A DNA stretch of 64,000 nt from Paracoccaceae bacterium (GTDB taxonomy: Bacteria > Pseudomonadota > Alphaproteobacteria > Rhodobacterales > Rhodobacteraceae). Location of the stretch: assembly GCA_026419405.1 (NCBI GenBank), contig JANZZL010000005.1, positions 6,689-70,688 on the forward strand, written 5' to 3'. Below the pieces are notes generated by a model that worked only from the letters and a program-made list of their open reading frames with translations, made no database searches and was not told the origin of the DNA. Position 1 is the first letter of the stretch, and each line of letters starts with the position of its first letter. Position numbers and translations under genes: made by a program. This document shows positions 1 through 64,000 of this stretch, piece after piece.

Positions 1-442
1 GGCGCCGTTCGACCTCGGGCAGGAGACGGCGGCCTTCGCCGCCGCCGCGGCGGGCGCGGGCGCCATCGTCACCTTCACCGGCGTGGTGCGCGACGAGGGG
101 GGGCGGCTCGCCCGGATGGAGATCGAGCACTACCCCGGCATGACCGAGCGGGCGATCGCCGCCATCGAGGCCGAGGCGGCGGCGCGCTGGAGCCTGACGG
201 CGAGCCTGGTGATCCACCGCCACGGGGCCATGGCGCCGGGCGAGCACATCATGATGGTGGCCACCGCCGCGCCGCACCGCGCCGACGCCTTCGCTGCGGC
301 CGAGTTCCTGATGGACTACCTCAAGTCCCGCGCCCCCTTCTGGAAGAAGGAGATCGGCGCCGGCGGCGGCGCCGCCTGGGTCGCCGCGCGGGCGGAGGAC
401 GAGGCGGCGCTGGCGCGCTGGCAGGCCGACCGCCGGGCGTAG
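1..442 (+). CDS. moaE: Molybdopterin synthase catalytic subunit MoaE (5' end outside window)
   Basis: Frame 2 is open from the window edge (APFDLGQETAAF..IVTFTGVVRDEGG..EHYPGMTE..MVATAAPHRADAF..FLMDYLKSRAPFWKKE), typical MoaE. The ORF-track start at 83 is internal. Confidence 0.85.
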   Translation, partial: APFDLGQETAAFAAAAAGAGAIVTFTGVVRDEGGRLARMEIEHYPGMTERAIAAIEAEAAARWSLTASLVIHRHGAMAPGEHIMMVATAAPHRADAFAAAEFLMDYLKSRAPFWKKEIGAGGGAAWVAARAEDEAALARWQADRRA

Positions 443-464
443 CGCCGCCCGGCGGCGCGGCGGA

Positions 465-1937
465 TCAGACGCTCATGCAGACGTACTTCATCTCGAGGTA
501 GTCCTCGATCCCGTGGCGCGAGCCCTCGCGGCCGAGGCCCGACTGCTTCACCCCGCCGAAGGGGGCGACCTCGGTCGAGATGATGCCGGTGTTGACCCCG
601 ACGATGCCGTATTCCAGCGCCTCGGCCACCTTCCAGACACGGCTGAGATCGCGGGCGTAGAAGTAGGAGGCGAGCCCGAAGATCGTGTCGTTGGCCAGTT
701 CGATCACCTCCTCGACCGTCTCGAAGCGGAAGAGCGGCGCGAGGGGGCCGAAGGTCTCCTCGTGCGCGAAGGCCATGTCCTTCGTGGCGCCGGTGACGAT
801 GGTGGGCTCGAAGAAGCAGCCCTCGATGCGCTTGCCGCCGAGGATCACCTGCGCGCCCTTCGACACCGCGTCCTCGATGTGCTCCTCGACCTTGAGCACC
901 GCATCCATGTTGACCAGGGGGCCGAGGTCGGTGCCCGCCTCGAGCCCGTCGCCGACCTTGAGCCTGGCCACCGCCGCCTTCAGCTTCTCGGCGAAGGCGT
1001 CGTAGACGCCGGCCTGCACGTAGATGCGGTTGGCGCAGACGCAGGTCTGGCCGTTGTTGCGGTACTTGCAGGCGATGGCGCCCTGCACGGCGGCGTCGAG
1101 GTCGGCGTCGTCGAACACGATGAAGGGGGCGTTGCCGCCGAGTTCCATCGAGCACTTCATCACCTGGTCGGCGGCCTGCTTGAGCAGGATCCGCCCGACC
1201 TCGGTCGAGCCGGTGAAGGTGAGCTTGCGCACCTTGGGGTTCTCGCAGAACTCCTTGCCGATGTCGGAGGCGCGCGCCGAGGTGATGACCGAGATGAGCC
1301 CCTTCGGCACCCCCGCCCGCTCGGCCAGCACCGCCATCGCCAGCGCCGAGAGCGGGGTTTCCTTCGCGGGCCGGGCGACGAAGCCGCAGCCGGCGGCGAG
1401 CGCGGGGCCGACCTTGCGGCCGATCATCGCCGAGGGGAAGTTCCACGGCGTGATCGAGGCGGCCACCCCGATCGGCTGGCGCAGCACGAGGAGCCGCTTG
1501 TCGGGCTGGTGGCCGGGGATCGTCTCGCCGTAGATGCGCTTGCCCTCCTCGGCGAACCATTCGATGAAGCTCGCCGAATAGGCGATCTCGCCCTTCGCCT
1601 CGGCGAGGGGCTTGCCCATCTCGGCGGTCAGGATGCGGGCGAGGTCGTCCTGGTTCGCCATCATCAGGTCGAACCAGCGGCGCAGCACGCTGGCGCGGTC
1701 CTTCGCGGTGCGCGCGGCCCAGCCCTTCATCGCGGCGTGGGCGGCGTCGATCGCGCGGGCGGCCTCCTTGCGGGAGAGGTCGGGGACCGTGCAGATCACG
1801 TCGCCGCGCGCGGGGTTCCGGACCTCGAAGGTCCGGCCGTCGTCGGCATCGACCCACTCGCCCGCGACGAAGGCCTTCGTGCAGAGCAGGGAGGGATCGC
1901 TCAGGAGCGAGCGGAGATCGGTGGCGGTGTCGAGCAT
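465..1937 (-). CDS. gabD: NAD(P)+ succinate-semialdehyde dehydrogenase (ALDH superfamily)
   Basis: 490-aa ORF. Has ITPWNFP, ELGGNAP and GQTCVCANR (catalytic Cys) motifs. Overall SSADH-like N-terminus (FVAGEWVDADDGRTFEVRNPA). Confidence 0.85.
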   Translation of the reverse strand: MLDTATDLRSLLSDPSLLCTKAFVAGEWVDADDGRTFEVRNPARGDVICTVPDLSRKEAARAIDAAHAAMKGWAARTAKDRASVLRRWFDLMMANQDDLARILTAEMGKPLAEAKGEIAYSASFIEWFAEEGKRIYGETIPGHQPDKRLLVLRQPIGVAASITPWNFPSAMIGRKVGPALAAGCGFVARPAKETPLSALAMAVLAERAGVPKGLISVITSARASDIGKEFCENPKVRKLTFTGSTEVGRILLKQAADQVMKCSMELGGNAPFIVFDDADLDAAVQGAIACKYRNNGQTCVCANRIYVQAGVYDAFAEKLKAAVARLKVGDGLEAGTDLGPLVNMDAVLKVEEHIEDAVSKGAQVILGGKRIEGCFFEPTIVTGATKDMAFAHEETFGPLAPLFRFETVEEVIELANDTIFGLASYFYARDLSRVWKVAEALEYGIVGVNTGIISTEVAPFGGVKQSGLGREGSRHGIEDYLEMKYVCMSV

Positions 1938-2025
1938 GGGGGAACCCTTCCTTCGGGGCTTGGCCGGGACGGCGCGTGCGGATTAGCTGTCGGCCGACAC
2001 GATAGCACCGCGGGAGGCATCCGCA

Positions 2026-2823
2026 ATGGACTGGGACGACGCCTATGCCAATGCCGCGCACATCCCCGGCGGCGCGGAGTTTCCCGCGAAGTGGGCGCGG
2101 CTGGCCGCCGAGCACCGGGCGGTGGAACAGGCCGTGGGGCGGGCCATGCTCAACCTGCGCTACGGGCCGGGGGCGCGGCAGGTGTGGGATCTGTTCCTGC
2201 CCGCCGGACCGGCACGGGGGCTCGTGGTCTTCGTGCACGGCGGCTACTGGCTCAGGTTCGACAAGAATTCCTGGTCGCATCTCGCCGCGGGGCCGGCCGA
2301 GCACGGCTGGGCGGTGGCGGTGCCCTCCTACACGCTGGCGCCCGAGGCGCGGATCGGGGCGATCGCGCGCGAGGTGGCCGCCGCGGTCGGGGCGGCGGCG
2401 GCGCGGGTCGCCGGGCCGCTGGTGCTGGCCGGCCATTCGGCGGGCGGGCAGATCGTGGCGCGGATCGCCGCGGCGGACTTCGCGCTGCCCGCGCGCGACC
2501 GGCTGCGGCGGGTGGTGCCGGTCTCGCCGCTGGGCGACCTCGCGCCGCTGATGCACACCGCGATGAACGCCGAGCTCGGCATCGATGCGGCCGAGGCGGC
2601 GGCCGAGAGCCCGGTTCGCCTGCCGCCGCCGCCGCAGGCGGAGGTGCATGTCTGGGTGGGTGCGGCGGAACGGCCGGCGTTCCTCGACCAGGCGCGGGGC
2701 CTCGCCGCGGCCTGGGGCGCGCGGCTGACGGAGGAGCCGGGGCGGCACCATTTCGACGTGGTCGAGGGGCTGGCCGATCCGGCAAGCCCGCTGACCGGCG
2801 CGGTCACGGCCGAGGCCGGCTAG
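2026..2823 (+). CDS. Alpha/beta hydrolase, arylformamidase/esterase-like
   Basis: 265 aa. HGGYW oxyanion motif and GHSAGG nucleophile elbow. Its stop shares a CTAG palindrome with the convergent next gene. Confidence 0.7.
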   Translation: MDWDDAYANAAHIPGGAEFPAKWARLAAEHRAVEQAVGRAMLNLRYGPGARQVWDLFLPAGPARGLVVFVHGGYWLRFDKNSWSHLAAGPAEHGWAVAVPSYTLAPEARIGAIAREVAAAVGAAAARVAGPLVLAGHSAGGQIVARIAAADFALPARDRLRRVVPVSPLGDLAPLMHTAMNAELGIDAAEAAAESPVRLPPPPQAEVHVWVGAAERPAFLDQARGLAAAWGARLTEEPGRHHFDVVEGLADPASPLTGAVTAEAG

Positions 2824-3638
2824 CCCAGCATCCGGTAGGCGGCGATGCCGAGCACGAGGAGCCCGACCGCGACGGTGAGCGGGCGCTTGGGCGCCCGCGC
2901 GGCGAGCCAGCCGCCCGCGAAGGCGGCCGGAACCCCGCCGCAGACGAGGCCGGCGACCGGATAGAGCACCTCGCGCCAGTCGCCCGTCTCGCCCCAGTGG
3001 CCGAGGTGGAAGGCGGCGAAGAGCGTGAGGAACACCACGGCGCTGACCGCGAACTCGCTGATGTTGGACGAGCCCACCGCGTAGCGCGGCGCCAGCCCCG
3101 AACCGAGCAGCCCCGAGGTGACGATCGGGCCCCAGCTGCCACCGATGCCCTCGATGGCGCCGCCCGAGGCGCCGATCAGCCTGAGCCGGTTGCCCGAGAT
3201 CACCACAGGCGCGATGCCGCGCAGGCCCCGCCAGAGGATCATCAGGCCGATGCCGGTGAGGTAGAGGTTGATGAGCCAGGCCAGCACCGGGCCCTTCAGG
3301 CTGGTGAGCAGCAGCGCCCCGGCGATGCCGCCGGCCGCGCCGTAGCCGGCGACCTTGCGCACCACCGCCCAGTCCACGTTGCCGTGCCACAGGTGCGAGG
3401 CGGCCGAGGTCGCGCCGGTGGGCAGCTTGGCGGCGTTGACCGAGGCCGAGACCAGCGGCGGCGGCAGGCCCTGGCCGAGCAGGATCGCCGAGGAGATCAC
3501 CCCGAAGCCCATGCCGAGCGCGCCGTCCACGAGCTGCGCGAGGAAGCCGACGAGCAGGAAGGCCCCGAACTCGCCCATGATGCCGTTCTCCGTTGCCGCA
3601 CGAACGGCAGGGGTATGTTCCCGCGTGCCCGGCCGCAA
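2820..3638 (-). CDS. TauE/SafE family sulfite/anion exporter membrane protein
   Basis: 272 aa, strongly hydrophobic multi-pass protein with Gly-rich TM segments typical of the TauE/SafE (DUF81) family. Confidence 0.8.
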   Translation of the reverse strand: MRPGTREHTPAVRAATENGIMGEFGAFLLVGFLAQLVDGALGMGFGVISSAILLGQGLPPPLVSASVNAAKLPTGATSAASHLWHGNVDWAVVRKVAGYGAAGGIAGALLLTSLKGPVLAWLINLYLTGIGLMILWRGLRGIAPVVISGNRLRLIGASGGAIEGIGGSWGPIVTSGLLGSGLAPRYAVGSSNISEFAVSAVVFLTLFAAFHLGHWGETGDWREVLYPVAGLVCGGVPAAFAGGWLAARAPKRPLTVAVGLLVLGIAAYRMLG

Positions 3639-3741
3639 GGGGGATCGCGCCCGCGGCCCCGCTCCGGCCGGAGCCCGCGTCGCCGGCGGCCGGCGCCCGC
3701 CCCTGCGGCAGCGGGGGGCCGGCCGCGCCCCCCGGAAGGGG

Positions 3742-7188
<3,447 letters not shown>

Positions 7189-7444
7189 CGCGGCGATTGC
7201 CCCGGATCGCCGGGCGGAAGTCAACCCTCCGCGCCGGACGGGCGTCTGCGGAACGGCCGGGCACGCGGCCCATTTTTCGGGATTTCTTGAAAGTGCTGCA
7301 TGCCGGGACGGCGAGGAAAGGCTTGCCAGACGGGCGCGCCAGGTGGTTCCCTTCCGCCAGGGAATGGGCGCGCGACCTGCCTTACGCCGCATCGGGCGGT
7401 CGCGCAAGTGGCCCGGACGGGGAGAAGGCGGCGGGTCTGCGAAC

Positions 7445-8818
7445 ATGGCCGAGACCACGTTTCTTCTGAACGGGGAGACGGTCACCGTGACGGGCGAGCC
7501 GCCGACGCGCACCCTGCTCGACTGGCTGCGCGAGCGGCGCGGGCTGACCGGCACCAAGGAAGGCTGCAACGAGGGCGACTGCGGCGCCTGCACGGTCATC
7601 GTGCTGGACGGCGCGGGCGCGCAGCGGCGCGCGGCCGCGGTGAACGCCTGCATCACCTTCCTGCCGCAGCTGCACGGGCGGGCGGTGCGCACGGTGGAGG
7701 GGATCGCCGCCCCCGACGGCAGGCTGCACCCGGTGCAGCAGGCGCTGATCGACCATCACGGCTCGCAATGCGGGTTCTGCACGCCGGGGATCGTGGCCTC
7801 GCTCGTCGCCGCCGGCCTCAGGCGCGACCGCGCCTTCGACGATGTGCTCGCCGGGAACCTGTGCCGCTGCACCGGCTACGCGCCGATCGTGCGCGCGGCC
7901 GAGGCGGTCGATCCGGCCTTCGTGCCCGACTGGATCGACGACGTGCCGCCCGAGGTCGCGCCCGCGGCCTTCGCCCCCGAGACGGCGGAGGCGCTGGCCG
8001 CGTGGTATCTGGCCAACCCCGATGCGACCCTGGTCGCCGGGGCGACCGACGTCGGCCTCTGGGTCACCAAGGCGCTGCGCGACCTGCCGAAGGTCGCCTT
8101 CCTCAACCGCTGCGCGGACCTCCGCCGCGTCGAGGAGGGCGCGGAGGGGCTGCGGATCGGCGCGGGCGTGACGATCGAGGAGCTGCGCGCCCTGATGGCG
8201 CCGCGGCAGCCGTCCTTCGCCGAGCTGCTGCGCCGCTTCGGCTCGGCCCAGGTGCGCGCCAGCGCCACGATCGGCGGCAACATCGCCAACGGCTCGCCCA
8301 TCGGCGACGGGCCGCCGGCGCTGATCGCGCTCGGGGCGACGCTGCACCTGCGCCGGGGCGAGGCGCGGCGGACGATCCCGCTCGAGGCCTTCTTCCTCGA
8401 CTACGGCCGGCAGGACCGGCAGCCGGGCGAGTTCGTCGAGGCGGTGACGGTTCCCGCCGCGGCGGGAGAGCTGCGCTGCTACAAGCTCTCCAAGCGCTTC
8501 GACCAGGACATCTCGGCGGTCTGCGGCTGCTTCCTGATCCGCGTCGAGGACGGGGTGGTGACCGGGGCGCGCATCGCCTTCGGCGGCATGGCGGGCATTC
8601 CGAAGCGGGCCGCGCGGGTCGAGGCGGCGCTGCTCGGGCGGCCCTGGACGCTGGCCACGGTGGAGGCGGCGCTGCCCGCCTTCGCCGAGGACTTCACGCC
8701 GATTTCCGACATGCGCGCCTCGGCCGGCTACCGGATGGAGGCGGCGCGCGGCATGCTGCTGCGGGCCTTCCACGAAAGCCGGGGCACCCCGGTCTCGGTG
8801 CTGGAGGTGGCTCCGTGA
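7445..8818 (+). CDS. xdhA: Xanthine dehydrogenase small subunit (2Fe-2S + FAD)
   Basis: ATG at 7445 gives [11 protein letters not shown]. Has [11 protein letters not shown] and CGFCTPG iron-sulfur motifs, then an FAD-binding domain ([16 protein letters not shown]). Confidence 0.9.
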
Positions 8819-11286
8819 GCGTGCACCAGCCCCTGCCGCACGACGCGGCCGCCCTGCACGTCACCGGGCGGGCGCGCTACATCGACGACATCCCCGTGCC
8901 CGCGAACACGCTGCACCTCGCCTTCGGGCTCTCCTCGGTCGCCGCCGGGCGCTGGACGGCGATGGACCTCTCGGCGGTGCGCGCCGCGCCGGGGGTGGTG
9001 GCGGTGCTGACGGCGGCCGACCTGCCGCATGCCAACGACGTCTCGCCCGCGCCGGCCTTCCACGAGGAGATGCTCTCGTCGGGCGAGGTGCACTATCTCG
9101 GGATGCCGCTCTTCCTCGTGGTCGCCGAGAGCCACCTCGCCGCGCGCAGGGCGGCGCGGCTCGCCCGCGTGAGCTACGAGGAGCGCGCGCCGGTCCTCAC
9201 CATCGACGAGGCGCTCGCCGCGGACTGGCGCTTCGAGGAGGGCCCGCGGATCTGGGAGACGGGCGACGCCGAGGCCGCGATCGCCGCCGCGCCGCGGGTG
9301 GTCGCGGGGCGGATCGAGATCGGCGGGCAGGAACATTTCTACCTCGAGGGCCAGGCGGCGCTGGCGCTGCCGCAGGAGGGGGGTGACATGGTCGTCCACG
9401 CCTCCTCGCAGCACCCGACCGAGATCCAGCACAAGGTGGCCGAGGCGCTCGGCGTGCCGATGCACGCGGTGCGGGTCGAGGTGCGCCGGATGGGCGGCGG
9501 CTTCGGCGGCAAGGAAAGCCAGGGCAACGCGCTGGCGGTGGCCTGCGCGGTCGCGGCACGGGCCACGGGCCGGCCCTGCAAGATGCGCTACGACCGCGAC
9601 GACGACATGATGATCACCGGCAAGCGGCACGACTTCCGCATCGACTACCGCGTCGGGATCACGCCCGAGGGGCGCATCCTCGGCATCGTCTTCGAGCAGT
9701 TCTGCCGTTGCGGCTGGAGCCTCGACCTGAGCCTGCCGGTCGCCGACCGGGCGATGCTGCATGCCGACAACGCCTATCACCTGCCCGCGGCGCGGATCGT
9801 CAGCCACCGGCTGCGCACCAACACCCAGTCGGCCACCGCCTTCCGCGGCTTCGGCGGGCCGCAGGGCATGCTGGGGATCGAGCGGGTGATGGACCACATC
9901 GCCCATGCGCTGGGCCGCGATCCGCTCGAGGTGCGGCGGCTGAACTTCTACCGCCCGGCGGCGGCGCGGGCGGGGGGGCCGTCTGCCCCCCCGGCGCCTT
10001 CGGCGCGCCCCCCCGAGAGTATTTCCGACAGGATGAAGGAGCCGGAAGCGGAGGCGACGCCCGACCTCGCCTGGCACGGGGCCGAGGGGGGAGCAGTGCC
10101 GCAGGCGGCAGCCCGGACACCGCCGACCGTCGGCGCGACGGACGCCCAGACCACGCCCTACGGGCAGCCGGTCGAGGACTTCGTGCTGCACGAGCTGGTG
10201 GCGGAGCTCGCGCGGACCTCGGACTACGCGGCGCGGCGCGACGCGGTGCGGGCCTGGAACGCCGCCAGCCCGATCCTGAAGAAGGGGATCGCGCTCACGC
10301 CGGTGAAGTTCGGCATCAGCTTCACGCTGACGCATCTCAACCAGGCCGGCGCGCTCGTCCACGTCTACCAGGACGGCTCGATCCACATGAACCATGGCGG
10401 AACCGAGATGGGACAGGGCCTGTTCCGCAAGGTGGCGCAGGTGGCCGCGGCGGCCTTCGGGGTGGATGTCTCGGCGGTGAAGATCACCGCGACCGACACC
10501 GCCAAGGTGCCCAACACCTCGGCCACCGCCGCCTCCTCGGGCAGCGACCTCAACGGCATGGCGGTCAAGGCCGCCTGCGAGGCGATCCGCGAGCGCATGG
10601 CCGCGCATCTTGCGGCCCGGCACCAGGCCGACCCGGCCTCGGTCGTGTTCGAGGGCGGCCGGGTGCGGGTGGCGGGCGCCGACTACAGCTTCGCCGAGGT
10701 CGCGCACGACGCCTGGGCGAACCGCGTCAGCCTCTCGGCCACGGGCTTCTACCGGACGCCGAAGATCGTCTGGGACCGGATCCGCGGCCGGGGCCGGCCC
10801 TTCTACTACTTCGCCTATGGTGCCGCCGTCACCGAGGTGGTGATCGACACGCTGACCGGCGAGAACCGCATCCTGCGGGCCGACATCCTGCACGACTGCG
10901 GCGCCTCGCTGAACCCGGCGATCGACATCGGCCAGATCGAGGGCGGCTACGTGCAGGGCGCGGGCTGGCTGACCACCGAGGAGCTTGTGTGGGACGCCAA
11001 GGGGCGGCTCAGGACGCACGCGCCCTCGACCTACAAGATCCCGGCCTGTTCCGACCGGCCGCGGGTGTTCAACGTGGCGCTCTGGCCCGGCGAGAACCGC
11101 GAGGAGACGATCTACCGCTCGAAGGCGGTGGGCGAGCCGCCGCTGATGCTGGGCATCTCGGCGCTGATGGCGCTGTCGGACGCGGTGGCCGCCTGCGGCG
11201 ACGGCACCGTCTACCCCGCGCTCGACGCGCCGGCCACGCCGGAGCGGGTGCTGGCGGCGGTGCGCCGCGTCAGGGGGGCGGCATGA
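8815..11286 (+). CDS. xdhB: Xanthine dehydrogenase molybdopterin-binding large subunit, carrying an in-frame repeat-derived insertion
   Basis: GTG at 8815 overlaps the xdhA stop (GTGA). Has [32 protein letters not shown] and a conserved C-terminal Mo-binding region. Residues about 380-445 are Pro/Ala-rich and contain repeat copy A. Confidence 0.9.
9972..10039 (+). repeat. Repeat family copy A (inside xdhB, in frame)
   Basis: gggggggccgtctgccccccc-ggcgccttcggcgcg-cccccccgagagtatttccgacaggatgaagg. The right arm is identical to copy D. Confidence 0.85.
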
Positions 11287-12284
11287 GCCTCGACCTCGAG
11301 GCCCTGCGCGCCGCCGTGGCCCGCGAGGGCCGCGTCGCCCGCGTGGTCGTGGCCGAGGCGAAGGGCTCGGCCCCGCGCGAGGCCGGCGCGGCGATGCTGG
11401 TCTGGCCGGGCGGCCAGGAGGGGACGATCGGCGGCGGGGCGCTGGAATGGCAGGCCACGGCGCGCGCCCGCGCGCTGCTCGACCGGGCCGCGCAGGTCGC
11501 GGGCGCCAGGGTGGACCGCCAGGCGCTCGGCCCCGACCTGCAGCAGTGCTGCGGCGGGGCGGTCACGCTGGTGACCGAGGTCTTCGACGCGGACGCGCTC
11601 GACCGGCTTGCCCCGGCCGCGGGCCTCGTCGCGCGGCGCGTCGCGGGCGGGGCGGAGGCGGGAACGTCGGACGGCGGAATGTCGGACGGGGCCGAGATGC
11701 CGCTTGCGGTGCGCCGGCGGCTCCGGGCGGCGCGCGGAGAGGGCGCGCGCGGCGCGACGGCGCTGATCGAGGGCTGGCTGGTGGAGCCGCTTGCCGCGCC
11801 CGCGCGCCAGGTCTGGATCTGGGGGGCGGGGCACGTGGGCCGCGCGCTCGTGGCCGTGCTCGCGCCGCTGCCCGAGCTGTCGCTCACCTGGATCGACACC
11901 GCCGCGGAGCGGTTCCCCGCGGCGGTTCCGCCGGGGGTCGAGACGGTGGTGGCGGCGGACCCGGCCGCGCTCGTGCCCTTCGCGCCGCCGCGGGCCGAGC
12001 ACTTCGTCCTGACCTATTCGCACGCGCTCGACCTCGCGCTCTGCCATGCGCTGCTCGGGCGCGGCTTCGCGCGCTGCGGGCTGATCGGCTCGGCCACGAA
12101 GCGCGCGCGCTTCCGCCGGCGGCTCGCCGAGCTCGGCCATGCGCCGGAGGCGATCGCGCGGATCGACTGCCCGATCGGCGACCCCGCGCTCGGCAAGCAT
12201 CCGCAGGCGATCGCGATCTCGGTCGCGGCGGCGCTGCTGGCGGCGGGTCGGCGGAGCGCGGGCGCAAGGGAGGGCGCGGCATGA
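11283..12284 (+). CDS. xdhC: Xanthine dehydrogenase accessory/maturation protein XdhC
   Basis: ATGA overlap with the xdhB stop. XdhC/CoxI-like features: GSAPREAGAAMLV, GTIGGGALE, WIWGAGHVGRAL Rossmann-like motif. Confidence 0.85.
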   Translation: MSLDLEALRAAVAREGRVARVVVAEAKGSAPREAGAAMLVWPGGQEGTIGGGALEWQATARARALLDRAAQVAGARVDRQALGPDLQQCCGGAVTLVTEVFDADALDRLAPAAGLVARRVAGGAEAGTSDGGMSDGAEMPLAVRRRLRAARGEGARGATALIEGWLVEPLAAPARQVWIWGAGHVGRALVAVLAPLPELSLTWIDTAAERFPAAVPPGVETVVAADPAALVPFAPPRAEHFVLTYSHALDLALCHALLGRGFARCGLIGSATKRARFRRRLAELGHAPEAIARIDCPIGDPALGKHPQAIAISVAAALLAAGRRSAGAREGAA

Positions 12285-13840
12285 GGCAGGCCGAGGGGAT
12301 GCTGCTCGAGGTCGAGGGCCTGACCAAGGCCTATCCCGGCGTGGTGGCCAACAGCGGGGTGAGCTTCGCGGTCGCCCCCGGTGAGGTGCATGCGCTTCTG
12401 GGCGAGAACGGGGCAGGCAAGTCCACGCTGGTCAAGACCGTCTACGGCCTGATCCGGCCCGACGCGGGGCGGATGCGGCTTGAGGGGCGCGACTACGCCC
12501 CCGCCAGCCCGAGCGAGGCGCGCCGGGCCGGCGTGGCGATGGTGTTCCAGCACTTCTCGCTGTTCGAGGCGCTGGGCGTGGCCGAGAACGTGGCGCTGGG
12601 CATGGAGACGCCGCCGCCGATGCGCGAGCTGTCAGGCCGGATCCGCGAGGTGAGCCAGGCCTACGGCCTGCCGCTGGACCCCGAGCGGCTGGTGGGCGAC
12701 CTCTCGGCGGGCGAGCGCCAGCGGGTGGAGATCGTGCGCTGCCTGCTGCAGGACCCCAAGCTCCTGATCATGGACGAGCCGACGAGCGTGCTAACCCCGC
12801 AGGAGGTGGAGATCCTGTTCCACACGCTCAGGAAGCTTTCGGCCGAGGGCACGGCGATCCTCTACATCTCGCACAAGCTCGAGGAGATCCGCGCGCTCTG
12901 CGATGCCGCGACGATCCTGCGCCACGGCAAGGTCGTGGCGACCTGCGACCCGAAGGCCTGCACGGCGCGGGAGATGGCGGAGATGATGGTGGGGGCGAGC
13001 TTCGCCGCGCCGGCAAGGGCCGAGCGGCCGCGGGGCGCGCCGCTTGTCGAGGTGCGCGGCCTGTCCATGCCCTCGGCCAACCCCTTCGGCACGCCGCTGC
13101 GCGAGGTGAGCTTCTCGGTGGCGGCGGGCGAGATCCTCGGCATCGGCGGCGTCGCCGGCAACGGCCAGGACGAGCTGCTGGCGGCGCTGTCGGGCGAGGC
13201 CCGGGCGGCGCCGGGCGCGATCCGGTTCCGCGGCGCGGACATCGGCGGGCTCGGCCCGGTCGAGCGGCGGCGGCTCGGGCTCTGCGCGGCGCCCGAGGAA
13301 CGGCTGGGCCATGCCGCGGCGCCGGACATGAGCCTGACCGAGAACGCCTTGCTGACCGGGGTGGTGCGCGAGGGCCTTGCCACCCGCGGCTTCGTCGACT
13401 GGGGCCGGACCCGCGGCTTTGCCGAACGGATCATCCGGGCCTTCGACGTGCGCACGCCGGGGCCCGGCGTCGCGGCGCGGGCGCTCTCGGGGGGCAACCT
13501 CCAGAAGTTCGTGATCGGGCGGGAGGTGCTCCAGAGGCCCGAGGCGCTGGTCGTCAACCAGCCGACCTGGGGGGTGGATGCCGCCGCGGCGGCGGCGATC
13601 CGGCAGGCGCTGCTCGACCTCGCCTCCGGGGGCGCGGCGGTGATCGTGATCAGCCAGGATCTCGACGAGCTGCTCGAGATCGCCGATCGCTTCGCCGCGC
13701 TGAACGAGGGCCGGCTGAGCGCCCCGCGCCCGACGCAGGGCCTTTCGTTGGAGGAGATCGGACTGATGATGGGGGGAGCGCACGGGATGCACGAGGCCGA
13801 CATCGCGGCCGCGCACGAGGCCGAGGCCCATGCCGGCTGA
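12281..13840 (+). CDS. ABC transporter ATP-binding protein, duplicated ATPase (BMP/nucleoside-type system)
   Basis: ATGA overlap with the xdhC stop. Two ABC domains (GENGAGKST Walker A, LSAGERQRVEI signature; second domain GVAGNGQDEL, LSGGNLQK). Confidence 0.9.
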   Translation: MRQAEGMLLEVEGLTKAYPGVVANSGVSFAVAPGEVHALLGENGAGKSTLVKTVYGLIRPDAGRMRLEGRDYAPASPSEARRAGVAMVFQHFSLFEALGVAENVALGMETPPPMRELSGRIREVSQAYGLPLDPERLVGDLSAGERQRVEIVRCLLQDPKLLIMDEPTSVLTPQEVEILFHTLRKLSAEGTAILYISHKLEEIRALCDAATILRHGKVVATCDPKACTAREMAEMMVGASFAAPARAERPRGAPLVEVRGLSMPSANPFGTPLREVSFSVAAGEILGIGGVAGNGQDELLAALSGEARAAPGAIRFRGADIGGLGPVERRRLGLCAAPEERLGHAAAPDMSLTENALLTGVVREGLATRGFVDWGRTRGFAERIIRAFDVRTPGPGVAARALSGGNLQKFVIGREVLQRPEALVVNQPTWGVDAAAAAAIRQALLDLASGGAAVIVISQDLDELLEIADRFAALNEGRLSAPRPTQGLSLEEIGLMMGGAHGMHEADIAAAHEAEAHAG

Positions 13841-13876
13841 GGTCGCCCGGCGCCGTGCCTGCGGCCGCCGTGGCGC

Positions 13877-13930
13877 GGGGGGCCGCCTGCCCCCCGCGGC
13901 CCCCCGGGAGTATTTGCAACAGGCTGAAGG
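13877..13930 (+). repeat. Repeat family copy B (ABC ATPase | permease junction)
   Basis: ggggggccgcctgcccccc-gcgg-ccccccgggagtatttgcaacaggctgaagg. Ends 12 nt before the ATG at 13943. Confidence 0.85.
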
Positions 13931-13942
13931 GAGGGGTTGCGG

Positions 13943-15025
13943 ATGATCCGGCTGGAGAAGCGGCCCTCGCCTTCGCAGGGCTGGACGGCGGCGACGCCGC
14001 TGCTGGCCGTGGCGCTGACGATGCTGGCCGGGGGCGCGATGTTCGCCCTGCTCGGCAAGGACCCCCTGGCCGCGATCCGCACGATCTTCTGGGACCCCCT
14101 GTTCGGCGAGTTCGCCTGGTATTTCCGCGGCCAGCTTCTGGTCAAGGGCGGTCCGCTGATCCTGATCGCGATCGGGCTTTCGCTGGGCTTCCGGGCGGGG
14201 ATCTGGAACATCGGCGCCGAGGGTCAGTACATCATGGGTGCGCTCGCCGGCGCGGGCCTGGGGCTGGCGCTCTACCCCGACGCGGGGCGCTGGGTGTTCC
14301 CGCTGATGGTGGCGGCGGGCGCGGCGGGCGGCTGGGCCTGGGCGATGATCCCGGCGATCCTGAAGGTGCGGTTCCGCACCAACGAGATCCTGGTCTCGCT
14401 GCTGCTGGTCTATGTCGCGCAGAACCTGCTCGCCTCGGCCGCGCTCGGCTGGCTCAGGAACCCCGAGGGCGCGGGCTTTCCCGGCAGCCGGAACCTGTCG
14501 CAGTGGCCGGCGGCGGCGAACCCCGAGCTGATCCCCGGCACGGGGATGCACTGGGGCGTGGTGGCCGCGTTCCTGGCGGTGATCGGGGCCCATGTGCTGC
14601 TCTCGCGCCATCAGCTCGGCTATCACATCCGCCTCGCCGGGCAGGCGCCGCGGGCGGCGCGCTTCGCCGGCGTGAGTCCGGGGCGGCTGACGGTGTTCTG
14701 CATGGGCGTCTCCGGGGCGCTGGCCGGGATGGCGGGGCTCTTCGAGGTGACCGGGCCGGCCGGGCAGATCAGCATCGACTTCGCCTCGGGCTACGGCTTC
14801 ACGGCGATCATCGTGGCCTTCCTCGGGCGGCTCCACCCGGTCGGCATCCTGCTTGCGGGGCTGCTGATGGCGCTGACCTACGTCGGCGGCGACAACGCCG
14901 CGACGAACCTCGGGCTTCCCGCGGCGGCGATCCAGGCCTTCCAGGGGATGCTGCTGTTCTTCCTGCTCTCGGTGGACGTGCTGACCAACTACCGCATCCG
15001 CTTCGGCCGGAGGGAGATCGCCTGA
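13943..15025 (+). CDS. ABC transporter permease (BMP-type system)
   Basis: Hydrophobic multi-pass ORF. ATG at 13943 (MIRLEKRP) is preferred over the TTG at 13937. Preceded by a GGGAGG Shine-Dalgarno sequence just after repeat copy B. Confidence 0.85.
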   Translation: MIRLEKRPSPSQGWTAATPLLAVALTMLAGGAMFALLGKDPLAAIRTIFWDPLFGEFAWYFRGQLLVKGGPLILIAIGLSLGFRAGIWNIGAEGQYIMGALAGAGLGLALYPDAGRWVFPLMVAAGAAGGWAWAMIPAILKVRFRTNEILVSLLLVYVAQNLLASAALGWLRNPEGAGFPGSRNLSQWPAAANPELIPGTGMHWGVVAAFLAVIGAHVLLSRHQLGYHIRLAGQAPRAARFAGVSPGRLTVFCMGVSGALAGMAGLFEVTGPAGQISIDFASGYGFTAIIVAFLGRLHPVGILLAGLLMALTYVGGDNAATNLGLPAAAIQAFQGMLLFFLLSVDVLTNYRIRFGRREIA

Positions 15026-15960
15026 TGGACGCGCTTGTCTCGATCAACTGGGTGCTGCTCGCCGCCTCGCTGATGGTGGCGGCGACGCCGATCCTGCTGG
15101 CGGCCACGGGCGAGCTCGTGGTCGAGAGGGCGGGGGTGCTGAACCTCGGGGTCGAGGGAATGATGATCCTCGGCGCGATTTCGGGCTTCGCCGTGGGGGT
15201 GCGGACCGGCGCGCCGATCCTCGGCTTCGCGGCGGCGGCGCTCGCCGGGGCGGCGCTGTCGCTGCTGTTCGGCCTGCTCACCCAGATCCTCCTGTCGAAC
15301 CAGGTGGCCACGGGGCTTGCGCTCACCCTCTTCGGGCTCGGCCTCTCGGCGCTGCTCGGGCAGGGCTATGTCGGCATCAAGACGCCGGTGCTGGCCGACT
15401 GGAACGTGCCCGTGCTGTCCGACATCCCCGTGATCGGGCCGGTCCTGTTCCGGCACGACCCGATCCTCTACCTCTCGCTGCTGCTCGTCGCCGGGGTCTG
15501 GGCCTTCCTGCGCCACACCCGGGCCGGCCTCATCCTGCGCGCGGTGGGCGAGAGCCACGACGCGGCGCATGCGCTCGGCTACCGGGTGGTGGCCATCCGC
15601 CTTGCCGCCATCGCCTTCGGCGGGGCGCTGGCCGGGATGGGCGGGGCCTACATCAGCCTCGTGCGCGTGCCGCAGTGGACGGAAGGCATGACCGCCGGGG
15701 CGGGCTGGATCGCGCTGGCGATCGTGGTCTTCGCCTCGTGGAAGCCCTGGCGGGTGTTGCTCGGAGCCTATCTGTTCGGCGGCATCGCCGTGCTCCAGCT
15801 CAACCTGCAGGCCGCCGGGCTGAAGGTGCCCGTCGAAATCTTGTCGATGTCCCCGTATCTGGTAACGATCCTGGTGCTGGTCATCATCTCGTCCGACCGC
15901 TCGCGGGCGGCGCTGAGCGCCCCCGCCGCGCTCGGGCGCACATTCCACGCCTCGAGCTAG
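15025..15960 (+). CDS. ABC transporter permease (BMP-type system, second subunit)
   Basis: TGATG overlap with the previous permease. 311-aa hydrophobic protein (MDALVSINWVLLAAS..). Confidence 0.85.
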   Translation: MDALVSINWVLLAASLMVAATPILLAATGELVVERAGVLNLGVEGMMILGAISGFAVGVRTGAPILGFAAAALAGAALSLLFGLLTQILLSNQVATGLALTLFGLGLSALLGQGYVGIKTPVLADWNVPVLSDIPVIGPVLFRHDPILYLSLLLVAGVWAFLRHTRAGLILRAVGESHDAAHALGYRVVAIRLAAIAFGGALAGMGGAYISLVRVPQWTEGMTAGAGWIALAIVVFASWKPWRVLLGAYLFGGIAVLQLNLQAAGLKVPVEILSMSPYLVTILVLVIISSDRSRAALSAPAALGRTFHASS

Positions 15961-16012
15961 GGGCGCCACACGCGGCCGGGCACCGACCCGGCGGAAACAG
16001 GGAGAACCAAGG

Positions 16013-17095
16013 ATGAAGCGAAGAACCCTTCTTGCCACCGGTGCCGGCGCCGCCGCGGCCGCCGCGCTGGGCCTGCCCGCCCGGGCGCAGGACAAGCTCA
16101 AGGTCGGCTTCGTCTACGTCGGCCCGATCGGCGACGGCGGCTGGACCTACCAGCACGACCAGGGGCGCCTCGCCGTGCTGGAGGCCTACGGCGACCGGGT
16201 GGAGACCGTCTACCAGGAGAGCGTTCCCGAGGGCGCCGATGCCGAGCGGGTGCTGACGCAGATGGCGCTGGGCGGCGCGGGGCTGATCTTCACCACCTCG
16301 TTCGGCTACATGGACGCCACGATCAACGTCGCCTCCAAGTTCCCGAACGTGAAGTTCGAGCACGCGACCGGCTACAAGCGGGCCGAGAACGTGGCCACCT
16401 ACGACGCCCGCTTCTACGAGGGCCGCGCGGTGATCGGCACGATCGCGGGCCGGATGACGAAGTCGAACAAGATCGGCTACATCGCTTCGTTCCCGATCCC
16501 CGAGGTGATCCAGGGCATCAACTCCTACTTCCTGCACGCCCGCAAGGTGAACCCGGCGGTGGAACTGACGGTGGTCTGGGCCTACACCTGGTTCGACCCC
16601 GCCAAGGAGGCCGACGCCGCCAAGGCGATGCTGGAACAGGGCGTGGACGTGATCGCCCAGCACACCGACTCGACCGCGCCGCTTGCCGAGATGGCCAAGA
16701 CCCCCGGCGTGATCGGCTTCGGCCAGGCCTCGGACATGTCCGCCTTCAAGCCCACCCCGCGCGTCGCCTCGATCATCGACAACTGGGCGCCCTACTACGT
16801 CAAGCGCGTCGGCGCGGTGCTGGACGGCACCTGGACCTCGACCCACACCTGGGGCGGCATGAAGGACGGCGAGGTGGTGATCGGCGAGATCACCGAGGCG
16901 GTGCCCGAGGAGGTGCGCGCCGAGGCGCAGGCGATGATCGAGGCGATCACCGCCGGCAGCTACCACCCCTTCACCGGGCCGATCAACAAGCAGGACGGGT
17001 CGGTGTTCCTGGCCGAGGGCGAGGTGGCGACCGACGAGCAGCTCATGTCGATGAACTTCTTCGTCGAGGGCATCAAGGGCGACATCCCGAGCTGA
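16013..17095 (+). CDS. BMP family ABC transporter substrate-binding protein (purine/nucleoside-type)
   Basis: 360 aa. Tat/Sec-like signal (MKRRTLLATGAGAAAAAALGLPARA). BMP/PnrA-like body (KVGFVYVGPIGDGGWTYQHD). Confidence 0.9.
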   Translation: MKRRTLLATGAGAAAAAALGLPARAQDKLKVGFVYVGPIGDGGWTYQHDQGRLAVLEAYGDRVETVYQESVPEGADAERVLTQMALGGAGLIFTTSFGYMDATINVASKFPNVKFEHATGYKRAENVATYDARFYEGRAVIGTIAGRMTKSNKIGYIASFPIPEVIQGINSYFLHARKVNPAVELTVVWAYTWFDPAKEADAAKAMLEQGVDVIAQHTDSTAPLAEMAKTPGVIGFGQASDMSAFKPTPRVASIIDNWAPYYVKRVGAVLDGTWTSTHTWGGMKDGEVVIGEITEAVPEEVRAEAQAMIEAITAGSYHPFTGPINKQDGSVFLAEGEVATDEQLMSMNFFVEGIKGDIPS

Positions 17096-17118
17096 CCCGA
17101 CCCGGCGGGCAGGGTCCG

Positions 17119-17147
17119 GGAAGGGGCCCCGCGCGCGGGCCCCTTCC
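17119..17147 (+). terminator. GC-rich hairpin downstream of the BMP SBP gene
   Basis: Perfect 11-bp stem GGAAGGGGCCC / GGGCCCCTTCC with a 7-nt loop, 24 nt after the stop. No T-tract follows. Confidence 0.5.
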
Positions 17148-17196
17148 GCCTCGCGCGGGCCCTTGACGCGGCCGGCGGCGCCGGCTTGGTTCCGGC

Positions 17197-17298
17197 CCGG
17201 CGCGGCACGGTGGTGCCCGGCAGGGACCGGCGCGGCACGGTGGCGGCGCGGCACGGACCGGCACCGTGGCGGCGCCGGCAGGAGAAGGGACGGCACGG
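17197..17298 (+). promoter_or_regulatory. Direct-repeat cluster (CGGCACGG x4) upstream of the FAD oxidoreductase gene
   Basis: CCGGCGCGGCACGGTGG occurs at 17197-17213 and 17227-17243. The CGGCACGG core also occurs at 17249 and 17291. Function unknown. Confidence 0.3.
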
Positions 17299-18365
17299 TG
17301 CGGGACTTCCTGATCATCGGCGGCGGGATCGCCGGGGTCTCGGCGGCGGCGCGGCTGGCGCCGCTCGGCGCGGTCACGCTGACCGAGGCGGAGGACCACC
17401 TTGCCTACCACGCCTCGGGCCGGTCGGCGGCGCTGTTCGAGGAAAGCTACGGCAAGCCCGCGACCATCGCGCTCAACCGCGCGAGCCGGGCCTGGCACGA
17501 GGCCGCGGGGGTGCTGAGCCCGCGGGGGCTGATGGTCGTGGCCGATGCGGCGGGGCGCGAGGCCGCCGAGGCCGACGCCGCCGCGATGGGGCTGACCCCG
17601 CTCGCCCCCGAGGAGGCGCGCGCGCTGGTGCCGATCCTGAACGACCGGCTCGCCTGGGCCGCCCATTCGCCGGCGGCGCAGGACATCGACACCGACCGCC
17701 TGGTGCAGGGCTTCGCCCGCGAGGCGCGCGCGCATGGCGGCGAGATCCTGACCGGCGCGCGGGCGGAGCGGATCGTGCGGACCCCGCGGGGCTGGGCGGT
17801 CGCCACGCCGAAGGGCGAGATCGAGGCGCGGCTTCTCGTCAACGCGGCGGGCGCCTGGGTGGACGAGATCGCGCGCATGGCCGGGATCGCGCCGCTCGGC
17901 TTCGTGCCGATGCGCCGCTCGATGGCGCGGATCGCCGCGCCGGGAGGGCACGACCTGCGCGCCTGGCCGATGCTCTTCGGCCCCGGCGAGAGCTGGTATG
18001 CCAAGCCCGACGCGGGGGCGCTGCTGGTCTCGCCGGCCGAGGAGGACCCCGCCGAGCCGCACGATGCCTGGGCCGACGACATGGTTCTGGCCGAGGGCCT
18101 CGCCCGCTACGAGGCGATGGTGACCGAGCCCGTCACCCGGCCGATCGCGACCTGGGCGGGGCTGAGGACCTTCGCCCCCGACCGGGTGCTGGTGATCGGC
18201 TTCGCGCCGCAGGACCCGGCCTTCTTCTGGCTCGGCGGACAGGGCGGCTACGGCATGCAGTCCTCGCCCGCCGCCTCGCGCCTGGCCGCCGACCTGATCG
18301 GCGGCAGGCCGCCCGAGCTCGACGCGGCCACCGTCGCGGCGCTTTCGCCGGCGCGCTTCGGCTGA
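17298..18365 (+). CDS. FAD-dependent oxidoreductase (DAO family)
   Basis: GTG at 17298 gives [17 protein letters not shown] (dinucleotide-binding GxGxxG at the N-terminus). The track start at 17163 runs through repetitive non-coding-looking sequence. Confidence 0.75.
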
Positions 18366-18437
18366 GCTTTGCGGGTGACAGGCGCGGCGGCGGGTGGCAT
18401 GATTCGGGCCGAGCAGCAGACCGGACCACGGCCCCCG

Positions 18438-19250
18438 ATGACCCACCTGCCCCGCCGCGCGGCGCTTGCCCTCCTTGCCGGCTCGCTCGCCGCGGCCTGT
18501 GGCGGCGCCCCGCGGGAGCGCCTCTCGCAGGCCACGGCCCCCGCGCCGCTCGAGCTGCGCCCGCCGCGGTTCGGCGACGCGAAGCCCGTGGCCTGGACCG
18601 GACGGCCGCCCTCGGCCTACCCGGTGCACGGGATCGACGTCTCGCGCTACCAGCTCGACATCGACTGGGTGGCGGCGCGCGACGCCGGGGTGAGCTTCGC
18701 CTTCCTCAAGGCCACCGAGGGCGGGGACCGCGTGGACCCCTACTTCGAGCGCAACTGGCGCGAGGCGCGCCGCGCCGGCGTGCCGGTCGGCGCCTATCAC
18801 TTCTACTACCACTGCCGCGAACCCGAGGAGCAGGCGCGCTGGTTCATCCGCCACGTGCCGCGGGCGGCCGGCGCGCTTCCCCCGGTGCTCGACATCGAGT
18901 GGACGCCGTTCTCGCCCACCTGCACCATCCGCCCGCCCGCGGCCGAGGTGCGCGCGAAGGCGCAGCGCTATCTCGGGATCGTCGAACGCCACTACGGCCA
19001 GGCCGCGATCCTCTATTCCGCGCCCGACTTCTGGACCGACAACGAGATGTGGCGCCTGCCGGGCAACCACGAGTTCTGGCTGCGCTCGGTCACCCGGCAC
19101 CCGTCCGAGCGCTACGGCGGCCAGCACTGGACCTTCTGGCAGTATACCGGAACCGGGCTCGTGCCCGGCATTGCCACCCAGACCGACATCAACGTCTTCG
19201 CCGGCTCGGCGGCCGAGTTCCGCGCCTGGCTGGCGCGGCGGACGGCCTGA
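18438..19250 (+). CDS. Glycoside hydrolase family 25 (lysozyme/muramidase) lipoprotein
   Basis: ATG at 18438 gives [21 protein letters not shown] (lipobox). [22 protein letters not shown] and GAYHFY are GH25 hallmarks. Confidence 0.8.
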
Positions 19251-19438
19251 GCCCGGAGCCGGGGCGCGCGCCGGGGGGCGGCGAGGATCGCGGCGGTCCA
19301 AAGGGCGCCGCCGCGGCGCGCGGCGCACGGCGCGGGGGGGGGCGCCCGGACCCTCCTGCCCCTCCTGGCCGTCTTGCCTTGGCCGCGGCCTGCGCCATAC
19401 TGCCGGGCGAGCCGAAGACGTCCAACAGGGGAACACCG

Positions 19439-20224
19439 ATGAAAGCTGCCCTCGCCCTCGCCGCCGCCCTCGCGGCGACCGCCACCCTTGCCGCCGCGCA
19501 GGACCTGCCCGACCTCGGCGGCCGCGAGGTCGTCGTGGTGACCGAGAACGCCTACCCGCCGCTTCAGTTCCTCGATGCCTCGGGCAACGCGATCGGCTGG
19601 GAATACGACGCGATGGCCGAGATCGCGAAGCGGCTCAACATCACCGTGAAGTACGAGAACATCAGCTGGGACGCGATGATCGCCGCCGTCTCGGAGGGCC
19701 AGTACGACATGGGGATGACCGGCATCACCATCCGCGACGACCGCAAGGAGCAGGTGGACTTCTCGGATCCCTACATGCGCTCGGAGATGGTGATGATGGT
19801 GCGCGGCGACGAGGACCGCTTCACCGACGCGGCCTCCTTCGCCGCCAACCCCGACCTGCTGATGGCCGCCCAGCCCGGCACCACGCCGTTCTACGTGGGC
19901 GTCTACGAGGTGCTCGACGGCAACGAGGCCAATCCGCGCATCAAGCTGTTCGAGACCTTCGGCGCGGGCGTCGAGGCGCTGAAGGCGGGCGACGTGGATC
20001 TGGTGCTGACCGACGGCACCGCCGGCAAGGGCTATGTCGAGGCCTCGAACGGCGGGCTCAAGATCATCGGCGAGCCGCTCGGCACCGAGGACTTCGGCTT
20101 CATCTTCCCCAAGGGCTCGGACCTCGTGGAACCGATCAACGCCGCGATCGCCTCGCTCAGGGCCGACGGCACGCTGGACGCGCTGAACACCAAGTGGTTC
20201 CTCGACTACAAGATGGGCCAGTAG
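19439..20224 (+). CDS. Polar amino acid ABC transporter substrate-binding protein (family 3)
   Basis: Signal peptide [20 protein letters not shown], then the SBP_bac_3-like body (ENAYPPLQF.., [21 protein letters not shown]). Confidence 0.85.
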
Positions 20225-20264
20225 CCGCCCCCGGCCCCGGCTGCGGCCGGGGCCGCACCCTCCG

Positions 20265-21056
20265 ATGACGCCCGCCCCCGACAAGGACTTTCCCTGGTGG
20301 CTCGTGGTCCTCGCCGGGATCGGCGCCTGGCTGTTCTGGAACGTCCTGTCGAACCCGGTCTACGCCGATGTGCTGGCCAAGCTGGCGCTCGGCATCCGCA
20401 TCACGCTGTTCGTGACCGTGGTCGCCTTCTCGCTCGCCTCGGCGCTGGGGCTGCTGCTCGCGGTGATGTCGCTCTCGCGCCGTCTGGTGGTGCGGCAGGC
20501 GGCGCGGTTCTACATCGAGGTGATCCGCGGCATCCCGATCATCGTGCTGCTGCTCTACGTCGCCTTCGTCTTCGCGCCCCTTGCCGTGGCGGGCGTGAAC
20601 GCGGTGCTGGGGTGGATCGGCGCCGAGCCGGTCCGGCCGCGCGACTTCTCGCTGCTCTGGCGCGCGATCATCGCGCTGACCATCGCCTATTCGGCCTTCA
20701 TCGCCGAGGTGTTCCGCGCCGGGCTGCAGTCGGTGGACAAGGGCCAGACCGAGGCGGCGCAGTCGCTGGGCCTGAGCCGCTGGCAGACCTTCCGCCACGT
20801 CGTCTTCCCGCAGGCCTTCCGGGTGATCCTGCCGCCGCTCGGCAACGACTTCGTGGCGATGGTGAAGGATTCCTCGCTGGTCAGCGTGCTGGGCGTGACC
20901 GACATCACCCAGCTCGGCAAGGTGATCGCGGCGGGCAACTTCCGCTACTTCGAGACCTACAACGTGGTTGCCCTGCTCTATCTCTCGATGACGGTCACGC
21001 TGTCGCTGCTGCTGCGGCGTCTGGAGCAGCGCCTGAGGCGGCAGGAGGCGCGGTGA
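20265..21056 (+). CDS. Polar amino acid ABC transporter permease (His/Glu/Gln/Arg/opine family)
   Basis: 263 aa. Has the EAA-loop region (GQTEAAQSLGLSRWQTFRHVVFPQAFRVILPPLGN). Confidence 0.85.
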   Translation: MTPAPDKDFPWWLVVLAGIGAWLFWNVLSNPVYADVLAKLALGIRITLFVTVVAFSLASALGLLLAVMSLSRRLVVRQAARFYIEVIRGIPIIVLLLYVAFVFAPLAVAGVNAVLGWIGAEPVRPRDFSLLWRAIIALTIAYSAFIAEVFRAGLQSVDKGQTEAAQSLGLSRWQTFRHVVFPQAFRVILPPLGNDFVAMVKDSSLVSVLGVTDITQLGKVIAAGNFRYFETYNVVALLYLSMTVTLSLLLRRLEQRLRRQEAR

Positions 21057-21119
21057 GGGGGGAGCGAGGGGTTTCGCACCCCTCGCGCTCCCCGCGGCGT
21101 ATTTGCAACAAGAGGAAGG
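21057..21119 (+). repeat. Repeat family copy C (amino-acid permease | dcp junction)
   Basis: ggggggagcgaggggtttcgcacccctcgcgctccccgcggcgtatttgcaacaagaggaagg. Starts immediately after the permease TGA. Confidence 0.8.
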
Positions 21120-21174
21120 GGGAGGCTGGACCAGGGCGCCGGGGCGGCCTAACCAGGGCGCGGAGGAGCGCCCG

Positions 21175-23202
21175 ATGACCAACCCCCTGCTCGAGCCATG
21201 GACTGCGGCCTTCGGCCTTCCCCCCTTCGCCGGGATCCGGGATGACCATTTCGCGCCTGCCTTCGAGGCGGCGCTGGCCGCGGCGCGGGCCGAGGTGGAC
21301 CGCATCGCCGGGCAGGCCGAGCCGCCGACCTTCGCGAATACCATCGCCGCGCTGGAACTGGCCGAGGCCGGGCTCGACCGGGTTTCGGGGGTGTTCTTCG
21401 CGCTGGCCTCGGCCGATGCGACCGAGGCACGCGAGGCGCTGATGCGCGCGCTTGCCCCGCGGCTGGCGGCCTTCTCCGCGGAGGTCACCATGAACCGCGC
21501 GCTCTGGGCGCGCATCCGCGACCTCTGGGAGCGGCGCGAGGGGCTCGGGCTGACCGCCGAGGAGGCGCGGGTTCTGGAGCTCTACCGCCGGATGTTCCTG
21601 CGCGCCGGGGCCGGACTCGAGGGGGCGGCGGCCGAGCGGCTGAAGGCCGTGCAGGAGCGGCTGGCCGTGCTCGGCACGCGCTTCGCCCAGAACCTGCTGG
21701 CCGACGAGCGCGCCTGGGCGATGCCGCTGGCCGGGGCCGATCTGGAGGGGCTGCCGGCCTTCCTGGTGGCGGGTCTGGGCGCCGCGGCGGCCGAGCGCGG
21801 GCAGACGGGCCATGTGCTGACGCTCGCCCGGTCGCTGATCGTGCCGTTCCTGCAGTTCTCGCCGCGGCGCGACCTGCGCGAGGCGGCCTTCCGGGCCTGG
21901 GCGGCGCGCGGCGCGAACGGCGGCGAGACCGACAACCGCGCCATCGCCGCCGAGATCCTGAAGCTGCGCGAGGAGCGGGCGCGGCTGCTCGGCTACCCCT
22001 CATTCGCGGCCTGGAAGCTCGAGACCGAGATGGCCCGCACCCCCGAGGCGGTGCGCGCGCTGCTGATGGCGGTCTGGGGGCCGGCGAAGGCGCGCGCCGA
22101 GGCCGATGCCGCGGTGCTGACCGCGATGCTGCGGCAGGACGGGATCAACGGCCCGCTCGAGCCCTGGGACTGGCGCTACTACGCCGAGCGCCGCCGCCGG
22201 GCCGACTTCGCGATCGACGAGGCCGAGGTGAAACCCTACCTCCAGCTCGACGCGATGATCGGGGCGGCCTTCGACTGCGCGGGGCGGCTCTTCGGGCTCG
22301 AGTTCCGCCCGCTCGACGTCGCGCTCTACCATCCGGATGCCCGCGCCTGGGAGGTGACGCGCAACGGCCGCCACATGGCGGTGTTCATCGGCGACTGGCT
22401 CGCGCGGCCCTCGAAGCGGTCGGGCGCCTGGTGCACGGCGATGCGCGGGCAGCGCAAGCTGGGCGGCGAGGTGCGGCCGATCGTCCTCAACGTCTGCAAC
22501 TTCGCCCGGCCGCCGGCGGGGGAGCCCTGCCTGCTGAGCTACGACGACGCGCGGACGCTGTTCCACGAGTTCGGCCATGCGCTGCACCAGATGCTGAGCG
22601 ACGTGACCTTCGGCCTGATCTCGGGCACCAATGTCGCGCGCGACTTCGTGGAGCTGCCGAGCCAGCTCTTCGAGCACTGGCTGGAGGTGCCCGAGGTGCT
22701 GGAGCGGCATGCCCGCCACGCCGCCACCGGCGAGGCGATGCCGGGCGACCTGCGCGAGCGGATGCTGGCGGCGCGGAACGCCGACACCGGCCACGCGACG
22801 GTGGAATACCTCGCCTCGGCGCTCGTGGACCTCGCCTTCCACGAGGGGGCCGCGCCCGAGGACCCGATGGCCCTCGAGGCCGAGGTGCTGGCCGCGATCG
22901 GCGCGCCCGGGGCGATCCCGATGCGGCACGCGACCCCGCATTTCGCCCATGTCTTCGCGGGCGACGGCTATGCGGCGGGCTACTACAGCTACATGTGGTC
23001 CGAGGTCATGGACGCCGATGCCTTCGCCGCCTTCGAGGAGGCCGGGGGGCCGTTCGACCCCGAGGTGGCCGCGCGGCTCGAGCGGCACATCCTCTCGGCC
23101 GGCGCCTCGCAGGAGGCGGAGGCGCTCTATCTGGCGTTCCGCGGCCGGATGCCGGGGGTGGAGGCGCTGCTCAGGGCCCGGGGGCTGGCCGACGCGGCCT
23201 GA
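21175..23202 (+). CDS. dcp: M3 family peptidyl-dipeptidase
   Basis: ATG at 21175 (MTNPLLEPW). 675 aa. HEFGHALH zinc motif with M3-type flanks. Confidence 0.9.
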   Translation: MTNPLLEPWTAAFGLPPFAGIRDDHFAPAFEAALAAARAEVDRIAGQAEPPTFANTIAALELAEAGLDRVSGVFFALASADATEAREALMRALAPRLAAFSAEVTMNRALWARIRDLWERREGLGLTAEEARVLELYRRMFLRAGAGLEGAAAERLKAVQERLAVLGTRFAQNLLADERAWAMPLAGADLEGLPAFLVAGLGAAAAERGQTGHVLTLARSLIVPFLQFSPRRDLREAAFRAWAARGANGGETDNRAIAAEILKLREERARLLGYPSFAAWKLETEMARTPEAVRALLMAVWGPAKARAEADAAVLTAMLRQDGINGPLEPWDWRYYAERRRRADFAIDEAEVKPYLQLDAMIGAAFDCAGRLFGLEFRPLDVALYHPDARAWEVTRNGRHMAVFIGDWLARPSKRSGAWCTAMRGQRKLGGEVRPIVLNVCNFARPPAGEPCLLSYDDARTLFHEFGHALHQMLSDVTFGLISGTNVARDFVELPSQLFEHWLEVPEVLERHARHAATGEAMPGDLRERMLAARNADTGHATVEYLASALVDLAFHEGAAPEDPMALEAEVLAAIGAPGAIPMRHATPHFAHVFAGDGYAAGYYSYMWSEVMDADAFAAFEEAGGPFDPEVAARLERHILSAGASQEAEALYLAFRGRMPGVEALLRARGLADAA

Positions 23203-23237
23203 GCGATCCGCCCCGCCGCGCGGCACGTAGAAGGGCC

Positions 23238-23765
23238 ATGACCCTGACACGCCGCTCCGCCCTGGCGCTCGCCGCCGCCCTGCCGCTCGCCGCCTGCGCG
23301 GCCGCGCCGCCCTCGCCCGCGCGCGCCCTGCCGATCACGCTGGTCGAGGCCTTCCGCGGCCGCACCCGCGGCGCGGGCCTGTTCCGCGCGCCGCTCGCCG
23401 GGATCGAGCGGCGCTTTACCGCCCGCCTCGACGGGCGGCTGCGCGGCGATACGCTGACCGTCGTGGAGGACTTCGTCTACGACGACGGGCAGCAGGACCG
23501 CCTGACCTGGGTCTTCCGGCGGACCGGCGAGGGAACGTGGGACGGCCGGCGCGAGGATACCGTCGGCACTGCGAAGGTGGTCGAGGACGGCCGCGAGATC
23601 CGCCTGAGCTACCTGGCCGACTTCCGCTCGACCTCGGGCGTCACCCGGCTGGGCTTCGCCGACGTGATCTGGCGCCCCGCGCCGGGCCTCGTGATCAACG
23701 ACGCCGTCGTCACCCGCTGGGGCCTGCGGGTCGGCACCGTCCGCTTCGAGCTGCGCCGCGCCTGA
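23238..23765 (+). CDS. DUF3833-like lipoprotein
   Basis: 175 aa. Lipobox LPLAAC. Body (FRGRTRGAGLF..RFTARLDG..LTVVEDFVYDDGQQDRLTWVF) resembles DUF3833 from memory. Confidence 0.6.
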   Translation: MTLTRRSALALAAALPLAACAAAPPSPARALPITLVEAFRGRTRGAGLFRAPLAGIERRFTARLDGRLRGDTLTVVEDFVYDDGQQDRLTWVFRRTGEGTWDGRREDTVGTAKVVEDGREIRLSYLADFRSTSGVTRLGFADVIWRPAPGLVINDAVVTRWGLRVGTVRFELRRA

Positions 23766-23769
23766 GGCG

Positions 23770-26121
23770 CTACTCGCCATAGGGGATCCAGACCGTCTTG
23801 ATCTCGGTCGCGGCCTCGAGGAACTCCTGCCCCTCGCCCTCCGGTCCCGCCCAGTCGCGGCCGCGGCCGTGGTTCACCCAGGTGCGCTTGAGGTTGCCCG
23901 CCGCCTCGCGCTCGATCATGGCCGAGAGGTCGGAGGAGGAGAACGACCAGACCGCATCCACGTCGAGGTGCCCGGCGAGCACCCGGCCCAGCTCGGCATG
24001 GCTGCCGGGAACGATGTTGACCACCCCGCCCGGCACGTCCGAGGTGTCGAGCACCTGGTAGAAGTCGGTCGCGGCCAGCGGGAAGGGCTCGGAAGGCACC
24101 AGCACGCAGGTGTTGCCCATGGCGATCGCCGGCGCCATGATCGAGACGAAGCCGAGCAGCGGCGCCTCGTCCGGGCAGAGCGCGCCGATCACCCCCACGG
24201 GCTCGGTCATGGCGAGCGCGACGCCCCTCAGCGGCACGCCCTTGACGCGGCCTTCGTGCTTGTCGGCCCAGGCCGCCCAGGTGAAGAGCCGCCGGATTGC
24301 CGCCTCCACCTCGGCCTCGCCGCGCCGGCCGGTCAGCTCGCGCAGGCGCCCGGCGAACTCCGCCGCGCGCGCCGAGAGGTTCTCGGCGATGTAGTAGAGG
24401 ATCTGGCCCCGCAGGTGCCCCTGGCTCCGTGCCCAGCCCGCGCGCGCCGCCTGCGCCGCCTCGACCGCGTTGCGGATGTCCTTGCGGTTGCCGACGGGCG
24501 CATGGCCGAGAAGCCGCCCGCCCGGCGACCAGATCGCGCGGGAATGGCCGCCGTCCGGGCGGGCCTGCCTGCCGCCCACGTAGACCTTCGCGGTCCGGTC
24601 GAGCCCCGCGGGCGCGCCGCCCTCCGCCGGCGCCGCGACGGGCGCGCGCGGGGCGAGCCGCGGCCCCCTGCGGGCGGGGCGGAGGTAGGCGCGCAGGCCC
24701 TCCCAGCCGCCCTCGCGGCCGAAGCCCGACTCCTTGACGCCGCCGAAGCCGGCGGCCGCGTCGAACAGGTTGGTCGCGTTCACCCAGACCACGCCCGCCC
24801 TGAGCTTCGGCGCGATGTCGAGCGCGAGGTTGACGTTCTCGGTCCAGACCGTCGCGGCAAGCCCGTAGCGGGTGTTGTTGGCCAGCTGCACTGCCTCGGC
24901 CGGGGTGCGGAAGGTCGCGCTCACCAGCACCGGGCCGAAGATCTCCTCCTGCATCAGCATCGCCGCGGGCGAGAGGCCGGTGATCAGCGTCGGCGGGTAG
25001 AAGCAACCCCGCTCGGGCAGCGTCACCTGCGCGCGGTGGACCTCGCCCTCCGCCCCGCCCTCCTCGACCATCCGGGTGATGGTGGCAAGCTGCACCGGGT
25101 CCACCACCGCGCCCACGTCGATGCACTTGTCGAGCGGGTCGCCGACCCGCAGCCCGTCCATCCGCCGCCTCAGCTTCGCGTGGAACCGCTCTGCCACGCC
25201 CTCCTGCACCAGCAGGCGGCTCCCCGCGCAGCAGACCTGGCCCTGGTTGAACCAGATCGCATCGACCAGCCCCTCGACCGCCGAGTCGAGATCGGCGTCG
25301 TCGAAGACGATGTAGGGGCTCTTGCCGCCGAGCTCGAGCGTCAGCGCCTTGCCCGTGCCGGCGGTCGCCTCGCGGATCCTGCGGCCGACCTCGGTCGAGC
25401 CGGTGAAGGCCACCTTGTCCACCTCGGCCGCGACCAGCGCCGCCCCCGTCGCCCCGTCGCCGGTGACGATGTTGACCACGCCCTTCGGCACCCCGGCCTC
25501 GCGGCAGATCTCGGCGAAGAGCAGCGCCGTCAGCGGCGTGTACTCGGCGGGCTTGAGCACGATGGTGTTGCCCGCCGCCAGCGCCGGCGCGACCTTCCAG
25601 GCCAGCATCAGCAGCGGGAAGTTCCAGGGGATCACCGCGCCGCAGACCCCGTGCGGCACCATCCCCGGCATCTCGCCCTCGAGAAGCTGCGCAAGCCCCG
25701 CGTGGTAGAGGAAGTGGCGCGCCGCAAGCGGCACGTCGATGTCGCGGCTCTCGCGGATCGGCTTGCCGTTGTCGAGCGTCTCGAGCACGGCGAAGAGCCG
25801 GGCATGCTTCTGGAGCAGCCGCGACAGCGCGTAGAGCACCCGCGCCCGCGCATGCCCGCCCTGCCGCGACCACCGCCCGAAGGCCCGCCGCGCGGCCGCC
25901 ACCGCCGCCGCGACATCCGCCGCCGAGCCCTGCGTCACCTCGGCCAGGACCTCGCCGGTGGCGGGGTTGCGCGTCGCGAAGGTCTCGCCCGGCGCGGTGA
26001 AGGCGCCGTCGACGAAATGCCCGAACCGCCGGCCGTGCCGGTCGAGCCAGGCCAGCGCCTCCCCCGCCGCCTCCGGCGCGGGCCCGTAGTCCATGCTCTC
26101 GAAGATCTCGCGGACGTTCAT
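23770..26121 (-). CDS. Fused aldehyde dehydrogenase: complete ALDH domain plus a C-terminal partial ALDH-like domain
   Basis: 783 aa. The first roughly 490 aa carry ELGGKSP and GQVCCAGSR (catalytic Glu/Cys). The second roughly 290 aa are ALDH-like (cofactor-binding half) and I see no catalytic Cys motif. Confidence 0.85.
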   Translation of the reverse strand: MNVREIFESMDYGPAPEAAGEALAWLDRHGRRFGHFVDGAFTAPGETFATRNPATGEVLAEVTQGSAADVAAAVAAARRAFGRWSRQGGHARARVLYALSRLLQKHARLFAVLETLDNGKPIRESRDIDVPLAARHFLYHAGLAQLLEGEMPGMVPHGVCGAVIPWNFPLLMLAWKVAPALAAGNTIVLKPAEYTPLTALLFAEICREAGVPKGVVNIVTGDGATGAALVAAEVDKVAFTGSTEVGRRIREATAGTGKALTLELGGKSPYIVFDDADLDSAVEGLVDAIWFNQGQVCCAGSRLLVQEGVAERFHAKLRRRMDGLRVGDPLDKCIDVGAVVDPVQLATITRMVEEGGAEGEVHRAQVTLPERGCFYPPTLITGLSPAAMLMQEEIFGPVLVSATFRTPAEAVQLANNTRYGLAATVWTENVNLALDIAPKLRAGVVWVNATNLFDAAAGFGGVKESGFGREGGWEGLRAYLRPARRGPRLAPRAPVAAPAEGGAPAGLDRTAKVYVGGRQARPDGGHSRAIWSPGGRLLGHAPVGNRKDIRNAVEAAQAARAGWARSQGHLRGQILYYIAENLSARAAEFAGRLRELTGRRGEAEVEAAIRRLFTWAAWADKHEGRVKGVPLRGVALAMTEPVGVIGALCPDEAPLLGFVSIMAPAIAMGNTCVLVPSEPFPLAATDFYQVLDTSDVPGGVVNIVPGSHAELGRVLAGHLDVDAVWSFSSSDLSAMIEREAAGNLKRTWVNHGRGRDWAGPEGEGQEFLEAATEIKTVWIPYGE

Positions 26122-26122
26122 G

Positions 26123-26175
26123 CCTTCATCCTGTCGGAAATACTCTCGGGGGGTCCGGGGGGCAGACGGCCCCCC
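26123..26175 (-). repeat. Repeat family copy D (deoC | aldehyde dehydrogenase junction)
   Basis: The reverse complement reads ggggggccgtctgcccccc-gga-ccccccgagagtatttccgacaggatgaagg, followed by cATG of the ALDH gene. It fills most of the 66-nt spacer. Confidence 0.85.
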
Positions 26176-26187
26176 GGCCCCGCCGCC

Positions 26188-27195
26188 TCATGCCAGGGGA
26201 TGCCGCTCGGCCGAGGAATACCGCCCGGTCACGAAATGCTCGAGCTGGCGCTCGATGTCGCCCAGAAGGCTCGAGGCGCCGAAGCGGAACAGGTCGGGCC
26301 GCAGCCAGCGGTCGCCGAGCTCGTCCTTCATCAGGCTCAGGTAGACGAGCGCGTCCTTCGCCTTCGCGATCCCCCCCGCCGGCTTGTAGCCGACGCGGAA
26401 GCCGGTGCGCTCGTGATAGTCGCGGATCGCCCGCACCATGGTCAGGCTGACCGGCAGCGTGGCGTTCACCGCCTCCTTGCCGGTCGAGGTCTTGATGAAG
26501 TCGGCCCCTGCCATCATGCAGACCAGGCTCGCCCGCGCGACGTTGCGCAGCGTCCCGAGCTCGCCGGTCGCCAGGATCGCCTTGACATGCGCCGCCCCGC
26601 AGGCCTCGCGGAAGGCGCGCATCTCGTCATAGAGCGCCTGCCAGTTCCCGGTCAGCACGTGCCGGCGCGAGATCACGATGTCGATCTCCTGCGCCCCGGC
26701 GCGGAGGCTCTCGCCGATCTCGGCAAGGCGCAGGCGGAAGGGCGAGAGCCCGGCGGGAAATCCGGTCGAGACCGCCGCGACGGGGATCCCCGTCCCCCGC
26801 AGCGCCGCGACGGCCGGCGCCACCATCTCGTGGTAGACGCAGACGGCGGCGACCGTCAGCCCCTCCATCCCGAGCGCGGCCAGGAGGTCGGCGCGGACCG
26901 GCCGTCGCGCCTTGGCGCAGAGCCGGCGCACCCGGCCCTCGGTGTCGTCGCCCGCCAGCGTGGTCAGGTCGATCAGGCTGATCGCGCGGCAGAGCCAGGC
27001 CGCCTGCCATTCCTTCTTCACCGTCCGCCGCCCCGGCAGCGTGGCGCAGCGCCGCTCGATCGCCGAGGTATTGGCCTGCACCGCGGCCACCCAGTCGAGG
27101 TCGAGCTCCATCCCGGCGTTGCGCGGGTGCCCCACCTGCGGCAGGTGCGCCGCCGCGGCGGCGGCGGCGGCCGGGGTCTTGGTGGATGTGTCCAT
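26188..27195 (-). CDS. deoC: Deoxyribose-phosphate aldolase (long form)
   Basis: ATG at 27195 (MDTSTKTP). 335 aa. Has IDLTTL, VCVYH and FIKTSTGK (Schiff-base Lys region), typical of DeoC/DERA. Confidence 0.85.
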   Translation of the reverse strand: MDTSTKTPAAAAAAAAHLPQVGHPRNAGMELDLDWVAAVQANTSAIERRCATLPGRRTVKKEWQAAWLCRAISLIDLTTLAGDDTEGRVRRLCAKARRPVRADLLAALGMEGLTVAAVCVYHEMVAPAVAALRGTGIPVAAVSTGFPAGLSPFRLRLAEIGESLRAGAQEIDIVISRRHVLTGNWQALYDEMRAFREACGAAHVKAILATGELGTLRNVARASLVCMMAGADFIKTSTGKEAVNATLPVSLTMVRAIRDYHERTGFRVGYKPAGGIAKAKDALVYLSLMKDELGDRWLRPDLFRFGASSLLGDIERQLEHFVTGRYSSAERHPLA

Positions 27196-27329
27196 GGGCT
27201 CGGCCCTCCTCGGCCGCGAGACCGCCAAGGTCGCATGCGGGTCCGGGCTTGGCAAGGCGGGCACAGGCCCCGCAACCTGCCCGGCGGCCCGGCCGCCCGG
27301 CCGGCGGCGTGCCGTTTCCCGGCCCGCCC

Positions 27330-28742
27330 TCAGGCCCGCCAGAAACGCGGCATGAACAGGACGAAGACGGTCAGCATCTCCAGCCGGCCGACATACATGC
27401 CGAGCGCCAGCAGCCACTTCGCCGCGTCGGGCAGCGTCGAGAAGTTGCCCGCCGGCCCGATGACCTTCCCGACCCCCGGCCCCACGTTGCAGATCGCGGT
27501 CAGCGCGCCGCTCACCGCCGTGACCGGATCGAGCCCGAGGAAGGCGAGCGCGAAGGAAAGCCACATGAAGGTCAGCGCGAAGACGTTGAGGAAGGTGATC
27601 ACCCCGCTCAGCTGGTCGTCGGTCACGCGCTTGCCCTCGTAGCGGACGCTGATCACCCGGTGCGGGCTGTGCACCAGCGCGATCCGGCTGCGGATGGCGC
27701 GGATGAGGATCGTCCAGCGCATCATCTTGACGCCGCCGGCGGTGGAGCCGGTGCAGCCCCCGGCCGCCGTCAGCAGGAAGAAGGCGATGACGGCGAACCC
27801 GCCCCAGAGCGTGTAGTCGGTCGAGGCGTAGCCCGTCGTGGTGACGACCGAGACCACGTTGAAGGTGACCTCGGTCAGCGCCTGGAACGGCGGCGCGTCC
27901 GAACTGGCCACGCGCCAGAGGGTGAGAATGCCGATCGACAGGCCGAGGAAGGCGAGCAGCGCCGGCACCTGTTCGGACTGCGCCCCCCGCCCGCGCAGCA
28001 GCCGGATGTACCAGGCGAAGGGCAGCGCCCCGGCCAGCATGAAGCCCGAGGCCGTCCAGTGCAGGAAGGGGTTCGGGAAATGGCCGAAGGAGGCATCCGA
28101 GGTGGAGTAGCCGCCGGTCGAGAGCGTGGTCAGCGCGTGCACGACCGCCTCGAGGTCCGACATCCCGCCGATCCGGTAGGTCACCGCGCAGGCGACGGTC
28201 AGCGCCAGGTAGACCCAGAGCGTGGCGGCGGCGAAGCCGGCGGCGCTGCTCAGCTCCCGCTCGCCCCGCTCCGAACTCTCGGTGCGGAAGAGCTGCATCC
28301 CTCCCACCCGCAGCACCGGCAGCAGCGCGATGCCCGCGACGATGAAGCCGACGCCGCCGAACCACTGGATGAGCCCGCGCCAGAGGTTGATGCCCGGCGG
28401 CGTCGCGTCGAGCCCGACCATGACCGTGGAGCCGGTGGTGGTGATCCCCGACATCGCCTCGAAGAAGGCATCCGCCGGGGTCAGGCCCCAGAGCCAGAGC
28501 GGCAGCGCCCCGGCACCGGCCGCCGTCAGCCAGACCGAGGCGGTCAGCAGGAAGGCCAGCCGCCGCTCGACCCGCATGGGCCGGCCCTGCGCGATCGTCA
28601 CGAGAAGCGCGCCGGCCAGCGCGAGCAGCGCGCCGGAGCCCAGGAACACCTCGCGCGTCTCGGGAAAGATCAGACCGATCAGACCCTGGAGCGCCCCCGC
28701 CACGACGAGGATCAGACCGTGCACGAACGCGATGAAGACCAA
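27330..28742 (-). CDS. trkH: TrkH family potassium uptake membrane protein
   Basis: 470 aa, multi-pass. Repeated pore-loop-like TTTG/STGG motifs (GITTTGSTV, LSTGGYST, VVTTTGYAS, GGCTGSTAGG). Confidence 0.85.
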   Translation of the reverse strand: MVFIAFVHGLILVVAGALQGLIGLIFPETREVFLGSGALLALAGALLVTIAQGRPMRVERRLAFLLTASVWLTAAGAGALPLWLWGLTPADAFFEAMSGITTTGSTVMVGLDATPPGINLWRGLIQWFGGVGFIVAGIALLPVLRVGGMQLFRTESSERGERELSSAAGFAAATLWVYLALTVACAVTYRIGGMSDLEAVVHALTTLSTGGYSTSDASFGHFPNPFLHWTASGFMLAGALPFAWYIRLLRGRGAQSEQVPALLAFLGLSIGILTLWRVASSDAPPFQALTEVTFNVVSVVTTTGYASTDYTLWGGFAVIAFFLLTAAGGCTGSTAGGVKMMRWTILIRAIRSRIALVHSPHRVISVRYEGKRVTDDQLSGVITFLNVFALTFMWLSFALAFLGLDPVTAVSGALTAICNVGPGVGKVIGPAGNFSTLPDAAKWLLALGMYVGRLEMLTVFVLFMPRFWRA

Positions 28743-28822
28743 GGCAGTCCCGACGCCGCCGACGCGCCAGACCTACGCCCGCACGCCGGCGATGTCCACA
28801 GGCGGGTCCTGCCCCGCGGGCG

Positions 28823-28899
28823 TGGCGATCCCGGAAGGACTCGAACCCTCAGCCTGCTGATTAGAAGTCAGCTGCTCTATCCAGTTGAGCTACGGGACC
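28823..28899 (-). tRNA. tRNA-Arg (anticodon UCU)
   Basis: The reverse complement reads GGTCCCGTAGCTCAACTGGATAGAGCAGCTGACTTCTAATCAGCAGGCTGAGGGTTCGAGTCCTTCCGGGATCGCCA. It folds as a 77-nt cloverleaf with a 7-bp acceptor stem, anticodon loop CU-UCU-AA, T-loop TTCGAGT and an encoded CCA. Confidence 0.9.
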
Positions 28900-28955
28900 G
28901 CTGCCCCGCTTTTGCGCCACCGGGCGGCCCGGATCAAGCCGCTTGGCGGGCGCGC

Positions 28956-29414
28956 TCAGATCGACCGCGTCATGAAGACGCTGTTGGGGTCGGGCCCGTA
29001 GCCCTCGAAGGGCCCGCATTCCTCGAAGCCTGCCGAGGCATAGAGCGCGCGGGCGGCCGCAAAGCCGGGCTCGACGCCGGTCTCGAGGCTCAGCCGGGTG
29101 AAGCCGGCGGCGCGCGCCTCGGCCACCAGGTGGTCGAGCAGCATCCGCGACAGCCCGCGCCCCCGCGCCTCGGCCAGCACGTGCATCGACTTGAGCTCGG
29201 CATGGCAGGCGTCGATCCGGCGGAAGGCACCCATCCCCACCGGCCGGCCGGCCTCGCGCATCACGTAGAAGGCGATCCCCGGCGCCGCCAGTTCCGCGGC
29301 GTCGAGCATGTGGACGCTCTCGGGCGGCGTCTCGGCATGCATCTCGGCGGCGTGCCGCGCCATCAGCAGCGCGAGGTCCGCCCCCAGCGGGCTCTCCCGC
29401 CGGATCTCGAGCAT
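28956..29414 (-). CDS. GNAT family N-acetyltransferase
   Basis: 152 aa from the ATG at 29414. Acetyl-CoA motif region (MHVLAEARGRGLSRMLLDHLVAEAR..GF). Only the C-terminal part of the 1055-aa track ORF is real. Confidence 0.8.
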   Translation of the reverse strand: MLEIRRESPLGADLALLMARHAAEMHAETPPESVHMLDAAELAAPGIAFYVMREAGRPVGMGAFRRIDACHAELKSMHVLAEARGRGLSRMLLDHLVAEARAAGFTRLSLETGVEPGFAAARALYASAGFEECGPFEGYGPDPNSVFMTRSI

Positions 29415-29725
29415 CAGTGCGTCCAGGCGCTGCGCCGCTCGGGGGCGAAGTTCTCGCCGTAGCCGCGCGGACGGATGTTCGGCCGGCGCTTCTTCGGCTC
29501 GATCACCTCCGCCTCGATGCCGTGCTCGCGCGCATAGGCGAGCGCGGCCTCCTTCGTCTCGAACCGCAGCCGCACCTGCGACTGGGTGTCGGTCGTGGAG
29601 GTCCAGCCCATCAGCGGATCGACCTCGCGCGGCGCCGCCGGCGCGAATTCCAGCACCCAGGATCGCGTCTTCGCGGTGCCCGACTGCGTGGCCGTCCTGG
29701 CCGGCCGGTAGATCCTTGCGCGCAT
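29414..29725 (-). CDS. ETC complex I subunit conserved region protein (NDUFS4 homologue)
   Basis: ATG at 29725 gives [41 protein letters not shown], matching the NDUFS4/ETC_C1 family. Its stop overlaps the GNAT start by 1 nt. Confidence 0.8.
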
Positions 29726-29815
29726 GGGAAGCCTTCTCCGAACGCCTCCGGGCCTTATCGCGGAAGCCCGCAGGAAGCGCAAGAAGCCCGCCCCGGGCCG
29801 CCCGCCGGGCCCCGG

Positions 29816-32344
29816 CTACTCCTGCGCCCGGAGCACCCGCGCCGGGCGGGCCGACAGCGGGCGCCAGGCGAAGGCGAGCCCGGCAAGCAGCGTCGCCGCG
29901 GCCCCGCCGGCCACGATCAGCACCGCCGAGACCGGCTCGAACCGGTAGTCGGCCTCCATCACGAAGCGCATCACTGCCCAGCCGGCGACCGCCCCGGCGG
30001 CGATGGCCACGAGCCCCGCCACCGCACCGAGGATCGCCGAGCGGAGCGCGAAGCAGGCCAGCACCTGCGCGCGCACCGCGCCGAGCGTCTTCAGGATCGC
30101 CGCCTCGAAGACGCGCGCCGCCTCGCCCGCCGCCGCCGCGCCGACGAGCACGATCGCCCCGGTCGCGAGCGTCACCCCCGCCGCGGCCGTGACCGCCGCG
30201 GCGATGCCGCCGAGGATGCCGGCGACGCGGTCCACGACGTCCCTCACCCGGATCGCCGTGATGTTCGGGTAAGCCCCGGCCAGGTCGCGCAGGATCGCCG
30301 CCTCGGCCGCCTCCTCGGCATGGATCGTGGCGATGAAGCTGTGCGGCGCGCCCTCCAGCGCGGCGGGGTTCATCGCCATGACGAAGCCGATCCCGGCGGT
30401 CGAGAAATCGACCGCGCGGAAGCTCGTCACCTCGGCGGTGATGTCGCGGCCGAGGATGTTGACCGTGATCTCGTCGCCGAGCCTGAGCCCGATCTCGGCC
30501 GCCTCCTCGGCGGCGAAGCTCACCTGCGGCGGCCCTTCGTAGGCCTCGGGCCACCAGGCGCCCTCGGTGATCACCGTGCCCTCGGGCGGCGCGGCGGAAT
30601 AGGTGACACCGCGGTCGCCGCGCACGACCCAGTGGCCGCCGGCCACCTCCTCGGCCGGGCGGCCGTTGATCCGGGTGATGATCCCGCGCAGCATCGGGGC
30701 GGTCTCGACGCGCGCGACCGCAGGGTCGGCGGCCAGGCGCGCGCGGAAGCCCGCGATCTGGTCGGGCTGGATGTCCACCACGAAGTAGGAAGGGGCGACC
30801 TCGGGCAGTTCCGTGGCGATGGCGTTGCGCAGGTTCCAGTCGATCTGCCCGACTGCCGCCAGGACCGAGAGCCCCAGGCCCAGCGACAGCACCACCGAGG
30901 TGGCCTCGGTCCCCGGCCCGCCCACCGCCCCGAGCGCGAGCCGCGCCGCCGTCCGGCCGCGCAGCGCCCGCGCCCGCGCCAGCCGCCGCGCCAGCGCCCG
31001 TGCCCCGCGCGCCGCCAGGAGCAGGAGCGCAAGCGCCCCGGCGATCCCCGCCACCGTCCCGAGCGCGAGGCGCGGCAGCCCCGAGAACAGCGCCGCCGCG
31101 CCCGCCAGCGCCGCGAGGAGGACGGCGGTCGCCGCCAGGAAGGCCGGCCGCGGCAGGGCGCGCGCGGTCTCCACGGCCCCGCGGTAGAGCGCGGCCGGAC
31201 GCACCTGCTCGGTCCGCGCCAGCGGCCAGAGCGTGAACAGCAGCGCCGCGAGGCCGCCGTAGAGCGCCGCCTCGGCCAGCGGTGCGGGGTAGAGCCCGAA
31301 GGCCGCCGGCAGCGGCAGGCGGGCCGCGATCAGCGGCGCAAGCAGCAGCGGCAGCGCCGCGCCGAGCACGAGCCCGAGCCCGATGCCCAGAAGCGCCAGC
31401 ACCGCGATCTGGAGGAAGTAGGCGGCAAGGATCGTGCGCCGGTCCGCGCCCAGGGTGCGCAGCGTGGCGATCACCGGAACCTTGCCCTCGATGTAGGCCC
31501 TGACCGAGGCGGCCACGCCGACCCCGCCGACCGCGAGCCCGGCAAGCCCGACCAGCGCGAGGAAGGCGCCCAGCCGCTCGACGAAGCGCGACACGCCGGG
31601 GGCCCCGTCGCGGGCGTCGCGCCAGCGCGCCCCGGCATCCCGGAACCGGGCCGCCGCCTCCGCCTGAAGCGCGGCGAGATCGGCTCCCGCCGGCAGCGCC
31701 AGCCGGTAGCGCGTCTCGAACAGCGTGCCCTCCGCCAGAAGCTGCGACTGCGCCAGCGCCCCGGTCCTGACCAGCGTCCGCGGGCCGAGGCCGAAGCCGT
31801 CCCCGGCCGCGTCCGGCTCCCGCAGCAGGACCGCCGTCAGCACGAACGCCTGCGTGCCGAGCCGGAACCGGTCGCCGGGCACCAGGCCGAGCCGGTCGGC
31901 CAGCACCCGCTCCATCACCCCGCCGGGCAGCCCGCCCGCGCCCGCCAGCGCCTCGTCCAGACCGATCGGCGGGTCGAGCGCCACCTCCCCCTTCAGCGGA
32001 TAGGCGCCGTCCACGCCCTTCACCTGGGTCAGCGCCCGCTCGGGGCCGCCCGCGCGGTCGACCACGACCATCGAGCGGAAGTCCACGATCTCCGAAACCT
32101 CGATGGCCACGTCCTCCATCCATGCCCGCTCCTCCGGGCCCGCGTAGCGGTAGGTGAAGGTCAGCTCGGCATCGCCGCCGAGGATCGCGGCCCCCTCGCG
32201 CGCCAGCCCCGCCTCGATCGCCGCGCGCACCGACCCCACCGCCGCGATCGCCGCGACGCCGAGCGCGAGACAGGCGAGGAACACGCGGAACCCCCGCAGC
32301 CCGCCGCGCAGCTCGCGCCGGGCGATGGCCCAGGCCGGGCTCAC
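29816..32344 (-). CDS. ABC transporter permease with two FtsX-like domains (YbbP-like)
   Basis: About 842 aa, with many TM segments in two clusters. Probable GTG start at 32344 (VSPAWAIARRELRGG), just after the AGAGGAAGG of repeat copy E. The exact start is uncertain. Confidence 0.8.
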   Translation of the reverse strand: MSPAWAIARRELRGGLRGFRVFLACLALGVAAIAAVGSVRAAIEAGLAREGAAILGGDAELTFTYRYAGPEERAWMEDVAIEVSEIVDFRSMVVVDRAGGPERALTQVKGVDGAYPLKGEVALDPPIGLDEALAGAGGLPGGVMERVLADRLGLVPGDRFRLGTQAFVLTAVLLREPDAAGDGFGLGPRTLVRTGALAQSQLLAEGTLFETRYRLALPAGADLAALQAEAAARFRDAGARWRDARDGAPGVSRFVERLGAFLALVGLAGLAVGGVGVAASVRAYIEGKVPVIATLRTLGADRRTILAAYFLQIAVLALLGIGLGLVLGAALPLLLAPLIAARLPLPAAFGLYPAPLAEAALYGGLAALLFTLWPLARTEQVRPAALYRGAVETARALPRPAFLAATAVLLAALAGAAALFSGLPRLALGTVAGIAGALALLLLAARGARALARRLARARALRGRTAARLALGAVGGPGTEATSVVLSLGLGLSVLAAVGQIDWNLRNAIATELPEVAPSYFVVDIQPDQIAGFRARLAADPAVARVETAPMLRGIITRINGRPAEEVAGGHWVVRGDRGVTYSAAPPEGTVITEGAWWPEAYEGPPQVSFAAEEAAEIGLRLGDEITVNILGRDITAEVTSFRAVDFSTAGIGFVMAMNPAALEGAPHSFIATIHAEEAAEAAILRDLAGAYPNITAIRVRDVVDRVAGILGGIAAAVTAAAGVTLATGAIVLVGAAAAGEAARVFEAAILKTLGAVRAQVLACFALRSAILGAVAGLVAIAAGAVAGWAVMRFVMEADYRFEPVSAVLIVAGGAAATLLAGLAFAWRPLSARPARVLRAQE

Positions 32345-32348
32345 CGCC

Positions 32349-32414
32349 CCTTCCTCTTGTCGCAAGTACGCCCGGGGGGAGTCGCCGCAGGCGACGGGGG
32401 GCAGGCGCCCCCCC
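32349..32414 (-). repeat. Repeat family copy E (ABC ATPase | FtsX permease junction)
   Basis: The reverse complement reads ggggggcgcctgcccccc-gtcgcctgcggcgac-tccccccgggcgtacttgcgacaagaggaagg, followed 4 nt later by the GTG at 32344. Confidence 0.8.
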
Positions 32415-32438
32415 TTCCCCGGCCTGCCGCCCGGCGCC

Positions 32439-33132
<694 letters not shown>

Positions 33133-33134
<2 letters not shown>

Positions 33135-33822
33135 GGCATCCTTCGGTCGGCTGGCCTCATGGGGATATGGCGCGCTCCGGCGCCTTCGCAACCTCGCCGC
33201 CGCGGTCGCGATCGGCGCCGGCGCGGCCGCGGCCGAACCCGTCACCATCGCCGCGCTTGGCGACAGCCTGACCCAGGGCTACGGCCTGCCCGAGGCCGAC
33301 GGGCTCGTGCCGCAGCTCCAGGCCTGGCTCGACGCGCAGGGCGCCGGGGTGCGCCTGATCAACGCCGGGGTCTCGGGCGATACCACCGCGGGCGGGCTCT
33401 CGCGCATCGGCTGGACGCTCACGCCCGAGGTCGATGCGCTGATCGTCGCGCTCGGCGGCAACGATCTCCTGCGCGGCATCGACCCGGCGGTCAGCCGCCG
33501 CAACCTCGAAGGCATCCTCGAGGCCGCGCGCGCGGCCGGCGTGCCGGTGCTGCTCGCCGGGCTTCCCGCCCCGCCCAACTACGGGCCCGACTACAAGGCG
33601 GCCTTCGACGCGATCTGGCCCGAGCTGGCCGCCGAACACGACGCCATCCTCGTGGCCAACCTCCTCGCGCCGCTGGCCGATGCGGTCCGCAACGGCACAG
33701 GCGCCGGCACCCTGCTCCAGCCCGACGGCCTGCACCCCTCCGCCGAGGGCGTGCGGCTCGTGGTCGAGGCGCTCGGGCCCAGGGTCCTGGAACTCGCGGC
33801 CCGCGCTGGCGGACGCTCCTGA
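33133..33822 (+). CDS. SGNH/GDSL arylesterase-thioesterase (TesA-like), secreted
   Basis: GDSLTQGYG block I, GVSGDTT and LGGNDLLRG blocks. The putative ATG at 33133 shares a CATG with the divergent ABC ATPase start. The start is uncertain. Confidence 0.75.
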
Positions 33823-33830
33823 GCGGGCGC

Positions 33831-34397
33831 TCAGTCCTTCGCGCGCTCGACGTAGCTGTTGTCGGCGGTGTTGATCACGATGCGGGTGCCCGCGTCGATG
33901 TGCGGCGGCACCATGACGCGCACGCCGATGTCGGTCATCGCCGGCTTGTAGGACGAGGACGCCGTCTGCCCCTTCACCACCGGCTCGGTCTCGGTGATCT
34001 CCACCGTGATCTTCTGCGGCAGCTCGATCGAGATCGCGCGGCCCTCGTGGATCTGCAGGAAGACGCGCATCCCCTCCTGGAGATAGACCTTCTGGTCGCC
34101 GATCACGTCCTCGCCCACGGTGATCTGCTCGTAGGTCTCGGGCTCCATGAAGTGGAAGCCCTCGCCGTCCTCGTAGAGGTAGTCGTAGGCCTTCTCCTCG
34201 ACATGGGCCCGCTCCACCTGGTCGGTGGTCTTCCAGCGCTCGCTCACCTTCACCCCGTCCGAGATCCGGCGCATGTCCACGCTCGTCGTCGGCGTGCCCT
34301 TGCCGGGGTGGAAGTTCTCGGCCGAGAGCACGACGTAGAGCTTGCCGTCGATGTCGAGCACGTTGCCCTTGCGGAGCGAGGAGGCGATGACTTTCAT
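33831..34397 (-). CDS. efp: Elongation factor P
   Basis: 188 aa. Canonical EF-P ([25 protein letters not shown]..) with Lys at the modification loop. Confidence 0.95.
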
Positions 34398-34509
34398 GGG
34401 CGGTCGTCCTTGTGCAGGCTGGGGCGCCCGGCTATGGCGGGGCCGTCGAGGGTGCCCCTAGCGCATCTTCCGCCGTTCCGCCAGAGAGAAGCCGCCCCCG
34501 GAGCCACCC

Positions 34510-35553
34510 GTGACCGCCCCCGACACCCCCTGGTGGGACCCCGGCCGCCACGCCGACCGCCGGCCGCTGCTGCTCGCCCGCAACCGCATCCGGTCGGCGA
34601 TCCGCGCCTGGTTCGAGGCGCGCGGCTTCACCGAGGCCGACCCCGCCGCGCTCGCCGTCTCGCCGGGCAACGAGGCGCATCTGCACGCCTTCGCCACCGA
34701 AGCCGTCGCGCCCGACGGCACGGCGCGCCGCCTCTACCTGCACACCTCGCCGGAATTCGCGCTCAAGAAGCTGCTCGCCGCGGGCGAGGAGCGGCTCTTC
34801 GCCTTTGCCCATGTCTGGCGCAACCGCGAGCGCGGGGCCCTGCACGCGCCCGAATTCACCATGCTCGAATGGTATCGCGCGGCTGCGCCCTACGAGACGC
34901 TGATGGAGGACTGCGCCGCGCTGCTGGCGCTGGCCGCGCGCGCCGCGGGCGCCGGCACGCTGCGCTTCCGCGACCGCAGCTGCGACCCCTTCGCCCCGCC
35001 CGAGCGGCTCACCCTGGCCGAGGCGCTGGCCCGCCATGCGGGGCTCGACCTCCTCGCCACGATCCGCCCCGACGGGACGACCGACGCCGCCCTGCTCGCC
35101 GAGGCCGCCCGGTCCGCCGGCCTCGCCATCCGCGCGGGCGACGGCTGGTCGGACATCCTTTCGCGCCTGCTCGTGACCTTCGTCGAGCCCAATCTCGGCC
35201 TCGGCCGGCCGACGATCCTCGACCGCTACCCCGCCGCCGAGGCCGCGCTCGCCCGGCGCGCGCCCGACGATCCGCGCCTGGCCGAACGCTTCGAGCTCTA
35301 CGCCTGCGGGGTGGAACTCGCCAACGGCTTCGGCGAGCTGACCGACCCGGCCGAGCAGCGCGGCCGCTTCGAGGCCGAGATGGACGAGATGGCACGGGTC
35401 CACGGCACCCGCTACCCGATCGACGAGGATTTCCTCGCCGCCCTTGCCCGGATGCCCCCCGCGAGCGGCATCGCCCTCGGCTTCGACCGGCTGGTGATGC
35501 TCGCCACCGGCGCGCCGCGCATCGACGACGTGCTCTGGGCCCCGCCGCCCTGA
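34510..35553 (+). CDS. epmA: EF-P lysine beta-lysyltransferase (GenX/PoxA, truncated LysRS-like)
   Basis: 347 aa. Class II aaRS catalytic-core motifs without an anticodon domain (FTMLEWY, ELANGFGELTDP, GIALGFDRLVM). Divergent from efp. Confidence 0.85.
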   Translation: MTAPDTPWWDPGRHADRRPLLLARNRIRSAIRAWFEARGFTEADPAALAVSPGNEAHLHAFATEAVAPDGTARRLYLHTSPEFALKKLLAAGEERLFAFAHVWRNRERGALHAPEFTMLEWYRAAAPYETLMEDCAALLALAARAAGAGTLRFRDRSCDPFAPPERLTLAEALARHAGLDLLATIRPDGTTDAALLAEAARSAGLAIRAGDGWSDILSRLLVTFVEPNLGLGRPTILDRYPAAEAALARRAPDDPRLAERFELYACGVELANGFGELTDPAEQRGRFEAEMDEMARVHGTRYPIDEDFLAALARMPPASGIALGFDRLVMLATGAPRIDDVLWAPPP

Positions 35554-35587
35554 CGCGCCACGCCGACACGCCGGCCCGACCCGCCCC

Positions 35588-35647
35588 CCTCTTCCCCTTT
35601 CTCAAGTATCCTCGGGGGAGCGCGAGGGGGCAGACGGCCCCCTCGCC
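35588..35647 (-). repeat. Repeat family copy F (3' end of the DUF2783-like gene)
   Basis: The reverse complement reads ggcgagggggccgtctgccccctcgcgctcccccgaggatacttgagaaaggggaagagg. This is the most diverged right arm. It contains the gene's last codons and its stop. Confidence 0.75.
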
Positions 35648-35835
35648 CCGGTCCGCACCGCCAGCGCCAGCGCCTCGCTCAGCGCGGCGCGGCTGCCGAC
35701 GTGATTGGCCAGGATCAGGACGAGGCGGGCGTTCAGCGCCGCGCTCTCGGCCTCGGCAAGCCCGCGATGCGCCGCCTGAAGCTCGGCAAGGAACCCGTCG
35801 GCATCGGGCAGGTTGGGCCGCGTGATCAGCGTCAT
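35602..35835 (-). CDS. DUF2783-like small protein (possible MhaB-type hydroxylase coupling protein); C-terminus runs into repeat copy F
   Basis: 77 aa. ATGA overlap with the monooxygenase stop. MTLITRPNLPDADGFLAELQAAHRGL.. resembles DUF2783 from memory. The last 14 or so codons lie inside the repeat. Confidence 0.6.
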   Translation of the reverse strand: MTLITRPNLPDADGFLAELQAAHRGLAEAESAALNARLVLILANHVGSRAALSEALALAVRTGARGPSAPSRSPEDT

Positions 35836-37382
35836 GCCGGCTCCCTCCACAGCGCCTGCGCGGCGGCCTCGACCTCGGCGGCGCCGGCCGCGACCCAGCG
35901 CGCGGCGATCACCTGGTCGGGGCGCACGAGGTAGAGCGCCCGGTCGGACTGGCCGAGGTAGCGGTCGGCCACCGCCGCGTTGATCTCCGCGCGCAGCGTG
36001 CGCAGGCCCGTGGCGGGCGGTTCGGCGCCGATGGCCAGCAGCGTCGCCTCCATGCCCAGCGCCTCGGTCAGCCAGCCGTTGCCCTGCGGCGCGTCCGGCG
36101 CGACGGCGCCGGGGCGCGCCGCCGGCGGCAGGCGCGGGTCGTCGGGCGCCCCGAGCGGATAGACGCAGGGCCGCGAGAGCCGGCCCGAATTCACCATCGG
36201 CCGGGCGAAGTCGGCCTCGGCGGCCAGCGCCAGCACCGCGTCGCGGAACAGCCGCTCCGCCCCCGGCGCGGGCGAGATGAAGCGCGTCGCGCGGGAGGAG
36301 TTGAGGATGTTCTCGTCCGCGGCGAAGGTGCGCTCGCGGTCGTAGGCGGCCAGGATCGCGGCCTCCGCCCGGCCGGAGAGCACCGCCGCCAGCCGCCAGC
36401 CGAGGCCCGCCGCATCCTCGAGCCCACCGTTGCCGCCGCGCGCCCCGAAGGGCGAGACGACATGCGCGCTGTCGCCGGCGAAGATCACGCGGCCGTGCAC
36501 GAACCGCGCGAGCCTGCGGCACTGGAAGGTGTAGACGCTCACCCAGTCGAGCCGGAAGTCGCGGTGCCCGACCATGCGTTCGATGCGCGGGATCACCCGT
36601 TCGGGCCGCTTCTCGGCCTCGGGGTCGGCATCCCAGCCGAGCTGGAGGTCGATGCGCCAGATGTCGTCGGGCTGCTTGTGCAGCAGCGCCGACTGGCCGG
36701 GGTGGAAGGTCGGCTCGAACCAGAACCGCCGCTCGGCCGGGAAGTCGGCCTTCATCTCGATGTCGGCGATCAGGAAGCGCTCCTCGAAGAGCTCGCCCGC
36801 GAACTCGAGCCCCAGCATCCGCCGCACCGGCGAGCGCGCGCCGTCGCAGGCCACGAGCCAGTCCGCCTCGATCGCATAGGGTCCCTCCGGCGTCCCGACG
36901 CCGAGCCGCACGTGATCCTCCCCGACCGCCAGCCCCTCCACCCGGTTGCGGAAGCGCAGCTCGATCAGCGGCGAGGCCAGCGCCGCCTCGGCGAGGTATT
37001 CCTCGACGTAGTACTGCTGGAGGTTCACGAAGGCCGGCATCTTGTGGCCCGCCTCGGGCAGGAGGTCGAACTCGAACACCTGGGTGTCGCGGTGGAAGGT
37101 GCGCCCCACCTTCCAGGTCACGCCCTTGGCGAGACAGCGCTCGCCCACGCCCAGCCGGTCGAGGATCTCGAGCGACCGCTTCGACCAGCAGATCGCCCGG
37201 CTGCCGACCGAGACCACGTCGTTGTCGTCGAGCACCGTCACCCGCTGCCCGCGCCGGGCGAGGTCGAGCGCAAGCGCAAGCCCGACCGGCCCCGCGCCGA
37301 CGATCACCACCGGATGCCGCGGCTCGGGCGCGGTCAGGCCGGGCGGCGAGCGGTAGGGAAAGCGCCGGTGCACATAGGGCAT
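35832..37382 (-). CDS. FAD-dependent aromatic-ring monooxygenase (MhpA/PheA-TfdB type)
   Basis: ATG at 37382 gives MPYVHRRF..HPVVIVGAGPVGLALALDLARRG. Has the later GDSAHVVSPFGARGGNGGLED motif typical of class A flavoprotein hydroxylases. Confidence 0.85.
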   Translation of the reverse strand: MPYVHRRFPYRSPPGLTAPEPRHPVVIVGAGPVGLALALDLARRGQRVTVLDDNDVVSVGSRAICWSKRSLEILDRLGVGERCLAKGVTWKVGRTFHRDTQVFEFDLLPEAGHKMPAFVNLQQYYVEEYLAEAALASPLIELRFRNRVEGLAVGEDHVRLGVGTPEGPYAIEADWLVACDGARSPVRRMLGLEFAGELFEERFLIADIEMKADFPAERRFWFEPTFHPGQSALLHKQPDDIWRIDLQLGWDADPEAEKRPERVIPRIERMVGHRDFRLDWVSVYTFQCRRLARFVHGRVIFAGDSAHVVSPFGARGGNGGLEDAAGLGWRLAAVLSGRAEAAILAAYDRERTFAADENILNSSRATRFISPAPGAERLFRDAVLALAAEADFARPMVNSGRLSRPCVYPLGAPDDPRLPPAARPGAVAPDAPQGNGWLTEALGMEATLLAIGAEPPATGLRTLRAEINAAVADRYLGQSDRALYLVRPDQVIAARWVAAGAAEVEAAAQALWREPA

Positions 37383-37386
37383 GGGC

Positions 37387-37590
37387 TCAGTCCTTCGGAG
37401 GCCTGAGAAGGCGCCAGAGGCTCCAGCCGGCGGTGCCGCCGAAGAAGCCGCCGGCGAGCAGGCCGATCTCGACGAAGGCGGGGCCGGAGGGCAGGCCGTG
37501 AAGTGCGACTGCCGCGCCGAGCAGGGCAAGGCCGGCCAGCGACACGACAAGCCGGAAGACAAGCTCGCCGCGGCCGGGCCCGTGCCTCAT
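37387..37590 (-). CDS. Hypothetical small membrane protein
   Basis: 67 aa with two hydrophobic segments (LVFRLVVSLAGLALLGAAVAL; FVEIGLLAGGFFGG). Ends 4 nt before the monooxygenase start. No family recognised. Confidence 0.4.
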   Translation of the reverse strand: MRHGPGRGELVFRLVVSLAGLALLGAAVALHGLPSGPAFVEIGLLAGGFFGGTAGWSLWRLLRPPKD

Positions 37591-37648
37591 GCGGGCTCCC
37601 CCCGGCGTGCCGGCGGCGCGGCGCGAAACCGTCCGAGCGTGCCGCCGC

Positions 37649-38599
37649 TCATCCCTGGAGCGCCTCCCAGACCTCGCGGTCGCGCGCGGCGGTCCAGATC
37701 CGCGGCGTGTCGATCCCCAGCGCCTCGTCGTAGGCGCGGCTGACGTTGAAGGGCAGGCAGTGCTCGTAGATCGCATAGCCGGCGAACTTCGGGTCGCATT
37801 CGGCGCGCACCGCCTCCCAGGCCTGCCGCAGCGACCCGCCGCGCGCGGCCACGCGCGCCGCCGGCCGGAAGGTGCTGGCCAGGAAATCCGCGGTCGAGGC
37901 CAGCGCGCGGCCCACCGCCTCGCGCCCGACGAGCGCCTCGCCCCGCCCCGGCGCGATCGCCGCGGGCTCGAAGGCGGCGATGCGGTCGAGCGTGGCCGGC
38001 CAGTCGCCGAAATGCCCGTCACCGCAGTAGCAGGCCGAGCGGTCCTCCACGATGTCGCCGGTGAACATCACATCCGCGTCGGGCACCCAGACAACCGCAT
38101 CGCCCGCGGTGTGGGCGCGTCCGAGATGCCGGATCTCGACACGCCGGCGCCCCAGATACACCGTCATCCGGTCGCCGAAGGTGGTGGTGGGCCAGGTAAG
38201 CCCCGGGATCTCCTCGTGCCCCCGGAACAGCCGCGGAAAGCGGCCGAACTCGCTCGCCCAGTCTTCGGCCCCGCGCTCGGCCACCATCGCGCGGGTGCGC
38301 TCCGACATGATCACCTCGCGCGCGCCGTAGGCCGAGGCGCCGAGCACGCGCACCGCATGGTGATGCGTCAGCACCAGATGGGTGATCGGCTTGTCGGTGA
38401 CCTCGCGGATGCAGTCGATCACCTTGCGGGCGAGCCGCGGCGTCGCCTGCGCCTCGACCACCATCACCGCGTCGTCGCCGATGATCACGCCCGAATTGGG
38501 GTCGCCCTCGGCGGTGAAGGCGTAGAGACCCGGGCCGATCTCGGTGAACGAGATCCGCTTCTCCGTCAGGTCGCCGGTCGAGGCGAAGGTCCTGCCCAT
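37649..38599 (-). CDS. MBL-fold metallo-hydrolase (atypical first metal motif)
   Basis: 316 aa. Beta-lactamase-fold layout (SGVIIGDDAVMVVEA.., THHHAVR in place of HxHxDH, ..GRAHTAGD.., ..FTGD..). Confidence 0.75.
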   Translation of the reverse strand: MGRTFASTGDLTEKRISFTEIGPGLYAFTAEGDPNSGVIIGDDAVMVVEAQATPRLARKVIDCIREVTDKPITHLVLTHHHAVRVLGASAYGAREVIMSERTRAMVAERGAEDWASEFGRFPRLFRGHEEIPGLTWPTTTFGDRMTVYLGRRRVEIRHLGRAHTAGDAVVWVPDADVMFTGDIVEDRSACYCGDGHFGDWPATLDRIAAFEPAAIAPGRGEALVGREAVGRALASTADFLASTFRPAARVAARGGSLRQAWEAVRAECDPKFAGYAIYEHCLPFNVSRAYDEALGIDTPRIWTAARDREVWEALQG

Positions 38600-38688
38600 G
38601 TTGCGCGCGCTCCTCAGCCTGCCGCGTTCTGCCCCGCGCCGTTCGTCGCGGTGGACGCCGGCCCGGCGATCGGTATCGGATCGGCGCC

Positions 38689-39249
38689 ATGACCCGCGAC
38701 CTCCGCCCCCATGCCGTCACGGCGGCGATCATCCTGGCGACTGCGGCCTGGCTCCTCTGGATCGGCCGGGTGCCCTGGTGCGACTGCGGCTACATCAAGC
38801 TCTGGCACGGCGAGACCCTGAGCGCGGAGAACTCCCAGCACATCTCCGACTGGTATACGCCATCGCACGTCATCCACGGCATCCTGTTCTACGCGGGCCT
38901 CTGGCTTGTGGCGCGGCGACTGTCCTTCGGCTGGCGGCTTGCCATCGCCACGGCGATCGAATCGGCCTGGGAGATCGTCGAGAACTCCGACGCGATCATC
39001 GAGCGCTACCGGGCGGTGACGATCTCGCTCGACTACTACGGCGATTCGGTCATCAACTCGGTGGCTGACATCCTGGCGATGGTCGCAGGCTTCTGGCTCG
39101 CCCGGGTGATCCCGGTCCGGGCCAGCATCGCGGTCGTCGTCGGCTTCGAGGTGCTGACGGCGATCGTCATCCGCGACGGGCTCACGCTCAACATCCTGAT
39201 GCTGCTCTGGCCGCTCGAGTCGGTCAGGGAGTGGCAGGCCGGCGCCTGA
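38689..39249 (+). CDS. UPF0314/DUF2585 family membrane protein
   Basis: 186 aa. WCDCGYIKLWHG..SENSQHISDWYTPSHVIHG..AWEIVENSDAIIERYR..ISLDYYGDSVINS matches the UPF0314 family. Confidence 0.75.
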   Translation: MTRDLRPHAVTAAIILATAAWLLWIGRVPWCDCGYIKLWHGETLSAENSQHISDWYTPSHVIHGILFYAGLWLVARRLSFGWRLAIATAIESAWEIVENSDAIIERYRAVTISLDYYGDSVINSVADILAMVAGFWLARVIPVRASIAVVVGFEVLTAIVIRDGLTLNILMLLWPLESVREWQAGA

Positions 39250-39266
39250 GGCGGCAGGGCGCGCCC

Positions 39267-40529
39267 TCACCGCCCGGCCCCCGCGGGCTCGGCATGGGCG
39301 GGCAGCCCCGTGCCCGAGCACGCGCCGAAGCCGATCCGGTAGCCGTCGCCCTGCGCCCATCCCCTGAGCGTCACGGTGTCGCCGTCCTCGAGGAAGCTGC
39401 GGGTCTCGCCGGAGGCGAGCGCCAGGGGCTCCCGCCCGCCCCAGCTCAGCTCGAGGAGCGAGCCGCGGTTCTCCCGCCGGGGCCCCGAGATGGTGCCCGA
39501 GCCGAGGAGGTCGCCCACCCGCATCGGGCAGCCCGAGGTCGTGTGGTGACAGAGCTGCTGGGCGGCCGAGTAGTACATCTCGCGGTAGTTGGTGCGCGAG
39601 ATCACGGTTTCGCCTCCGCCCGCCGGCGTCAGCGCCACCTCGAGCGCGATGTCGTAGAGCATCGGCCCCGGCTCGGCGAGATAGGGCAGAAGCGGCCGCT
39701 CGCGCGGCGGGGTCGGCACCCGGAAGGGCTCGAGCGCGGCCTTCGGCACGATCCACGGGCTGATCGTCGTCGCCGTCGCCTTCGCCTGGAAGGGACCGAG
39801 CGGCTGGTATTCCCAGGCCTGGATGTCGCGCGCCGACCAGTCGTTGAGAAGCACGAAGCCGAAGATCATCGCGTCGGCCTGCGCGACGGTGACCATGCCC
39901 TCGGAGGGCTGGCCGACCACCGCGCCCAGCTCCAGCTCGAAGTCGAGACGCCGGCTCGGCGCGAACACCGGCAGGTCCGCGTCGGCGGGCCTGATCTGCC
40001 CCCAGGGCCGGCGCACCGGCGTGCCCGAGACGACGACCGACGAGGCCCGGCCGTTGTAGCCGACGGGAATCGACAGCCAGTTCGGCGGCAGCGCGTTCCC
40101 GGGCCCGCGGAACATCGCGCCGACGTTGAAGGCGTGGTGCCGGCTGGCGTAGAAGTCGGTGTATTCGGCGACGGCGAAGGGCAGGTGCAGGCGCACGGCG
40201 TCCTGCGGGACGAGGTAGGGCGCAAGCCAGTCCCGCGCCGCCGCGCCCTCGGCCAGAAGCGCGGTCAGCGTGGCGCGGAAGTCGGCCCAGGCCGCCGGCC
40301 CCAGCGCCATGAAGGCGTTCCAGGCGGGCGCGGCGAAGACCCCCGCGGCGGGCAGGTCGAGCCGGCCGTCGCGCTCCAGTGCCGCGACATCGAGGATCCG
40401 CTCGCCGATGGCGACGCCGCAGCGCGGGCCCCCGCCCGCGCCGGAGAACACGCCGCAGGGCAGGTTGTTCAGCGGAAACTCGGCCTCGGGCGCATTGGCG
40501 CTCTCGATCCAGCTTCGCATGGGCGGCAT
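39267..40529 (-). CDS. fahA: Fumarylacetoacetase
   Basis: 420 aa. N-terminal FAA-hydrolase domain (SWIESANAPEAEFPLNNLPCGVF) and C-terminal FAH fold (FGFVLLNDWSARDIQAWEYQPLGPF). Confidence 0.9.
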   Translation of the reverse strand: MPPMRSWIESANAPEAEFPLNNLPCGVFSGAGGGPRCGVAIGERILDVAALERDGRLDLPAAGVFAAPAWNAFMALGPAAWADFRATLTALLAEGAAARDWLAPYLVPQDAVRLHLPFAVAEYTDFYASRHHAFNVGAMFRGPGNALPPNWLSIPVGYNGRASSVVVSGTPVRRPWGQIRPADADLPVFAPSRRLDFELELGAVVGQPSEGMVTVAQADAMIFGFVLLNDWSARDIQAWEYQPLGPFQAKATATTISPWIVPKAALEPFRVPTPPRERPLLPYLAEPGPMLYDIALEVALTPAGGGETVISRTNYREMYYSAAQQLCHHTTSGCPMRVGDLLGSGTISGPRRENRGSLLELSWGGREPLALASGETRSFLEDGDTVTLRGWAQGDGYRIGFGACSGTGLPAHAEPAGAGR

Positions 40530-40566
40530 CGGGATCTCCGGTCGCGTGGCGCGGCGGGCCGGCGTC

Positions 40567-41928
40567 TCACTTCGGGCCGGGGGTGCCGTCGAACTTCTTC
40601 TCGAGGTCCTTCCAGCAGTCGATGTAGTCGTCCTGCAGCGGCGCCTCGCGCGCGGCGAAGGCGGTCAGGTGCTGCGGGAAGCGCGTCTCGAACATGAAGC
40701 TCATGGTGTTGTCGAGCTTCTCGGGGGCGAGCGTGGCATTCGAGGCCCGCTCGAAGGCGGTCCGGTCCGGCCCGTGGGGCAGCATCATGTTGTGCAGGCT
40801 CATGCCGCCGGGCACGAAGCCCTGCGGCTTGGCGTCGTAGACGCCGTGGATGTTGCCCATCAGCTCCGACATGATGTTCTTGTGATACCACGGCGGGCGG
40901 AAGGTGTGCTCGGCCACCATCCAGCGTTCGCGGAACAGCACGAAGTCGATGTTCGCCGTGCCCTCCACGCCCGAGGGCGCGGTCAGCACGGTGAAGATCG
41001 AGGGGTCGGGGTGGTCGAACAGGATCGCGCCGACCGGGCAGTAGGTCCTGAGGTCGTACTTGCAGGGCGCGTAGTTGCCGTGCCAGGCCACCACGTCGAG
41101 CGGCGAGTGCCCGATGCGCGTCCTGTGGAACTGGCCGCACCACTTGACGGTGAGGGTCGAGGGCACCTCGCGGTCCTCGAAGGCGGCGACGGGCGTCTTG
41201 AAGTCGCGCCGGTTGGCCATGCAGTTGGCGCCGATCGGACCGCGGGCGGGAAGCTGGAACTTCTGCCCGTAGTTCTCGCAGACGAAGCCGCGCGCCGGCC
41301 CCTCGAGCAGCTCCACCCGGTAGACCAGCCCGCGCGGGAGGATGGCGATCTCCTGCGGCGCGAGGTCGATGATGCCAAGCTCGGTGCAGAAGCGCAGCTG
41401 CCCCTCCTGCGGCACGACGAGAAGCTCGCTGTCGGCCGAGTAGAAGTAGGCGTCCTCCATCGAGGCGGTGACGAGGTAGACATGGCTTGCCATGCCGACC
41501 TGGGTGTTGACGTCGCCCGCGGTGGTCATCGTCCGCATGCCGGTCAGCCAGGTCAGGCTCTCGCCGGTGTGGGGCACCGGGTCCCAGCGGTACTGGCCGA
41601 GCGAGATCACGCCGTCGACGACGTGCGGGGCCGTCTTCCAGTAGGGCAGCTCGATGCGCTCGAAGCGGTGCGTGTGCTTCACCGAGGGGCGGATGCGGTA
41701 GCACCAGGTGCGCTCGTTCCGATGGCTCGGCGCGGTGAAGGCGGTGCCCGAAAGCTGTTCGCCATAGAGGCCGTAGCTGCACTTCTGCGGCGAGTTCTGC
41801 CCCTGCGGCAGGGCGCCCGGCAGGGCCTCGGTCTCGAAGTCGTTGCCGAAGCCGGGCATGTAGCCCTCGTGCAGGCCCTGCATCGAGGGCGCGCGGATCA
41901 TGCCCTGCGGCAGCGCATGCGTGGTCAT
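40567..41928 (-). CDS. hmgA: Homogentisate 1,2-dioxygenase
   Basis: ATG at 41928 (MTTHALPQG). [25 protein letters not shown] and the conserved body are typical HmgA. The track start at 41988 runs through the GTGCAC repeat array. Confidence 0.92.
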
Positions 41929-41949
41929 GGTGGCCTCCCCCCGGACGGT

Positions 41950-41988
41950 GTGCACATCCCGTGCACATCCCGTGCACAACGCGTGCAC
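41950..41988 (-). promoter_or_regulatory. Four GTGCAC palindromes phased at 11 bp upstream of hmgA (putative operator/promoter array)
   Basis: GTGCAC occurs at 41950, 41961, 41972 and 41983, with an exact 11-bp period, 22-60 nt upstream of the hmgA ATG. Confidence 0.4.
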
Positions 41989-42006
41989 CGGTGGACGCGA
42001 TTATCG

Positions 42007-42018
42007 TTGCATTTGCAA
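42007..42018. promoter_or_regulatory. Palindrome TTGCA-TT-TGCAA in the hmgA upstream region
   Basis: Perfect 5-2-5 inverted repeat in a locally AT-richer stretch (ttatcgttgcatttgcaatgaag), 79-90 nt upstream of hmgA and just after the MFS stop. Confidence 0.3.
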
Positions 42019-42023
42019 TGAAG

Positions 42024-43118
42024 TCAAGCGCGGTGCGCGAAAGCCAGCGTGGCGAGGCCGCCGGCGAGGCCGAGCGCGGCGGCGAAGGGCAGCACCGCGG
42101 CGGCGCTGCCCGCCAGCCCGATCGCCCCGGCCGCGACGGCCGGCAGCAGGATGGCGCCGATGTTCGCCGCCGCGACGATCAGCGCCGAGGCGCGCGGCCC
42201 GGTGCCGAGGTGGCCGGTGGCGGCGACGAAGTACGAGGGGAAGAGCAGGCCCGTCGCCGCCCCGATCGCGGCGTAGAAGGCGGCCGGCGGCAGCAGGCTC
42301 GCCAGCCCCGCAAGCCCCCCGGCCAGGCCGAAGCCGGCGGCCAGCAGCACGAGCGGCGCGAAGCGCCCGGCCAGCCAGAACAGCGCCACGCGCGCGCCGA
42401 GGAAGCAGGCGAAGAACGCCGAGGCCATCTCGGCCGCCCGGGTCTCGTCGAGCCCGCGCGCGACGAGCGCGGCGGGGCCGAGACCGATCAGCGCCGTCTC
42501 GAGCCCCACGGCCGCGGCGCCAAGCAGCAGCACGCCGGGCCGGCGCAGCGCGGGCGCGGCGGCGAGGTTCTGCACCGGCGTGCCCGCCGGGCCGGGCGTG
42601 GCCAGCGGCACCAGCGCCGCCATGGCGGCGGCGACGATGCCGAAGGCAAGGCCGGGCGCGCTGCCGAGCGCCACGAACATCAGCGGCGCGCCGATCGCGC
42701 CGAAGCCGAAGATGGCGTTGAGAAGCCCCACCATCGCCGGGCCGCGCGGCCCGGTCTCGAGCAGGAAGCGGCGGTTGAAGACCGCCGTCACCATCGCATA
42801 GCCCGCGCCCAGCACGGCCGCGCCCGCCAGCGTGACCGGCCAGCCCGCGCCCAGCGCGATCAGCCCCGCCCCCGCCGCGAGGAGCGAGAGCGCCAGCCGC
42901 GCCGAGGCGATGCCGAACAGGACCGACACCGCGAGCCCCGCCAGACCGCCGAGGTTGTGGGCGCTGACGATCAGCCCGGCCTCGGCCAGCCCGATGCCGT
43001 TCTGCCGGGCAAAGGCGGGCAGCGCCGGCCCGTAGAGCGCGACGGCCGCGCCGATCAGCACGAAGCTGGCCGATCCGGTCCAGAACAGGCGCGAGCGAAG
43101 CGCGGCGGCGAGGTCCAT
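42024..43118 (-). CDS. MFS transporter
   Basis: ATG at 43118 (MDLAAALRSRLFW). 364 aa, about 12 hydrophobic segments. The longer track ORF (to 43814) is an off-target extension. Confidence 0.75.
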   Translation of the reverse strand: MDLAAALRSRLFWTGSASFVLIGAAVALYGPALPAFARQNGIGLAEAGLIVSAHNLGGLAGLAVSVLFGIASARLALSLLAAGAGLIALGAGWPVTLAGAAVLGAGYAMVTAVFNRRFLLETGPRGPAMVGLLNAIFGFGAIGAPLMFVALGSAPGLAFGIVAAAMAALVPLATPGPAGTPVQNLAAAPALRRPGVLLLGAAAVGLETALIGLGPAALVARGLDETRAAEMASAFFACFLGARVALFWLAGRFAPLVLLAAGFGLAGGLAGLASLLPPAAFYAAIGAATGLLFPSYFVAATGHLGTGPRASALIVAAANIGAILLPAVAAGAIGLAGSAAAVLPFAAALGLAGGLATLAFAHRA

Positions 43119-43320
43119 GGGGCGGGGCTCCGGGAGGGGCGAGGGAGGCACGAGGGGCACAGGGCGCAGCCGGACCCCTCGGGGCCAGCCATGACCGGCC
43201 CGGCGGGGAAGGTCAAGACCGCGCCGGGCCCGAGGGAACGCGGCGGCGGGGTTGTGCGTTGCCTGCCCGTCGCGGGCGGGGATCGCACGGGCGGGGACAC
43301 GGGGGGATCGGGGCAGCGGC

Positions 43321-44430
43321 ATGGACGGGACGGCCGAAGCCAGCCCGGCAGGGCACATGGCACCGGGCACGGCGGCGGGCACGGCACCGGGCGCGGCGGC
43401 GGCGGATGCCGCGCGGCTCTGCATCCTGATGAACCCCGGTTCGGGCCGCAAGGGCGGCGACGGCGCCGGGGAAACGCTCGCCGACTGGGTGGCCGCGCGG
43501 GGCGGGGGGGCCGTGCTGCGGCTGATCGCGCCCGGCACCTCGCCTGCCGAGGCCGCGCGCGCGGCGGCAGGCGACGGCTTCGGCACCATCGTCGCGGCGG
43601 GCGGCGACGGCACGGTGGCCGGCGTGGCGGCGGGGCTGGTCGGGACCGGCCTGCGCCTGGGTGTCCTGCCGCTCGGCACCTTCAACTTCTTCGCCCGCGC
43701 CAACGGCATTCCCGAGTCGCTGCCCGAGGCGCTGGCGCTCCTGGAGCAGGGCCACGCCGAGCCGCGCGACGCAGCCTTCGTGAACGGCCGGCTGTTCCTC
43801 AACAACGCGAGCATCGGGATCTACCCGCGCATCCTGCTCGACCGCGAGGCGGTCTACCGCCGCTGGGGCCGAAGCCGAGTCGCGGCCTACTGGTCGGTGG
43901 TGCGCACCGTCGCGGGCTTCCGCCGCTCGCGCCGGCTGAAGGTGGTGGTGGACGGCCGCGCCCGGCGGGTGAAGACGCCGCTCGTCTTCGTGGCGTTCAA
44001 CGCCTTCCAGCTCGAGCATTTCGGGCTCGCCGGCGCCGACCGGGTGCGTCGGGGGGAATTCGCAGTGCTCGTGGCGCCCGACTGCGGGCGGTTCGGCCTG
44101 CTCGGCTTCGCGCTCCGGCTGCTTGTCCGGGGTCTGCGGCGCGGCAAGGACTTCGAGCTGCTCTGCGGGCGCGAGGTGGTGATCGACGCCGCCGACGGGC
44201 GCCACACCGACCGGCTGGTCGCCCGCGACGGCGAGAAGGAATGGATCGAGCCGCCGCTGACCCTGACGATCGCCCCCGGCGCGCTGACCGTGATCGTCCC
44301 GGCCGGGGGCGCGCCAGGTGAGGCACCAGGTGACGGGCCGGGGGACACGCCGGGGGACACGCCGGGAGACGCGCCGGGCGCGGGCGGCGGCGGCGCCGCA
44401 GGCGCGGACCGGGGGGCTGCCGCGCCGTGA
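43321..44430 (+). CDS. Diacylglycerol/lipid kinase family protein (YegS-like) with Gly/Pro-rich tail
   Basis: NPGSGRKGG and AAGGDGTVAGV (GGDGT) catalytic-domain motifs. The start at 43321 is tentative. The C-terminal tail is GEAPGDGPGDTPGDTPGDAPG. Confidence 0.75.
   Translation: MDGTAEASPAGHMAPGTAAGTAPGAAAADAARLCILMNPGSGRKGGDGAGETLADWVAARGGGAVLRLIAPGTSPAEAARAAAGDGFGTIVAAGGDGTVAGVAAGLVGTGLRLGVLPLGTFNFFARANGIPESLPEALALLEQGHAEPRDAAFVNGRLFLNNASIGIYPRILLDREAVYRRWGRSRVAAYWSVVRTVAGFRRSRRLKVVVDGRARRVKTPLVFVAFNAFQLEHFGLAGADRVRRGEFAVLVAPDCGRFGLLGFALRLLVRGLRRGKDFELLCGREVVIDAADGRHTDRLVARDGEKEWIEPPLTLTIAPGALTVIVPAGGAPGEAPGDGPGDTPGDTPGDAPGAGGGGAAGADRGAAAP
44317..44376 (+). repeat. Five tandem 12-bp units encoding G-(E/D)-x-P
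   Basis: The units are ggtgaggcacca, ggtgacgggccg, ggggacacgccg, ggggacacgccg, ggagacgcgccg, at the 3' end of the lipid kinase gene. Confidence 0.8.
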
Positions 44431-45302
44431 GACGCATCGCCCATCTCTCGGACCTGCACTTCGGCACCGAGCCGGACGGGCTGGCGGAAAGCCTGCTTGC
44501 CGGCCTCGCCCGGCTTGCGCCCGACCTCGTGGTGGTCACGGGAGACCTCACCCAGCGGGCGCGGGCCTGGCAGTTCCGCCGGGCGCGGGCCTTCCTCGAG
44601 GCGCTGCCCGCGCCCTGGCTGGCGGTGCCGGGCAACCACGACGTGCCGCTCTTCAACCTGCCGGCGCGTCTGCTCGCCCCCTTCGCGGGCTACCGGCGCC
44701 ACATCGCGCGCGATCCCGCGCCGGGGCACGGGGACGCCGAGATCGAGCTTGCGGGGGTGAACACGGTCAACCCCTGGGTCTGGCAGGCCGGGCGCTTTGC
44801 CGACGCCGAGGCGCGGCGCGTCTGCGCCCGCTTCGCCCGCGCGCGGGGGCGGCTGAGGATCGTGGCGATGCACCACCCGCTCGTGCACGGGCCGCAGGTG
44901 ACCAAGCGCCTGATGGCGGGCGCGCCGCAGGCGCTCTCCGCGCTGGCGGCCTGCGGCGCCGACGTGGTGCTCTGCGGCCACCTCCATGCCTGGGCGGCCG
45001 CGCCGATGACCGCGCGCGGGGGTTCCCGCGAGATCCTGATGGTGCAGGCAGGCACCGCGCTTTCCACCCGCCTGCGCGGCGAGGCGAACGACTTCAACCT
45101 GCTGACCGTCGAGGGTGCCGACCTGACCGTGGAGCGCCATGCCGCGGGCGACGACCTGCGCTTCCGACCCGACCGGCTGGACCGCTTCCGCCGCGAGGGG
45201 GATCTGTGGATCCCTCAGGTCCAGTCGAGCACGACCTTGCCCGAGGCGCCCGAGCGCATCACCTCGAAGCCGCGGGCGAAGTCCTCGGCCTTCATGCGGT
45301 GA
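44427..45302 (+). CDS. Metallophosphoesterase (calcineurin-like)
   Basis: GTGA overlap with the lipid kinase stop. Has [23 protein letters not shown] and MHHPL motifs. The 3' end overlaps convergent tdh by 88 nt. Confidence 0.75.
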
Positions 45303-46252
45303 GTGATCACGCCGCGCACGTCGAGCCCGTTCTGGAGCATGGCGATCATCTTGTACCAGGTCTCGAAGATCTCGCGGCCGTAGACGCCCTTGATCGTGAT
45401 CGCCTTGAACACGATTCGGCTCCAGTCCACCGGCGACTTGCCGGGCGGGATGCCGAGGAGCGCGATGCGCCCGCCCATCACCATGTTCTCCACCATCTGG
45501 TCGAGCGCGGCCTGGCTGCCCGACATCTCCATGCCGACGTCGAAGCCCTCCTTCATCCCCAGCGCGCCCTCGACCTCGCGCAGGTCCTGCCGGGCGACGT
45601 TCACCGGCACCACGTCGGCCACCCGCGCGGCGAGGTCGAGCCGGTCCTGGTTGATGTCGGTGATCACCACGTGCCGGGCGCCGACGTGGCGGGCGACGGC
45701 GGCGGCCATGATGCCGATCGGCCCCGCGCCGGTGATGAGCACGTCCTCGCCCACGAGGTCGAAGCTGAGCGCGGTGTGCACGGCGTTGCCGAGCGGGTCG
45801 AGGATGGCGCCGATCTCGTCGTCGATGTCGTCGGGCAGCGGCACGACGTTGAAGGCGGGCAGGCGCAGGTATTCGGCAAACGCGCCGGGTTCGTTGACGC
45901 CGATGCCGCGCGTCTCGGGGTCGAGGTGGAAGCGGCCCGACCGGCTCTGGCGCGAGTGCCGCCCGATCAGGTGCCCCTCGCCCGAGCAGCGCTGGCCGAC
46001 CGCGACGTCGGTGACGTTGCGGCCGACCTCCACCACCACGCCCGCAAATTCGTGCCCGGTGACGAGGGGCACGGGCACGGTGCGGCGTGCCCAGTCGTCC
46101 CAGTTCCAGATGTGCACGTCGGTGCCGCAGATCCCGGTCTTGTGCACCCGGATCAGCACGTCGTCGGGGCCGATCCGGGGGATCGGGCGGGTCTCCATCC
46201 AGAGGCCCGGCTCGGGGCGGGACTTGGCAAGCACCTTCATCTCGTTGGTCAT
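45215..46252 (-). CDS. tdh: L-threonine 3-dehydrogenase
   Basis: 345 aa. Zn-dependent MDR ([31 protein letters not shown]). ATGA-coupled to kbl. Confidence 0.92.
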
Positions 46253-47445
46253 GGCAGGACTCCGCTGGCGCGGCCGGCGCGCGCGAAGGCGGCGAGCGCG
46301 GCGTCGAGGTCCTCGGGGGCGAGAGCGGCCGACATCTGGGTGCGGATCCGCGCCCTGCCCTTCGGCACCACGGGGAAGGAGAAGCCGGGGGCATAGACGC
46401 CCTCGGCGAAGAGCCGCGCGGCGAAATCCTGGGCAAGGCGCGCCTCGCCGAGCATGACCGGCACAATGGGGTGGCTCCCGGGCAGCAGCTCGAAGCCGAG
46501 CCCGGCGAGCCCCGCGCGCCAGCGGGCGGCGTTCGCGGCGAGGCGGGCGCGGAGCGCCTCGCCCTCCGCCCCCTCGACGAGGTCGAGCGCGGCGAGCGCG
46601 GCGGCGCAGACCGGCGGCGGCAGCGCGTTCGAGAACAGGTAGGGCCGCGCCCGCTGGCGCAGCAGGTCAATGACCGGCTGCGGCCCCGCGACATAGCCGC
46701 CAAGCGCGCCGCCGAGCGCCTTGCCGAAGGTGCCGCTCAGGACGTGCACGCCTTCCGCCACGCCGAAGTGGTGCGGCGTGCCCCGGCCCTGCGGCCCGAT
46801 GAAGCCGGTGGCGTGGCAGTCGTCGACCATCACCAGCGCGTCGTGTTCGGCGGCGAGGCGCACGATCCCGGGGAGCGGCGCGAGGTGCCCGTCCATCGAG
46901 AACACGCCGTCGGTGGCGATCACCAGATGCCGCGCACCGTCGGCCCGCGCGGCGCGGAGCTGGCGGGCGAGGTCGTCCATGTCGCAATTCGCGTAGCGGT
47001 AGCGCCGCGCCTTGCTCAGGCGGATGCCGTCGATGATGCTGGCGTGGTTCAGGGCATCCGAGATCACCGCGTCCTCGGGGCCGAGGAGCGGCTCGAAGAG
47101 CCCGCCGTTGGCGTCGAAGCAGGCCGCGAACAGGATCGCGTCGTCCTTGCCGAGGAAGGCGGCCAGCCGCTCCTCGAGCGCGCGGTGCAGGTCCTGCGTG
47201 CCGCAGATGAAGCGGACCGAGGCCATGCCGAAGCCGCGGTCGTCGAGCGCGGCCTTCGCCGCCGCGACCAGCGCGGGGTGGTTGGCCAGCCCGAGATAGT
47301 TGTTGGCCGAAAGGTTCAGCACGTCGCGCCCGCCGATCGTGACGTGACCGCCCTGCGGCGAGGTGATGAGCCGCTCGCGCTTGGTCAGCCCCTCGGCCTC
47401 GATCCCGGCGAGCGTCGCGCGGATGTGGTCGAGCAGGGCCTGCAT
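46249..47445 (-). CDS. kbl: Glycine C-acetyltransferase (2-amino-3-ketobutyrate CoA ligase)
   Basis: 398 aa. Alpha-oxoamine synthase family ([23 protein letters not shown]-Lys region). Confidence 0.92.
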
Positions 47446-47499
47446 CGCCTATCCTCCCTGGCACAGCCTAAGGACAACCCCCGCAGGAAAGAAGCCCCG

Positions 47500-48066
47500 A
47501 TGCGACAGGAACCCGTCCCGCAGCGACCGGCGGCCCGCGCCGCCGGCCGCGCCCTCACCGGCGCCCTCACCGCCGCCCTAACCGGCGCCCTCACCGCCGC
47601 CCGAACCGCCGCCCTCGCCGCGGCCCTCGCCCTTCCCCTGCCCGCGGCCGCCGAGGAGATCGCCGAAATCGGCGTGGACTGGATCGGCAACGACATCATC
47701 GTCGAGGCGCTGGAGGACCCTAAGGTGCAGGGCGTCACCTGCCACATCGCCTACTTCGAACGTTCGGTGATCGACCGGCTGAGCCAGGGCAACTGGTTCG
47801 AGGACCCTTCGAATGCCTCGATCGCCTGCCGCCAGACCGGGCCGATCGTGCTCGGCGACATCGAGCGGGACGCCGACGGGGAGGAGGTGTTCCGCGAGGG
47901 GCGGTCGCTCGTCTTCAAGTCGCTCCGCGTCAAGCGGATCTTCGATGCCCGGCGCCAGACGCTGGTCTACCTGGTGCATGCCGCCGAGCTGACGCAGGGC
48001 TCGGCCAAGATGGCGATCTCGTCGGTGCCGCTCTGGGGCACCGAGGCCTGGGCGCCCCCCGATTGA
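47500..48066 (+). CDS. CreA family protein (secreted)
   Basis: Ala/Leu/Thr-rich repetitive signal region, then GNDIIVEALEDPKVQGVTCHIAYFERSVIDRLSQGNWFEDPSNASIACRQTGPI, typical CreA. Confidence 0.8.
   Translation: MRQEPVPQRPAARAAGRALTGALTAALTGALTAARTAALAAALALPLPAAAEEIAEIGVDWIGNDIIVEALEDPKVQGVTCHIAYFERSVIDRLSQGNWFEDPSNASIACRQTGPIVLGDIERDADGEEVFREGRSLVFKSLRVKRIFDARRQTLVYLVHAAELTQGSAKMAISSVPLWGTEAWAPPD
47554..47625 (+). repeat. Tandem 24-bp repeat (two near-perfect units plus one degenerate) in the CreA signal-peptide region
   Basis: ctcaccggcgccctcaccgccgcc / ctaaccggcgccctcaccgccgcc / cgaaccgccgccctcgccgcggcc, encoding LTGALTAA LTGALTAA RTAALAAA. Confidence 0.75.
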
Positions 48067-48109
48067 ATCCGGCGCCGTTCCGTGCCTTGCTGCGGCAGCG
48101 ACGGAGGCG

Positions 48110-48562
48110 GTGGGAGCGGTGACGGACAGCGTGCGGTTCAACCTCGACGACTTCCTGCCCTACCGGCTGACGGTGGCGGCGGGGCGGCTCAGCCGCGAGT
48201 TCTCGCAGCGCTACCGCGAGAAGTTCGGCATCTCGATCCCCGAATGGCGGGTGGTGGCGCACCTGTCGCAGGCGGGCGCGGTCAGCGTGCGCGAGATCCA
48301 CGCCCGCGTGGACATGGACAAGTCGAAGGTCAGCCGCGCCGCGGCGCGGCTGGAGGCGGCGGGCTATGTCGAGAAGCGGGTCAACCCTGCCGACCGGCGG
48401 CTGGTCGAGCTGCGCCTGACCGCGCGCGGCCACGCGATGATGGCCGAGCTTGCGGTCGTGGCCGACGACTTCCAGCGCGAGCTGCTCGCGCGCCTCGGCG
48501 AGGGCGGCGCGGACTTCGCGCAGGCGCTCGCCCGGATCGCCCCGGAGCCCGCCCGTGGCTGA
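48110..48562 (+). CDS. MarR family transcriptional regulator
   Basis: 150 aa. Winged-helix region (EWRVVAHLSQAGAVSVREIHARVDMDKSKVSRAAARLEAAGYVEKRVNPADRRLVEL). Confidence 0.85.
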   Translation: MGAVTDSVRFNLDDFLPYRLTVAAGRLSREFSQRYREKFGISIPEWRVVAHLSQAGAVSVREIHARVDMDKSKVSRAAARLEAAGYVEKRVNPADRRLVELRLTARGHAMMAELAVVADDFQRELLARLGEGGADFAQALARIAPEPARG

Positions 48563-49214
48563 GCCGCGCCGCCTGCCGGGGGCCGTGATCTTCGACTGCG
48601 ACGGCGTGCTGGTGGACAGCGAGCCCGCGACCGAGGAGGTGATCATGGCCAACCTCGCCCGGCACGGCCTGCCGCTCGACCGTGCCGCCTACCGCGCGAT
48701 GGCGCTGGGTGGCACGATGCGGATGGTGGGCGAGGCCGCCGCGGCGCGCGGGGCCTCGATCCCCGAAGGCTGGGTGGAGGCCGCCTACCGGGAGATGTTC
48801 GCGCGCCTCAGCGAGGGGGTGGCGCCGATCCCCGGCGTGGTGGCGCTGCTCGACGCGCTCGACGCCGCCGGGGTGCCCTACGCGGTCGCCTCGAACGGCC
48901 CGCGCGAGAAGATGGCGATCACGCTCGGCCAGACCGGGCTCTGGCCGCGGTTCGAGGGGCGGATCCTCTCGGCCCACGAGGAGGGGGTGGCCAAGCCCGA
49001 TCCGGGGCTGTTCCTGAACGCGGCGGCCCGGCTCGGGCGGGCGCCGCAGGACTGCGTGGTGATCGAGGACAGCCCCGCAGGCGCCGCTGCCGCGCGCGCC
49101 GCAGGCATGCGCTGCCTCGGCTTCGCGCCCGAGGGCGAGGGGGCGGCGCTGGCCGCGCTGGGCGCCACCGTCGTGCGCAGCATGGCCGAGGCGGCCCGCG
49201 AACTGGGCCTGTGA
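48555..49214 (+). CDS. HAD family hydrolase (phosphatase-like)
   Basis: Probable GTG at 48555, overlapping the marR 3' end by 8 nt. Has DCDGVLVDSE motif I, ASNG motif II and EDSPAG motif IV regions. Confidence 0.8.
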   Translation: MAEPRRLPGAVIFDCDGVLVDSEPATEEVIMANLARHGLPLDRAAYRAMALGGTMRMVGEAAAARGASIPEGWVEAAYREMFARLSEGVAPIPGVVALLDALDAAGVPYAVASNGPREKMAITLGQTGLWPRFEGRILSAHEEGVAKPDPGLFLNAAARLGRAPQDCVVIEDSPAGAAAARAAGMRCLGFAPEGEGAALAALGATVVRSMAEAARELGL

Positions 49215-49554
49215 CCGCGCCGCCCGGCGCCCGCCGCGCCTGCGGCCCGACCCCGGCCGCGGCCGGGCCGATCGGGCATTGACTTCCCGCCCCCGGCGGG
49301 CGATGCAGGCGCCACCCCAGGGCCCCCCGTTCGCGTGAGCGGGGTCCGCGCCAGGCGCGCGGCAGGCCGGGGAAGGGCTTCGGCCCGCAACGAGCTTCCA
49401 CCGTCACGCGAGGGAGGCGACGGCCGGACGGCACCCCGGGCATGCGGCCCGCGGCGCGAGGACCGGCCGCACCCGAACGCATCCGCCCCGCCGCGCCCGC
49501 GGTGCCGGGCGCACCCCTCCGACCGGGCCCGAGGGCCCGAACCGAAAGACAGAC

Positions 49555-50784
<1,230 letters not shown>

Positions 50785-50965
50785 CGGCCCGGCGGCGGCC
50801 GGTCGGGCGCGGGAGGGCGGCGACGGCGCCGCGCCGCCCCCCGGCCGCAGTGGGGGAGGGCGGAGGTCGGGGCAACGCGCCGCCGGGCGTCGCGCCGCCG
50901 CCCGGTCCCTTGCGCTCGCTGCGCCGGCGCGCCTTGATGCGGCGCAAGCCCGCACGAGGACCGAG

Positions 50966-51832
50966 ATGCCGCACGACACCCCCGCCCCGCCCCCCGATGC
51001 CGAGGCCCGCCGCGCCGTGGCCCCGGTGATCTGCTACCCGGTCGAGACCCTGCCGGTTCCCGACCTTGCCGCCTATCGCGCCGCCCGCGCCACGGCGCGC
51101 AAGACCGGCGAGGTGCTGGTGCCGCCGCGCGAGGGGCGCTGCTTCCGGGTGCCGGCGGGGCACTTCTTCCGCATCACCTGCGTGGGCGGGCCGCAGGTCG
51201 GCGACCTGAACCTGTGGAACGCCGCCGACCTTTCGGAGCGCTTCTATTCCGGCAAGACGCGCGCCTTGCACGGCTCGCACCTGAGCACGGGCGACCGGAT
51301 GTGGTCCGCCCTGCCCTTCCTGCGGCCGATGGCGACGATCGTGGCGGACACGCTCGGCTGGTATGGCATCGACCCCTTCGGCGGCAGCGTGCACGACGTG
51401 ATCGGCACGCGCTGCGATCCCTACACGCACCGGCTGCTCTCGGGGGGCGACTACCACCACTGCTGCCATTCCAACCTGACGCGGGCGCTCGCCGACGCGA
51501 CCGGCCTGCCGCTGGCCGAGGCGGAGATGCATGTCCACGACGTGCTCAACGTCTTCATGTGCACCGGCTTCACCCGCGACACGGGGCAGTATTTCATGAA
51601 GGCCTCGCCGGTGCGGCCGGGCGATCACCTGGAGTTCCTGGCCGAGATCGACCTTCTGGGCGCGCTCTCGGCCTGCCCCGGCGGCGACTGCTCGGCGGAA
51701 CATTCCTCGGATGCGGCCGCCTGCTTCCCGCTGCTGGTCGAGACCTTCGCCCCCGAGGCCCCGCCCGCCGGCTGGGCGCCCCCGGCCCCGAACGGCTACG
51801 GGCGCAGCCACGGGCGGCGCGACGGGCGCTGA
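50966..51832 (+). CDS. DUF1989 (urea carboxylase-associated-like) family protein
   Basis: 288 aa. VPPREGRCFRVPAGHFFRI..GPQVGDLNLWN..CCHSNL..NVFMCTGF resembles DUF1989 from memory. Confidence 0.7.
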   Translation: MPHDTPAPPPDAEARRAVAPVICYPVETLPVPDLAAYRAARATARKTGEVLVPPREGRCFRVPAGHFFRITCVGGPQVGDLNLWNAADLSERFYSGKTRALHGSHLSTGDRMWSALPFLRPMATIVADTLGWYGIDPFGGSVHDVIGTRCDPYTHRLLSGGDYHHCCHSNLTRALADATGLPLAEAEMHVHDVLNVFMCTGFTRDTGQYFMKASPVRPGDHLEFLAEIDLLGALSACPGGDCSAEHSSDAAACFPLLVETFAPEAPPAGWAPPAPNGYGRSHGRRDGR

Positions 51833-51847
51833 GCCTCGCCCGGCGCG

Positions 51848-53173
51848 TCAGCCGGCGAGCACGTAGTGCAGCCCGGTGAAGCGGGCACGCAGCGCGGCGA
51901 CCTCGGGCGCGAGCGCCTCGGGGTCGTTGCCCCTGAGCGCCCGGGCGATCAGCCGGGCGAGCTCGGGCGCGTCGGCCTCGGTCACGCCGCGGCGGACGAG
52001 CTCCGGCGTGCCGAGCCGGAGGCCGTTGAGGTCGCCCGGCACCTCGGGCAGCGGCAGGCCGATGCCGCAGGCGAGGAATCCGGCCCGGCGCAGGGTCCGC
52101 GCGGCCGCCTGCCCGCCGCCGAAGGCCGCCGCCGCGAGGGCGAACTGGTGCGAGGCGGTGAAGCCGCGGCCGGCGGCGAACACGGGCAGGCCCTCGGCGG
52201 CGAGCGCCGCGGCCAGCGCCTGCGCGACCGAGACCATCTTCCGCGCATAGGCCGCGCCGAACTCCCGCCAGTCGATGAGCGTGAACGCGAGCGCCGCCAC
52301 CCGGCCGGCGTCGAAGTTCGCGGTCATCCCCGGAAAGGCGATGGCGTCGAGCCGCCGCGCGATGTCGGCGTCGTTGGTGACGATGAGCCCGCCCGCGGGG
52401 CCGCCGAGGCTCTTGTAGGTGGACATGGTCATGAGGTGCGCGCCCTGGTCGAGCGGGTTCGGCCAGGCCCCGCCGGCGATGATCCCGCACTGGTGGGCGG
52501 CATCGAACAGCACCGTCGCGCCCACCTCGTCGGCGATGGCGCGCACCTCGGCCACCGGATGGGGGAAGAGGTTGAGGCTGCCGCCCAGCGTGATGATGCG
52601 CGGGCGGACCTCGCGGGCGAGCGCGCGGAGCGCGGCGAGGTCCACGGTGTAGCCGTCGGCATCGACCGGTGCGGGATGGGTGACCAGCCCGTAGAGCCCC
52701 GCGCAGCCCGCCGCGTGGTGGGTGACGTGCCCGCCGACCGCGGGCGGCGGCGCGATGATCGCCTCGCCCGGGCGCGCCAGCGCCATGAAGCCGTAGAGGT
52801 TGGCCATCGCGCCCGAGAACACCCGCACCTCGGCGTAGCGCGCGCCGAAGACCTCGGCGGCGAGTTCGGCGGCGATGACCTCGATCTCCTCGATCGCCTC
52901 GAGCCCGGTCTCGTACTTGTCGCCGGGGTAGCCCAGCGAGGGGCGCGTGCCGAGCCCGGCCGCAAGCGCCGCCTCGGCGCGCGGGTTCATCACGTTGGTC
53001 GCGGGGTTGAGGTTGAAACACTCGGCATCGTGGATCGCGCGGTTGCGCGCGATCAGCGCCGCGATGCGCGCGGCGACGGCCTCGGGCCCGGCCGCGGCGG
53101 TGGCGGCGGCATGGCGCTGGACGAGCGCCTCGCAGTGGGCGGGCACCCAGTCGCGGACGGCAAGGCGGGTCAT
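51848..53173 (-). CDS. Serine hydroxymethyltransferase-family PLP enzyme (divergent)
   Basis: ATG at 53173 (MTRLAVRDW). SHMT-like blocks (LNPATNVMNP, GYPGDKYETG, VFSGAMANL, TMSTYKSLGGPAGG with the PLP Lys), but divergent from the canonical TTHKTLRGPRGG. Confidence 0.8.
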   Translation of the reverse strand: MTRLAVRDWVPAHCEALVQRHAAATAAAGPEAVAARIAALIARNRAIHDAECFNLNPATNVMNPRAEAALAAGLGTRPSLGYPGDKYETGLEAIEEIEVIAAELAAEVFGARYAEVRVFSGAMANLYGFMALARPGEAIIAPPPAVGGHVTHHAAGCAGLYGLVTHPAPVDADGYTVDLAALRALAREVRPRIITLGGSLNLFPHPVAEVRAIADEVGATVLFDAAHQCGIIAGGAWPNPLDQGAHLMTMSTYKSLGGPAGGLIVTNDADIARRLDAIAFPGMTANFDAGRVAALAFTLIDWREFGAAYARKMVSVAQALAAALAAEGLPVFAAGRGFTASHQFALAAAAFGGGQAAARTLRRAGFLACGIGLPLPEVPGDLNGLRLGTPELVRRGVTEADAPELARLIARALRGNDPEALAPEVAALRARFTGLHYVLAG

Positions 53174-53245
53174 GCGTCGGTCTCCAACGGTGGCTGGCGC
53201 GGCGAGCCTATACCGGGAACGCGGCCGCACGCCACCTGCCCCGCC

Positions 53246-53575
53246 TCAGTCCGCCGGGGTTCCGAGTTCGGCCGCGAGGAAGCGCTCGAAGGCCTCCAGA
53301 TGCACCGGCTCGAACTGGCCGAAGCCCTGCATCCAGACCGAGGCGGCCTTCAGCGCGTCGGGCTCGAGCCGGCACCATTTCACCCGGCCGCGCTTCTCCT
53401 GGCTGATCAGCCCCGCCGCGGCGAGGACGGCGAGGTGCTTGGAGATCGCGGCGAGCGACATCTGGAAGGGCGCGGCCACGTCGGTCACGGCCATGTCGTC
53501 CTCGAGCAGCATGGTCAGGATCGCCCGGCGGGTCGGGTCGGCGAGCGCGGCGAAGACGGCGTCGAGCGGGTCCAT
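53246..53575 (-). CDS. ArsR/SmtB family transcriptional regulator
   Basis: 109 aa from the ATG at 53575. FAALADPTRRAILTML..MAVTDVAAPFQMSLAAISKHLAVLAAAGLI is the classic ArsR HTH. Confidence 0.85.
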   Translation of the reverse strand: MDPLDAVFAALADPTRRAILTMLLEDDMAVTDVAAPFQMSLAAISKHLAVLAAAGLISQEKRGRVKWCRLEPDALKAASVWMQGFGQFEPVHLEAFERFLAAELGTPAD

Positions 53576-53607
53576 GCGGCCCTGTCTGCGACGCCCGCCG
53601 GCGATCG

Positions 53608-53623
53608 TCAACCGGACGGTTGA
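53608..53623. promoter_or_regulatory. 7-2-7 inverted repeat TCAACCG-GA-CGGTTGA upstream of arsR (candidate operator)
   Basis: Perfect palindrome 33-48 nt upstream of the arsR-family start codon. ArsR/SmtB regulators typically bind inverted repeats overlapping their own promoter. Confidence 0.4.
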
Positions 53624-53803
53624 ACTTGCCCGACCGGGCCGGGAACGCCGGTGCGCTGCCGCTGCCGCCTGCGGCGCCGTGACGCCGGGATGGAATTCCC
53701 ATTCCTGTCAGTGGCTTGGCCATCCGCCCGCCGGCCGCCGGCACGCTTGACTCGCGGTCGGGCCGAGTCTAGCAAGCGCCGGACTGTCCATGGGGGCTTT
53801 CGC

Positions 53804-54145
53804 ATGGCCGAGCCGCGCGACGAGGACCGCCTGAAGGCGCTCGACGAGCGGCTCCGGGCGGCGAAGGCGGCGCAGGCGCCGGAGCCCCGCGTGGAGGAGC
53901 ACTACTCGCAGGCGCAGCTCGCCTGGCGGATGGTGATCGAGCTTGTCGCCGGCCTCGGGGTGGGGTTCGGCATCGGATACGGGCTCGACGCGCTGTTCGG
54001 CACGCGGCCCTGGCTGATGGTGGTGTTCATCCTGCTCGGCTTCGCGGCCGGGGTGAACGTGATGCTGCGCACCGCGCGCGAGGTGCGGCTGAAGGACGGT
54101 CGGGAGACCGGGGCGGAGCGATCCGCCTCAGACGAGAGGGGCTGA
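53804..54145 (+). CDS. atpI: F0F1 ATP synthase protein I (AtpI/AtpR-like)
   Basis: 113 aa. Small protein with two TM helices ([21 protein letters not shown]; [15 protein letters not shown]), directly upstream of atpB. Confidence 0.75.
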
Positions 54146-54149
54146 AGAC

Positions 54150-54896
54150 GTGGCGACCGAGGCGGAAGGCGGCATCTCCATCCACCCGATGGACCAGTTC
54201 ATCATCAAGCCGCTGTTCGGCGGCGAGCACATCGCCTTCTACACGCCCACCAACGCGACGCTGTGGATGGCGCTCGCGGTGCTGGCCACCATCGGGCTTC
54301 TCGTCGTCGGCACGCGCGGCCGGGCGATCGTGCCCTCGCGGATGCAGTCGGTCGCAGAGCTCGCCTACGGCTTCGTCTACAAGATGGTCGAGGACGTGGC
54401 CGGCAAGGACGGGCTGAAGTTCTTCCCCTACATCATGACGCTGTTCATGTTCATCGTGCTGGCCAACTTCCTCGGCCTGATCCCGATGAGCTTCACGCCG
54501 ACCTCGCACATCGCGGTGACCGCGGTGCTGGCCGGCCTCGTCTTCGTCACCGTGACGGTGCTGGGCTTCGTCAAGAACGGCGCGCATTTCCTGGAGCTCT
54601 TCTGGGTGAAGTCGGCGCCGCTGCCGCTGCGCCCGATCCTGGCGGTGATCGAGCTCATCTCCTACTTCGTGCGGCCGGTGAGCCACTCGATCCGACTGGC
54701 CGGGAACATCATGGCGGGGCACGCGGTGCTCAAGGTCTTCGCGGGCTTCGCGGCGGTGGCCTGGATCGCCCCCGCCTCGATCCTGGCGATCACGGCGATC
54801 TACGCGCTCGAGGTGCTGGTCGCCTTCATCCAGGCCTATGTCTTCACCATCCTGACCTGCGTCTACCTCAAGGATGCGCTGCATCCGCACCACTGA
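54150..54896 (+). CDS. atpB: F0F1 ATP synthase subunit a
   Basis: 248 aa, GTG start. Has the conserved [14 protein letters not shown] (essential Arg) region. Confidence 0.92.
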
Positions 54897-54941
54897 CGCA
54901 GGCCCCCTCACACGACCAGTTCCAACCAAGGAGTCACGGAC

Positions 54942-55178
54942 ATGGAAGGCGATATCGCTCAAATGGGGCAGTTCATCGGCGCGGGCATGGCCGCGATCGG
55001 GTCCGGCGCGGCCGCGATCGGTGTGGGCCACGTGGCCGGCAACTTCCTGGCGGGCGCGCTGCGCAACCCCTCGGCCGCCGCGAGCCAGACCGCCACGCTG
55101 TTCATCGGCATCGCCTTCGCCGAGGCGCTGGGGATCTTCGCGTTCCTCGTGGCGCTGCTGCTGATGTTCGCCGTCTGA
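54942..55178 (+). CDS. atpE: F0F1 ATP synthase subunit c
   Basis: 78-aa hairpin proteolipid with a GxGxGxG helix 1 and [10 protein letters not shown] (carboxylate Glu) helix 2. Confidence 0.92.
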
Positions 55179-55243
55179 TCCTGACGATCCGCAGGTCCGG
55201 GCGGGGCCGCCCCGCCCGGTGAACGGGACGAACGGAGGACGCG

Positions 55244-55804
55244 ATGGCGACCGAATCCACCGAAGCCGCGCATGGCGCCGCCGAGGCCGCGGGGCACGCC
55301 GCGGCCGCCGGCGCGCCGGGCATGCCGCAGCTCGACTTCTCGACCTTTCCCAACCAGATCTTCTGGCTCGCGCTGACGCTGATCGCGATCTACCTGGTGC
55401 TGTCGCGCGTGGCGCTGCCGCGGATCGGGGCGGTGCTGGCCGAGCGCAAGGGCACGATCACCAACGACCTGGCGGCGGCCGAGGAGCTGAAGCTGAAGGC
55501 CGAGGAGGCCGAGCAGGCCTACCAGAAGGCCCTGTCGGACGCCCGCGCCGAGGCCCAGCGCATCGTGGCGGAGACGCGCGCCGGGATCCAGAAGGAGCTC
55601 GACGCCGCCACCGCGAAGGCCAATGCCGAGATCGCCGCCCGCGCGGCGGAATCGGAGAAGCGGATCGCCGAGATCCGCGCCTCGGCGATGGAGAGCGTCG
55701 CCGCCGTGGCGCGCGACACCGCCGGGGCGATCGTCGGCGCGCTGGGCGCTCAGGCCGATGCCAGCGCCATCGAGGCCGCCGTGGCGGCGCGGCTGAAGGG
55801 ATGA
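55244..55804 (+). CDS. atpF2: F0F1 ATP synthase subunit b'
   Basis: 186 aa. One N-terminal TM ([19 protein letters not shown]) then a long Ala/Glu/Lys coiled coil. Position after atpE is as in alphaproteobacterial F0 operons. Confidence 0.8.
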
Positions 55805-56367
55805 CCGTCATGTCGAGGATCGCTTTCGCCGCTTCGATGCTCGCGGCCGGCCCCGCACTCGCCGCCTCGGGCCCCTTCTTCTCGCTGCGCAACACCGACT
55901 TCGTGGTGCTGCTCGGGTTCCTGCTGTTCGTCGGCATCCTGGTCTACTTCCGGGTGCCTTCCCTGATCGTGGGGATGCTCGACCGGCGGGCGGCGCAGAT
56001 CCGCGCCGAACTCGACGAGGCGCGCGCCCTGCGCGAGGAGGCGCAGAAGCTCCTTGCCGCCTACGAGCGCAAGCAGCGCGAGGTCGCCGAACAGGCCGAG
56101 CGCATCGTGCGCCACGCCCGCGAGGAGGCCGCGGCCGCCGCCGAGGAGGCGAAGGCCGCGCTCCAGGCCCAGATGGCGCGCCGCCTCGCGGCCGCCGAGG
56201 AGCAGATCGCCTCGGCCGAGGCTGCGGCGATCCGGGAGGTGCGCGACCGTGCGATCCAGGTCGCCGTCGCGGCAGCCGGCGACGCGATCGCGCAGGCCAT
56301 GACGGCCGAGAGGGCGAACGCCCTGATCGAGAGGGCAATCGCCGAGGTCGAGAGCAAGCTGCACTGA
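55801..56367 (+). CDS. atpF: F0F1 ATP synthase subunit b
   Basis: ATGA overlap with b'. A TM segment ([17 protein letters not shown]) followed by a coiled coil. Confidence 0.8.
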
Positions 56368-56401
56368 GCGCCGCGCCTGCCGCCCCCGCCAGACCCCGTG
56401 C

Positions 56402-56426
56402 AAGGCCCGGCCCCGCGCCGGGCCTT
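56402..56426. terminator. Hairpin between convergent atpF and the GntR-family gene (possible bidirectional terminator)
   Basis: 9-bp stem AAGGCCCGG / CCGGGCCTT with a 7-nt loop. Confidence 0.5.
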
Positions 56427-56444
56427 CGCGTCAGGGGACCGGCG

Positions 56445-57212
56445 CTAGCGGCTCTCCTCGTGCTCGAGCCGCATCCGGGCGATCGACTCGTTGCGCTCGG
56501 CCCGGCGCTGCGCCGTCAGCGCCTCGCGCACGAAGTCGAGGTGGCGTTCCACCGCCGCGCGCGCTCCGGCGGCGTCGCGCGCCTGGAGCGCATCGTTGAT
56601 CGCGCGGTGCTGGTCCAGCAGCGCGGCCCGCGTCATGCGCTGCTTGAACATGATCTGGCGGTTGTAGAACACACCCGCCTTCAGCAGGCCGAACATCGAC
56701 CGCATCATGTGCAGCATGATGACGTTGTGGCTGGCCTCGATGATCGCCATGTGGAACTCGGCGTCGAGCGCGGCCTCGGTCTCGGGGTTCCGCCGGGAAT
56801 GCGCGGCCTCCATCTTGGCGAACACGGCGTTGACCACGCGCAGGTCGGTATCCGAGCCGTGGCGCGCCGCCCGCTCGGCGGCGAGCCCCTCCATGTCGCG
56901 CCGGAAGTCGATGTAGTCGAACAGCGACTCGTCGTGCGCCGAGAACAGCCGCGCGAGCGCGGGCGGAAAGACGGCGGAGAGCGACTCGGCGACGAAGATC
57001 CCCGCCCCGGCCCGCGAGGTGACGAGCCCACGCGCCTGGAGTTCGGCCAGCGCCTCGCGCAGCGAGGGTCGCGAGACGCCGAGGCGGTCGGAGAGCTCGC
57101 GTTCGGAGGGCAGCCGCTCGCCCGGGCGCAGGATGCCGCGAAGGATCAGGAGCTCGATCTGCCGCACCACCGAAAGGGCAAGCTTTTCCGGCTGGACCGG
57201 CACGAACGGCAT
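56445..57212 (-). CDS. GntR/FadR family transcriptional regulator
   Basis: ATG at 57212 (MPFVPVQPEKLALSV). N-terminal GntR wHTH (RPGERLPSERELSDRLGVSRPSLREAL) plus an FCD C-terminal domain. Confidence 0.85.
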   Translation of the reverse strand: MPFVPVQPEKLALSVVRQIELLILRGILRPGERLPSERELSDRLGVSRPSLREALAELQARGLVTSRAGAGIFVAESLSAVFPPALARLFSAHDESLFDYIDFRRDMEGLAAERAARHGSDTDLRVVNAVFAKMEAAHSRRNPETEAALDAEFHMAIIEASHNVIMLHMMRSMFGLLKAGVFYNRQIMFKQRMTRAALLDQHRAINDALQARDAAGARAAVERHLDFVREALTAQRRAERNESIARMRLEHEESR

Positions 57213-57269
57213 GGTTCCCCCTGCGCGAACTGGCCAGAAGATATGACCGCGCGGAACCGCCAGCAACGG

Positions 57270-57303
57270 AAAAGGCCGGGACCGCGCGGCGGCGGTCCCG
57301 GCC
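57270..57303 (-). terminator. Rho-independent terminator after the OmpA-family gene
   Basis: 12-bp perfect stem GGCCGGGACCGC / GCGGTCCCGGCC with a 6-nt loop. On the minus strand it is followed by TTTT. Confidence 0.7.
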
Positions 57304-57328
57304 CCGATGTTCCCGTGGCGCGCCCGGC

Positions 57329-57979
57329 TCAGCGCGTCTCGCGGATGACGATCTCCACCCGGCGGTTGAGCTGCCGGCCCTGGGCGGTGGCGTTCGACGC
57401 GATCGGCTGGCGTTCGCCGAAGCCGTAGGCGACGATCCGGCTCGCCGGCACGCCCTGGCTGATCAGGATCGACGAGACCGCGCGGGCGCGGCGTTCGGAG
57501 AGATCCTGGTTGTAGGCGTCCGAGCCGGTCGAGTCGGTGTGGCCGATCACCTCGACAGTGGTGCGCGGATACTTGTTCAGGCTGCGCGCCAGGGTGGCGA
57601 GGTCGCGCTGGAGATCGGGCCGGACGAAGGTGCTGTCGACGTCGAACAGCAGGTCGTTCGGCATCCGCACGATCAGCCGGTCGCCGTCGCGGATCACGTC
57701 GATGCTGCCCGAGAGGTCGCGGTCGAGCTCGCGCGCCTGCGCGTCGAGCACGTTGCCGATGACCGCGCCGGCGATGCCGCCGATCACCGCGCCGGCCGCC
57801 GCCTGCTCGAGATCGTTGCTGCCGGGGCGCGAGGCGCCGATCGCCGCGCCGGCGAGCGCCCCGATCACCGCGCCCTGCTGGGTGCGCGGGTTCTGGGCCG
57901 TCGAGGTGCCCGGTTCCACGCAGCCCGAAAGGATCAGCGCGGCCGCGAGGCCCGCGACGAGTTTGGTTCCGATGTGCAT
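57329..57979 (-). CDS. OmpA family peptidoglycan-binding lipoprotein with glycine-zipper region
   Basis: Lipobox ALILSGC, Gly-zipper (GAVIGALAGAAIGA..GAVIGGIAGAVIG), C-terminal OmpA_C (GHTDSTGSDAYNQDLSERRA..NRRVEI). Confidence 0.8.
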   Translation of the reverse strand: MHIGTKLVAGLAAALILSGCVEPGTSTAQNPRTQQGAVIGALAGAAIGASRPGSNDLEQAAAGAVIGGIAGAVIGNVLDAQARELDRDLSGSIDVIRDGDRLIVRMPNDLLFDVDSTFVRPDLQRDLATLARSLNKYPRTTVEVIGHTDSTGSDAYNQDLSERRARAVSSILISQGVPASRIVAYGFGERQPIASNATAQGRQLNRRVEIVIRETR

Positions 57980-58101
57980 TGTCTGCCTCGTTCGATGAGA
58001 GCCGTTGCCGGCCGTTGAACCCGCAAGAACTCTTGGGGTTCCCCTCCGTGCTATTCAATAACGGAATCGCGCCCGCGCGGCATTTTGCGCATGCCTCCGG
58101 T

Positions 58102-58965
58102 TTACGGCGCCAGCGCGCCGGTGCGCGCGGCCTCCCAGGCGAGCATGGCGCGCTTGACCGGCAGCCCCCAGTGATAGCCCCCGAGCCCGCCCGACCTGCG
58201 CAGCGCCCGGTGGCAGGGGATGAGCCAGGAGACGGGGTTGCGCCCGACCGCGGTGCCGACCGCCCGGACGGCCCGCGGCGCGCCGATGCGGCCCGCGATC
58301 TCGGAATAGGTCGTGACATGCCCGGTCGGGATCGCCAGCAGCGCCTCCCAGACCTTGATCTGGAACGGCGCCCCGATCAGGTAGACCGGCGTCGGCTCGT
58401 CCCCGCGCCGGTCGGCGCCGAAGGCGGCCATCGCCCAGGGCCGCAGGAAGGCGGCATCCTCGGCGAGCCGCGCCTTCGGCCAGCGGCCGGCGAGATCGGC
58501 GAAGGTCGCCTCGGGGCCGGTCTCGGCGGCGAAGCCGATGCCGCAGATGCCCCGTTCCGTCCCCATCACCAGGGCCGGGCCGAAGGGGCTGTCGAACCAG
58601 CCCCAGAAGATGGTCAGCCCAGCGCCCCCGCGGGCGTAGTCGCCGGGGCTCATCGCCTCCCAGCGCAGGAACAGGTCGTGCAGCCGCCCGCCGCCCGAGA
58701 GCCCCGCGGCCGCCGCCGTCTCGAGCACGGTGAAGCGCTCGGCCAGCAGCCGGCGGGCGAGGTCGAGCGCGAGATACTGCTGGTAGCGCTTCGGCGAGAC
58801 GCCGACCCAGCGCGAGAACACGCGCTGGAAATGCGCGGGGCTCATGTTCAGCTCGGCGGCGAGGCGGTCGAGCGGCAGGGCGGCGCCGCCGGCGGCGTCG
58901 ATGCGCGCGATGGCGCGGGCGATGACCCGGTAGTGGTAGGCGTTCTGGTCGGTCACGGCGTGCAT
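58102..58965 (-). CDS. AraC-HTH / methylated-DNA-protein-cysteine methyltransferase fusion (Ada-like)
   Basis: ATG at 58965 (MHAVTDQ). AraC-type HTH (LAAELNMSPAHFQRVFSRWVGVSPKRY) plus an MGMT domain with the PCHR active site. Confidence 0.85.
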   Translation of the reverse strand: MHAVTDQNAYHYRVIARAIARIDAAGGAALPLDRLAAELNMSPAHFQRVFSRWVGVSPKRYQQYLALDLARRLLAERFTVLETAAAAGLSGGGRLHDLFLRWEAMSPGDYARGGAGLTIFWGWFDSPFGPALVMGTERGICGIGFAAETGPEATFADLAGRWPKARLAEDAAFLRPWAMAAFGADRRGDEPTPVYLIGAPFQIKVWEALLAIPTGHVTTYSEIAGRIGAPRAVRAVGTAVGRNPVSWLIPCHRALRRSGGLGGYHWGLPVKRAMLAWEAARTGALAP

Positions 58966-59077
58966 GGCTCCGGCTCCCCGAGGCCGAGGGATACCCCCGC
59001 CCGCCGTGTCGTGCGACCCGGAATCTGCGCCTTCCGCCCCTTGCGCCGGGCCGCGCCAGCCGCCAACAAGCGGAGTC

Positions 59078-59722
59078 ATGGCCGCACAGCTTCCCTATGC
59101 CACGATGCAGGAGATCTTCCGCCGCTTCCACGCGGCGGAACCCGAGCCGAAGGGAGAGCTCGAGCATCTGAACGCCTTCACGCTGCTCGTCGCCGTGGCG
59201 CTCTCGGCGCAGGCGACCGACGCGGGCGTGAACCGGGCGACGCGCGGCCTCTTCGCGGTGGCGGACACGCCGCAGAAGATGCTGGAGCTCGGCGAGGAGG
59301 GGCTGATCGCGCACATCCGCACCATCGGGCTCTACCGCAACAAGGCGCGGCACGTGATGCGCCTCTCGCGCATCCTCGTCGAGGAGTATGGCGGCGAGGT
59401 CCCCTCCTCGCGCGCGGCGCTGATGACGCTGCCCGGCGTCGGGCGCAAGACGGCGAACGTGGTGCTGAACATGTGGTGGCACCACCCCGCGCAGGCGGTG
59501 GACACCCACGTCTTCCGCGTGGGCAACCGCACCGGCATCGCGCCGGGCCGCGACCCGCTGGCCGTGGAGCGCGCGATCGAGGACAACGTGCCGGCCGAAT
59601 ACCAGCGCCACGCCCACCACTGGCTGATCCTGCACGGCCGCTACATCTGCACCGCGCGCAAGCCGCGCTGCGCCGACTGCCTGATCCGCGACCTGTGCGC
59701 CTGGGAGGAGAAGACCGCGTGA
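59078..59722 (+). CDS. nth: Endonuclease III
   Basis: 214 aa. HhH-GPD (LPGVGRKTANVVL) and the 4Fe-4S cluster loop C-x6-C-x2-C-x5-C (CTARKPRCADCLIRDLC). Confidence 0.92.
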   Translation: MAAQLPYATMQEIFRRFHAAEPEPKGELEHLNAFTLLVAVALSAQATDAGVNRATRGLFAVADTPQKMLELGEEGLIAHIRTIGLYRNKARHVMRLSRILVEEYGGEVPSSRAALMTLPGVGRKTANVVLNMWWHHPAQAVDTHVFRVGNRTGIAPGRDPLAVERAIEDNVPAEYQRHAHHWLILHGRYICTARKPRCADCLIRDLCAWEEKTA

Positions 59723-60708
59723 GCGAACGCTACGACGTCGTCGGCATAGGCAACGCCATCGTCGACGTGATCGCCGAAGGGGACGACACGTTCCTTGAAC
59801 TGATGGGGATCACCAAGGGGATCATGCAGCTGGTCGAGCGCGACCGCGCCGAGGTCCTCTATGCCGCAATGCGGAACCGACGGGAGGTGCCGGGCGGGTC
59901 GGTCGGCAATACGGTCGCCGGGACCGGCAACCTCGGGTTGCGGTCGGCCTTCATCGGGCGGGTGCGCGATGACGCGCTGGGCCGCTTCTACGCGAAATCG
60001 CTCGAGCTCGAGGGCACGGCCTTTCCCAACCGTCCCGTGGCCGGGGCGGACCTGCCGACGTCGCGCTCGATGATCTTCGTCTCGCAGGACGGCGAGAGAT
60101 CGATGAACACCTATCTGGGGATCTCGGCCGAACTGGGGCCCGAGGACGTGGACGAGGCGGTGGCCGGCAATGCCGACTGGCTGTTTCTCGAGGGCTACCT
60201 CTTCGACAAGGACAAGGGCAAGGAAGCGTTCCTCAAGGCCGCCCGCGCCTGCCACCGCGGCGGCGGGCGCGCCGGGATCGCGCTGAGTGATCCTTTCTGC
60301 GTCGACCGCCACCGCGGCGACTTCCGTCGTCTGGTGCGCGACGAGATGGATTTCGTCATCGGCAACGAGCACGAATGGGAAAGCCTGTACCAGACCGGGC
60401 TGGATGCAGCCCTTGAGGCGGCGCGGGCGGAATGCGGGACGGTGGTCTGCACGCGGTCGGGCGCGGATGTCATCCTGATCCGCGGCGACGAGCGTGTCAG
60501 CGTGCCCGTCCGGCGGGTCGTGCCGGTCGACGCCACGGGCGCCGGAGACCAGTTCGCGGCGGGCTTCCTCTACGGGATGGCGACAGGACAGCCGCTGAGG
60601 GTTGCCGGCCGGATGGGCTGCATCGCGGCGGCCGAGGTTATCGCCCATTTCGGTGCGCGCCCGGAGGCGGATGTGAAGGCCCTGTTCCGGGCCGAGGGAC
60701 TGATCTGA
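59719..60708 (+). CDS. PfkB family carbohydrate/adenosine kinase
   Basis: GTGA overlap with the nth stop. Has VVGIGNAIVD at the N-terminus and the DATGAGDQFAAGFLYG anion-hole motif. Confidence 0.8.
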   Translation: MSERYDVVGIGNAIVDVIAEGDDTFLELMGITKGIMQLVERDRAEVLYAAMRNRREVPGGSVGNTVAGTGNLGLRSAFIGRVRDDALGRFYAKSLELEGTAFPNRPVAGADLPTSRSMIFVSQDGERSMNTYLGISAELGPEDVDEAVAGNADWLFLEGYLFDKDKGKEAFLKAARACHRGGGRAGIALSDPFCVDRHRGDFRRLVRDEMDFVIGNEHEWESLYQTGLDAALEAARAECGTVVCTRSGADVILIRGDERVSVPVRRVVPVDATGAGDQFAAGFLYGMATGQPLRVAGRMGCIAAAEVIAHFGARPEADVKALFRAEGLI

Positions 60709-60780
60709 GGCGATCGCGCCGCAGCCGCGTGGCCGGACATGGACCCATGGGATGCCCCCGCGGCGCCGTCCCGCATGCGA

Positions 60781-61599
60781 TCATTCGCCGAGCTTGGCGT
60801 GAACCTCGTCCAGATCTATCTCGCCCAGCGGCATCTTGTTGCCGGGATTGTCGAAATCGTAGCGGAAGAGCTGAAAGTCCTTGCGGTAGATCTCCCACAT
60901 CAGGTGCCGCGACAGGTCGTCGAAGAAATCCTCTACCGGATGCGCCCGCTTGGGTCCGTGGCCCTCGCTCTCGTTGAACCGCGGCACGCGTGACAGGTCG
61001 ACCGGATGGCGCTGGGTCGTCGCGTCGAGGACGGACTGCATCCCCTCGTCGAACTTCTCCGTGAAGAAGATGCGGTCGTATCGTCCGCCGTTCACGATGA
61101 AGGTCGCGATATGTCCCGACATGGCCGACCAGTGGATGTCCGGGTCCATCGGCTTGCGCCAGCGGATCGTGTCCCGCGCGAACAGCAGGAACCTGCGGAA
61201 CGAGGCGATCTGGTCGAAGTCGTCGCGTCCTTCCGGGCCGCCGACATCGACCCCGTATTTCTGGACCAGCATGGGAACGAGGTTGCCGCGATAGCGCTTT
61301 CCGTTGCGCTGGACCCCGCAGATCTTGTCGAAGAAGGACGACAGGATCCGCGAATAGGGATTGCGCACGCAGGTGAAGGCAAAGGACTTGTGGGCCTTCA
61401 CATTGGCTTCGATCAGGGGCTGGCTGGCCTCGATGGCCCACTTGTGCATCCCCGACATAGCGTCATGGATGTCGCCGTCGAAGAAGCGGCCGTGATCGGA
61501 GTAGTACATGATCTGCCCGATCGTCGAGCAGGCGCACTTGGGAACGACGCGATAGACGACACTTTCGCTTTCCGTCATCCAGGTGCCGGGAAACCCCAT
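60781..61599 (-). CDS. Sulfotransferase family 2-like protein (carbohydrate sulfotransferase type)
   Basis: 272 aa. VPKCACSTIGQ (5'-phosphosulfate-binding-like) and VRNPYSRILSSF (3'-phosphate-binding-like) motifs. Lower GC than the window bulk. No signal peptide or TM segment seen. Confidence 0.72.
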   Translation of the reverse strand: MGFPGTWMTESESVVYRVVPKCACSTIGQIMYYSDHGRFFDGDIHDAMSGMHKWAIEASQPLIEANVKAHKSFAFTCVRNPYSRILSSFFDKICGVQRNGKRYRGNLVPMLVQKYGVDVGGPEGRDDFDQIASFRRFLLFARDTIRWRKPMDPDIHWSAMSGHIATFIVNGGRYDRIFFTEKFDEGMQSVLDATTQRHPVDLSRVPRFNESEGHGPKRAHPVEDFFDDLSRHLMWEIYRKDFQLFRYDFDNPGNKMPLGEIDLDEVHAKLGE

Positions 61600-61755
61600 G
61601 AAGCATCCTTTCTCTGCGCGGCCCTGTCTGTCCGCGGCACCAATTATCGATTAGAAAGCAAACAAACACTGGATTTTCAACGCCCGATCGGGCGATGGTG
61701 GCCACCGAGAGCAGGCACCAGGCCGCCCGGGCGCATATCGGGCTTGGCAGGAGAC
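61600..61755. promoter_or_regulatory. AT-richer divergent promoter region between the sulfotransferase and GT14-like genes
   Basis: 156-bp spacer, about 53% GC by hand count (61601-61700), including caattatcgattagaaagcaaacaaacactggattttcaa. No specific promoter boxes assigned. Confidence 0.35.
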
Positions 61756-63333
61756 ATGGCGCGCATCGCCTTCATCCTACTTTGTCACAAGGATCCGGAA
61801 GGGATCATCCGGCAGGCCGAGCGGCTGACGGTCGCGGGCGATTTCATGTCGATCCATTTCGACGGGCGGGCGCCGCGGGCGGCCTACGAACGGATTTCGG
61901 GCGCGCTGGCCGGAAACCCCAACGTCGTCTTCGCATCCCGGCGCGTGAAGTGCGGCTGGGGCGAATGGAGCCTCGTGCAGGCCACGCTCAACGCCATCGA
62001 GGCGGCGCTTGCGGCATTCCCCTCGGCAACGCATTTCTACATGCTTTCGGGCGACTGCATGGCGATCAAGTCGGCCGAATTCGTCCACGATTTCCTCGAC
62101 CGCGAGGATGTCGACTACATCGAGAGCTTCGATTTCCTCGGGTCGGACTGGATCAAGACCGGAATCAAGGAAGAACGGCTGATCTATCGGCACTGGTTCA
62201 ACGAACGGGCGCGGAAACGGCTGTTCTACGCAAGTCTCGAGGTCCAGCGTCGCCTCGGCCTTTCGCGGGAGGTCCCCCGCGACCTGCAGGTGATGATCGG
62301 CAGCCAGTGGTGGTGCCTCCGGCGGGGCACGATCGAGAAGGTGATGGACTTCTGCCGGGCCCGGCCCGACGTGCTGCGGTTCTTCCGCACGACATGGATT
62401 CCGGACGAGACCTTCTTCCAGACGCTCGTCCGGCATCTGGTCGCCGATGCCGAGATCCGGTCCCGGACGCTGACATTCCTGATGTTCTCGGACTACGGGA
62501 TGCCGGTCACCTTCTACAACGATCACTACGACCTCCTGCTCAGCCAGGATTTCCTGTTCGCCCGCAAGATCAGCCCCGACGCGCAGGAGCTGAAGGCACG
62601 GCTGGGCGAGCTTTACCTTTCGACGGGCGTCTCCTTCCCGATCTCGGGCGAAGGGCGGCGCCTCTATGCATTCCTGACCGGACGGGGCCGCGAGGGTCGC
62701 CGCTTCGCCCCGCGCTTCTGGGAGAAGGAGGCGACCCTCGGGCGGAACCGCGAACTGATGATCGTGACCTGCAAGAAGTGGCATGTCGCCAAGCGGCTGG
62801 TCGCACGGGTGCGCGACAAGACGAACATCCCTGTCCTCGAATACATCTTCAACGAGGAGAATGCCGGACTGCCGGATCTTGGCGGCATCGAGAAGCGCCT
62901 CGAAAAGCGCACGCGCCACCGCCGGGCGCTCATGCGGATGCTCTATGACTGGTACGGATCGGACCGGATGCTGGTCTGCCTCGATCCGTCCAACATCGAT
63001 CTGATGCAGGATTTCTATGCCGACAAGGCGCTGGTGCGGCTGCTGGAGATCGAGTGCAGGTTTACCGACGAATACCTCATCGGCCATGCGCGCCGGGTTG
63101 GACTGGCCGGGGAGCGGACGCCGCAGGAGACGCTGGAACGCCTTCTCCCGACGATCCGCTTCGACCTCAAGTTCGAGAGCGACCGCATCCGCGACGCGGG
63201 TTTCGAGAGGGTCTACCGGATTGCCGAGGATGCCACGCCCGAACGCAATGCCGGTCCACTCGCGGAATTCCTGTCGATACCGACGGAGATGGCGCACGAG
63301 ATTGCCGCCACGAACTACCTGTTTGCCGACTGA
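61756..63333 (+). CDS. Glycosyltransferase family 14 (core-2/I-branching 'Branch' domain)-like protein with an uncharacterised C-terminal domain
   Basis: ATG at 61756. MARIAFILLCHKDPEGI..FMSIHFDGRAP..VKCGWGEWSLVQATL..FYMLSGDCMAIK resembles the GT14 Branch domain. About 270 aa of C-terminal extension (DUF5927-like from memory). Confidence 0.68.
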   Translation: MARIAFILLCHKDPEGIIRQAERLTVAGDFMSIHFDGRAPRAAYERISGALAGNPNVVFASRRVKCGWGEWSLVQATLNAIEAALAAFPSATHFYMLSGDCMAIKSAEFVHDFLDREDVDYIESFDFLGSDWIKTGIKEERLIYRHWFNERARKRLFYASLEVQRRLGLSREVPRDLQVMIGSQWWCLRRGTIEKVMDFCRARPDVLRFFRTTWIPDETFFQTLVRHLVADAEIRSRTLTFLMFSDYGMPVTFYNDHYDLLLSQDFLFARKISPDAQELKARLGELYLSTGVSFPISGEGRRLYAFLTGRGREGRRFAPRFWEKEATLGRNRELMIVTCKKWHVAKRLVARVRDKTNIPVLEYIFNEENAGLPDLGGIEKRLEKRTRHRRALMRMLYDWYGSDRMLVCLDPSNIDLMQDFYADKALVRLLEIECRFTDEYLIGHARRVGLAGERTPQETLERLLPTIRFDLKFESDRIRDAGFERVYRIAEDATPERNAGPLAEFLSIPTEMAHEIAATNYLFAD

Positions 63334-63341
63334 GGACGCCG

Positions 63342-63704
63342 ATGACCAGGACCTATGACCCCCAGAACATCTTCGCACGCATCCTGAGGGGCGAGATCCC
63401 CAACAGGACCGTGCTGGAGACACCACACACGCTGGCCTTTCACGACATCCACCCGCAGGCCCCGGTGCATGTGCTGGTGATCCCGAAAGGCGCCTATGTG
63501 GACTTCGACGATTTCGCGTCACGGGCCGACGCGGACGAGATCGTCGATCTTCATCGTGCCGCGGCAAGGGTAGTGGCCTTGCTCGGCCTCGAAGCCGGCT
63601 ACCGCGTCATTTCGAACGCGGGCGCCAATGGCGGTCAGGAAGTGCCGCATTTCCACCTTCACATCCTCGGCGGCAGAGCCCTCGGGCGGATGCTGCCCGG
63701 CTGA
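63342..63704 (+). CDS. HIT family (histidine triad) protein
   Basis: 120 aa. Has NIFARILRGEIP and the HFHLHILGG histidine triad. Confidence 0.88.
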   Translation: MTRTYDPQNIFARILRGEIPNRTVLETPHTLAFHDIHPQAPVHVLVIPKGAYVDFDDFASRADADEIVDLHRAAARVVALLGLEAGYRVISNAGANGGQEVPHFHLHILGGRALGRMLPG

Positions 63705-63734
63705 CGCCTTGCCCCGGCCGGGGCGACCGCTATC

Positions 63735-63950
63735 ATGCCGGCGCACGAAAGAAGGAGTCCGTCGAAGATGCCGATCCCCGCCCCTGAAACCGAGGTCGTC
63801 AAGGCCTGGAAGGTCGCCTGCGACGGGGGCGAGGGGGCGTTGGGCCATCCGCGCGTCTGGCTGCAGATTCCGCATGACACGGGCTGGGTGGAATGCGGCT
63901 ACTGCGACAAGCGTTACGTGCACGAGGACTTTGCGGCCAAGGCGAAGTGA
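63735..63950 (+). CDS. zf-CHCC zinc-finger protein (NDUFS6-like C-terminal domain)
   Basis: ..[32 protein letters not shown].. matches the zinc-finger domain shared with complex I subunit NDUFS6. The start may instead be the ATG at 63768. Confidence 0.7.
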
Positions 63951-64000
63951 ATGTGCATCGGCGTGGCCGTGGCGCGACGCCAGTGTCCCCCGACGACGAG

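Follow-up and report, generated by a model that had tools for sequence, protein, structure and literature searches.

A repeat at gene junctions of a Rhodobacteraceae genome

The window, a 64 kb stretch of a Rhodobacteraceae MAG, carries six copies (A to F) of a short hairpin-bearing repeat, located within xdhB, between transporter, peptidase and metabolic genes, and at the 3' end of a DUF2783 gene (Table 1). A preliminary description had reported six repeats at these positions, and all of them were recovered: an nhmmer profile derived from 136 copies in other genomes matched exactly six times (E = 1.6e-11 to 5e-3), with no further match in the window at E < 1. The hairpin pattern GGGGGNCSNCTGCCCCC (up to 1 mismatch) matched five times in the window (A, B, D, E and F) against 0.15 expected, a number reached in 0 of 100 shuffles, and the tail pattern GTATTTSCRACAGGATGAAGG (up to 3 mismatches) also matched five times (A to E), against 0.01 expected. 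All six copies are solo units, none being paired in the profile search.

Table 1. Repeat copies in the window and the two genes with coding copies.
Feature	Position	Strand	Structure and context
Copy A	9972..10039	+	G7-CCGTCTG-C7, second hairpin GGCGCC-TTC-GGCGCG, then C7-GAGAGTATTTCCGACAGGATGAAGG; in frame in xdhB; E = 3.8e-11
Copy B	13876..13930	+	short form; between ABC ATPase and BPD_transp_2 permease
Copy C	21057..21119	+	long-stem variant GGGGAGCGAGGGG-loop-CCCCTCGCGCTCCCC; between BPD_transp_1 permease and Peptidase_M3 (dcp); E = 5e-3, envelope 21065-21119
Copy D	26123..26176	-	short form, nearest to family consensus; between DeoC and Aldedh; E = 1.6e-11
Copy E	32349..32415	-	second hairpin GTCGCC-TGC-GGCGAC; between ABC_tran and FtsX permease
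Copy F	35589..35647	-	long-stem variant, divergent tail GAGGATACTTGAGAAAGGGGAAGAGG; convergent spacer, overlaps DUF2783 3' end; E = 9.5e-9
xdhB	8815..11286	+	xanthine dehydrogenase molybdopterin subunit; host gene of copy A
DUF2783 ORF	35602..35835	-	77 aa; Pfam domain at residues 3-59

Copies A and D share an identical stretch of 31 nt, as had been noted, and the gene context previously given for B to F was correct in its domain and gene calls. Copies C and F represent a longer-stem variant, GCGAGGGG-loop-CCCCTCGCGCTCCCC, and the loop CCGYCTG assigned to A, B, D, E and F does not hold for E, whose loop is CGCCTG. All six copies are co-oriented with the local genes. Five had been placed at gene boundaries, which stands, but the in-frame coding nature of A in xdhB and of F with the DUF2783 stop had been missed.

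The ABC ATPase stop lies 36 nt before copy B, and the tail of B ends 12 nt ahead of the permease ATG (13943). Copy C begins immediately past the permease stop (21054-21056), with 55 nt from its tail to the dcp ATG (21175). The deoC stop lies 12 nt before copy D, whose tail ends 1 nt ahead of the ALDH ATG (26121-26119), and an in-frame GTG (32344-32342) is found 4 nt past the tail of copy E.

Architecture of the unit

Across the family, the unit is ~50-75 bp long and runs from a G5-7/loop/C5-7 hairpin, present in five of the six window copies by pattern search, through an optional hypervariable perfect palindrome to C5-6-GAGGATATTT-nnGnCAGAAGAAGG. The hairpin stem is lengthened by one or two covarying pairs, and a conserved asymmetric module of 16-30 nt lies on its 3' side, with tail conservation in the family consensus reaching ~+14 nt past TAYTT. 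The ends of solo units are unlike, a G-run hairpin on one side and a purine-rich tail on the other. The two arms also occur together outside the window: the hairpin was present in 47 of 48 subfamily copies retrieved by the tail alone.

Spacers of at least 10 nt contain a perfect stem of at least 5 bp in 56 of 88 cases, against 5.9% of shuffles, and among 80 second hairpins there are 70 distinct sequences. Loops of the first hairpin vary as well (CTGTCTG 42, CGCTG 24, CCAG 11, and others). Palindromic tail-to-tail pairs with complementary tails account for 17 of 132 copies (~13%), versus 3 in the control, and form a palindrome of ~150 bp. Stem mismatches of the G-T and A-C types are equally rare, pointing to palindromy at the DNA level; RNA-specific selection on the stems was considered and rejected, as no excess of G-U over A-C was found. 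RNA folding z-scores of the copies (-1.8 to +0.9) were unremarkable against the 73% GC background.

Several known signals were considered and rejected. No intrinsic (Rho-independent) terminator was called at the six sites on either strand, and TATTT lies 12-30 nt past the stem, not directly after it. The tail had no consensus match to a sigma-54 or sigma-70 promoter by eye or by scan, and neither promoter nor IHF motifs were found in element copies. Searches of Rfam gave no match in the window at gathering thresholds save a tRNA, and four loci rich in copies yielded nothing meaningful at E <= 1.

Copies within coding sequences

Element copies are also found in frame within protein loops that tolerate them. 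The insertion in xdhB occupies the loop between ...RRLNFY and TTPYGQ... (~9934-10168), where copy A is translated as a 23-residue peptide. An element-derived peptide is present in the same loop in many genera, including that of the window, Dinoroseobacter shibae, locus L126 and the crystallised XdhB of Rhodobacter capsulatus (1JRO_B), and different genera have different canonical element variants at this site. The rest of the ~170-nt xdhB insertion (..DLASRGA..) was considered as what is left, after decay, of the right-hand member of a pair, a possibility that is unsupported because the profile found no reverse-strand copy there. In the DUF2783 ORF, copy F provides the final 18 codons (..TGARGPSAPSRSPEDT) together with the TGA stop.

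Distribution and placement across Rhodobacterales

The six-copy family of the preliminary description is a real dispersed repeat, but one that is far from private to the window, its distribution being order-wide. A genome scan identified at least 120 element loci, nearly all in Rhodobacterales, and a profile search of the collected sequence yielded 233 copies at E < 1e-3. Element density is ~1 per 10 kb, and BLAST matches showed that Paracoccus chromids carry the element. One locus (L025) has four copies in 5 kb; no transposase was seen there, only housekeeping genes by eye (purD-like, a putative membrane protein, aspartate kinase-like).

The window copies had led to the proposal that the element is always oriented with transcription, and this was not borne out by its placement elsewhere, which is of the kind that the description had itself named as refuting it. 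Family-wide, 20 copies were tandem-sense, 25 tandem-antisense, 44 convergent and 3 divergent, and the window's own subfamily, represented mostly by the genome of a ~90%-identical relative, gave 10, 10, 21 and 1, respectively, with genes called by a crude GC3 method that was checked against annotation or precomputed calls in only a few loci. Antisense copies were verified by independent gene calls or annotation inside a lyase operon (L002) and in frame within xdhA (L126). Gene ends adjoin copies 136 times and gene starts 73 times; copies sit mainly just past stop codons, whatever their orientation, and seldom occupy divergent (promoter) spacers. GC skew was considered as a guide to replication-linked orientation, but in the window it merely tracks gene strand and is therefore uninformative.

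These counts bear directly on whether the repeat is a transcription-oriented intercistronic RNA module, in which the hairpin and alternative C-run pairing control mRNA processing or downstream translation and orientation is functional. Such a module would be consistent with the uniformly sense window copies, five of them at gene boundaries, with the tails of D, E and B adjoining start codons, and with the predicted pairing of the second C-run in B and F with a downstream G-rich, SD-like run. Gene starts within 31 nt of copies are on the tail side 17 times and on the hairpin side 8 times, and sense copies predominate in GTA operons. Tight intercistronic junctions showed a sense excess that is mild at most (29-43 sense versus 15-27 antisense, p ~0.05-0.07; 29 versus 15, p = 0.049), but it was gone in an independent genome sample (12-19 versus 10-17). 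The balance of sense and antisense copies, the predominance of convergent spacers, the verified antisense copies within operons and xdhA, a decayed antisense copy at the ATPase-permease junction of L126, and stems without G-U tolerance all argue against the module, which we consider quite unlikely. The uniform orientation in the window we infer to come from sampling, or from a mild filter acting within operons, and not from element design.

Site occupancy, stability and conservation

Comparison of orthologous junctions revealed filled and empty sites. Copy D has replaced a 4-nt deoC-ALDH spacer, its tail now adjoining the ALDH start: filled deoC-ALDH orthologues all have the ATG 0-2 nt past the tail, and the empty Tabrizicola site is a 4-nt spacer. 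The earlier suggestion that the purine-rich tail near a start codon supplies or flanks the Shine-Dalgarno sequence is supported by position at copy D, where the tail lies at the place that this sequence must occupy. Filled and empty sites were also found at GTA tape-measure-g12, GTA g14-g15 and lyase-3-keto. As in the preliminary description, no terminal inverted repeat (TIR), transposase or clear target duplication (TSD) was found; filled/empty comparisons at deoC-ALDH, GTA site 2 and GTA site 3 gave no target duplication, although short TSDs could be obscured because the compared genomes are diverged.

In the relative, Ga0209906_100146 (~90% identical, found by metagenome scan), all six orthologous copies are retained in place. 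Identity was 349/365 (95.6%) within the elements versus 600/724 (82.9%) in the flanks (p = 2e-10), with 68/68 for copy A, 51/54 for B and 63/66 for E. The copies are positionally stable over ~10% nucleotide divergence and change at a lower rate than the sequence beside them. No sign of recent transposition emerged between the window and this relative, presence/absence differences being found only among more distant taxa. The orthologous differences fall at the same places in the tail at which paralogs vary (TTT[G/C]C[A/G]AC), and the high conservation could reflect gene conversion instead of selection.

Such differences are what conversion would give, and they would be consistent with a purely selfish MITE or REPIN remnant that has no host role, its conservation resulting from conversion or recent spread and its contributions to SD sequences and peptides being accidental. 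The paired palindromic forms, the variants that differ by genus at the xdhB site and the decayed copies at orthologous sites (L127 xdhB, L199 deoC-ALDH and the L126 ATPase-permease junction) fit this explanation. However, the retention of all six sites with elements more conserved than flanks does not, an order-wide consensus is unusual given that selfish MITEs normally turn over by genus or species, and neither a transposase partner nor TIR/TSD was seen in the searched loci; we regard it as unlikely.

Origin and possible roles

The six elements are probably solo copies of an ancient REP-like family of small, non-autonomous, hairpin-based DNA repeats across Rhodobacterales. A REP-like element is favored over a transcription-oriented regulatory signal because the copies lie mostly past genes, in either orientation, and are sometimes in frame in proteins. 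The family may have spread at the DNA level through a process that recognises hairpins and leaves no TSD, for which RAYT or IS200/IS605-like single-strand transposition, or another equivalent, would be candidates, and its copies may be kept by selection or by conversion. As single-sequence tblastn queries, E. coli RayT and IS608 TnpA had no match in 1.29 Mb of element-bearing loci, and RayT had none in plasmids or chromids of Paracoccus or other Rhodobacterales. The lack of a mobilising enzyme in these sequences, of a GTAG or CGTC tag and of visible recent transposition counts against the REP-like origin. Once transcribed, the all-GC hairpin could, by analogy with REPs, act in either orientation as a 3'-exonuclease block or intercistronic stem-loop, with RNase E entry at the hairpin a further candidate effect at the RNA level. 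In sense orientation, the A/U-rich TATTT and purine-rich tail would incidentally form the ribosome-binding region of the adjoining gene, the cases being D, E and probably B.

The element could also be more than a decaying selfish repeat: an order-wide cis module maintained by selection, with a conserved trans-acting partner (a domesticated hairpin-specific enzyme or DNA-binding protein) that re-seeds or homogenises copies at the same sites and generates the hypervariable palindromes between C-runs. This reading, which we consider unlikely, would be consistent with the genus-specific xdhB variants and with the recurrence of the element at three junctions of GTA head-tail clusters.

The recurrence at GTA junctions would also be in line with a DNA recognition site for a conserved Rhodobacterales protein, whether of a nucleoid or gyrase/IHF type as in BIMEs or as an uptake or GTA signal. 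Recognition of DNA would explain strand-independent placement, with orientation independent of transcription, and the order-wide conservation of the consensus and its 16-nt C-run-GAGGATATTT head, and would accord with strictly Watson-Crick stems; the loop GCCGTCTG of some copies resembles the Neisseria DUS core. Such a site is nevertheless very improbable in our assessment: no protein partner was found, the loop is not conserved family-wide, the density is far below that of known uptake sequences, and GTA occupancy may just mirror tolerant intercistronic spacers.

If confirmed, the REP-like family would be a named order-wide one for Rhodobacterales, and would concern the models Rhodobacter capsulatus, Cereibacter sphaeroides, Paracoccus denitrificans and Dinoroseobacter shibae. 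The element creates annotation artefacts in the form of spurious small ORFs and shifted start codons; for example, a 77-aa ORF called in the ATPase-permease spacer of D. shibae is an element artefact, and ALDH starts are called inside the element tail at deoC-ALDH orthologues. The family is relevant to reading the mRNA processing of operons, GTA clusters included, and provides clear cases of repeat DNA turned into protein sequence, among them a segment of a crystallised enzyme. Being conserved throughout the order and slower to change than the sequence beside it, the repeat is well suited to the question of whether REP-type elements are selfish, domesticated or both.

Comparison with known repeat families

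Open-access literature, searched with sequence strings and for REP/MITE/REPIN and repeats in Rhodobacterales, Paracoccus, Alphaproteobacteria and Roseobacter, contained no description of this repeat family, which was apparently undescribed before. It apparently belongs with the REP/MITE-like kind as a previously unrecorded family, and the likeness to REP/BIME proposed in the preliminary description pointed to the right neighborhood. REPs are short (20-40 nt) GC-rich imperfect palindromes in many dispersed copies. Like the REP/BIME of Enterobacteria and Pseudomonas, with their RAYT transposases and REPIN doublets, the Rhodobacterales repeat combines a short GC-rich hairpin with a conserved asymmetric flank, occurs in hundreds of dispersed copies that lie, in both orientations, past genes in spacers of the convergent or intercistronic type, with divergent spacers depleted, forms occasional inverted doublets that yield a long hairpin, lacks TIR and TSD, and has long positional stability. 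However, the GTAG/CGTC tag of REPs is absent, the sequence 5' of the G-run being variable save for one or two positions whose partners on the 3' side covary with them; the conserved flank measures 16-30 nt instead of 4; no RAYT was detected in the loci searched; the consensus is common to the whole order, whereas that of REPs is specific to a species or genus; and there are in-frame coding copies. In REPINs the inverted doublet is the predominant, replicating form, whereas here doublets are a minority.

REP-type repeats of Alphaproteobacteria, Br-REP1 and Br-REP2 of Bradyrhizobium, were lately described in 3'-UTRs from transcript data (PMC5082802); they belong to a different order and are likened here by description and not by sequence, and the passages considered in that account do not relate them to the Rhodobacterales repeat.

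Neisseria DUS have a core of 10-12 nt (GCCGTCTGAA) that is invariant and occurs at very high density, whereas only some Rhodobacterales loops read GCCGTCTG, loops vary, and copies are sparse. Correia elements of Neisseria and ERIC/IRU of Enterobacteria are likewise small repeats that are transcribed together with the genes around them, can affect how mRNA is processed and how neighbors are expressed, and resemble the paired form as a ~150 bp palindrome, but solo Rhodobacterales units lack terminal inverted repeats, and neither a target duplication (TA or other) nor promoter or IHF motifs were found. Rickettsia palindromic elements, compared by behavior and not by sequence, are found in another taxon, measure 100-150 bp and are mainly genic, whereas the Rhodobacterales repeat is mainly intergenic; both nevertheless insert in frame in genes, are translated as an extra surface peptide and are kept at orthologous sites, here in xdhB, xdhA and the DUF2783 gene.

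Architecture of the repeat unit

Reading all six stretches bore out both the copies and the architecture set out in the preliminary description, and Pfam confirmed the flanking genes it had named. The hairpin pattern was found five times in the window against 0.15 expected, the tail pattern five times against 0.01 expected, and copies A and D have 31 identical bases in common. A profile built from 136 copies of other genomes recovered exactly these six from the 64 kb, with no other below E = 1. All are solos co-oriented with the local genes (6/6). The xdhB reading frame runs through copy A, which is translated in frame, and copy F is the source of the last 18 codons and the stop codon of a 77-aa DUF2783 ORF whose Pfam domain stops at residue 59.

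The unit opens with a hairpin composed of a G5-7 run, a 4-7 nt loop (CTGTCTG in 42 copies, CGCTG in 24, CCAG in 11, CCGTCTG in 10) and a C5-7 run, and the pair adjacent to the stem covaries (C:G 45, A:T 28, T:A 9, of 124). The next slot holds either a 3-nt spacer (46 copies; usually GGA, GCA or ACA) or a second hairpin, followed by a conserved module, C5-6-GAGGATATTT and then nnGnCAGAAGAAGG; conservation of the family tail stops about 14 nt past TAYTT. The second hairpin is hypervariable, with 70 distinct sequences among 80, yet almost always a perfect Watson-Crick palindrome: a perfect stem of at least 5 bp occurs in 56 of the 88 spacers of at least 10 nt, against 5.9% of shuffles. Mismatches of the G-T and A-C types are rare to the same degree, a symmetry more in keeping with palindromy at the DNA level, or templated correction, than with selection on RNA alone. 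Tail-to-tail pairs with complementary variable tails involve 17 of 132 copies, against 3 in the control, and make palindromes of ~150 bp. The z-scores for RNA folding are typical of 73% GC, and the first hairpin is predicted in every copy. No family in Rfam matches the element, and no terminator or promoter was called at any of the six copies.

A larger nested palindrome (GTCGCCATTG...CAATGGCGAC) sits between the two C-runs at unrelated loci, so this slot may be the target of a second small repeat. In A, D and F the loop and first stem base read GCCGTCTG, which matches the opening 8 nt of GCCGTCTGAA, the DNA uptake sequence of Neisseria; this likeness is probably coincidental, because the family lacks a conserved loop.

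Locations of the repeat copies and associated features (L-numbers, loci from other genomes or contigs)
Feature	Sequence	Position (strand)
Copy A	window	9972-10039 (+)
Copy B	window	13876-13930 (+)
Copy C	window	21057-21119 (+)
Copy D	window	26123-26176 (-)
Copy E	window	32349-32415 (-)
Copy F	window	35589-35647 (-)
GCCGTCTG in loops of A, D, F	window	9979-9986, 26162-26169, 35630-35637
Region aligned to 1JRO chain B residues ~381-398	window	9934-10168
Antisense copy in xdhA	L126	8904-8969 (-)
GTA-cluster copies, examples	L169	1353-1406
	L183	8200-8253
	L190	3719-3772
Nested palindrome	L200	~1430-1475
	L136	1674-1763
Miscalled ALDH start	L198	437
	L201	1501
77-aa ORF called over spacer	D. shibae, L128	14837-15060
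tRNA gene	window	28826-28899 (-)
12-nt tandem array	window	47537-47632
Paralogous genes	window	465-1982 (-), 23770-26121 (-)
Similar stretches, first pair	window	522-608, 24709-24795
Similar stretches, second pair	window	1081-1237, 25271-25427
GC drop (right end)	window	58001-64000

Elsewhere in the window, a tRNA gene is the sole Rfam match at the gathering threshold, and a tandem array has at least six units of 12 nt (GCGCCCTCACCG-like). Two pairs of stretches with 73-74% nucleotide similarity indicate two paralogous genes, the second being the Aldedh-family ALDH gene. At the right end GC drops to 64-69% from ~73%, and the boundary of a segment of different composition may lie there.

Distribution and conservation

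The repeat is not private to these six copies. BLAST of copy D against plasmids and chromids matched Paracoccus replicons that carry GGACCGGGGGGCCGTCTGCCCCCCGGACCCCCCGAGGATATTTGGACAAGAAAGAAG. With a single genome scanned for each species, the pattern occurred at no fewer than 120 loci, nearly all of them Rhodobacterales among the matches listed (Gemmobacter, Paracoccus, Rhodobacter, Cereibacter, Ruegeria, Tabrizicola, Rhodovulum and others). The window's XdhB is identical to a protein of a Rhodobacteraceae MAG. Across all sequence analysed, 233 family copies scored E < 1e-3, and the tail of the window's subfamily occurred at 36 loci in a metagenome scan, many from one assembly (Ga0209906). In the open-access literature searched, no such family is described and these sequences are not given.

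The metagenome contig Ga0209906_100146 shares synteny and 89-92% nucleotide identity with the window and has all six copies at orthologous positions. The elements have evolved more slowly than their surroundings, with identity of 349/365 (95.6%) against 600/724 (82.9%) in the 60-nt flanks (Fisher p = 2e-10); the non-coding spacers by B, C and F are strongly diverged and the elements there almost intact. Such differences as the elements show lie mostly in their tail, TTT[G/C]C[A/G]AC, at positions that also vary among paralogs.

Recurrent junctions

Comparison of orthologous junctions, proposed in the preliminary description, revealed both filled and empty sites at deoC-ALDH and in GTA clusters, and target duplication was visible in none of these comparisons, in agreement with that description. 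The deoC-ALDH junction is filled in L198 (ALDH 91% identical in amino acids to that of the window; loop CTGTCTG), L199 (88%; copy decayed), L200 (87%; first hairpin decayed, with a large nested palindrome) and L201 (84%; loop TTTTCCA), and empty in L202, from Tabrizicola (79%), which reads TAG-GACC-ATG. Where the start is readable (L133, L198, L199, L200), the ALDH ATG lies 0-2 nt past the tail, a spacing at which the element would now supply the ribosome-binding region of this gene. The earlier idea that the tail could supply or flank a Shine-Dalgarno sequence would apply clearly to D and plausibly to E and B. The element leads automatic gene callers astray: ALDH starts were called on an ATG or TTG within its tail, and an ORF was called over a repeat-bearing ATPase-permease spacer. 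At that junction, the site of copy B, L126 has a decayed antisense copy and L127 nothing recognisable of the element.

A viral-contig scan returned 29 loci, most of them homologous ~14-kb head-tail clusters of the RcGTA type, with terminase, portal, DUF2460 and GTA_TIM domains. Three junctions are occupied across many genera: terminase-portal, tape-measure-g12 (DUF2460) and g14-g15 (GTA_TIM). The copies (L169-L197) are mostly sense to the operon, and antisense in L180 and L192. In L169 the second site is empty (TGA-GGGGCAGAG-ATG) and the third is a comparably short spacer without the element.

In xdhB, some orthologs (764-767 aa) lack the loop between NFY and TTPY; in many genera this loop is filled by an element-derived peptide, GGLSAP..PPE[SD]IS..K[KM]. 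At the DNA level it contains an intact short consensus copy in D. shibae, an intact long form in L126 and a decayed copy in L127; most of the copy is lost in L124, an 86%-identical relative. The frame of the hairpin part differs by genus (GGLSAP versus GCLPP), whereas the C-run-GAGGATATT part is always translated PPEDI. This combination is hard to explain by simple vertical descent, and suggests that the site was re-occupied or converted from other copies. The crystallised R. capsulatus XdhB (1JRO chain B; ...NFYDPPERGGLSAPPSPPEPIATKKTQTTHYG...) has the element-derived peptide ..ERGGLSAPPSPPEPIATKK.. in the same loop as copy A, and the mammalian XOR alignment splits into two blocks at the insertion point.

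Orientation and placement

The claim that copies are always oriented with transcription, as an intrinsic property of the element, is not supported: the family shows no orientation bias, the outcome that the preliminary description had named as refuting it. Among 137 family copies, placed with a crude GC3 gene finder, 44 were convergent, 25 tandem-antisense, 20 tandem-sense and 3 divergent; the corresponding counts for 48 copies of the window's own subfamily were 21, 10, 10 and 1. Checks against independent annotation or gene calls upheld antisense copies between two minus-strand operon genes (L002) and, on the related metagenomic contig L126, in frame in the xdhA inter-domain linker (translated SFFLPEISSGGRGCAARGADGPP). 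Tight intercistronic junctions had 29-43 sense against 15-27 antisense copies (p ~0.05-0.07), an excess that stems from the window, its orthologs and the GTA clusters; an independent genome sample gave 12-19 against 10-17. For all six copies of a single window to be sense, the two-sided p is 0.03, without correction for the way in which the observation was selected. Placement is biased towards sites behind genes: copies adjoin gene ends roughly twice as frequently as starts (136 versus 73), and starts tend to be nearer on the tail side (17 versus 8 within 31 nt).

Comparison with known repeats

The family could have spread by a hairpin-recognising mode that leaves no target duplication. Searches for homologues of RayT and IS608 TnpA in the plasmid and chromid records of Rhodobacterales, and in 1.29 Mb of sequence from loci with the element, gave no hit. 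Once transcribed, the element might act as an exonuclease block or stem-loop in either orientation, its purine-rich tail incidentally becoming a ribosome-binding region where a gene starts right after a sense copy. Of most interest are the order-wide consensus, the evidence of constraint, the second hairpins that are hypervariable yet perfectly palindromic, and the xdhB loop that has been occupied in frame repeatedly. The best-supported reading is that of an ancient, hairpin-based dispersed repeat of Rhodobacterales that is REP-like, for which the analogy with REP/BIME elements drawn in the preliminary description is apt.

Follow-up and report, generated by a model that had tools for sequence, protein, structure and literature searches.

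Ogata and colleagues reportedly described in 2000 the Rickettsia palindromic elements (RPE), short palindromic repeats that lie in frame in protein-coding genes. REPs, by definition, are extragenic. The RPE are mentioned in PMC1779305 and PMC2635572. Two further types of non-autonomous repeat, RU/ERIC (PMC2759123) and the Coxiella MITEs (PMC5896051), can be intragenic and contribute peptide; they have MITE-type terminal inverted repeats (TIRs) and occupy scattered, strain-specific positions.

Here we describe a repeat, the R element, that is translated as part of the molybdopterin subunit of xanthine dehydrogenase (XdhB) in a genome of the Rhodobacteraceae; the searchable literature yielded no account of this repeat family. 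The DNA analysed, referred to as the window, is a stretch of 64 kb; its features are collected in Table 1.

Table 1. Positions of the xdh genes, the XdhB linker insert, and the copies of the R element in the window.
Feature	Position	Strand	Remarks
xdhA	7445..8818	+	FeS + FAD subunit, 457 aa; stop overlaps xdhB start
xdhB	8815..11286	+	molybdopterin subunit; intact 823-aa ORF; GTG start overlapping xdhA stop
Linker expansion	9952..10152	+	clade-specific, inter-domain; aa 380-446, 67 codons; starts after ..RRLNFY
Repeat copy A (R element)	9972..10039	+	complete; in frame within xdhB
Copy A hairpin 1	9972-9992	+	G7C-CGTCT-GC7
Copy A hairpin 2	9994-10006	+	stem 9994-9998/10002-10006
Copy A C-run and tail	10008-10039	+	GAGAGTATTTCCGACAGGATGAAGG
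S motif	10063..10080	+	DLAWHG in window; orthologues D[LIV][AT]SRG[AS]; outside repeat
xdhC	11283..12284	+	chaperone, 333 aa; next operon gene; ATG at 11283
Copy B	13872..13939	+	intergenic R; between ABC ATPase stop (13840) and permease start
Copy C	21061..21128	+	intergenic R, divergent; 71% identity to copy B
Copy D	26123..26175	-	intergenic R, one-hairpin form; between TGA stop (26190-26188) and ATG (26121-26119)
Copy E	32347..32421	-	intergenic R, two-hairpin form; nhmmer profile
Copy F	35586..35643	-	intergenic R; nhmmer profile; absent from the initial annotation

The linker insert of XdhB

The window contains an intact xdhA-xdhB-xdhC operon with overlapping stop and start codons; the gene order is the same in two related loci (L082/L083), where the product of the third gene matches XdhC_CoxI. 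The xdhA of the window has no repeat copy, and its linker has no R-derived peptide. As judged from its domains and full-length similarity, the protein encoded by the second gene is XdhB: Pfam identifies Ald_Xan_dh_C (residues 17–124), MoCoBD_1 (147–378), and MoCoBD_2 (465–749), with matches at 4e-99, 3.7e-88, and 9.9e-26; the alignment with Rhodobacter capsulatus XdhB (1JRO_B; E=0) spans residues 1–396 and 439–823; and the sequence is 100% identical to that of a protein from a Rhodobacteraceae MAG. The GGKE, DRAMLHAD, and VGEPP motifs, all three of which are identical in the alignment with 1JRO_B, contain the catalytic residues (Glu232, Arg310, and Glu730, respectively, in R. capsulatus numbering). 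As the initial annotation had stated, the 823-codon frame is open, that is, it has neither a stop nor a frameshift.

The insert is located exactly between MoCoBD_1 and MoCoBD_2, and in a structure model the predicted pLDDT is <50 over residues 386–441, with values of 85–96 in the flanks; the earlier description of an intergenic-type repeat that forms a low-complexity loop is borne out as an in-frame segment with predicted disorder. The canonical length of XdhB had been given as roughly 770–780 aa, and R. capsulatus XdhB has 777; relative to it, the window protein has 42 extra residues (397–438). The segment that spans the linker has a median length of 92 aa in 116 diverse XDH/AO representatives vs ~155 aa in the window, so the loop is an expansion over a canonical region that is ~60 aa shorter. 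Distant homologues match XdhB in one to four stretches each, mostly two, and no best stretch spans query residues ~386–436 (150 representatives listed). Within the Rhodobacteraceae, XdhB ranges from 764 to 833 aa, and the loop in orthologues is often as long as that of the window protein or longer (up to 75 aa).

The insert extends beyond the repeat and includes the S motif, which is conserved at the protein level and is separate from the repeat: in 30 orthologues its codons vary synonymously (Ser, TCG/AGC; Leu, CTC/CTG/TTG). The initial annotation had suggested that the mobile unit might be larger than the repeat; because the extra ~35 codons hold this separate D[LIV][AT]SRG motif and lie outside the repeat, we reject the 67-codon insert as a single mobile unit.

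Copy A as a member of a repeat family

A complete repeat copy in frame within xdhB had been noted at the outset, together with the identity of its right arm to that of intergenic copy D, and we find both: the last 31 nt of the copy A tail (10,009–10,039) are identical to copy D (26,123–26,153, minus strand) at 31/31 positions, and hairpin 1 is also identical in the two copies. At least five copies besides copy A are present in the window, all of them intergenic. The tail pattern has four matches (0 expected from 100 shuffles), and nhmmer profiles added copies E and F; copy C, with three mismatches to the tail pattern, is under the nhmmer threshold. The members of the family, ~55–80 nt in length, share a G6-7C-loop-GC6-7 hairpin, an optional and hypervariable second hairpin, a C-run, and a purine-rich tail (GAGRRTATTT..). 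A profile that was built solely from 70 intergenic metagenome copies matches copy A. These sequence comparisons establish copy A as a true representative of a palindromic, REP/MITE-like family that is mostly intergenic and occurs across Rhodobacteraceae genomes. The repeat consensus is open in all six frames; the G-runs and C-runs encode Gly and Pro, so the element would be translated as a disordered Gly/Pro/Ser/Ala linker.

Occurrence in xdh genes and elsewhere

The sample that we compared contains 81 Rhodobacteraceae sequences (the window and 80 from related marine bacteria). The R element is found in the xdhB loop in 40 of the 81, always on the plus strand, in a single frame and at the same site, so the insertion, contrary to what had been supposed, did not arise in this genome. 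The sequences that carry it occur throughout the XdhB tree, interspersed with others in which a decayed remnant is left (e.g., L024, L026, L023, and L047); L001/P0006 and P0003 (relatives with 82–85% core identity) have the same R+S architecture in the same place and frame, as do isolate genomes (e.g., Rhodovulum sp. 12E13, Tropicimonas, and Yoonia vestfoldensis DSM 16212). Dinoroseobacter shibae DFL12 is among the complete genomes with an intact xdhB copy. The initial annotation had posed the choice between an ancestral loop and an insertion; many genera share the segment, which is in part what an ancestral loop would predict, but it is still recognisable repeat DNA and not a mere ancestral peptide.

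At the insert site 1JRO_B has a short Pro-rich segment, ERGGLSAPPSPPEPIATKK, that is similar to the peptide encoded by one-hairpin R copies in P0035, P0069, and L046; from the protein sequence, this segment of the crystallised, active enzyme is apparently a decayed, homologous R remnant. A 188-aa segment, used as a protein query for the DNA of R. capsulatus xdhB, matched only short fragments with ≤59% identity.

The linker between the FeS and FAD domains of XdhA also contains the R element, there reversed, in ~24 genomes; some, such as L008 and L016, have both this reversed copy and the forward one in xdhB. Across 1.6 Mb of xdh-centred loci, the profile from the intergenic copies has 35 matches in xdhB, 20 in xdhA, and 11 at other sites. 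Metagenomes contain >120 exact-consensus copies, and 11 of 81 are within xdh genes and none in any other gene, although the xdh share is inflated because the search pattern was derived from xdhB copies. When assessed with a codon-position GC heuristic and by reading the translations, none of the 70 non-xdh exact-consensus copies is convincingly inside a gene; the same heuristic gave the same result for the non-xdh profile matches in genome loci (~16 in one search and 11 in another). The ORFs that span non-xdh copies in nine loci (L098, L108, L114, L117, L137, L147, L152, L157, and L161) were examined and rejected as non-coding frames or 5' leader; the L098 copy, for example, is in the 5' leader upstream of prfC. 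A peptide search with a 152-aa concatenation of all six consensus frames gave no scored match in other host proteins. In these DNA samples, then, xdhA and xdhB appear to be the only in-frame hosts. The intergenic copies have a biased orientation relative to the upstream gene (48 vs 14).

Conservation of the embedded element

The embedded element is conserved at the nucleotide level and not at the amino acid level, as shown by its codons and its stems. The Ile codon in the xdhB element is ATT in all of 38 copies, whereas Ile codons elsewhere in the same genes are 15% ATT and 83% ATC; GGG accounts for 52% of the Gly codons within the element vs 26% outside, and CCC for 68% of the Pro codons vs 30%. 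The amino acids encoded by hairpin 2 vary among genera; nonetheless, the stems remain paired. This second hairpin is hypervariable yet nearly always a perfect palindrome: of the stem positions in 59 two-hairpin copies, with 48 distinct stems, 391 are Watson-Crick paired, 1 is G:T, and 7 are mismatched. The adjacent S and Y motifs, which serve as an internal control, are variable at synonymous sites; for the Y motif of the relatives, this variation rules out a further DNA repeat.

Similarity within genomes and turnover of the loop

The tails of the xdhB copies are more similar to intergenic copies from their own genome (0.704) than to those from other genomes (0.615), an excess that was reached in 0 of 5000 permutations (p<0.0002). 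The full-length cores of xdhA and xdhB copies are also more similar within a genome (0.713 vs 0.674, p=0.001); on the tails alone, this comparison is not significant (0.656 vs 0.622, p=0.41). Rather than exchange, the same-genome similarity may stem from a lineage-specific binding factor with which the copies co-evolve.

The loop itself is replaced between close relatives. In the nearest relative, P0002 (93% amino acid identity when the loop is excluded), a non-homologous loop of the Y type lies between flanks with ~90% DNA identity. The same position is occupied by R in L083 and by Y in L084, which have 96% amino acid core identity. The intergenic junction that contains copy B in the window is empty in L083/L084, contains a reversed copy in L022, and contains a forward copy in others; this alignment shows that the family has inserted independently at an intergenic junction. 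Comparison of the filled and empty junctions identified no clear target-site duplication (TSD); no duplication was seen other than a 9-nt CCCCCTCGC on either side of a nested extra hairpin in L084.

Proposed origin and maintenance of the embedded copy

The explanation that we favour, with a probability of about 0.7, is that an old REP/MITE-like element has been tolerated as a linker in XdhB and has been refreshed through exchange with the other copies of its family in the genome. One R copy would have entered the inter-domain linker long ago, before the sampled genera split; we infer a single ancient origin from the shared frame and orientation, although re-insertion with strong specificity for site and frame would look alike. 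The enzyme would tolerate the translated element as a linker. Gene conversion or replacement with copies in the same genome may hold the embedded copy near the family consensus, with copy D as the probable most recent exchange partner in the window, and recombination would swap whole loop cassettes between lineages.

A bolder version, which we regard as doubtful but arguable, is that both XDH inter-domain linkers in the Rhodobacteraceae are long-term 'safe harbours' or master sites, that the element is actively held at consensus by homing, conversion, or selection for a cis-function, and that hairpin 2 is diversified by a dedicated palindrome-generating mechanism. If so, a REP-like element would be conserved as DNA in an enzyme gene throughout a bacterial family, and R. 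capsulatus XDH would provide a ready experimental system.

Purifying selection for a function of the nucleic acid in the xdh operon could also hold the element at consensus; the candidates are a DNA/RNA structure or a factor binding site that affects transcription, mRNA stability, translational pausing, or recombination. The frozen synonymous sites, the hairpins that are perfect throughout genera, the concentration of profile matches at xdh sites (55/66), the confinement of the intragenic exact-consensus copies to xdh genes (with the inflation given above), and the orientation bias of the intergenic copies are all consistent with such a function, as is the maintenance of the family consensus itself across the bacterial family. 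However, we consider it unlikely: the copy has been lost or has decayed in many lineages in which xdhB is intact, and the closest relative has swapped the element for an unrelated loop. The reversed orientation of the xdhA copies is contrary to a role at the transcript level, and the near absence of G:T pairs is atypical for a selected RNA helix. Rfam covariance models at the gathering score identify just one tRNA in the whole window, and a terminator scan of positions 9000–28,000 calls no R copy, the hairpins preceding a C-run and not a T-run. Folded as RNA, copy A gains no stability over shuffled sequences (z = −0.17); in this G/C-rich context, folding energy is uninformative.

A recent, lineage-specific insertion into the xdhB of this genome would account for the perfect match to the copy D tail and for the lack of the element in P0002. 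It is very improbable: the P0002 site is not empty but holds a different cassette, and the site, frame, and orientation are shared with L001/P0006, with P0003, and with genera throughout the family.

The suggestion that xdhB is functionally compromised, or an incipient pseudogene, draws on the 67-codon low-complexity insert and on the S motif, elsewhere conserved, in which SRG is altered to WHG in the window. We find it scarcely credible, given the intact ORF and operon, the catalytic motifs that align with those of 1JRO_B, the confident predictions for the flanking domains, the location of the insert between Pfam domains, the orthologue loops that are as long or longer, and the ERGGLSAPPSPPEPIATKK remnant in R. 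capsulatus; we infer that XdhB remains functional. A chimeric join at a repeat during assembly, for which one could cite the origin of the window in a MAG and the tendency of relatives' contigs to end near repeats (e.g., L082 at the ABC-gene stop), has a negligible probability, because both flanks are collinear xdhB in frame and isolates have the same architecture.

Implications and comparison with described systems

The locus clearly exemplifies how selfish or repeat DNA becomes protein sequence, here in a well-studied enzyme. Unusually, it is the nucleotides that are conserved: in many genera the synonymous sites are frozen, and the palindromes stay perfect while their sequences keep changing. 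The copy embedded in xdhB offers a route to measuring gene conversion vs selection on repeat families. Repeat-derived linkers help explain the length heterogeneity of XdhB in the Rhodobacteraceae; in annotation, Pro/Gly-rich inserts in XdhA and XdhB can be read as such linkers and neither as errors nor as pseudogene scars.

Compared with R. capsulatus XdhB (PDB 1JRO chain B), the window XdhB has ~70% identity over both halves and the same domain order and catalytic motifs; the R. capsulatus protein differs in a linker that is shorter by the 42 residues and that resembles a decayed remnant.

Like REP/BIME and REPINs (RAYT-mobilised; PMC2817692), the R element is a GC-rich stem-loop, a short imperfect palindrome with many intergenic copies in either orientation, and mosaic or nested arrangements are common to both. 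Unlike a REP, it has a long non-palindromic, AT-containing tail, and an 80-copy alignment contains neither a GTAG-type 5' tetranucleotide nor inverted REP doublets: the bases that precede the G-run on its 5' side vary, and all units are single.

The R element resembles RU/ERIC and the Coxiella MITEs as a non-autonomous repeat that can be intragenic and contribute peptide. Unlike those repeats, it occupies an orthologous site throughout a bacterial family, and neither a TIR nor a TSD was found; its ends are unlike each other (a G-run hairpin and a purine-rich tail).

The likeness to the RPE is one of arrangement: both add a translated peptide at positions compatible with the fold (for the R element, an open frame at an inter-domain site with pLDDT <50), and both also occur in non-coding DNA. 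RPE are found in many unrelated host genes, whereas the in-frame hosts of the R element are just xdhA and xdhB in the samples examined, with no others among the non-xdh copies checked by the codon-position GC heuristic. The R element is also shorter than the RPE, comes from free-living, GC-rich Rhodobacteraceae, and is maintained as nucleotide sequence at a single orthologous site that the genera share.

The repeat within xdhB

The initial annotation placed a full copy (copy A) of a palindromic repeat, the R element, inside xdhB, and closer inspection bears this out: the 67 codons between the conserved XdhB blocks read exactly as given there, and copy A shares hairpin 1 and its last 31 nt with intergenic copy D. 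Our preferred explanation, to which we assign a probability of about 0.7 jointly with a functional XdhB, is an old REP/MITE-like element retained as a tolerated linker. The element would have lodged long ago in a permissive inter-domain linker and be translated as a disordered Gly/Pro-rich segment; exchange with genomic copies would keep it close to the family consensus, and whole-loop cassettes would recombine between lineages as well. The tail pattern has four matches in the GC-rich window (0 expected from shuffles). The repeat has no Rfam match in the window and receives no terminator-like call in a terminator scan; its folding energy is uninformative.

Features of the window and of compared loci (L numbers, fetched xdh-centred genome loci)
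Feature	Sequence	Position	Strand	Details
xdhA	window	7445-8818	+	start/stop overlap with xdhB
xdhB	window	8815-11286	+	823 aa; start/stop overlaps with xdhA and xdhC
xdhC	window	11283-12284	+	start overlaps xdhB stop
Linker insert	window	9952-10152		67 codons, between ..RRLNFY and TPYGQ..
Copy A	window	9972-10039	+	three parts, next three rows
Hairpin 1	window	9972-9992		G7C-CGTCT-GC7
Hairpin 2	window	9994-10006		small
C-run and tail	window	10008-10039		GAGAGTATTTCCGACAGGATGAAGG
S motif	window	10063-10080		DLAWHG
Copy D, stretch identical to copy A	window	26123-26153	-	intergenic
R copy	window	13872-13939	+
R copy	window	21061-21128	+	divergent
R copy	window	32347-32421	-
R copy	window	35586-35643	-	sixth copy, missing from the initial list
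Y motif	L081	8708-11065		GPGTGRRYGGAHSPK; G[PA]GTG[RHK]R[YF]GG[AP]HSPK; protein-level; also L006, L011, L021, L067 and other loops
XdhA-linker copy	L016	9053-9135	minus relative to xdhA
XdhA-linker copy	L008	9049-9122	minus relative to xdhA
XdhA-linker copy	L005	9062-9146	minus relative to xdhA
XdhA-linker copy	L028	9057-9137	minus relative to xdhA	likewise ~20 other loci
ABC ATPase stop/permease start junction	window	13840-13944		filled forward; downstream of xdhC
Same junction	L020	~14900-15060		filled forward
Same junction	L022	14857-14923		filled in reverse
Same junction	L083	~14441		empty
Same junction	L084	~14918		empty
Tandem array	window	47537-47632		12-nt unit GCGCCCTCACCG, ~8 copies
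Similar pair	window	522-1237, 24709-25427		~73% identical, 24,190 nt apart; probably paralogous genes
tRNA gene	window	28826-28899	-	sole Rfam match in window

Conservation as DNA

The element is conserved as DNA, not as protein. The Ile codon of its '..DIS' tail is ATT in 38/38 copies, as against 15% ATT and 83% ATC for Ile outside the element in the same genes, and GGG and CCC codons are enriched about two-fold within it. Hairpin 1 (GGGGGGCTGTCTGCCCCCC) is often identical between genera. Hairpin 2 is hypervariable, yet it behaves like a DNA-perfect palindrome, that is, its sequence and encoded amino acids vary and its pairing is kept: the 59 two-hairpin metagenome copies (L085-L164) have 48 distinct stems with 391 Watson-Crick pairs, one G:T pair and seven mismatches, with a TGC loop in 23 copies. 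The neighboring protein-level motifs S and Y, which serve as an internal control, vary ordinarily at synonymous sites. Motif S (D[LIV][AT]SRG[AS] in the long orthologous loops of L001-L080, with SR replaced by WH in the window) forms the second half of the insert, which argues against the larger mobile unit first proposed. The main alternative attributes the DNA-level conservation to selection on the nucleotide sequence for some cis role within the xdh operon; we regard this as clearly less probable than our preferred explanation.

Distribution of the element

We fetched 80 species-level Rhodobacteraceae xdh loci and extracted their loops (counts are of 81 sequences). The element's DNA profile matches the xdhB loop in 40/81, always in the + orientation, so a recent insertion private to this genome, as initially supposed, is unlikely; the orthologues share site, frame and orientation across many genera, which argues against a new insertion and leaves standing that the segment is still a repeat at the DNA level. 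An assembly artefact is likewise unlikely. The XdhA FeS/FAD linker carries the element in ~24/80 genomes, each time in reverse orientation and in a single reading frame (..FFLPEISSGG..GGADSPP..); the window's own xdhA has no copy. The profile matches only ~16 other sites in the 80 loci, all intergenic. A second profile, based solely on 70 intergenic metagenome copies, has 35 xdhB, 20 xdhA and 11 other matches in 1.6 Mb; thus, the xdh copies are true family members. The common site, frame and orientation suggest a single old insertion for each of the two locations.

When the XdhB tree is computed with the loop excluded, carriers occur scattered in all clades, interspersed with decayed remnants (L024, L026, L023, L047; 'ASGGDISAKMK' forms) and short loops. 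Compared at the protein level only, R. capsulatus XdhB reads ERGGLSAPPSPPEPIATKK, near the one-hairpin peptides of P0035, P0069 (XdhB homologues) and L046. In the 120 closest XdhB homologues, which represent many genera at 71-86% identity, the equivalent stretch spans 95-158 aa and mostly reads GG(L/P)SAP..PPE(D/S)IS.K.K.

An exact-consensus metagenome scan yielded 81 copies from 80 loci, of which seven are co-oriented copies within xdhB and four are reversed copies within xdhA; the pattern was derived from xdhB copies, so this 14% xdh share is inflated. For the 70 non-xdh copies, a codon-position GC heuristic and reading of candidate translations identified no convincing coding context; intergenic copies prefer the 3' side of a co-oriented gene (48 vs 14). 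We found no publication on this family in the searchable literature.

The XdhB protein

The window comes from a Rhodobacteraceae MAG, and its XdhB matches an NCBI MAG protein with 100% identity. The alignment of this XdhB with that of R. capsulatus (PDB 1JRO_B) comprises two blocks, 1-396 and 439-823 (E=0), with motifs including AVGEPP kept; that xdhB is a pseudogene, or functionally compromised as in the initial annotation's other reading, is unlikely. As that annotation noted, the protein is longer than canonical XdhB (823 vs 777 aa in 1JRO_B); the linker-spanning segment is ~155 aa, whereas 116 diverse XDH/AO proteins have a median of 92 aa (10th-90th percentile 90.5-97) for the corresponding segment. 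The insert falls between the Pfam domains MoCoBD_1 (up to aa 378) and MoCoBD_2 (from aa 465) and thus constitutes an inter-domain linker; the AlphaFold2 model (57-sequence alignment) has pLDDT <50 at aa 386-441 and 85-96 in the flanking blocks. Of the 150 proteins listed from a search against 1.84 billion representatives, nearly all match XdhB in at least two stretches, and none has its best-scoring stretch across residues ~386-436; together with the shorter XDH/AO segment, this makes the expansion clade-specific.

Turnover and proposed exchange

In their tails, xdhB copies are closer to the intergenic copies from their own genome than to intergenic copies from elsewhere (0.704 vs 0.615; reached by 0/5000 permutations). 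Full-length xdhA and xdhB cores are also more alike within one genome (p=0.001); their tails alone have no significant within-genome excess (p=0.41). The identity of copies A and D, from which other window copies differ, suggests recent exchange between them. In the nearest relative (P0002, L081/L082), which shares 93% identity outside the loop and ~90% at the DNA level in the flanks, a non-homologous Y-type loop takes the place of the repeat. At one shared loop position, L083 carries R and L084, with 96% core identity to it, carries Y. The orthologous xdhA and intergenic copies of L083 and L084 differ by whole hairpins. In one intergenic pair (L084 2934-3010, L083 1009-1068), a 9-nt direct duplication (CCCCCTCGC) flanks an extra perfect hairpin (CGCCATTGG..CCAATGGCG), which looks like a nested insertion. 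The ABC ATPase/permease junction is empty, filled forward or filled in reverse depending on the genome, which indicates independent insertions.

Comparison with known systems

The repeat lacks the 5' tetranucleotide of REPs and the TIR/TSD features of MITEs. Although it does not share the occurrence in many host genes that characterizes the Rickettsia palindromic element, that element is the closest known analogue of the xdh-embedded repeat.
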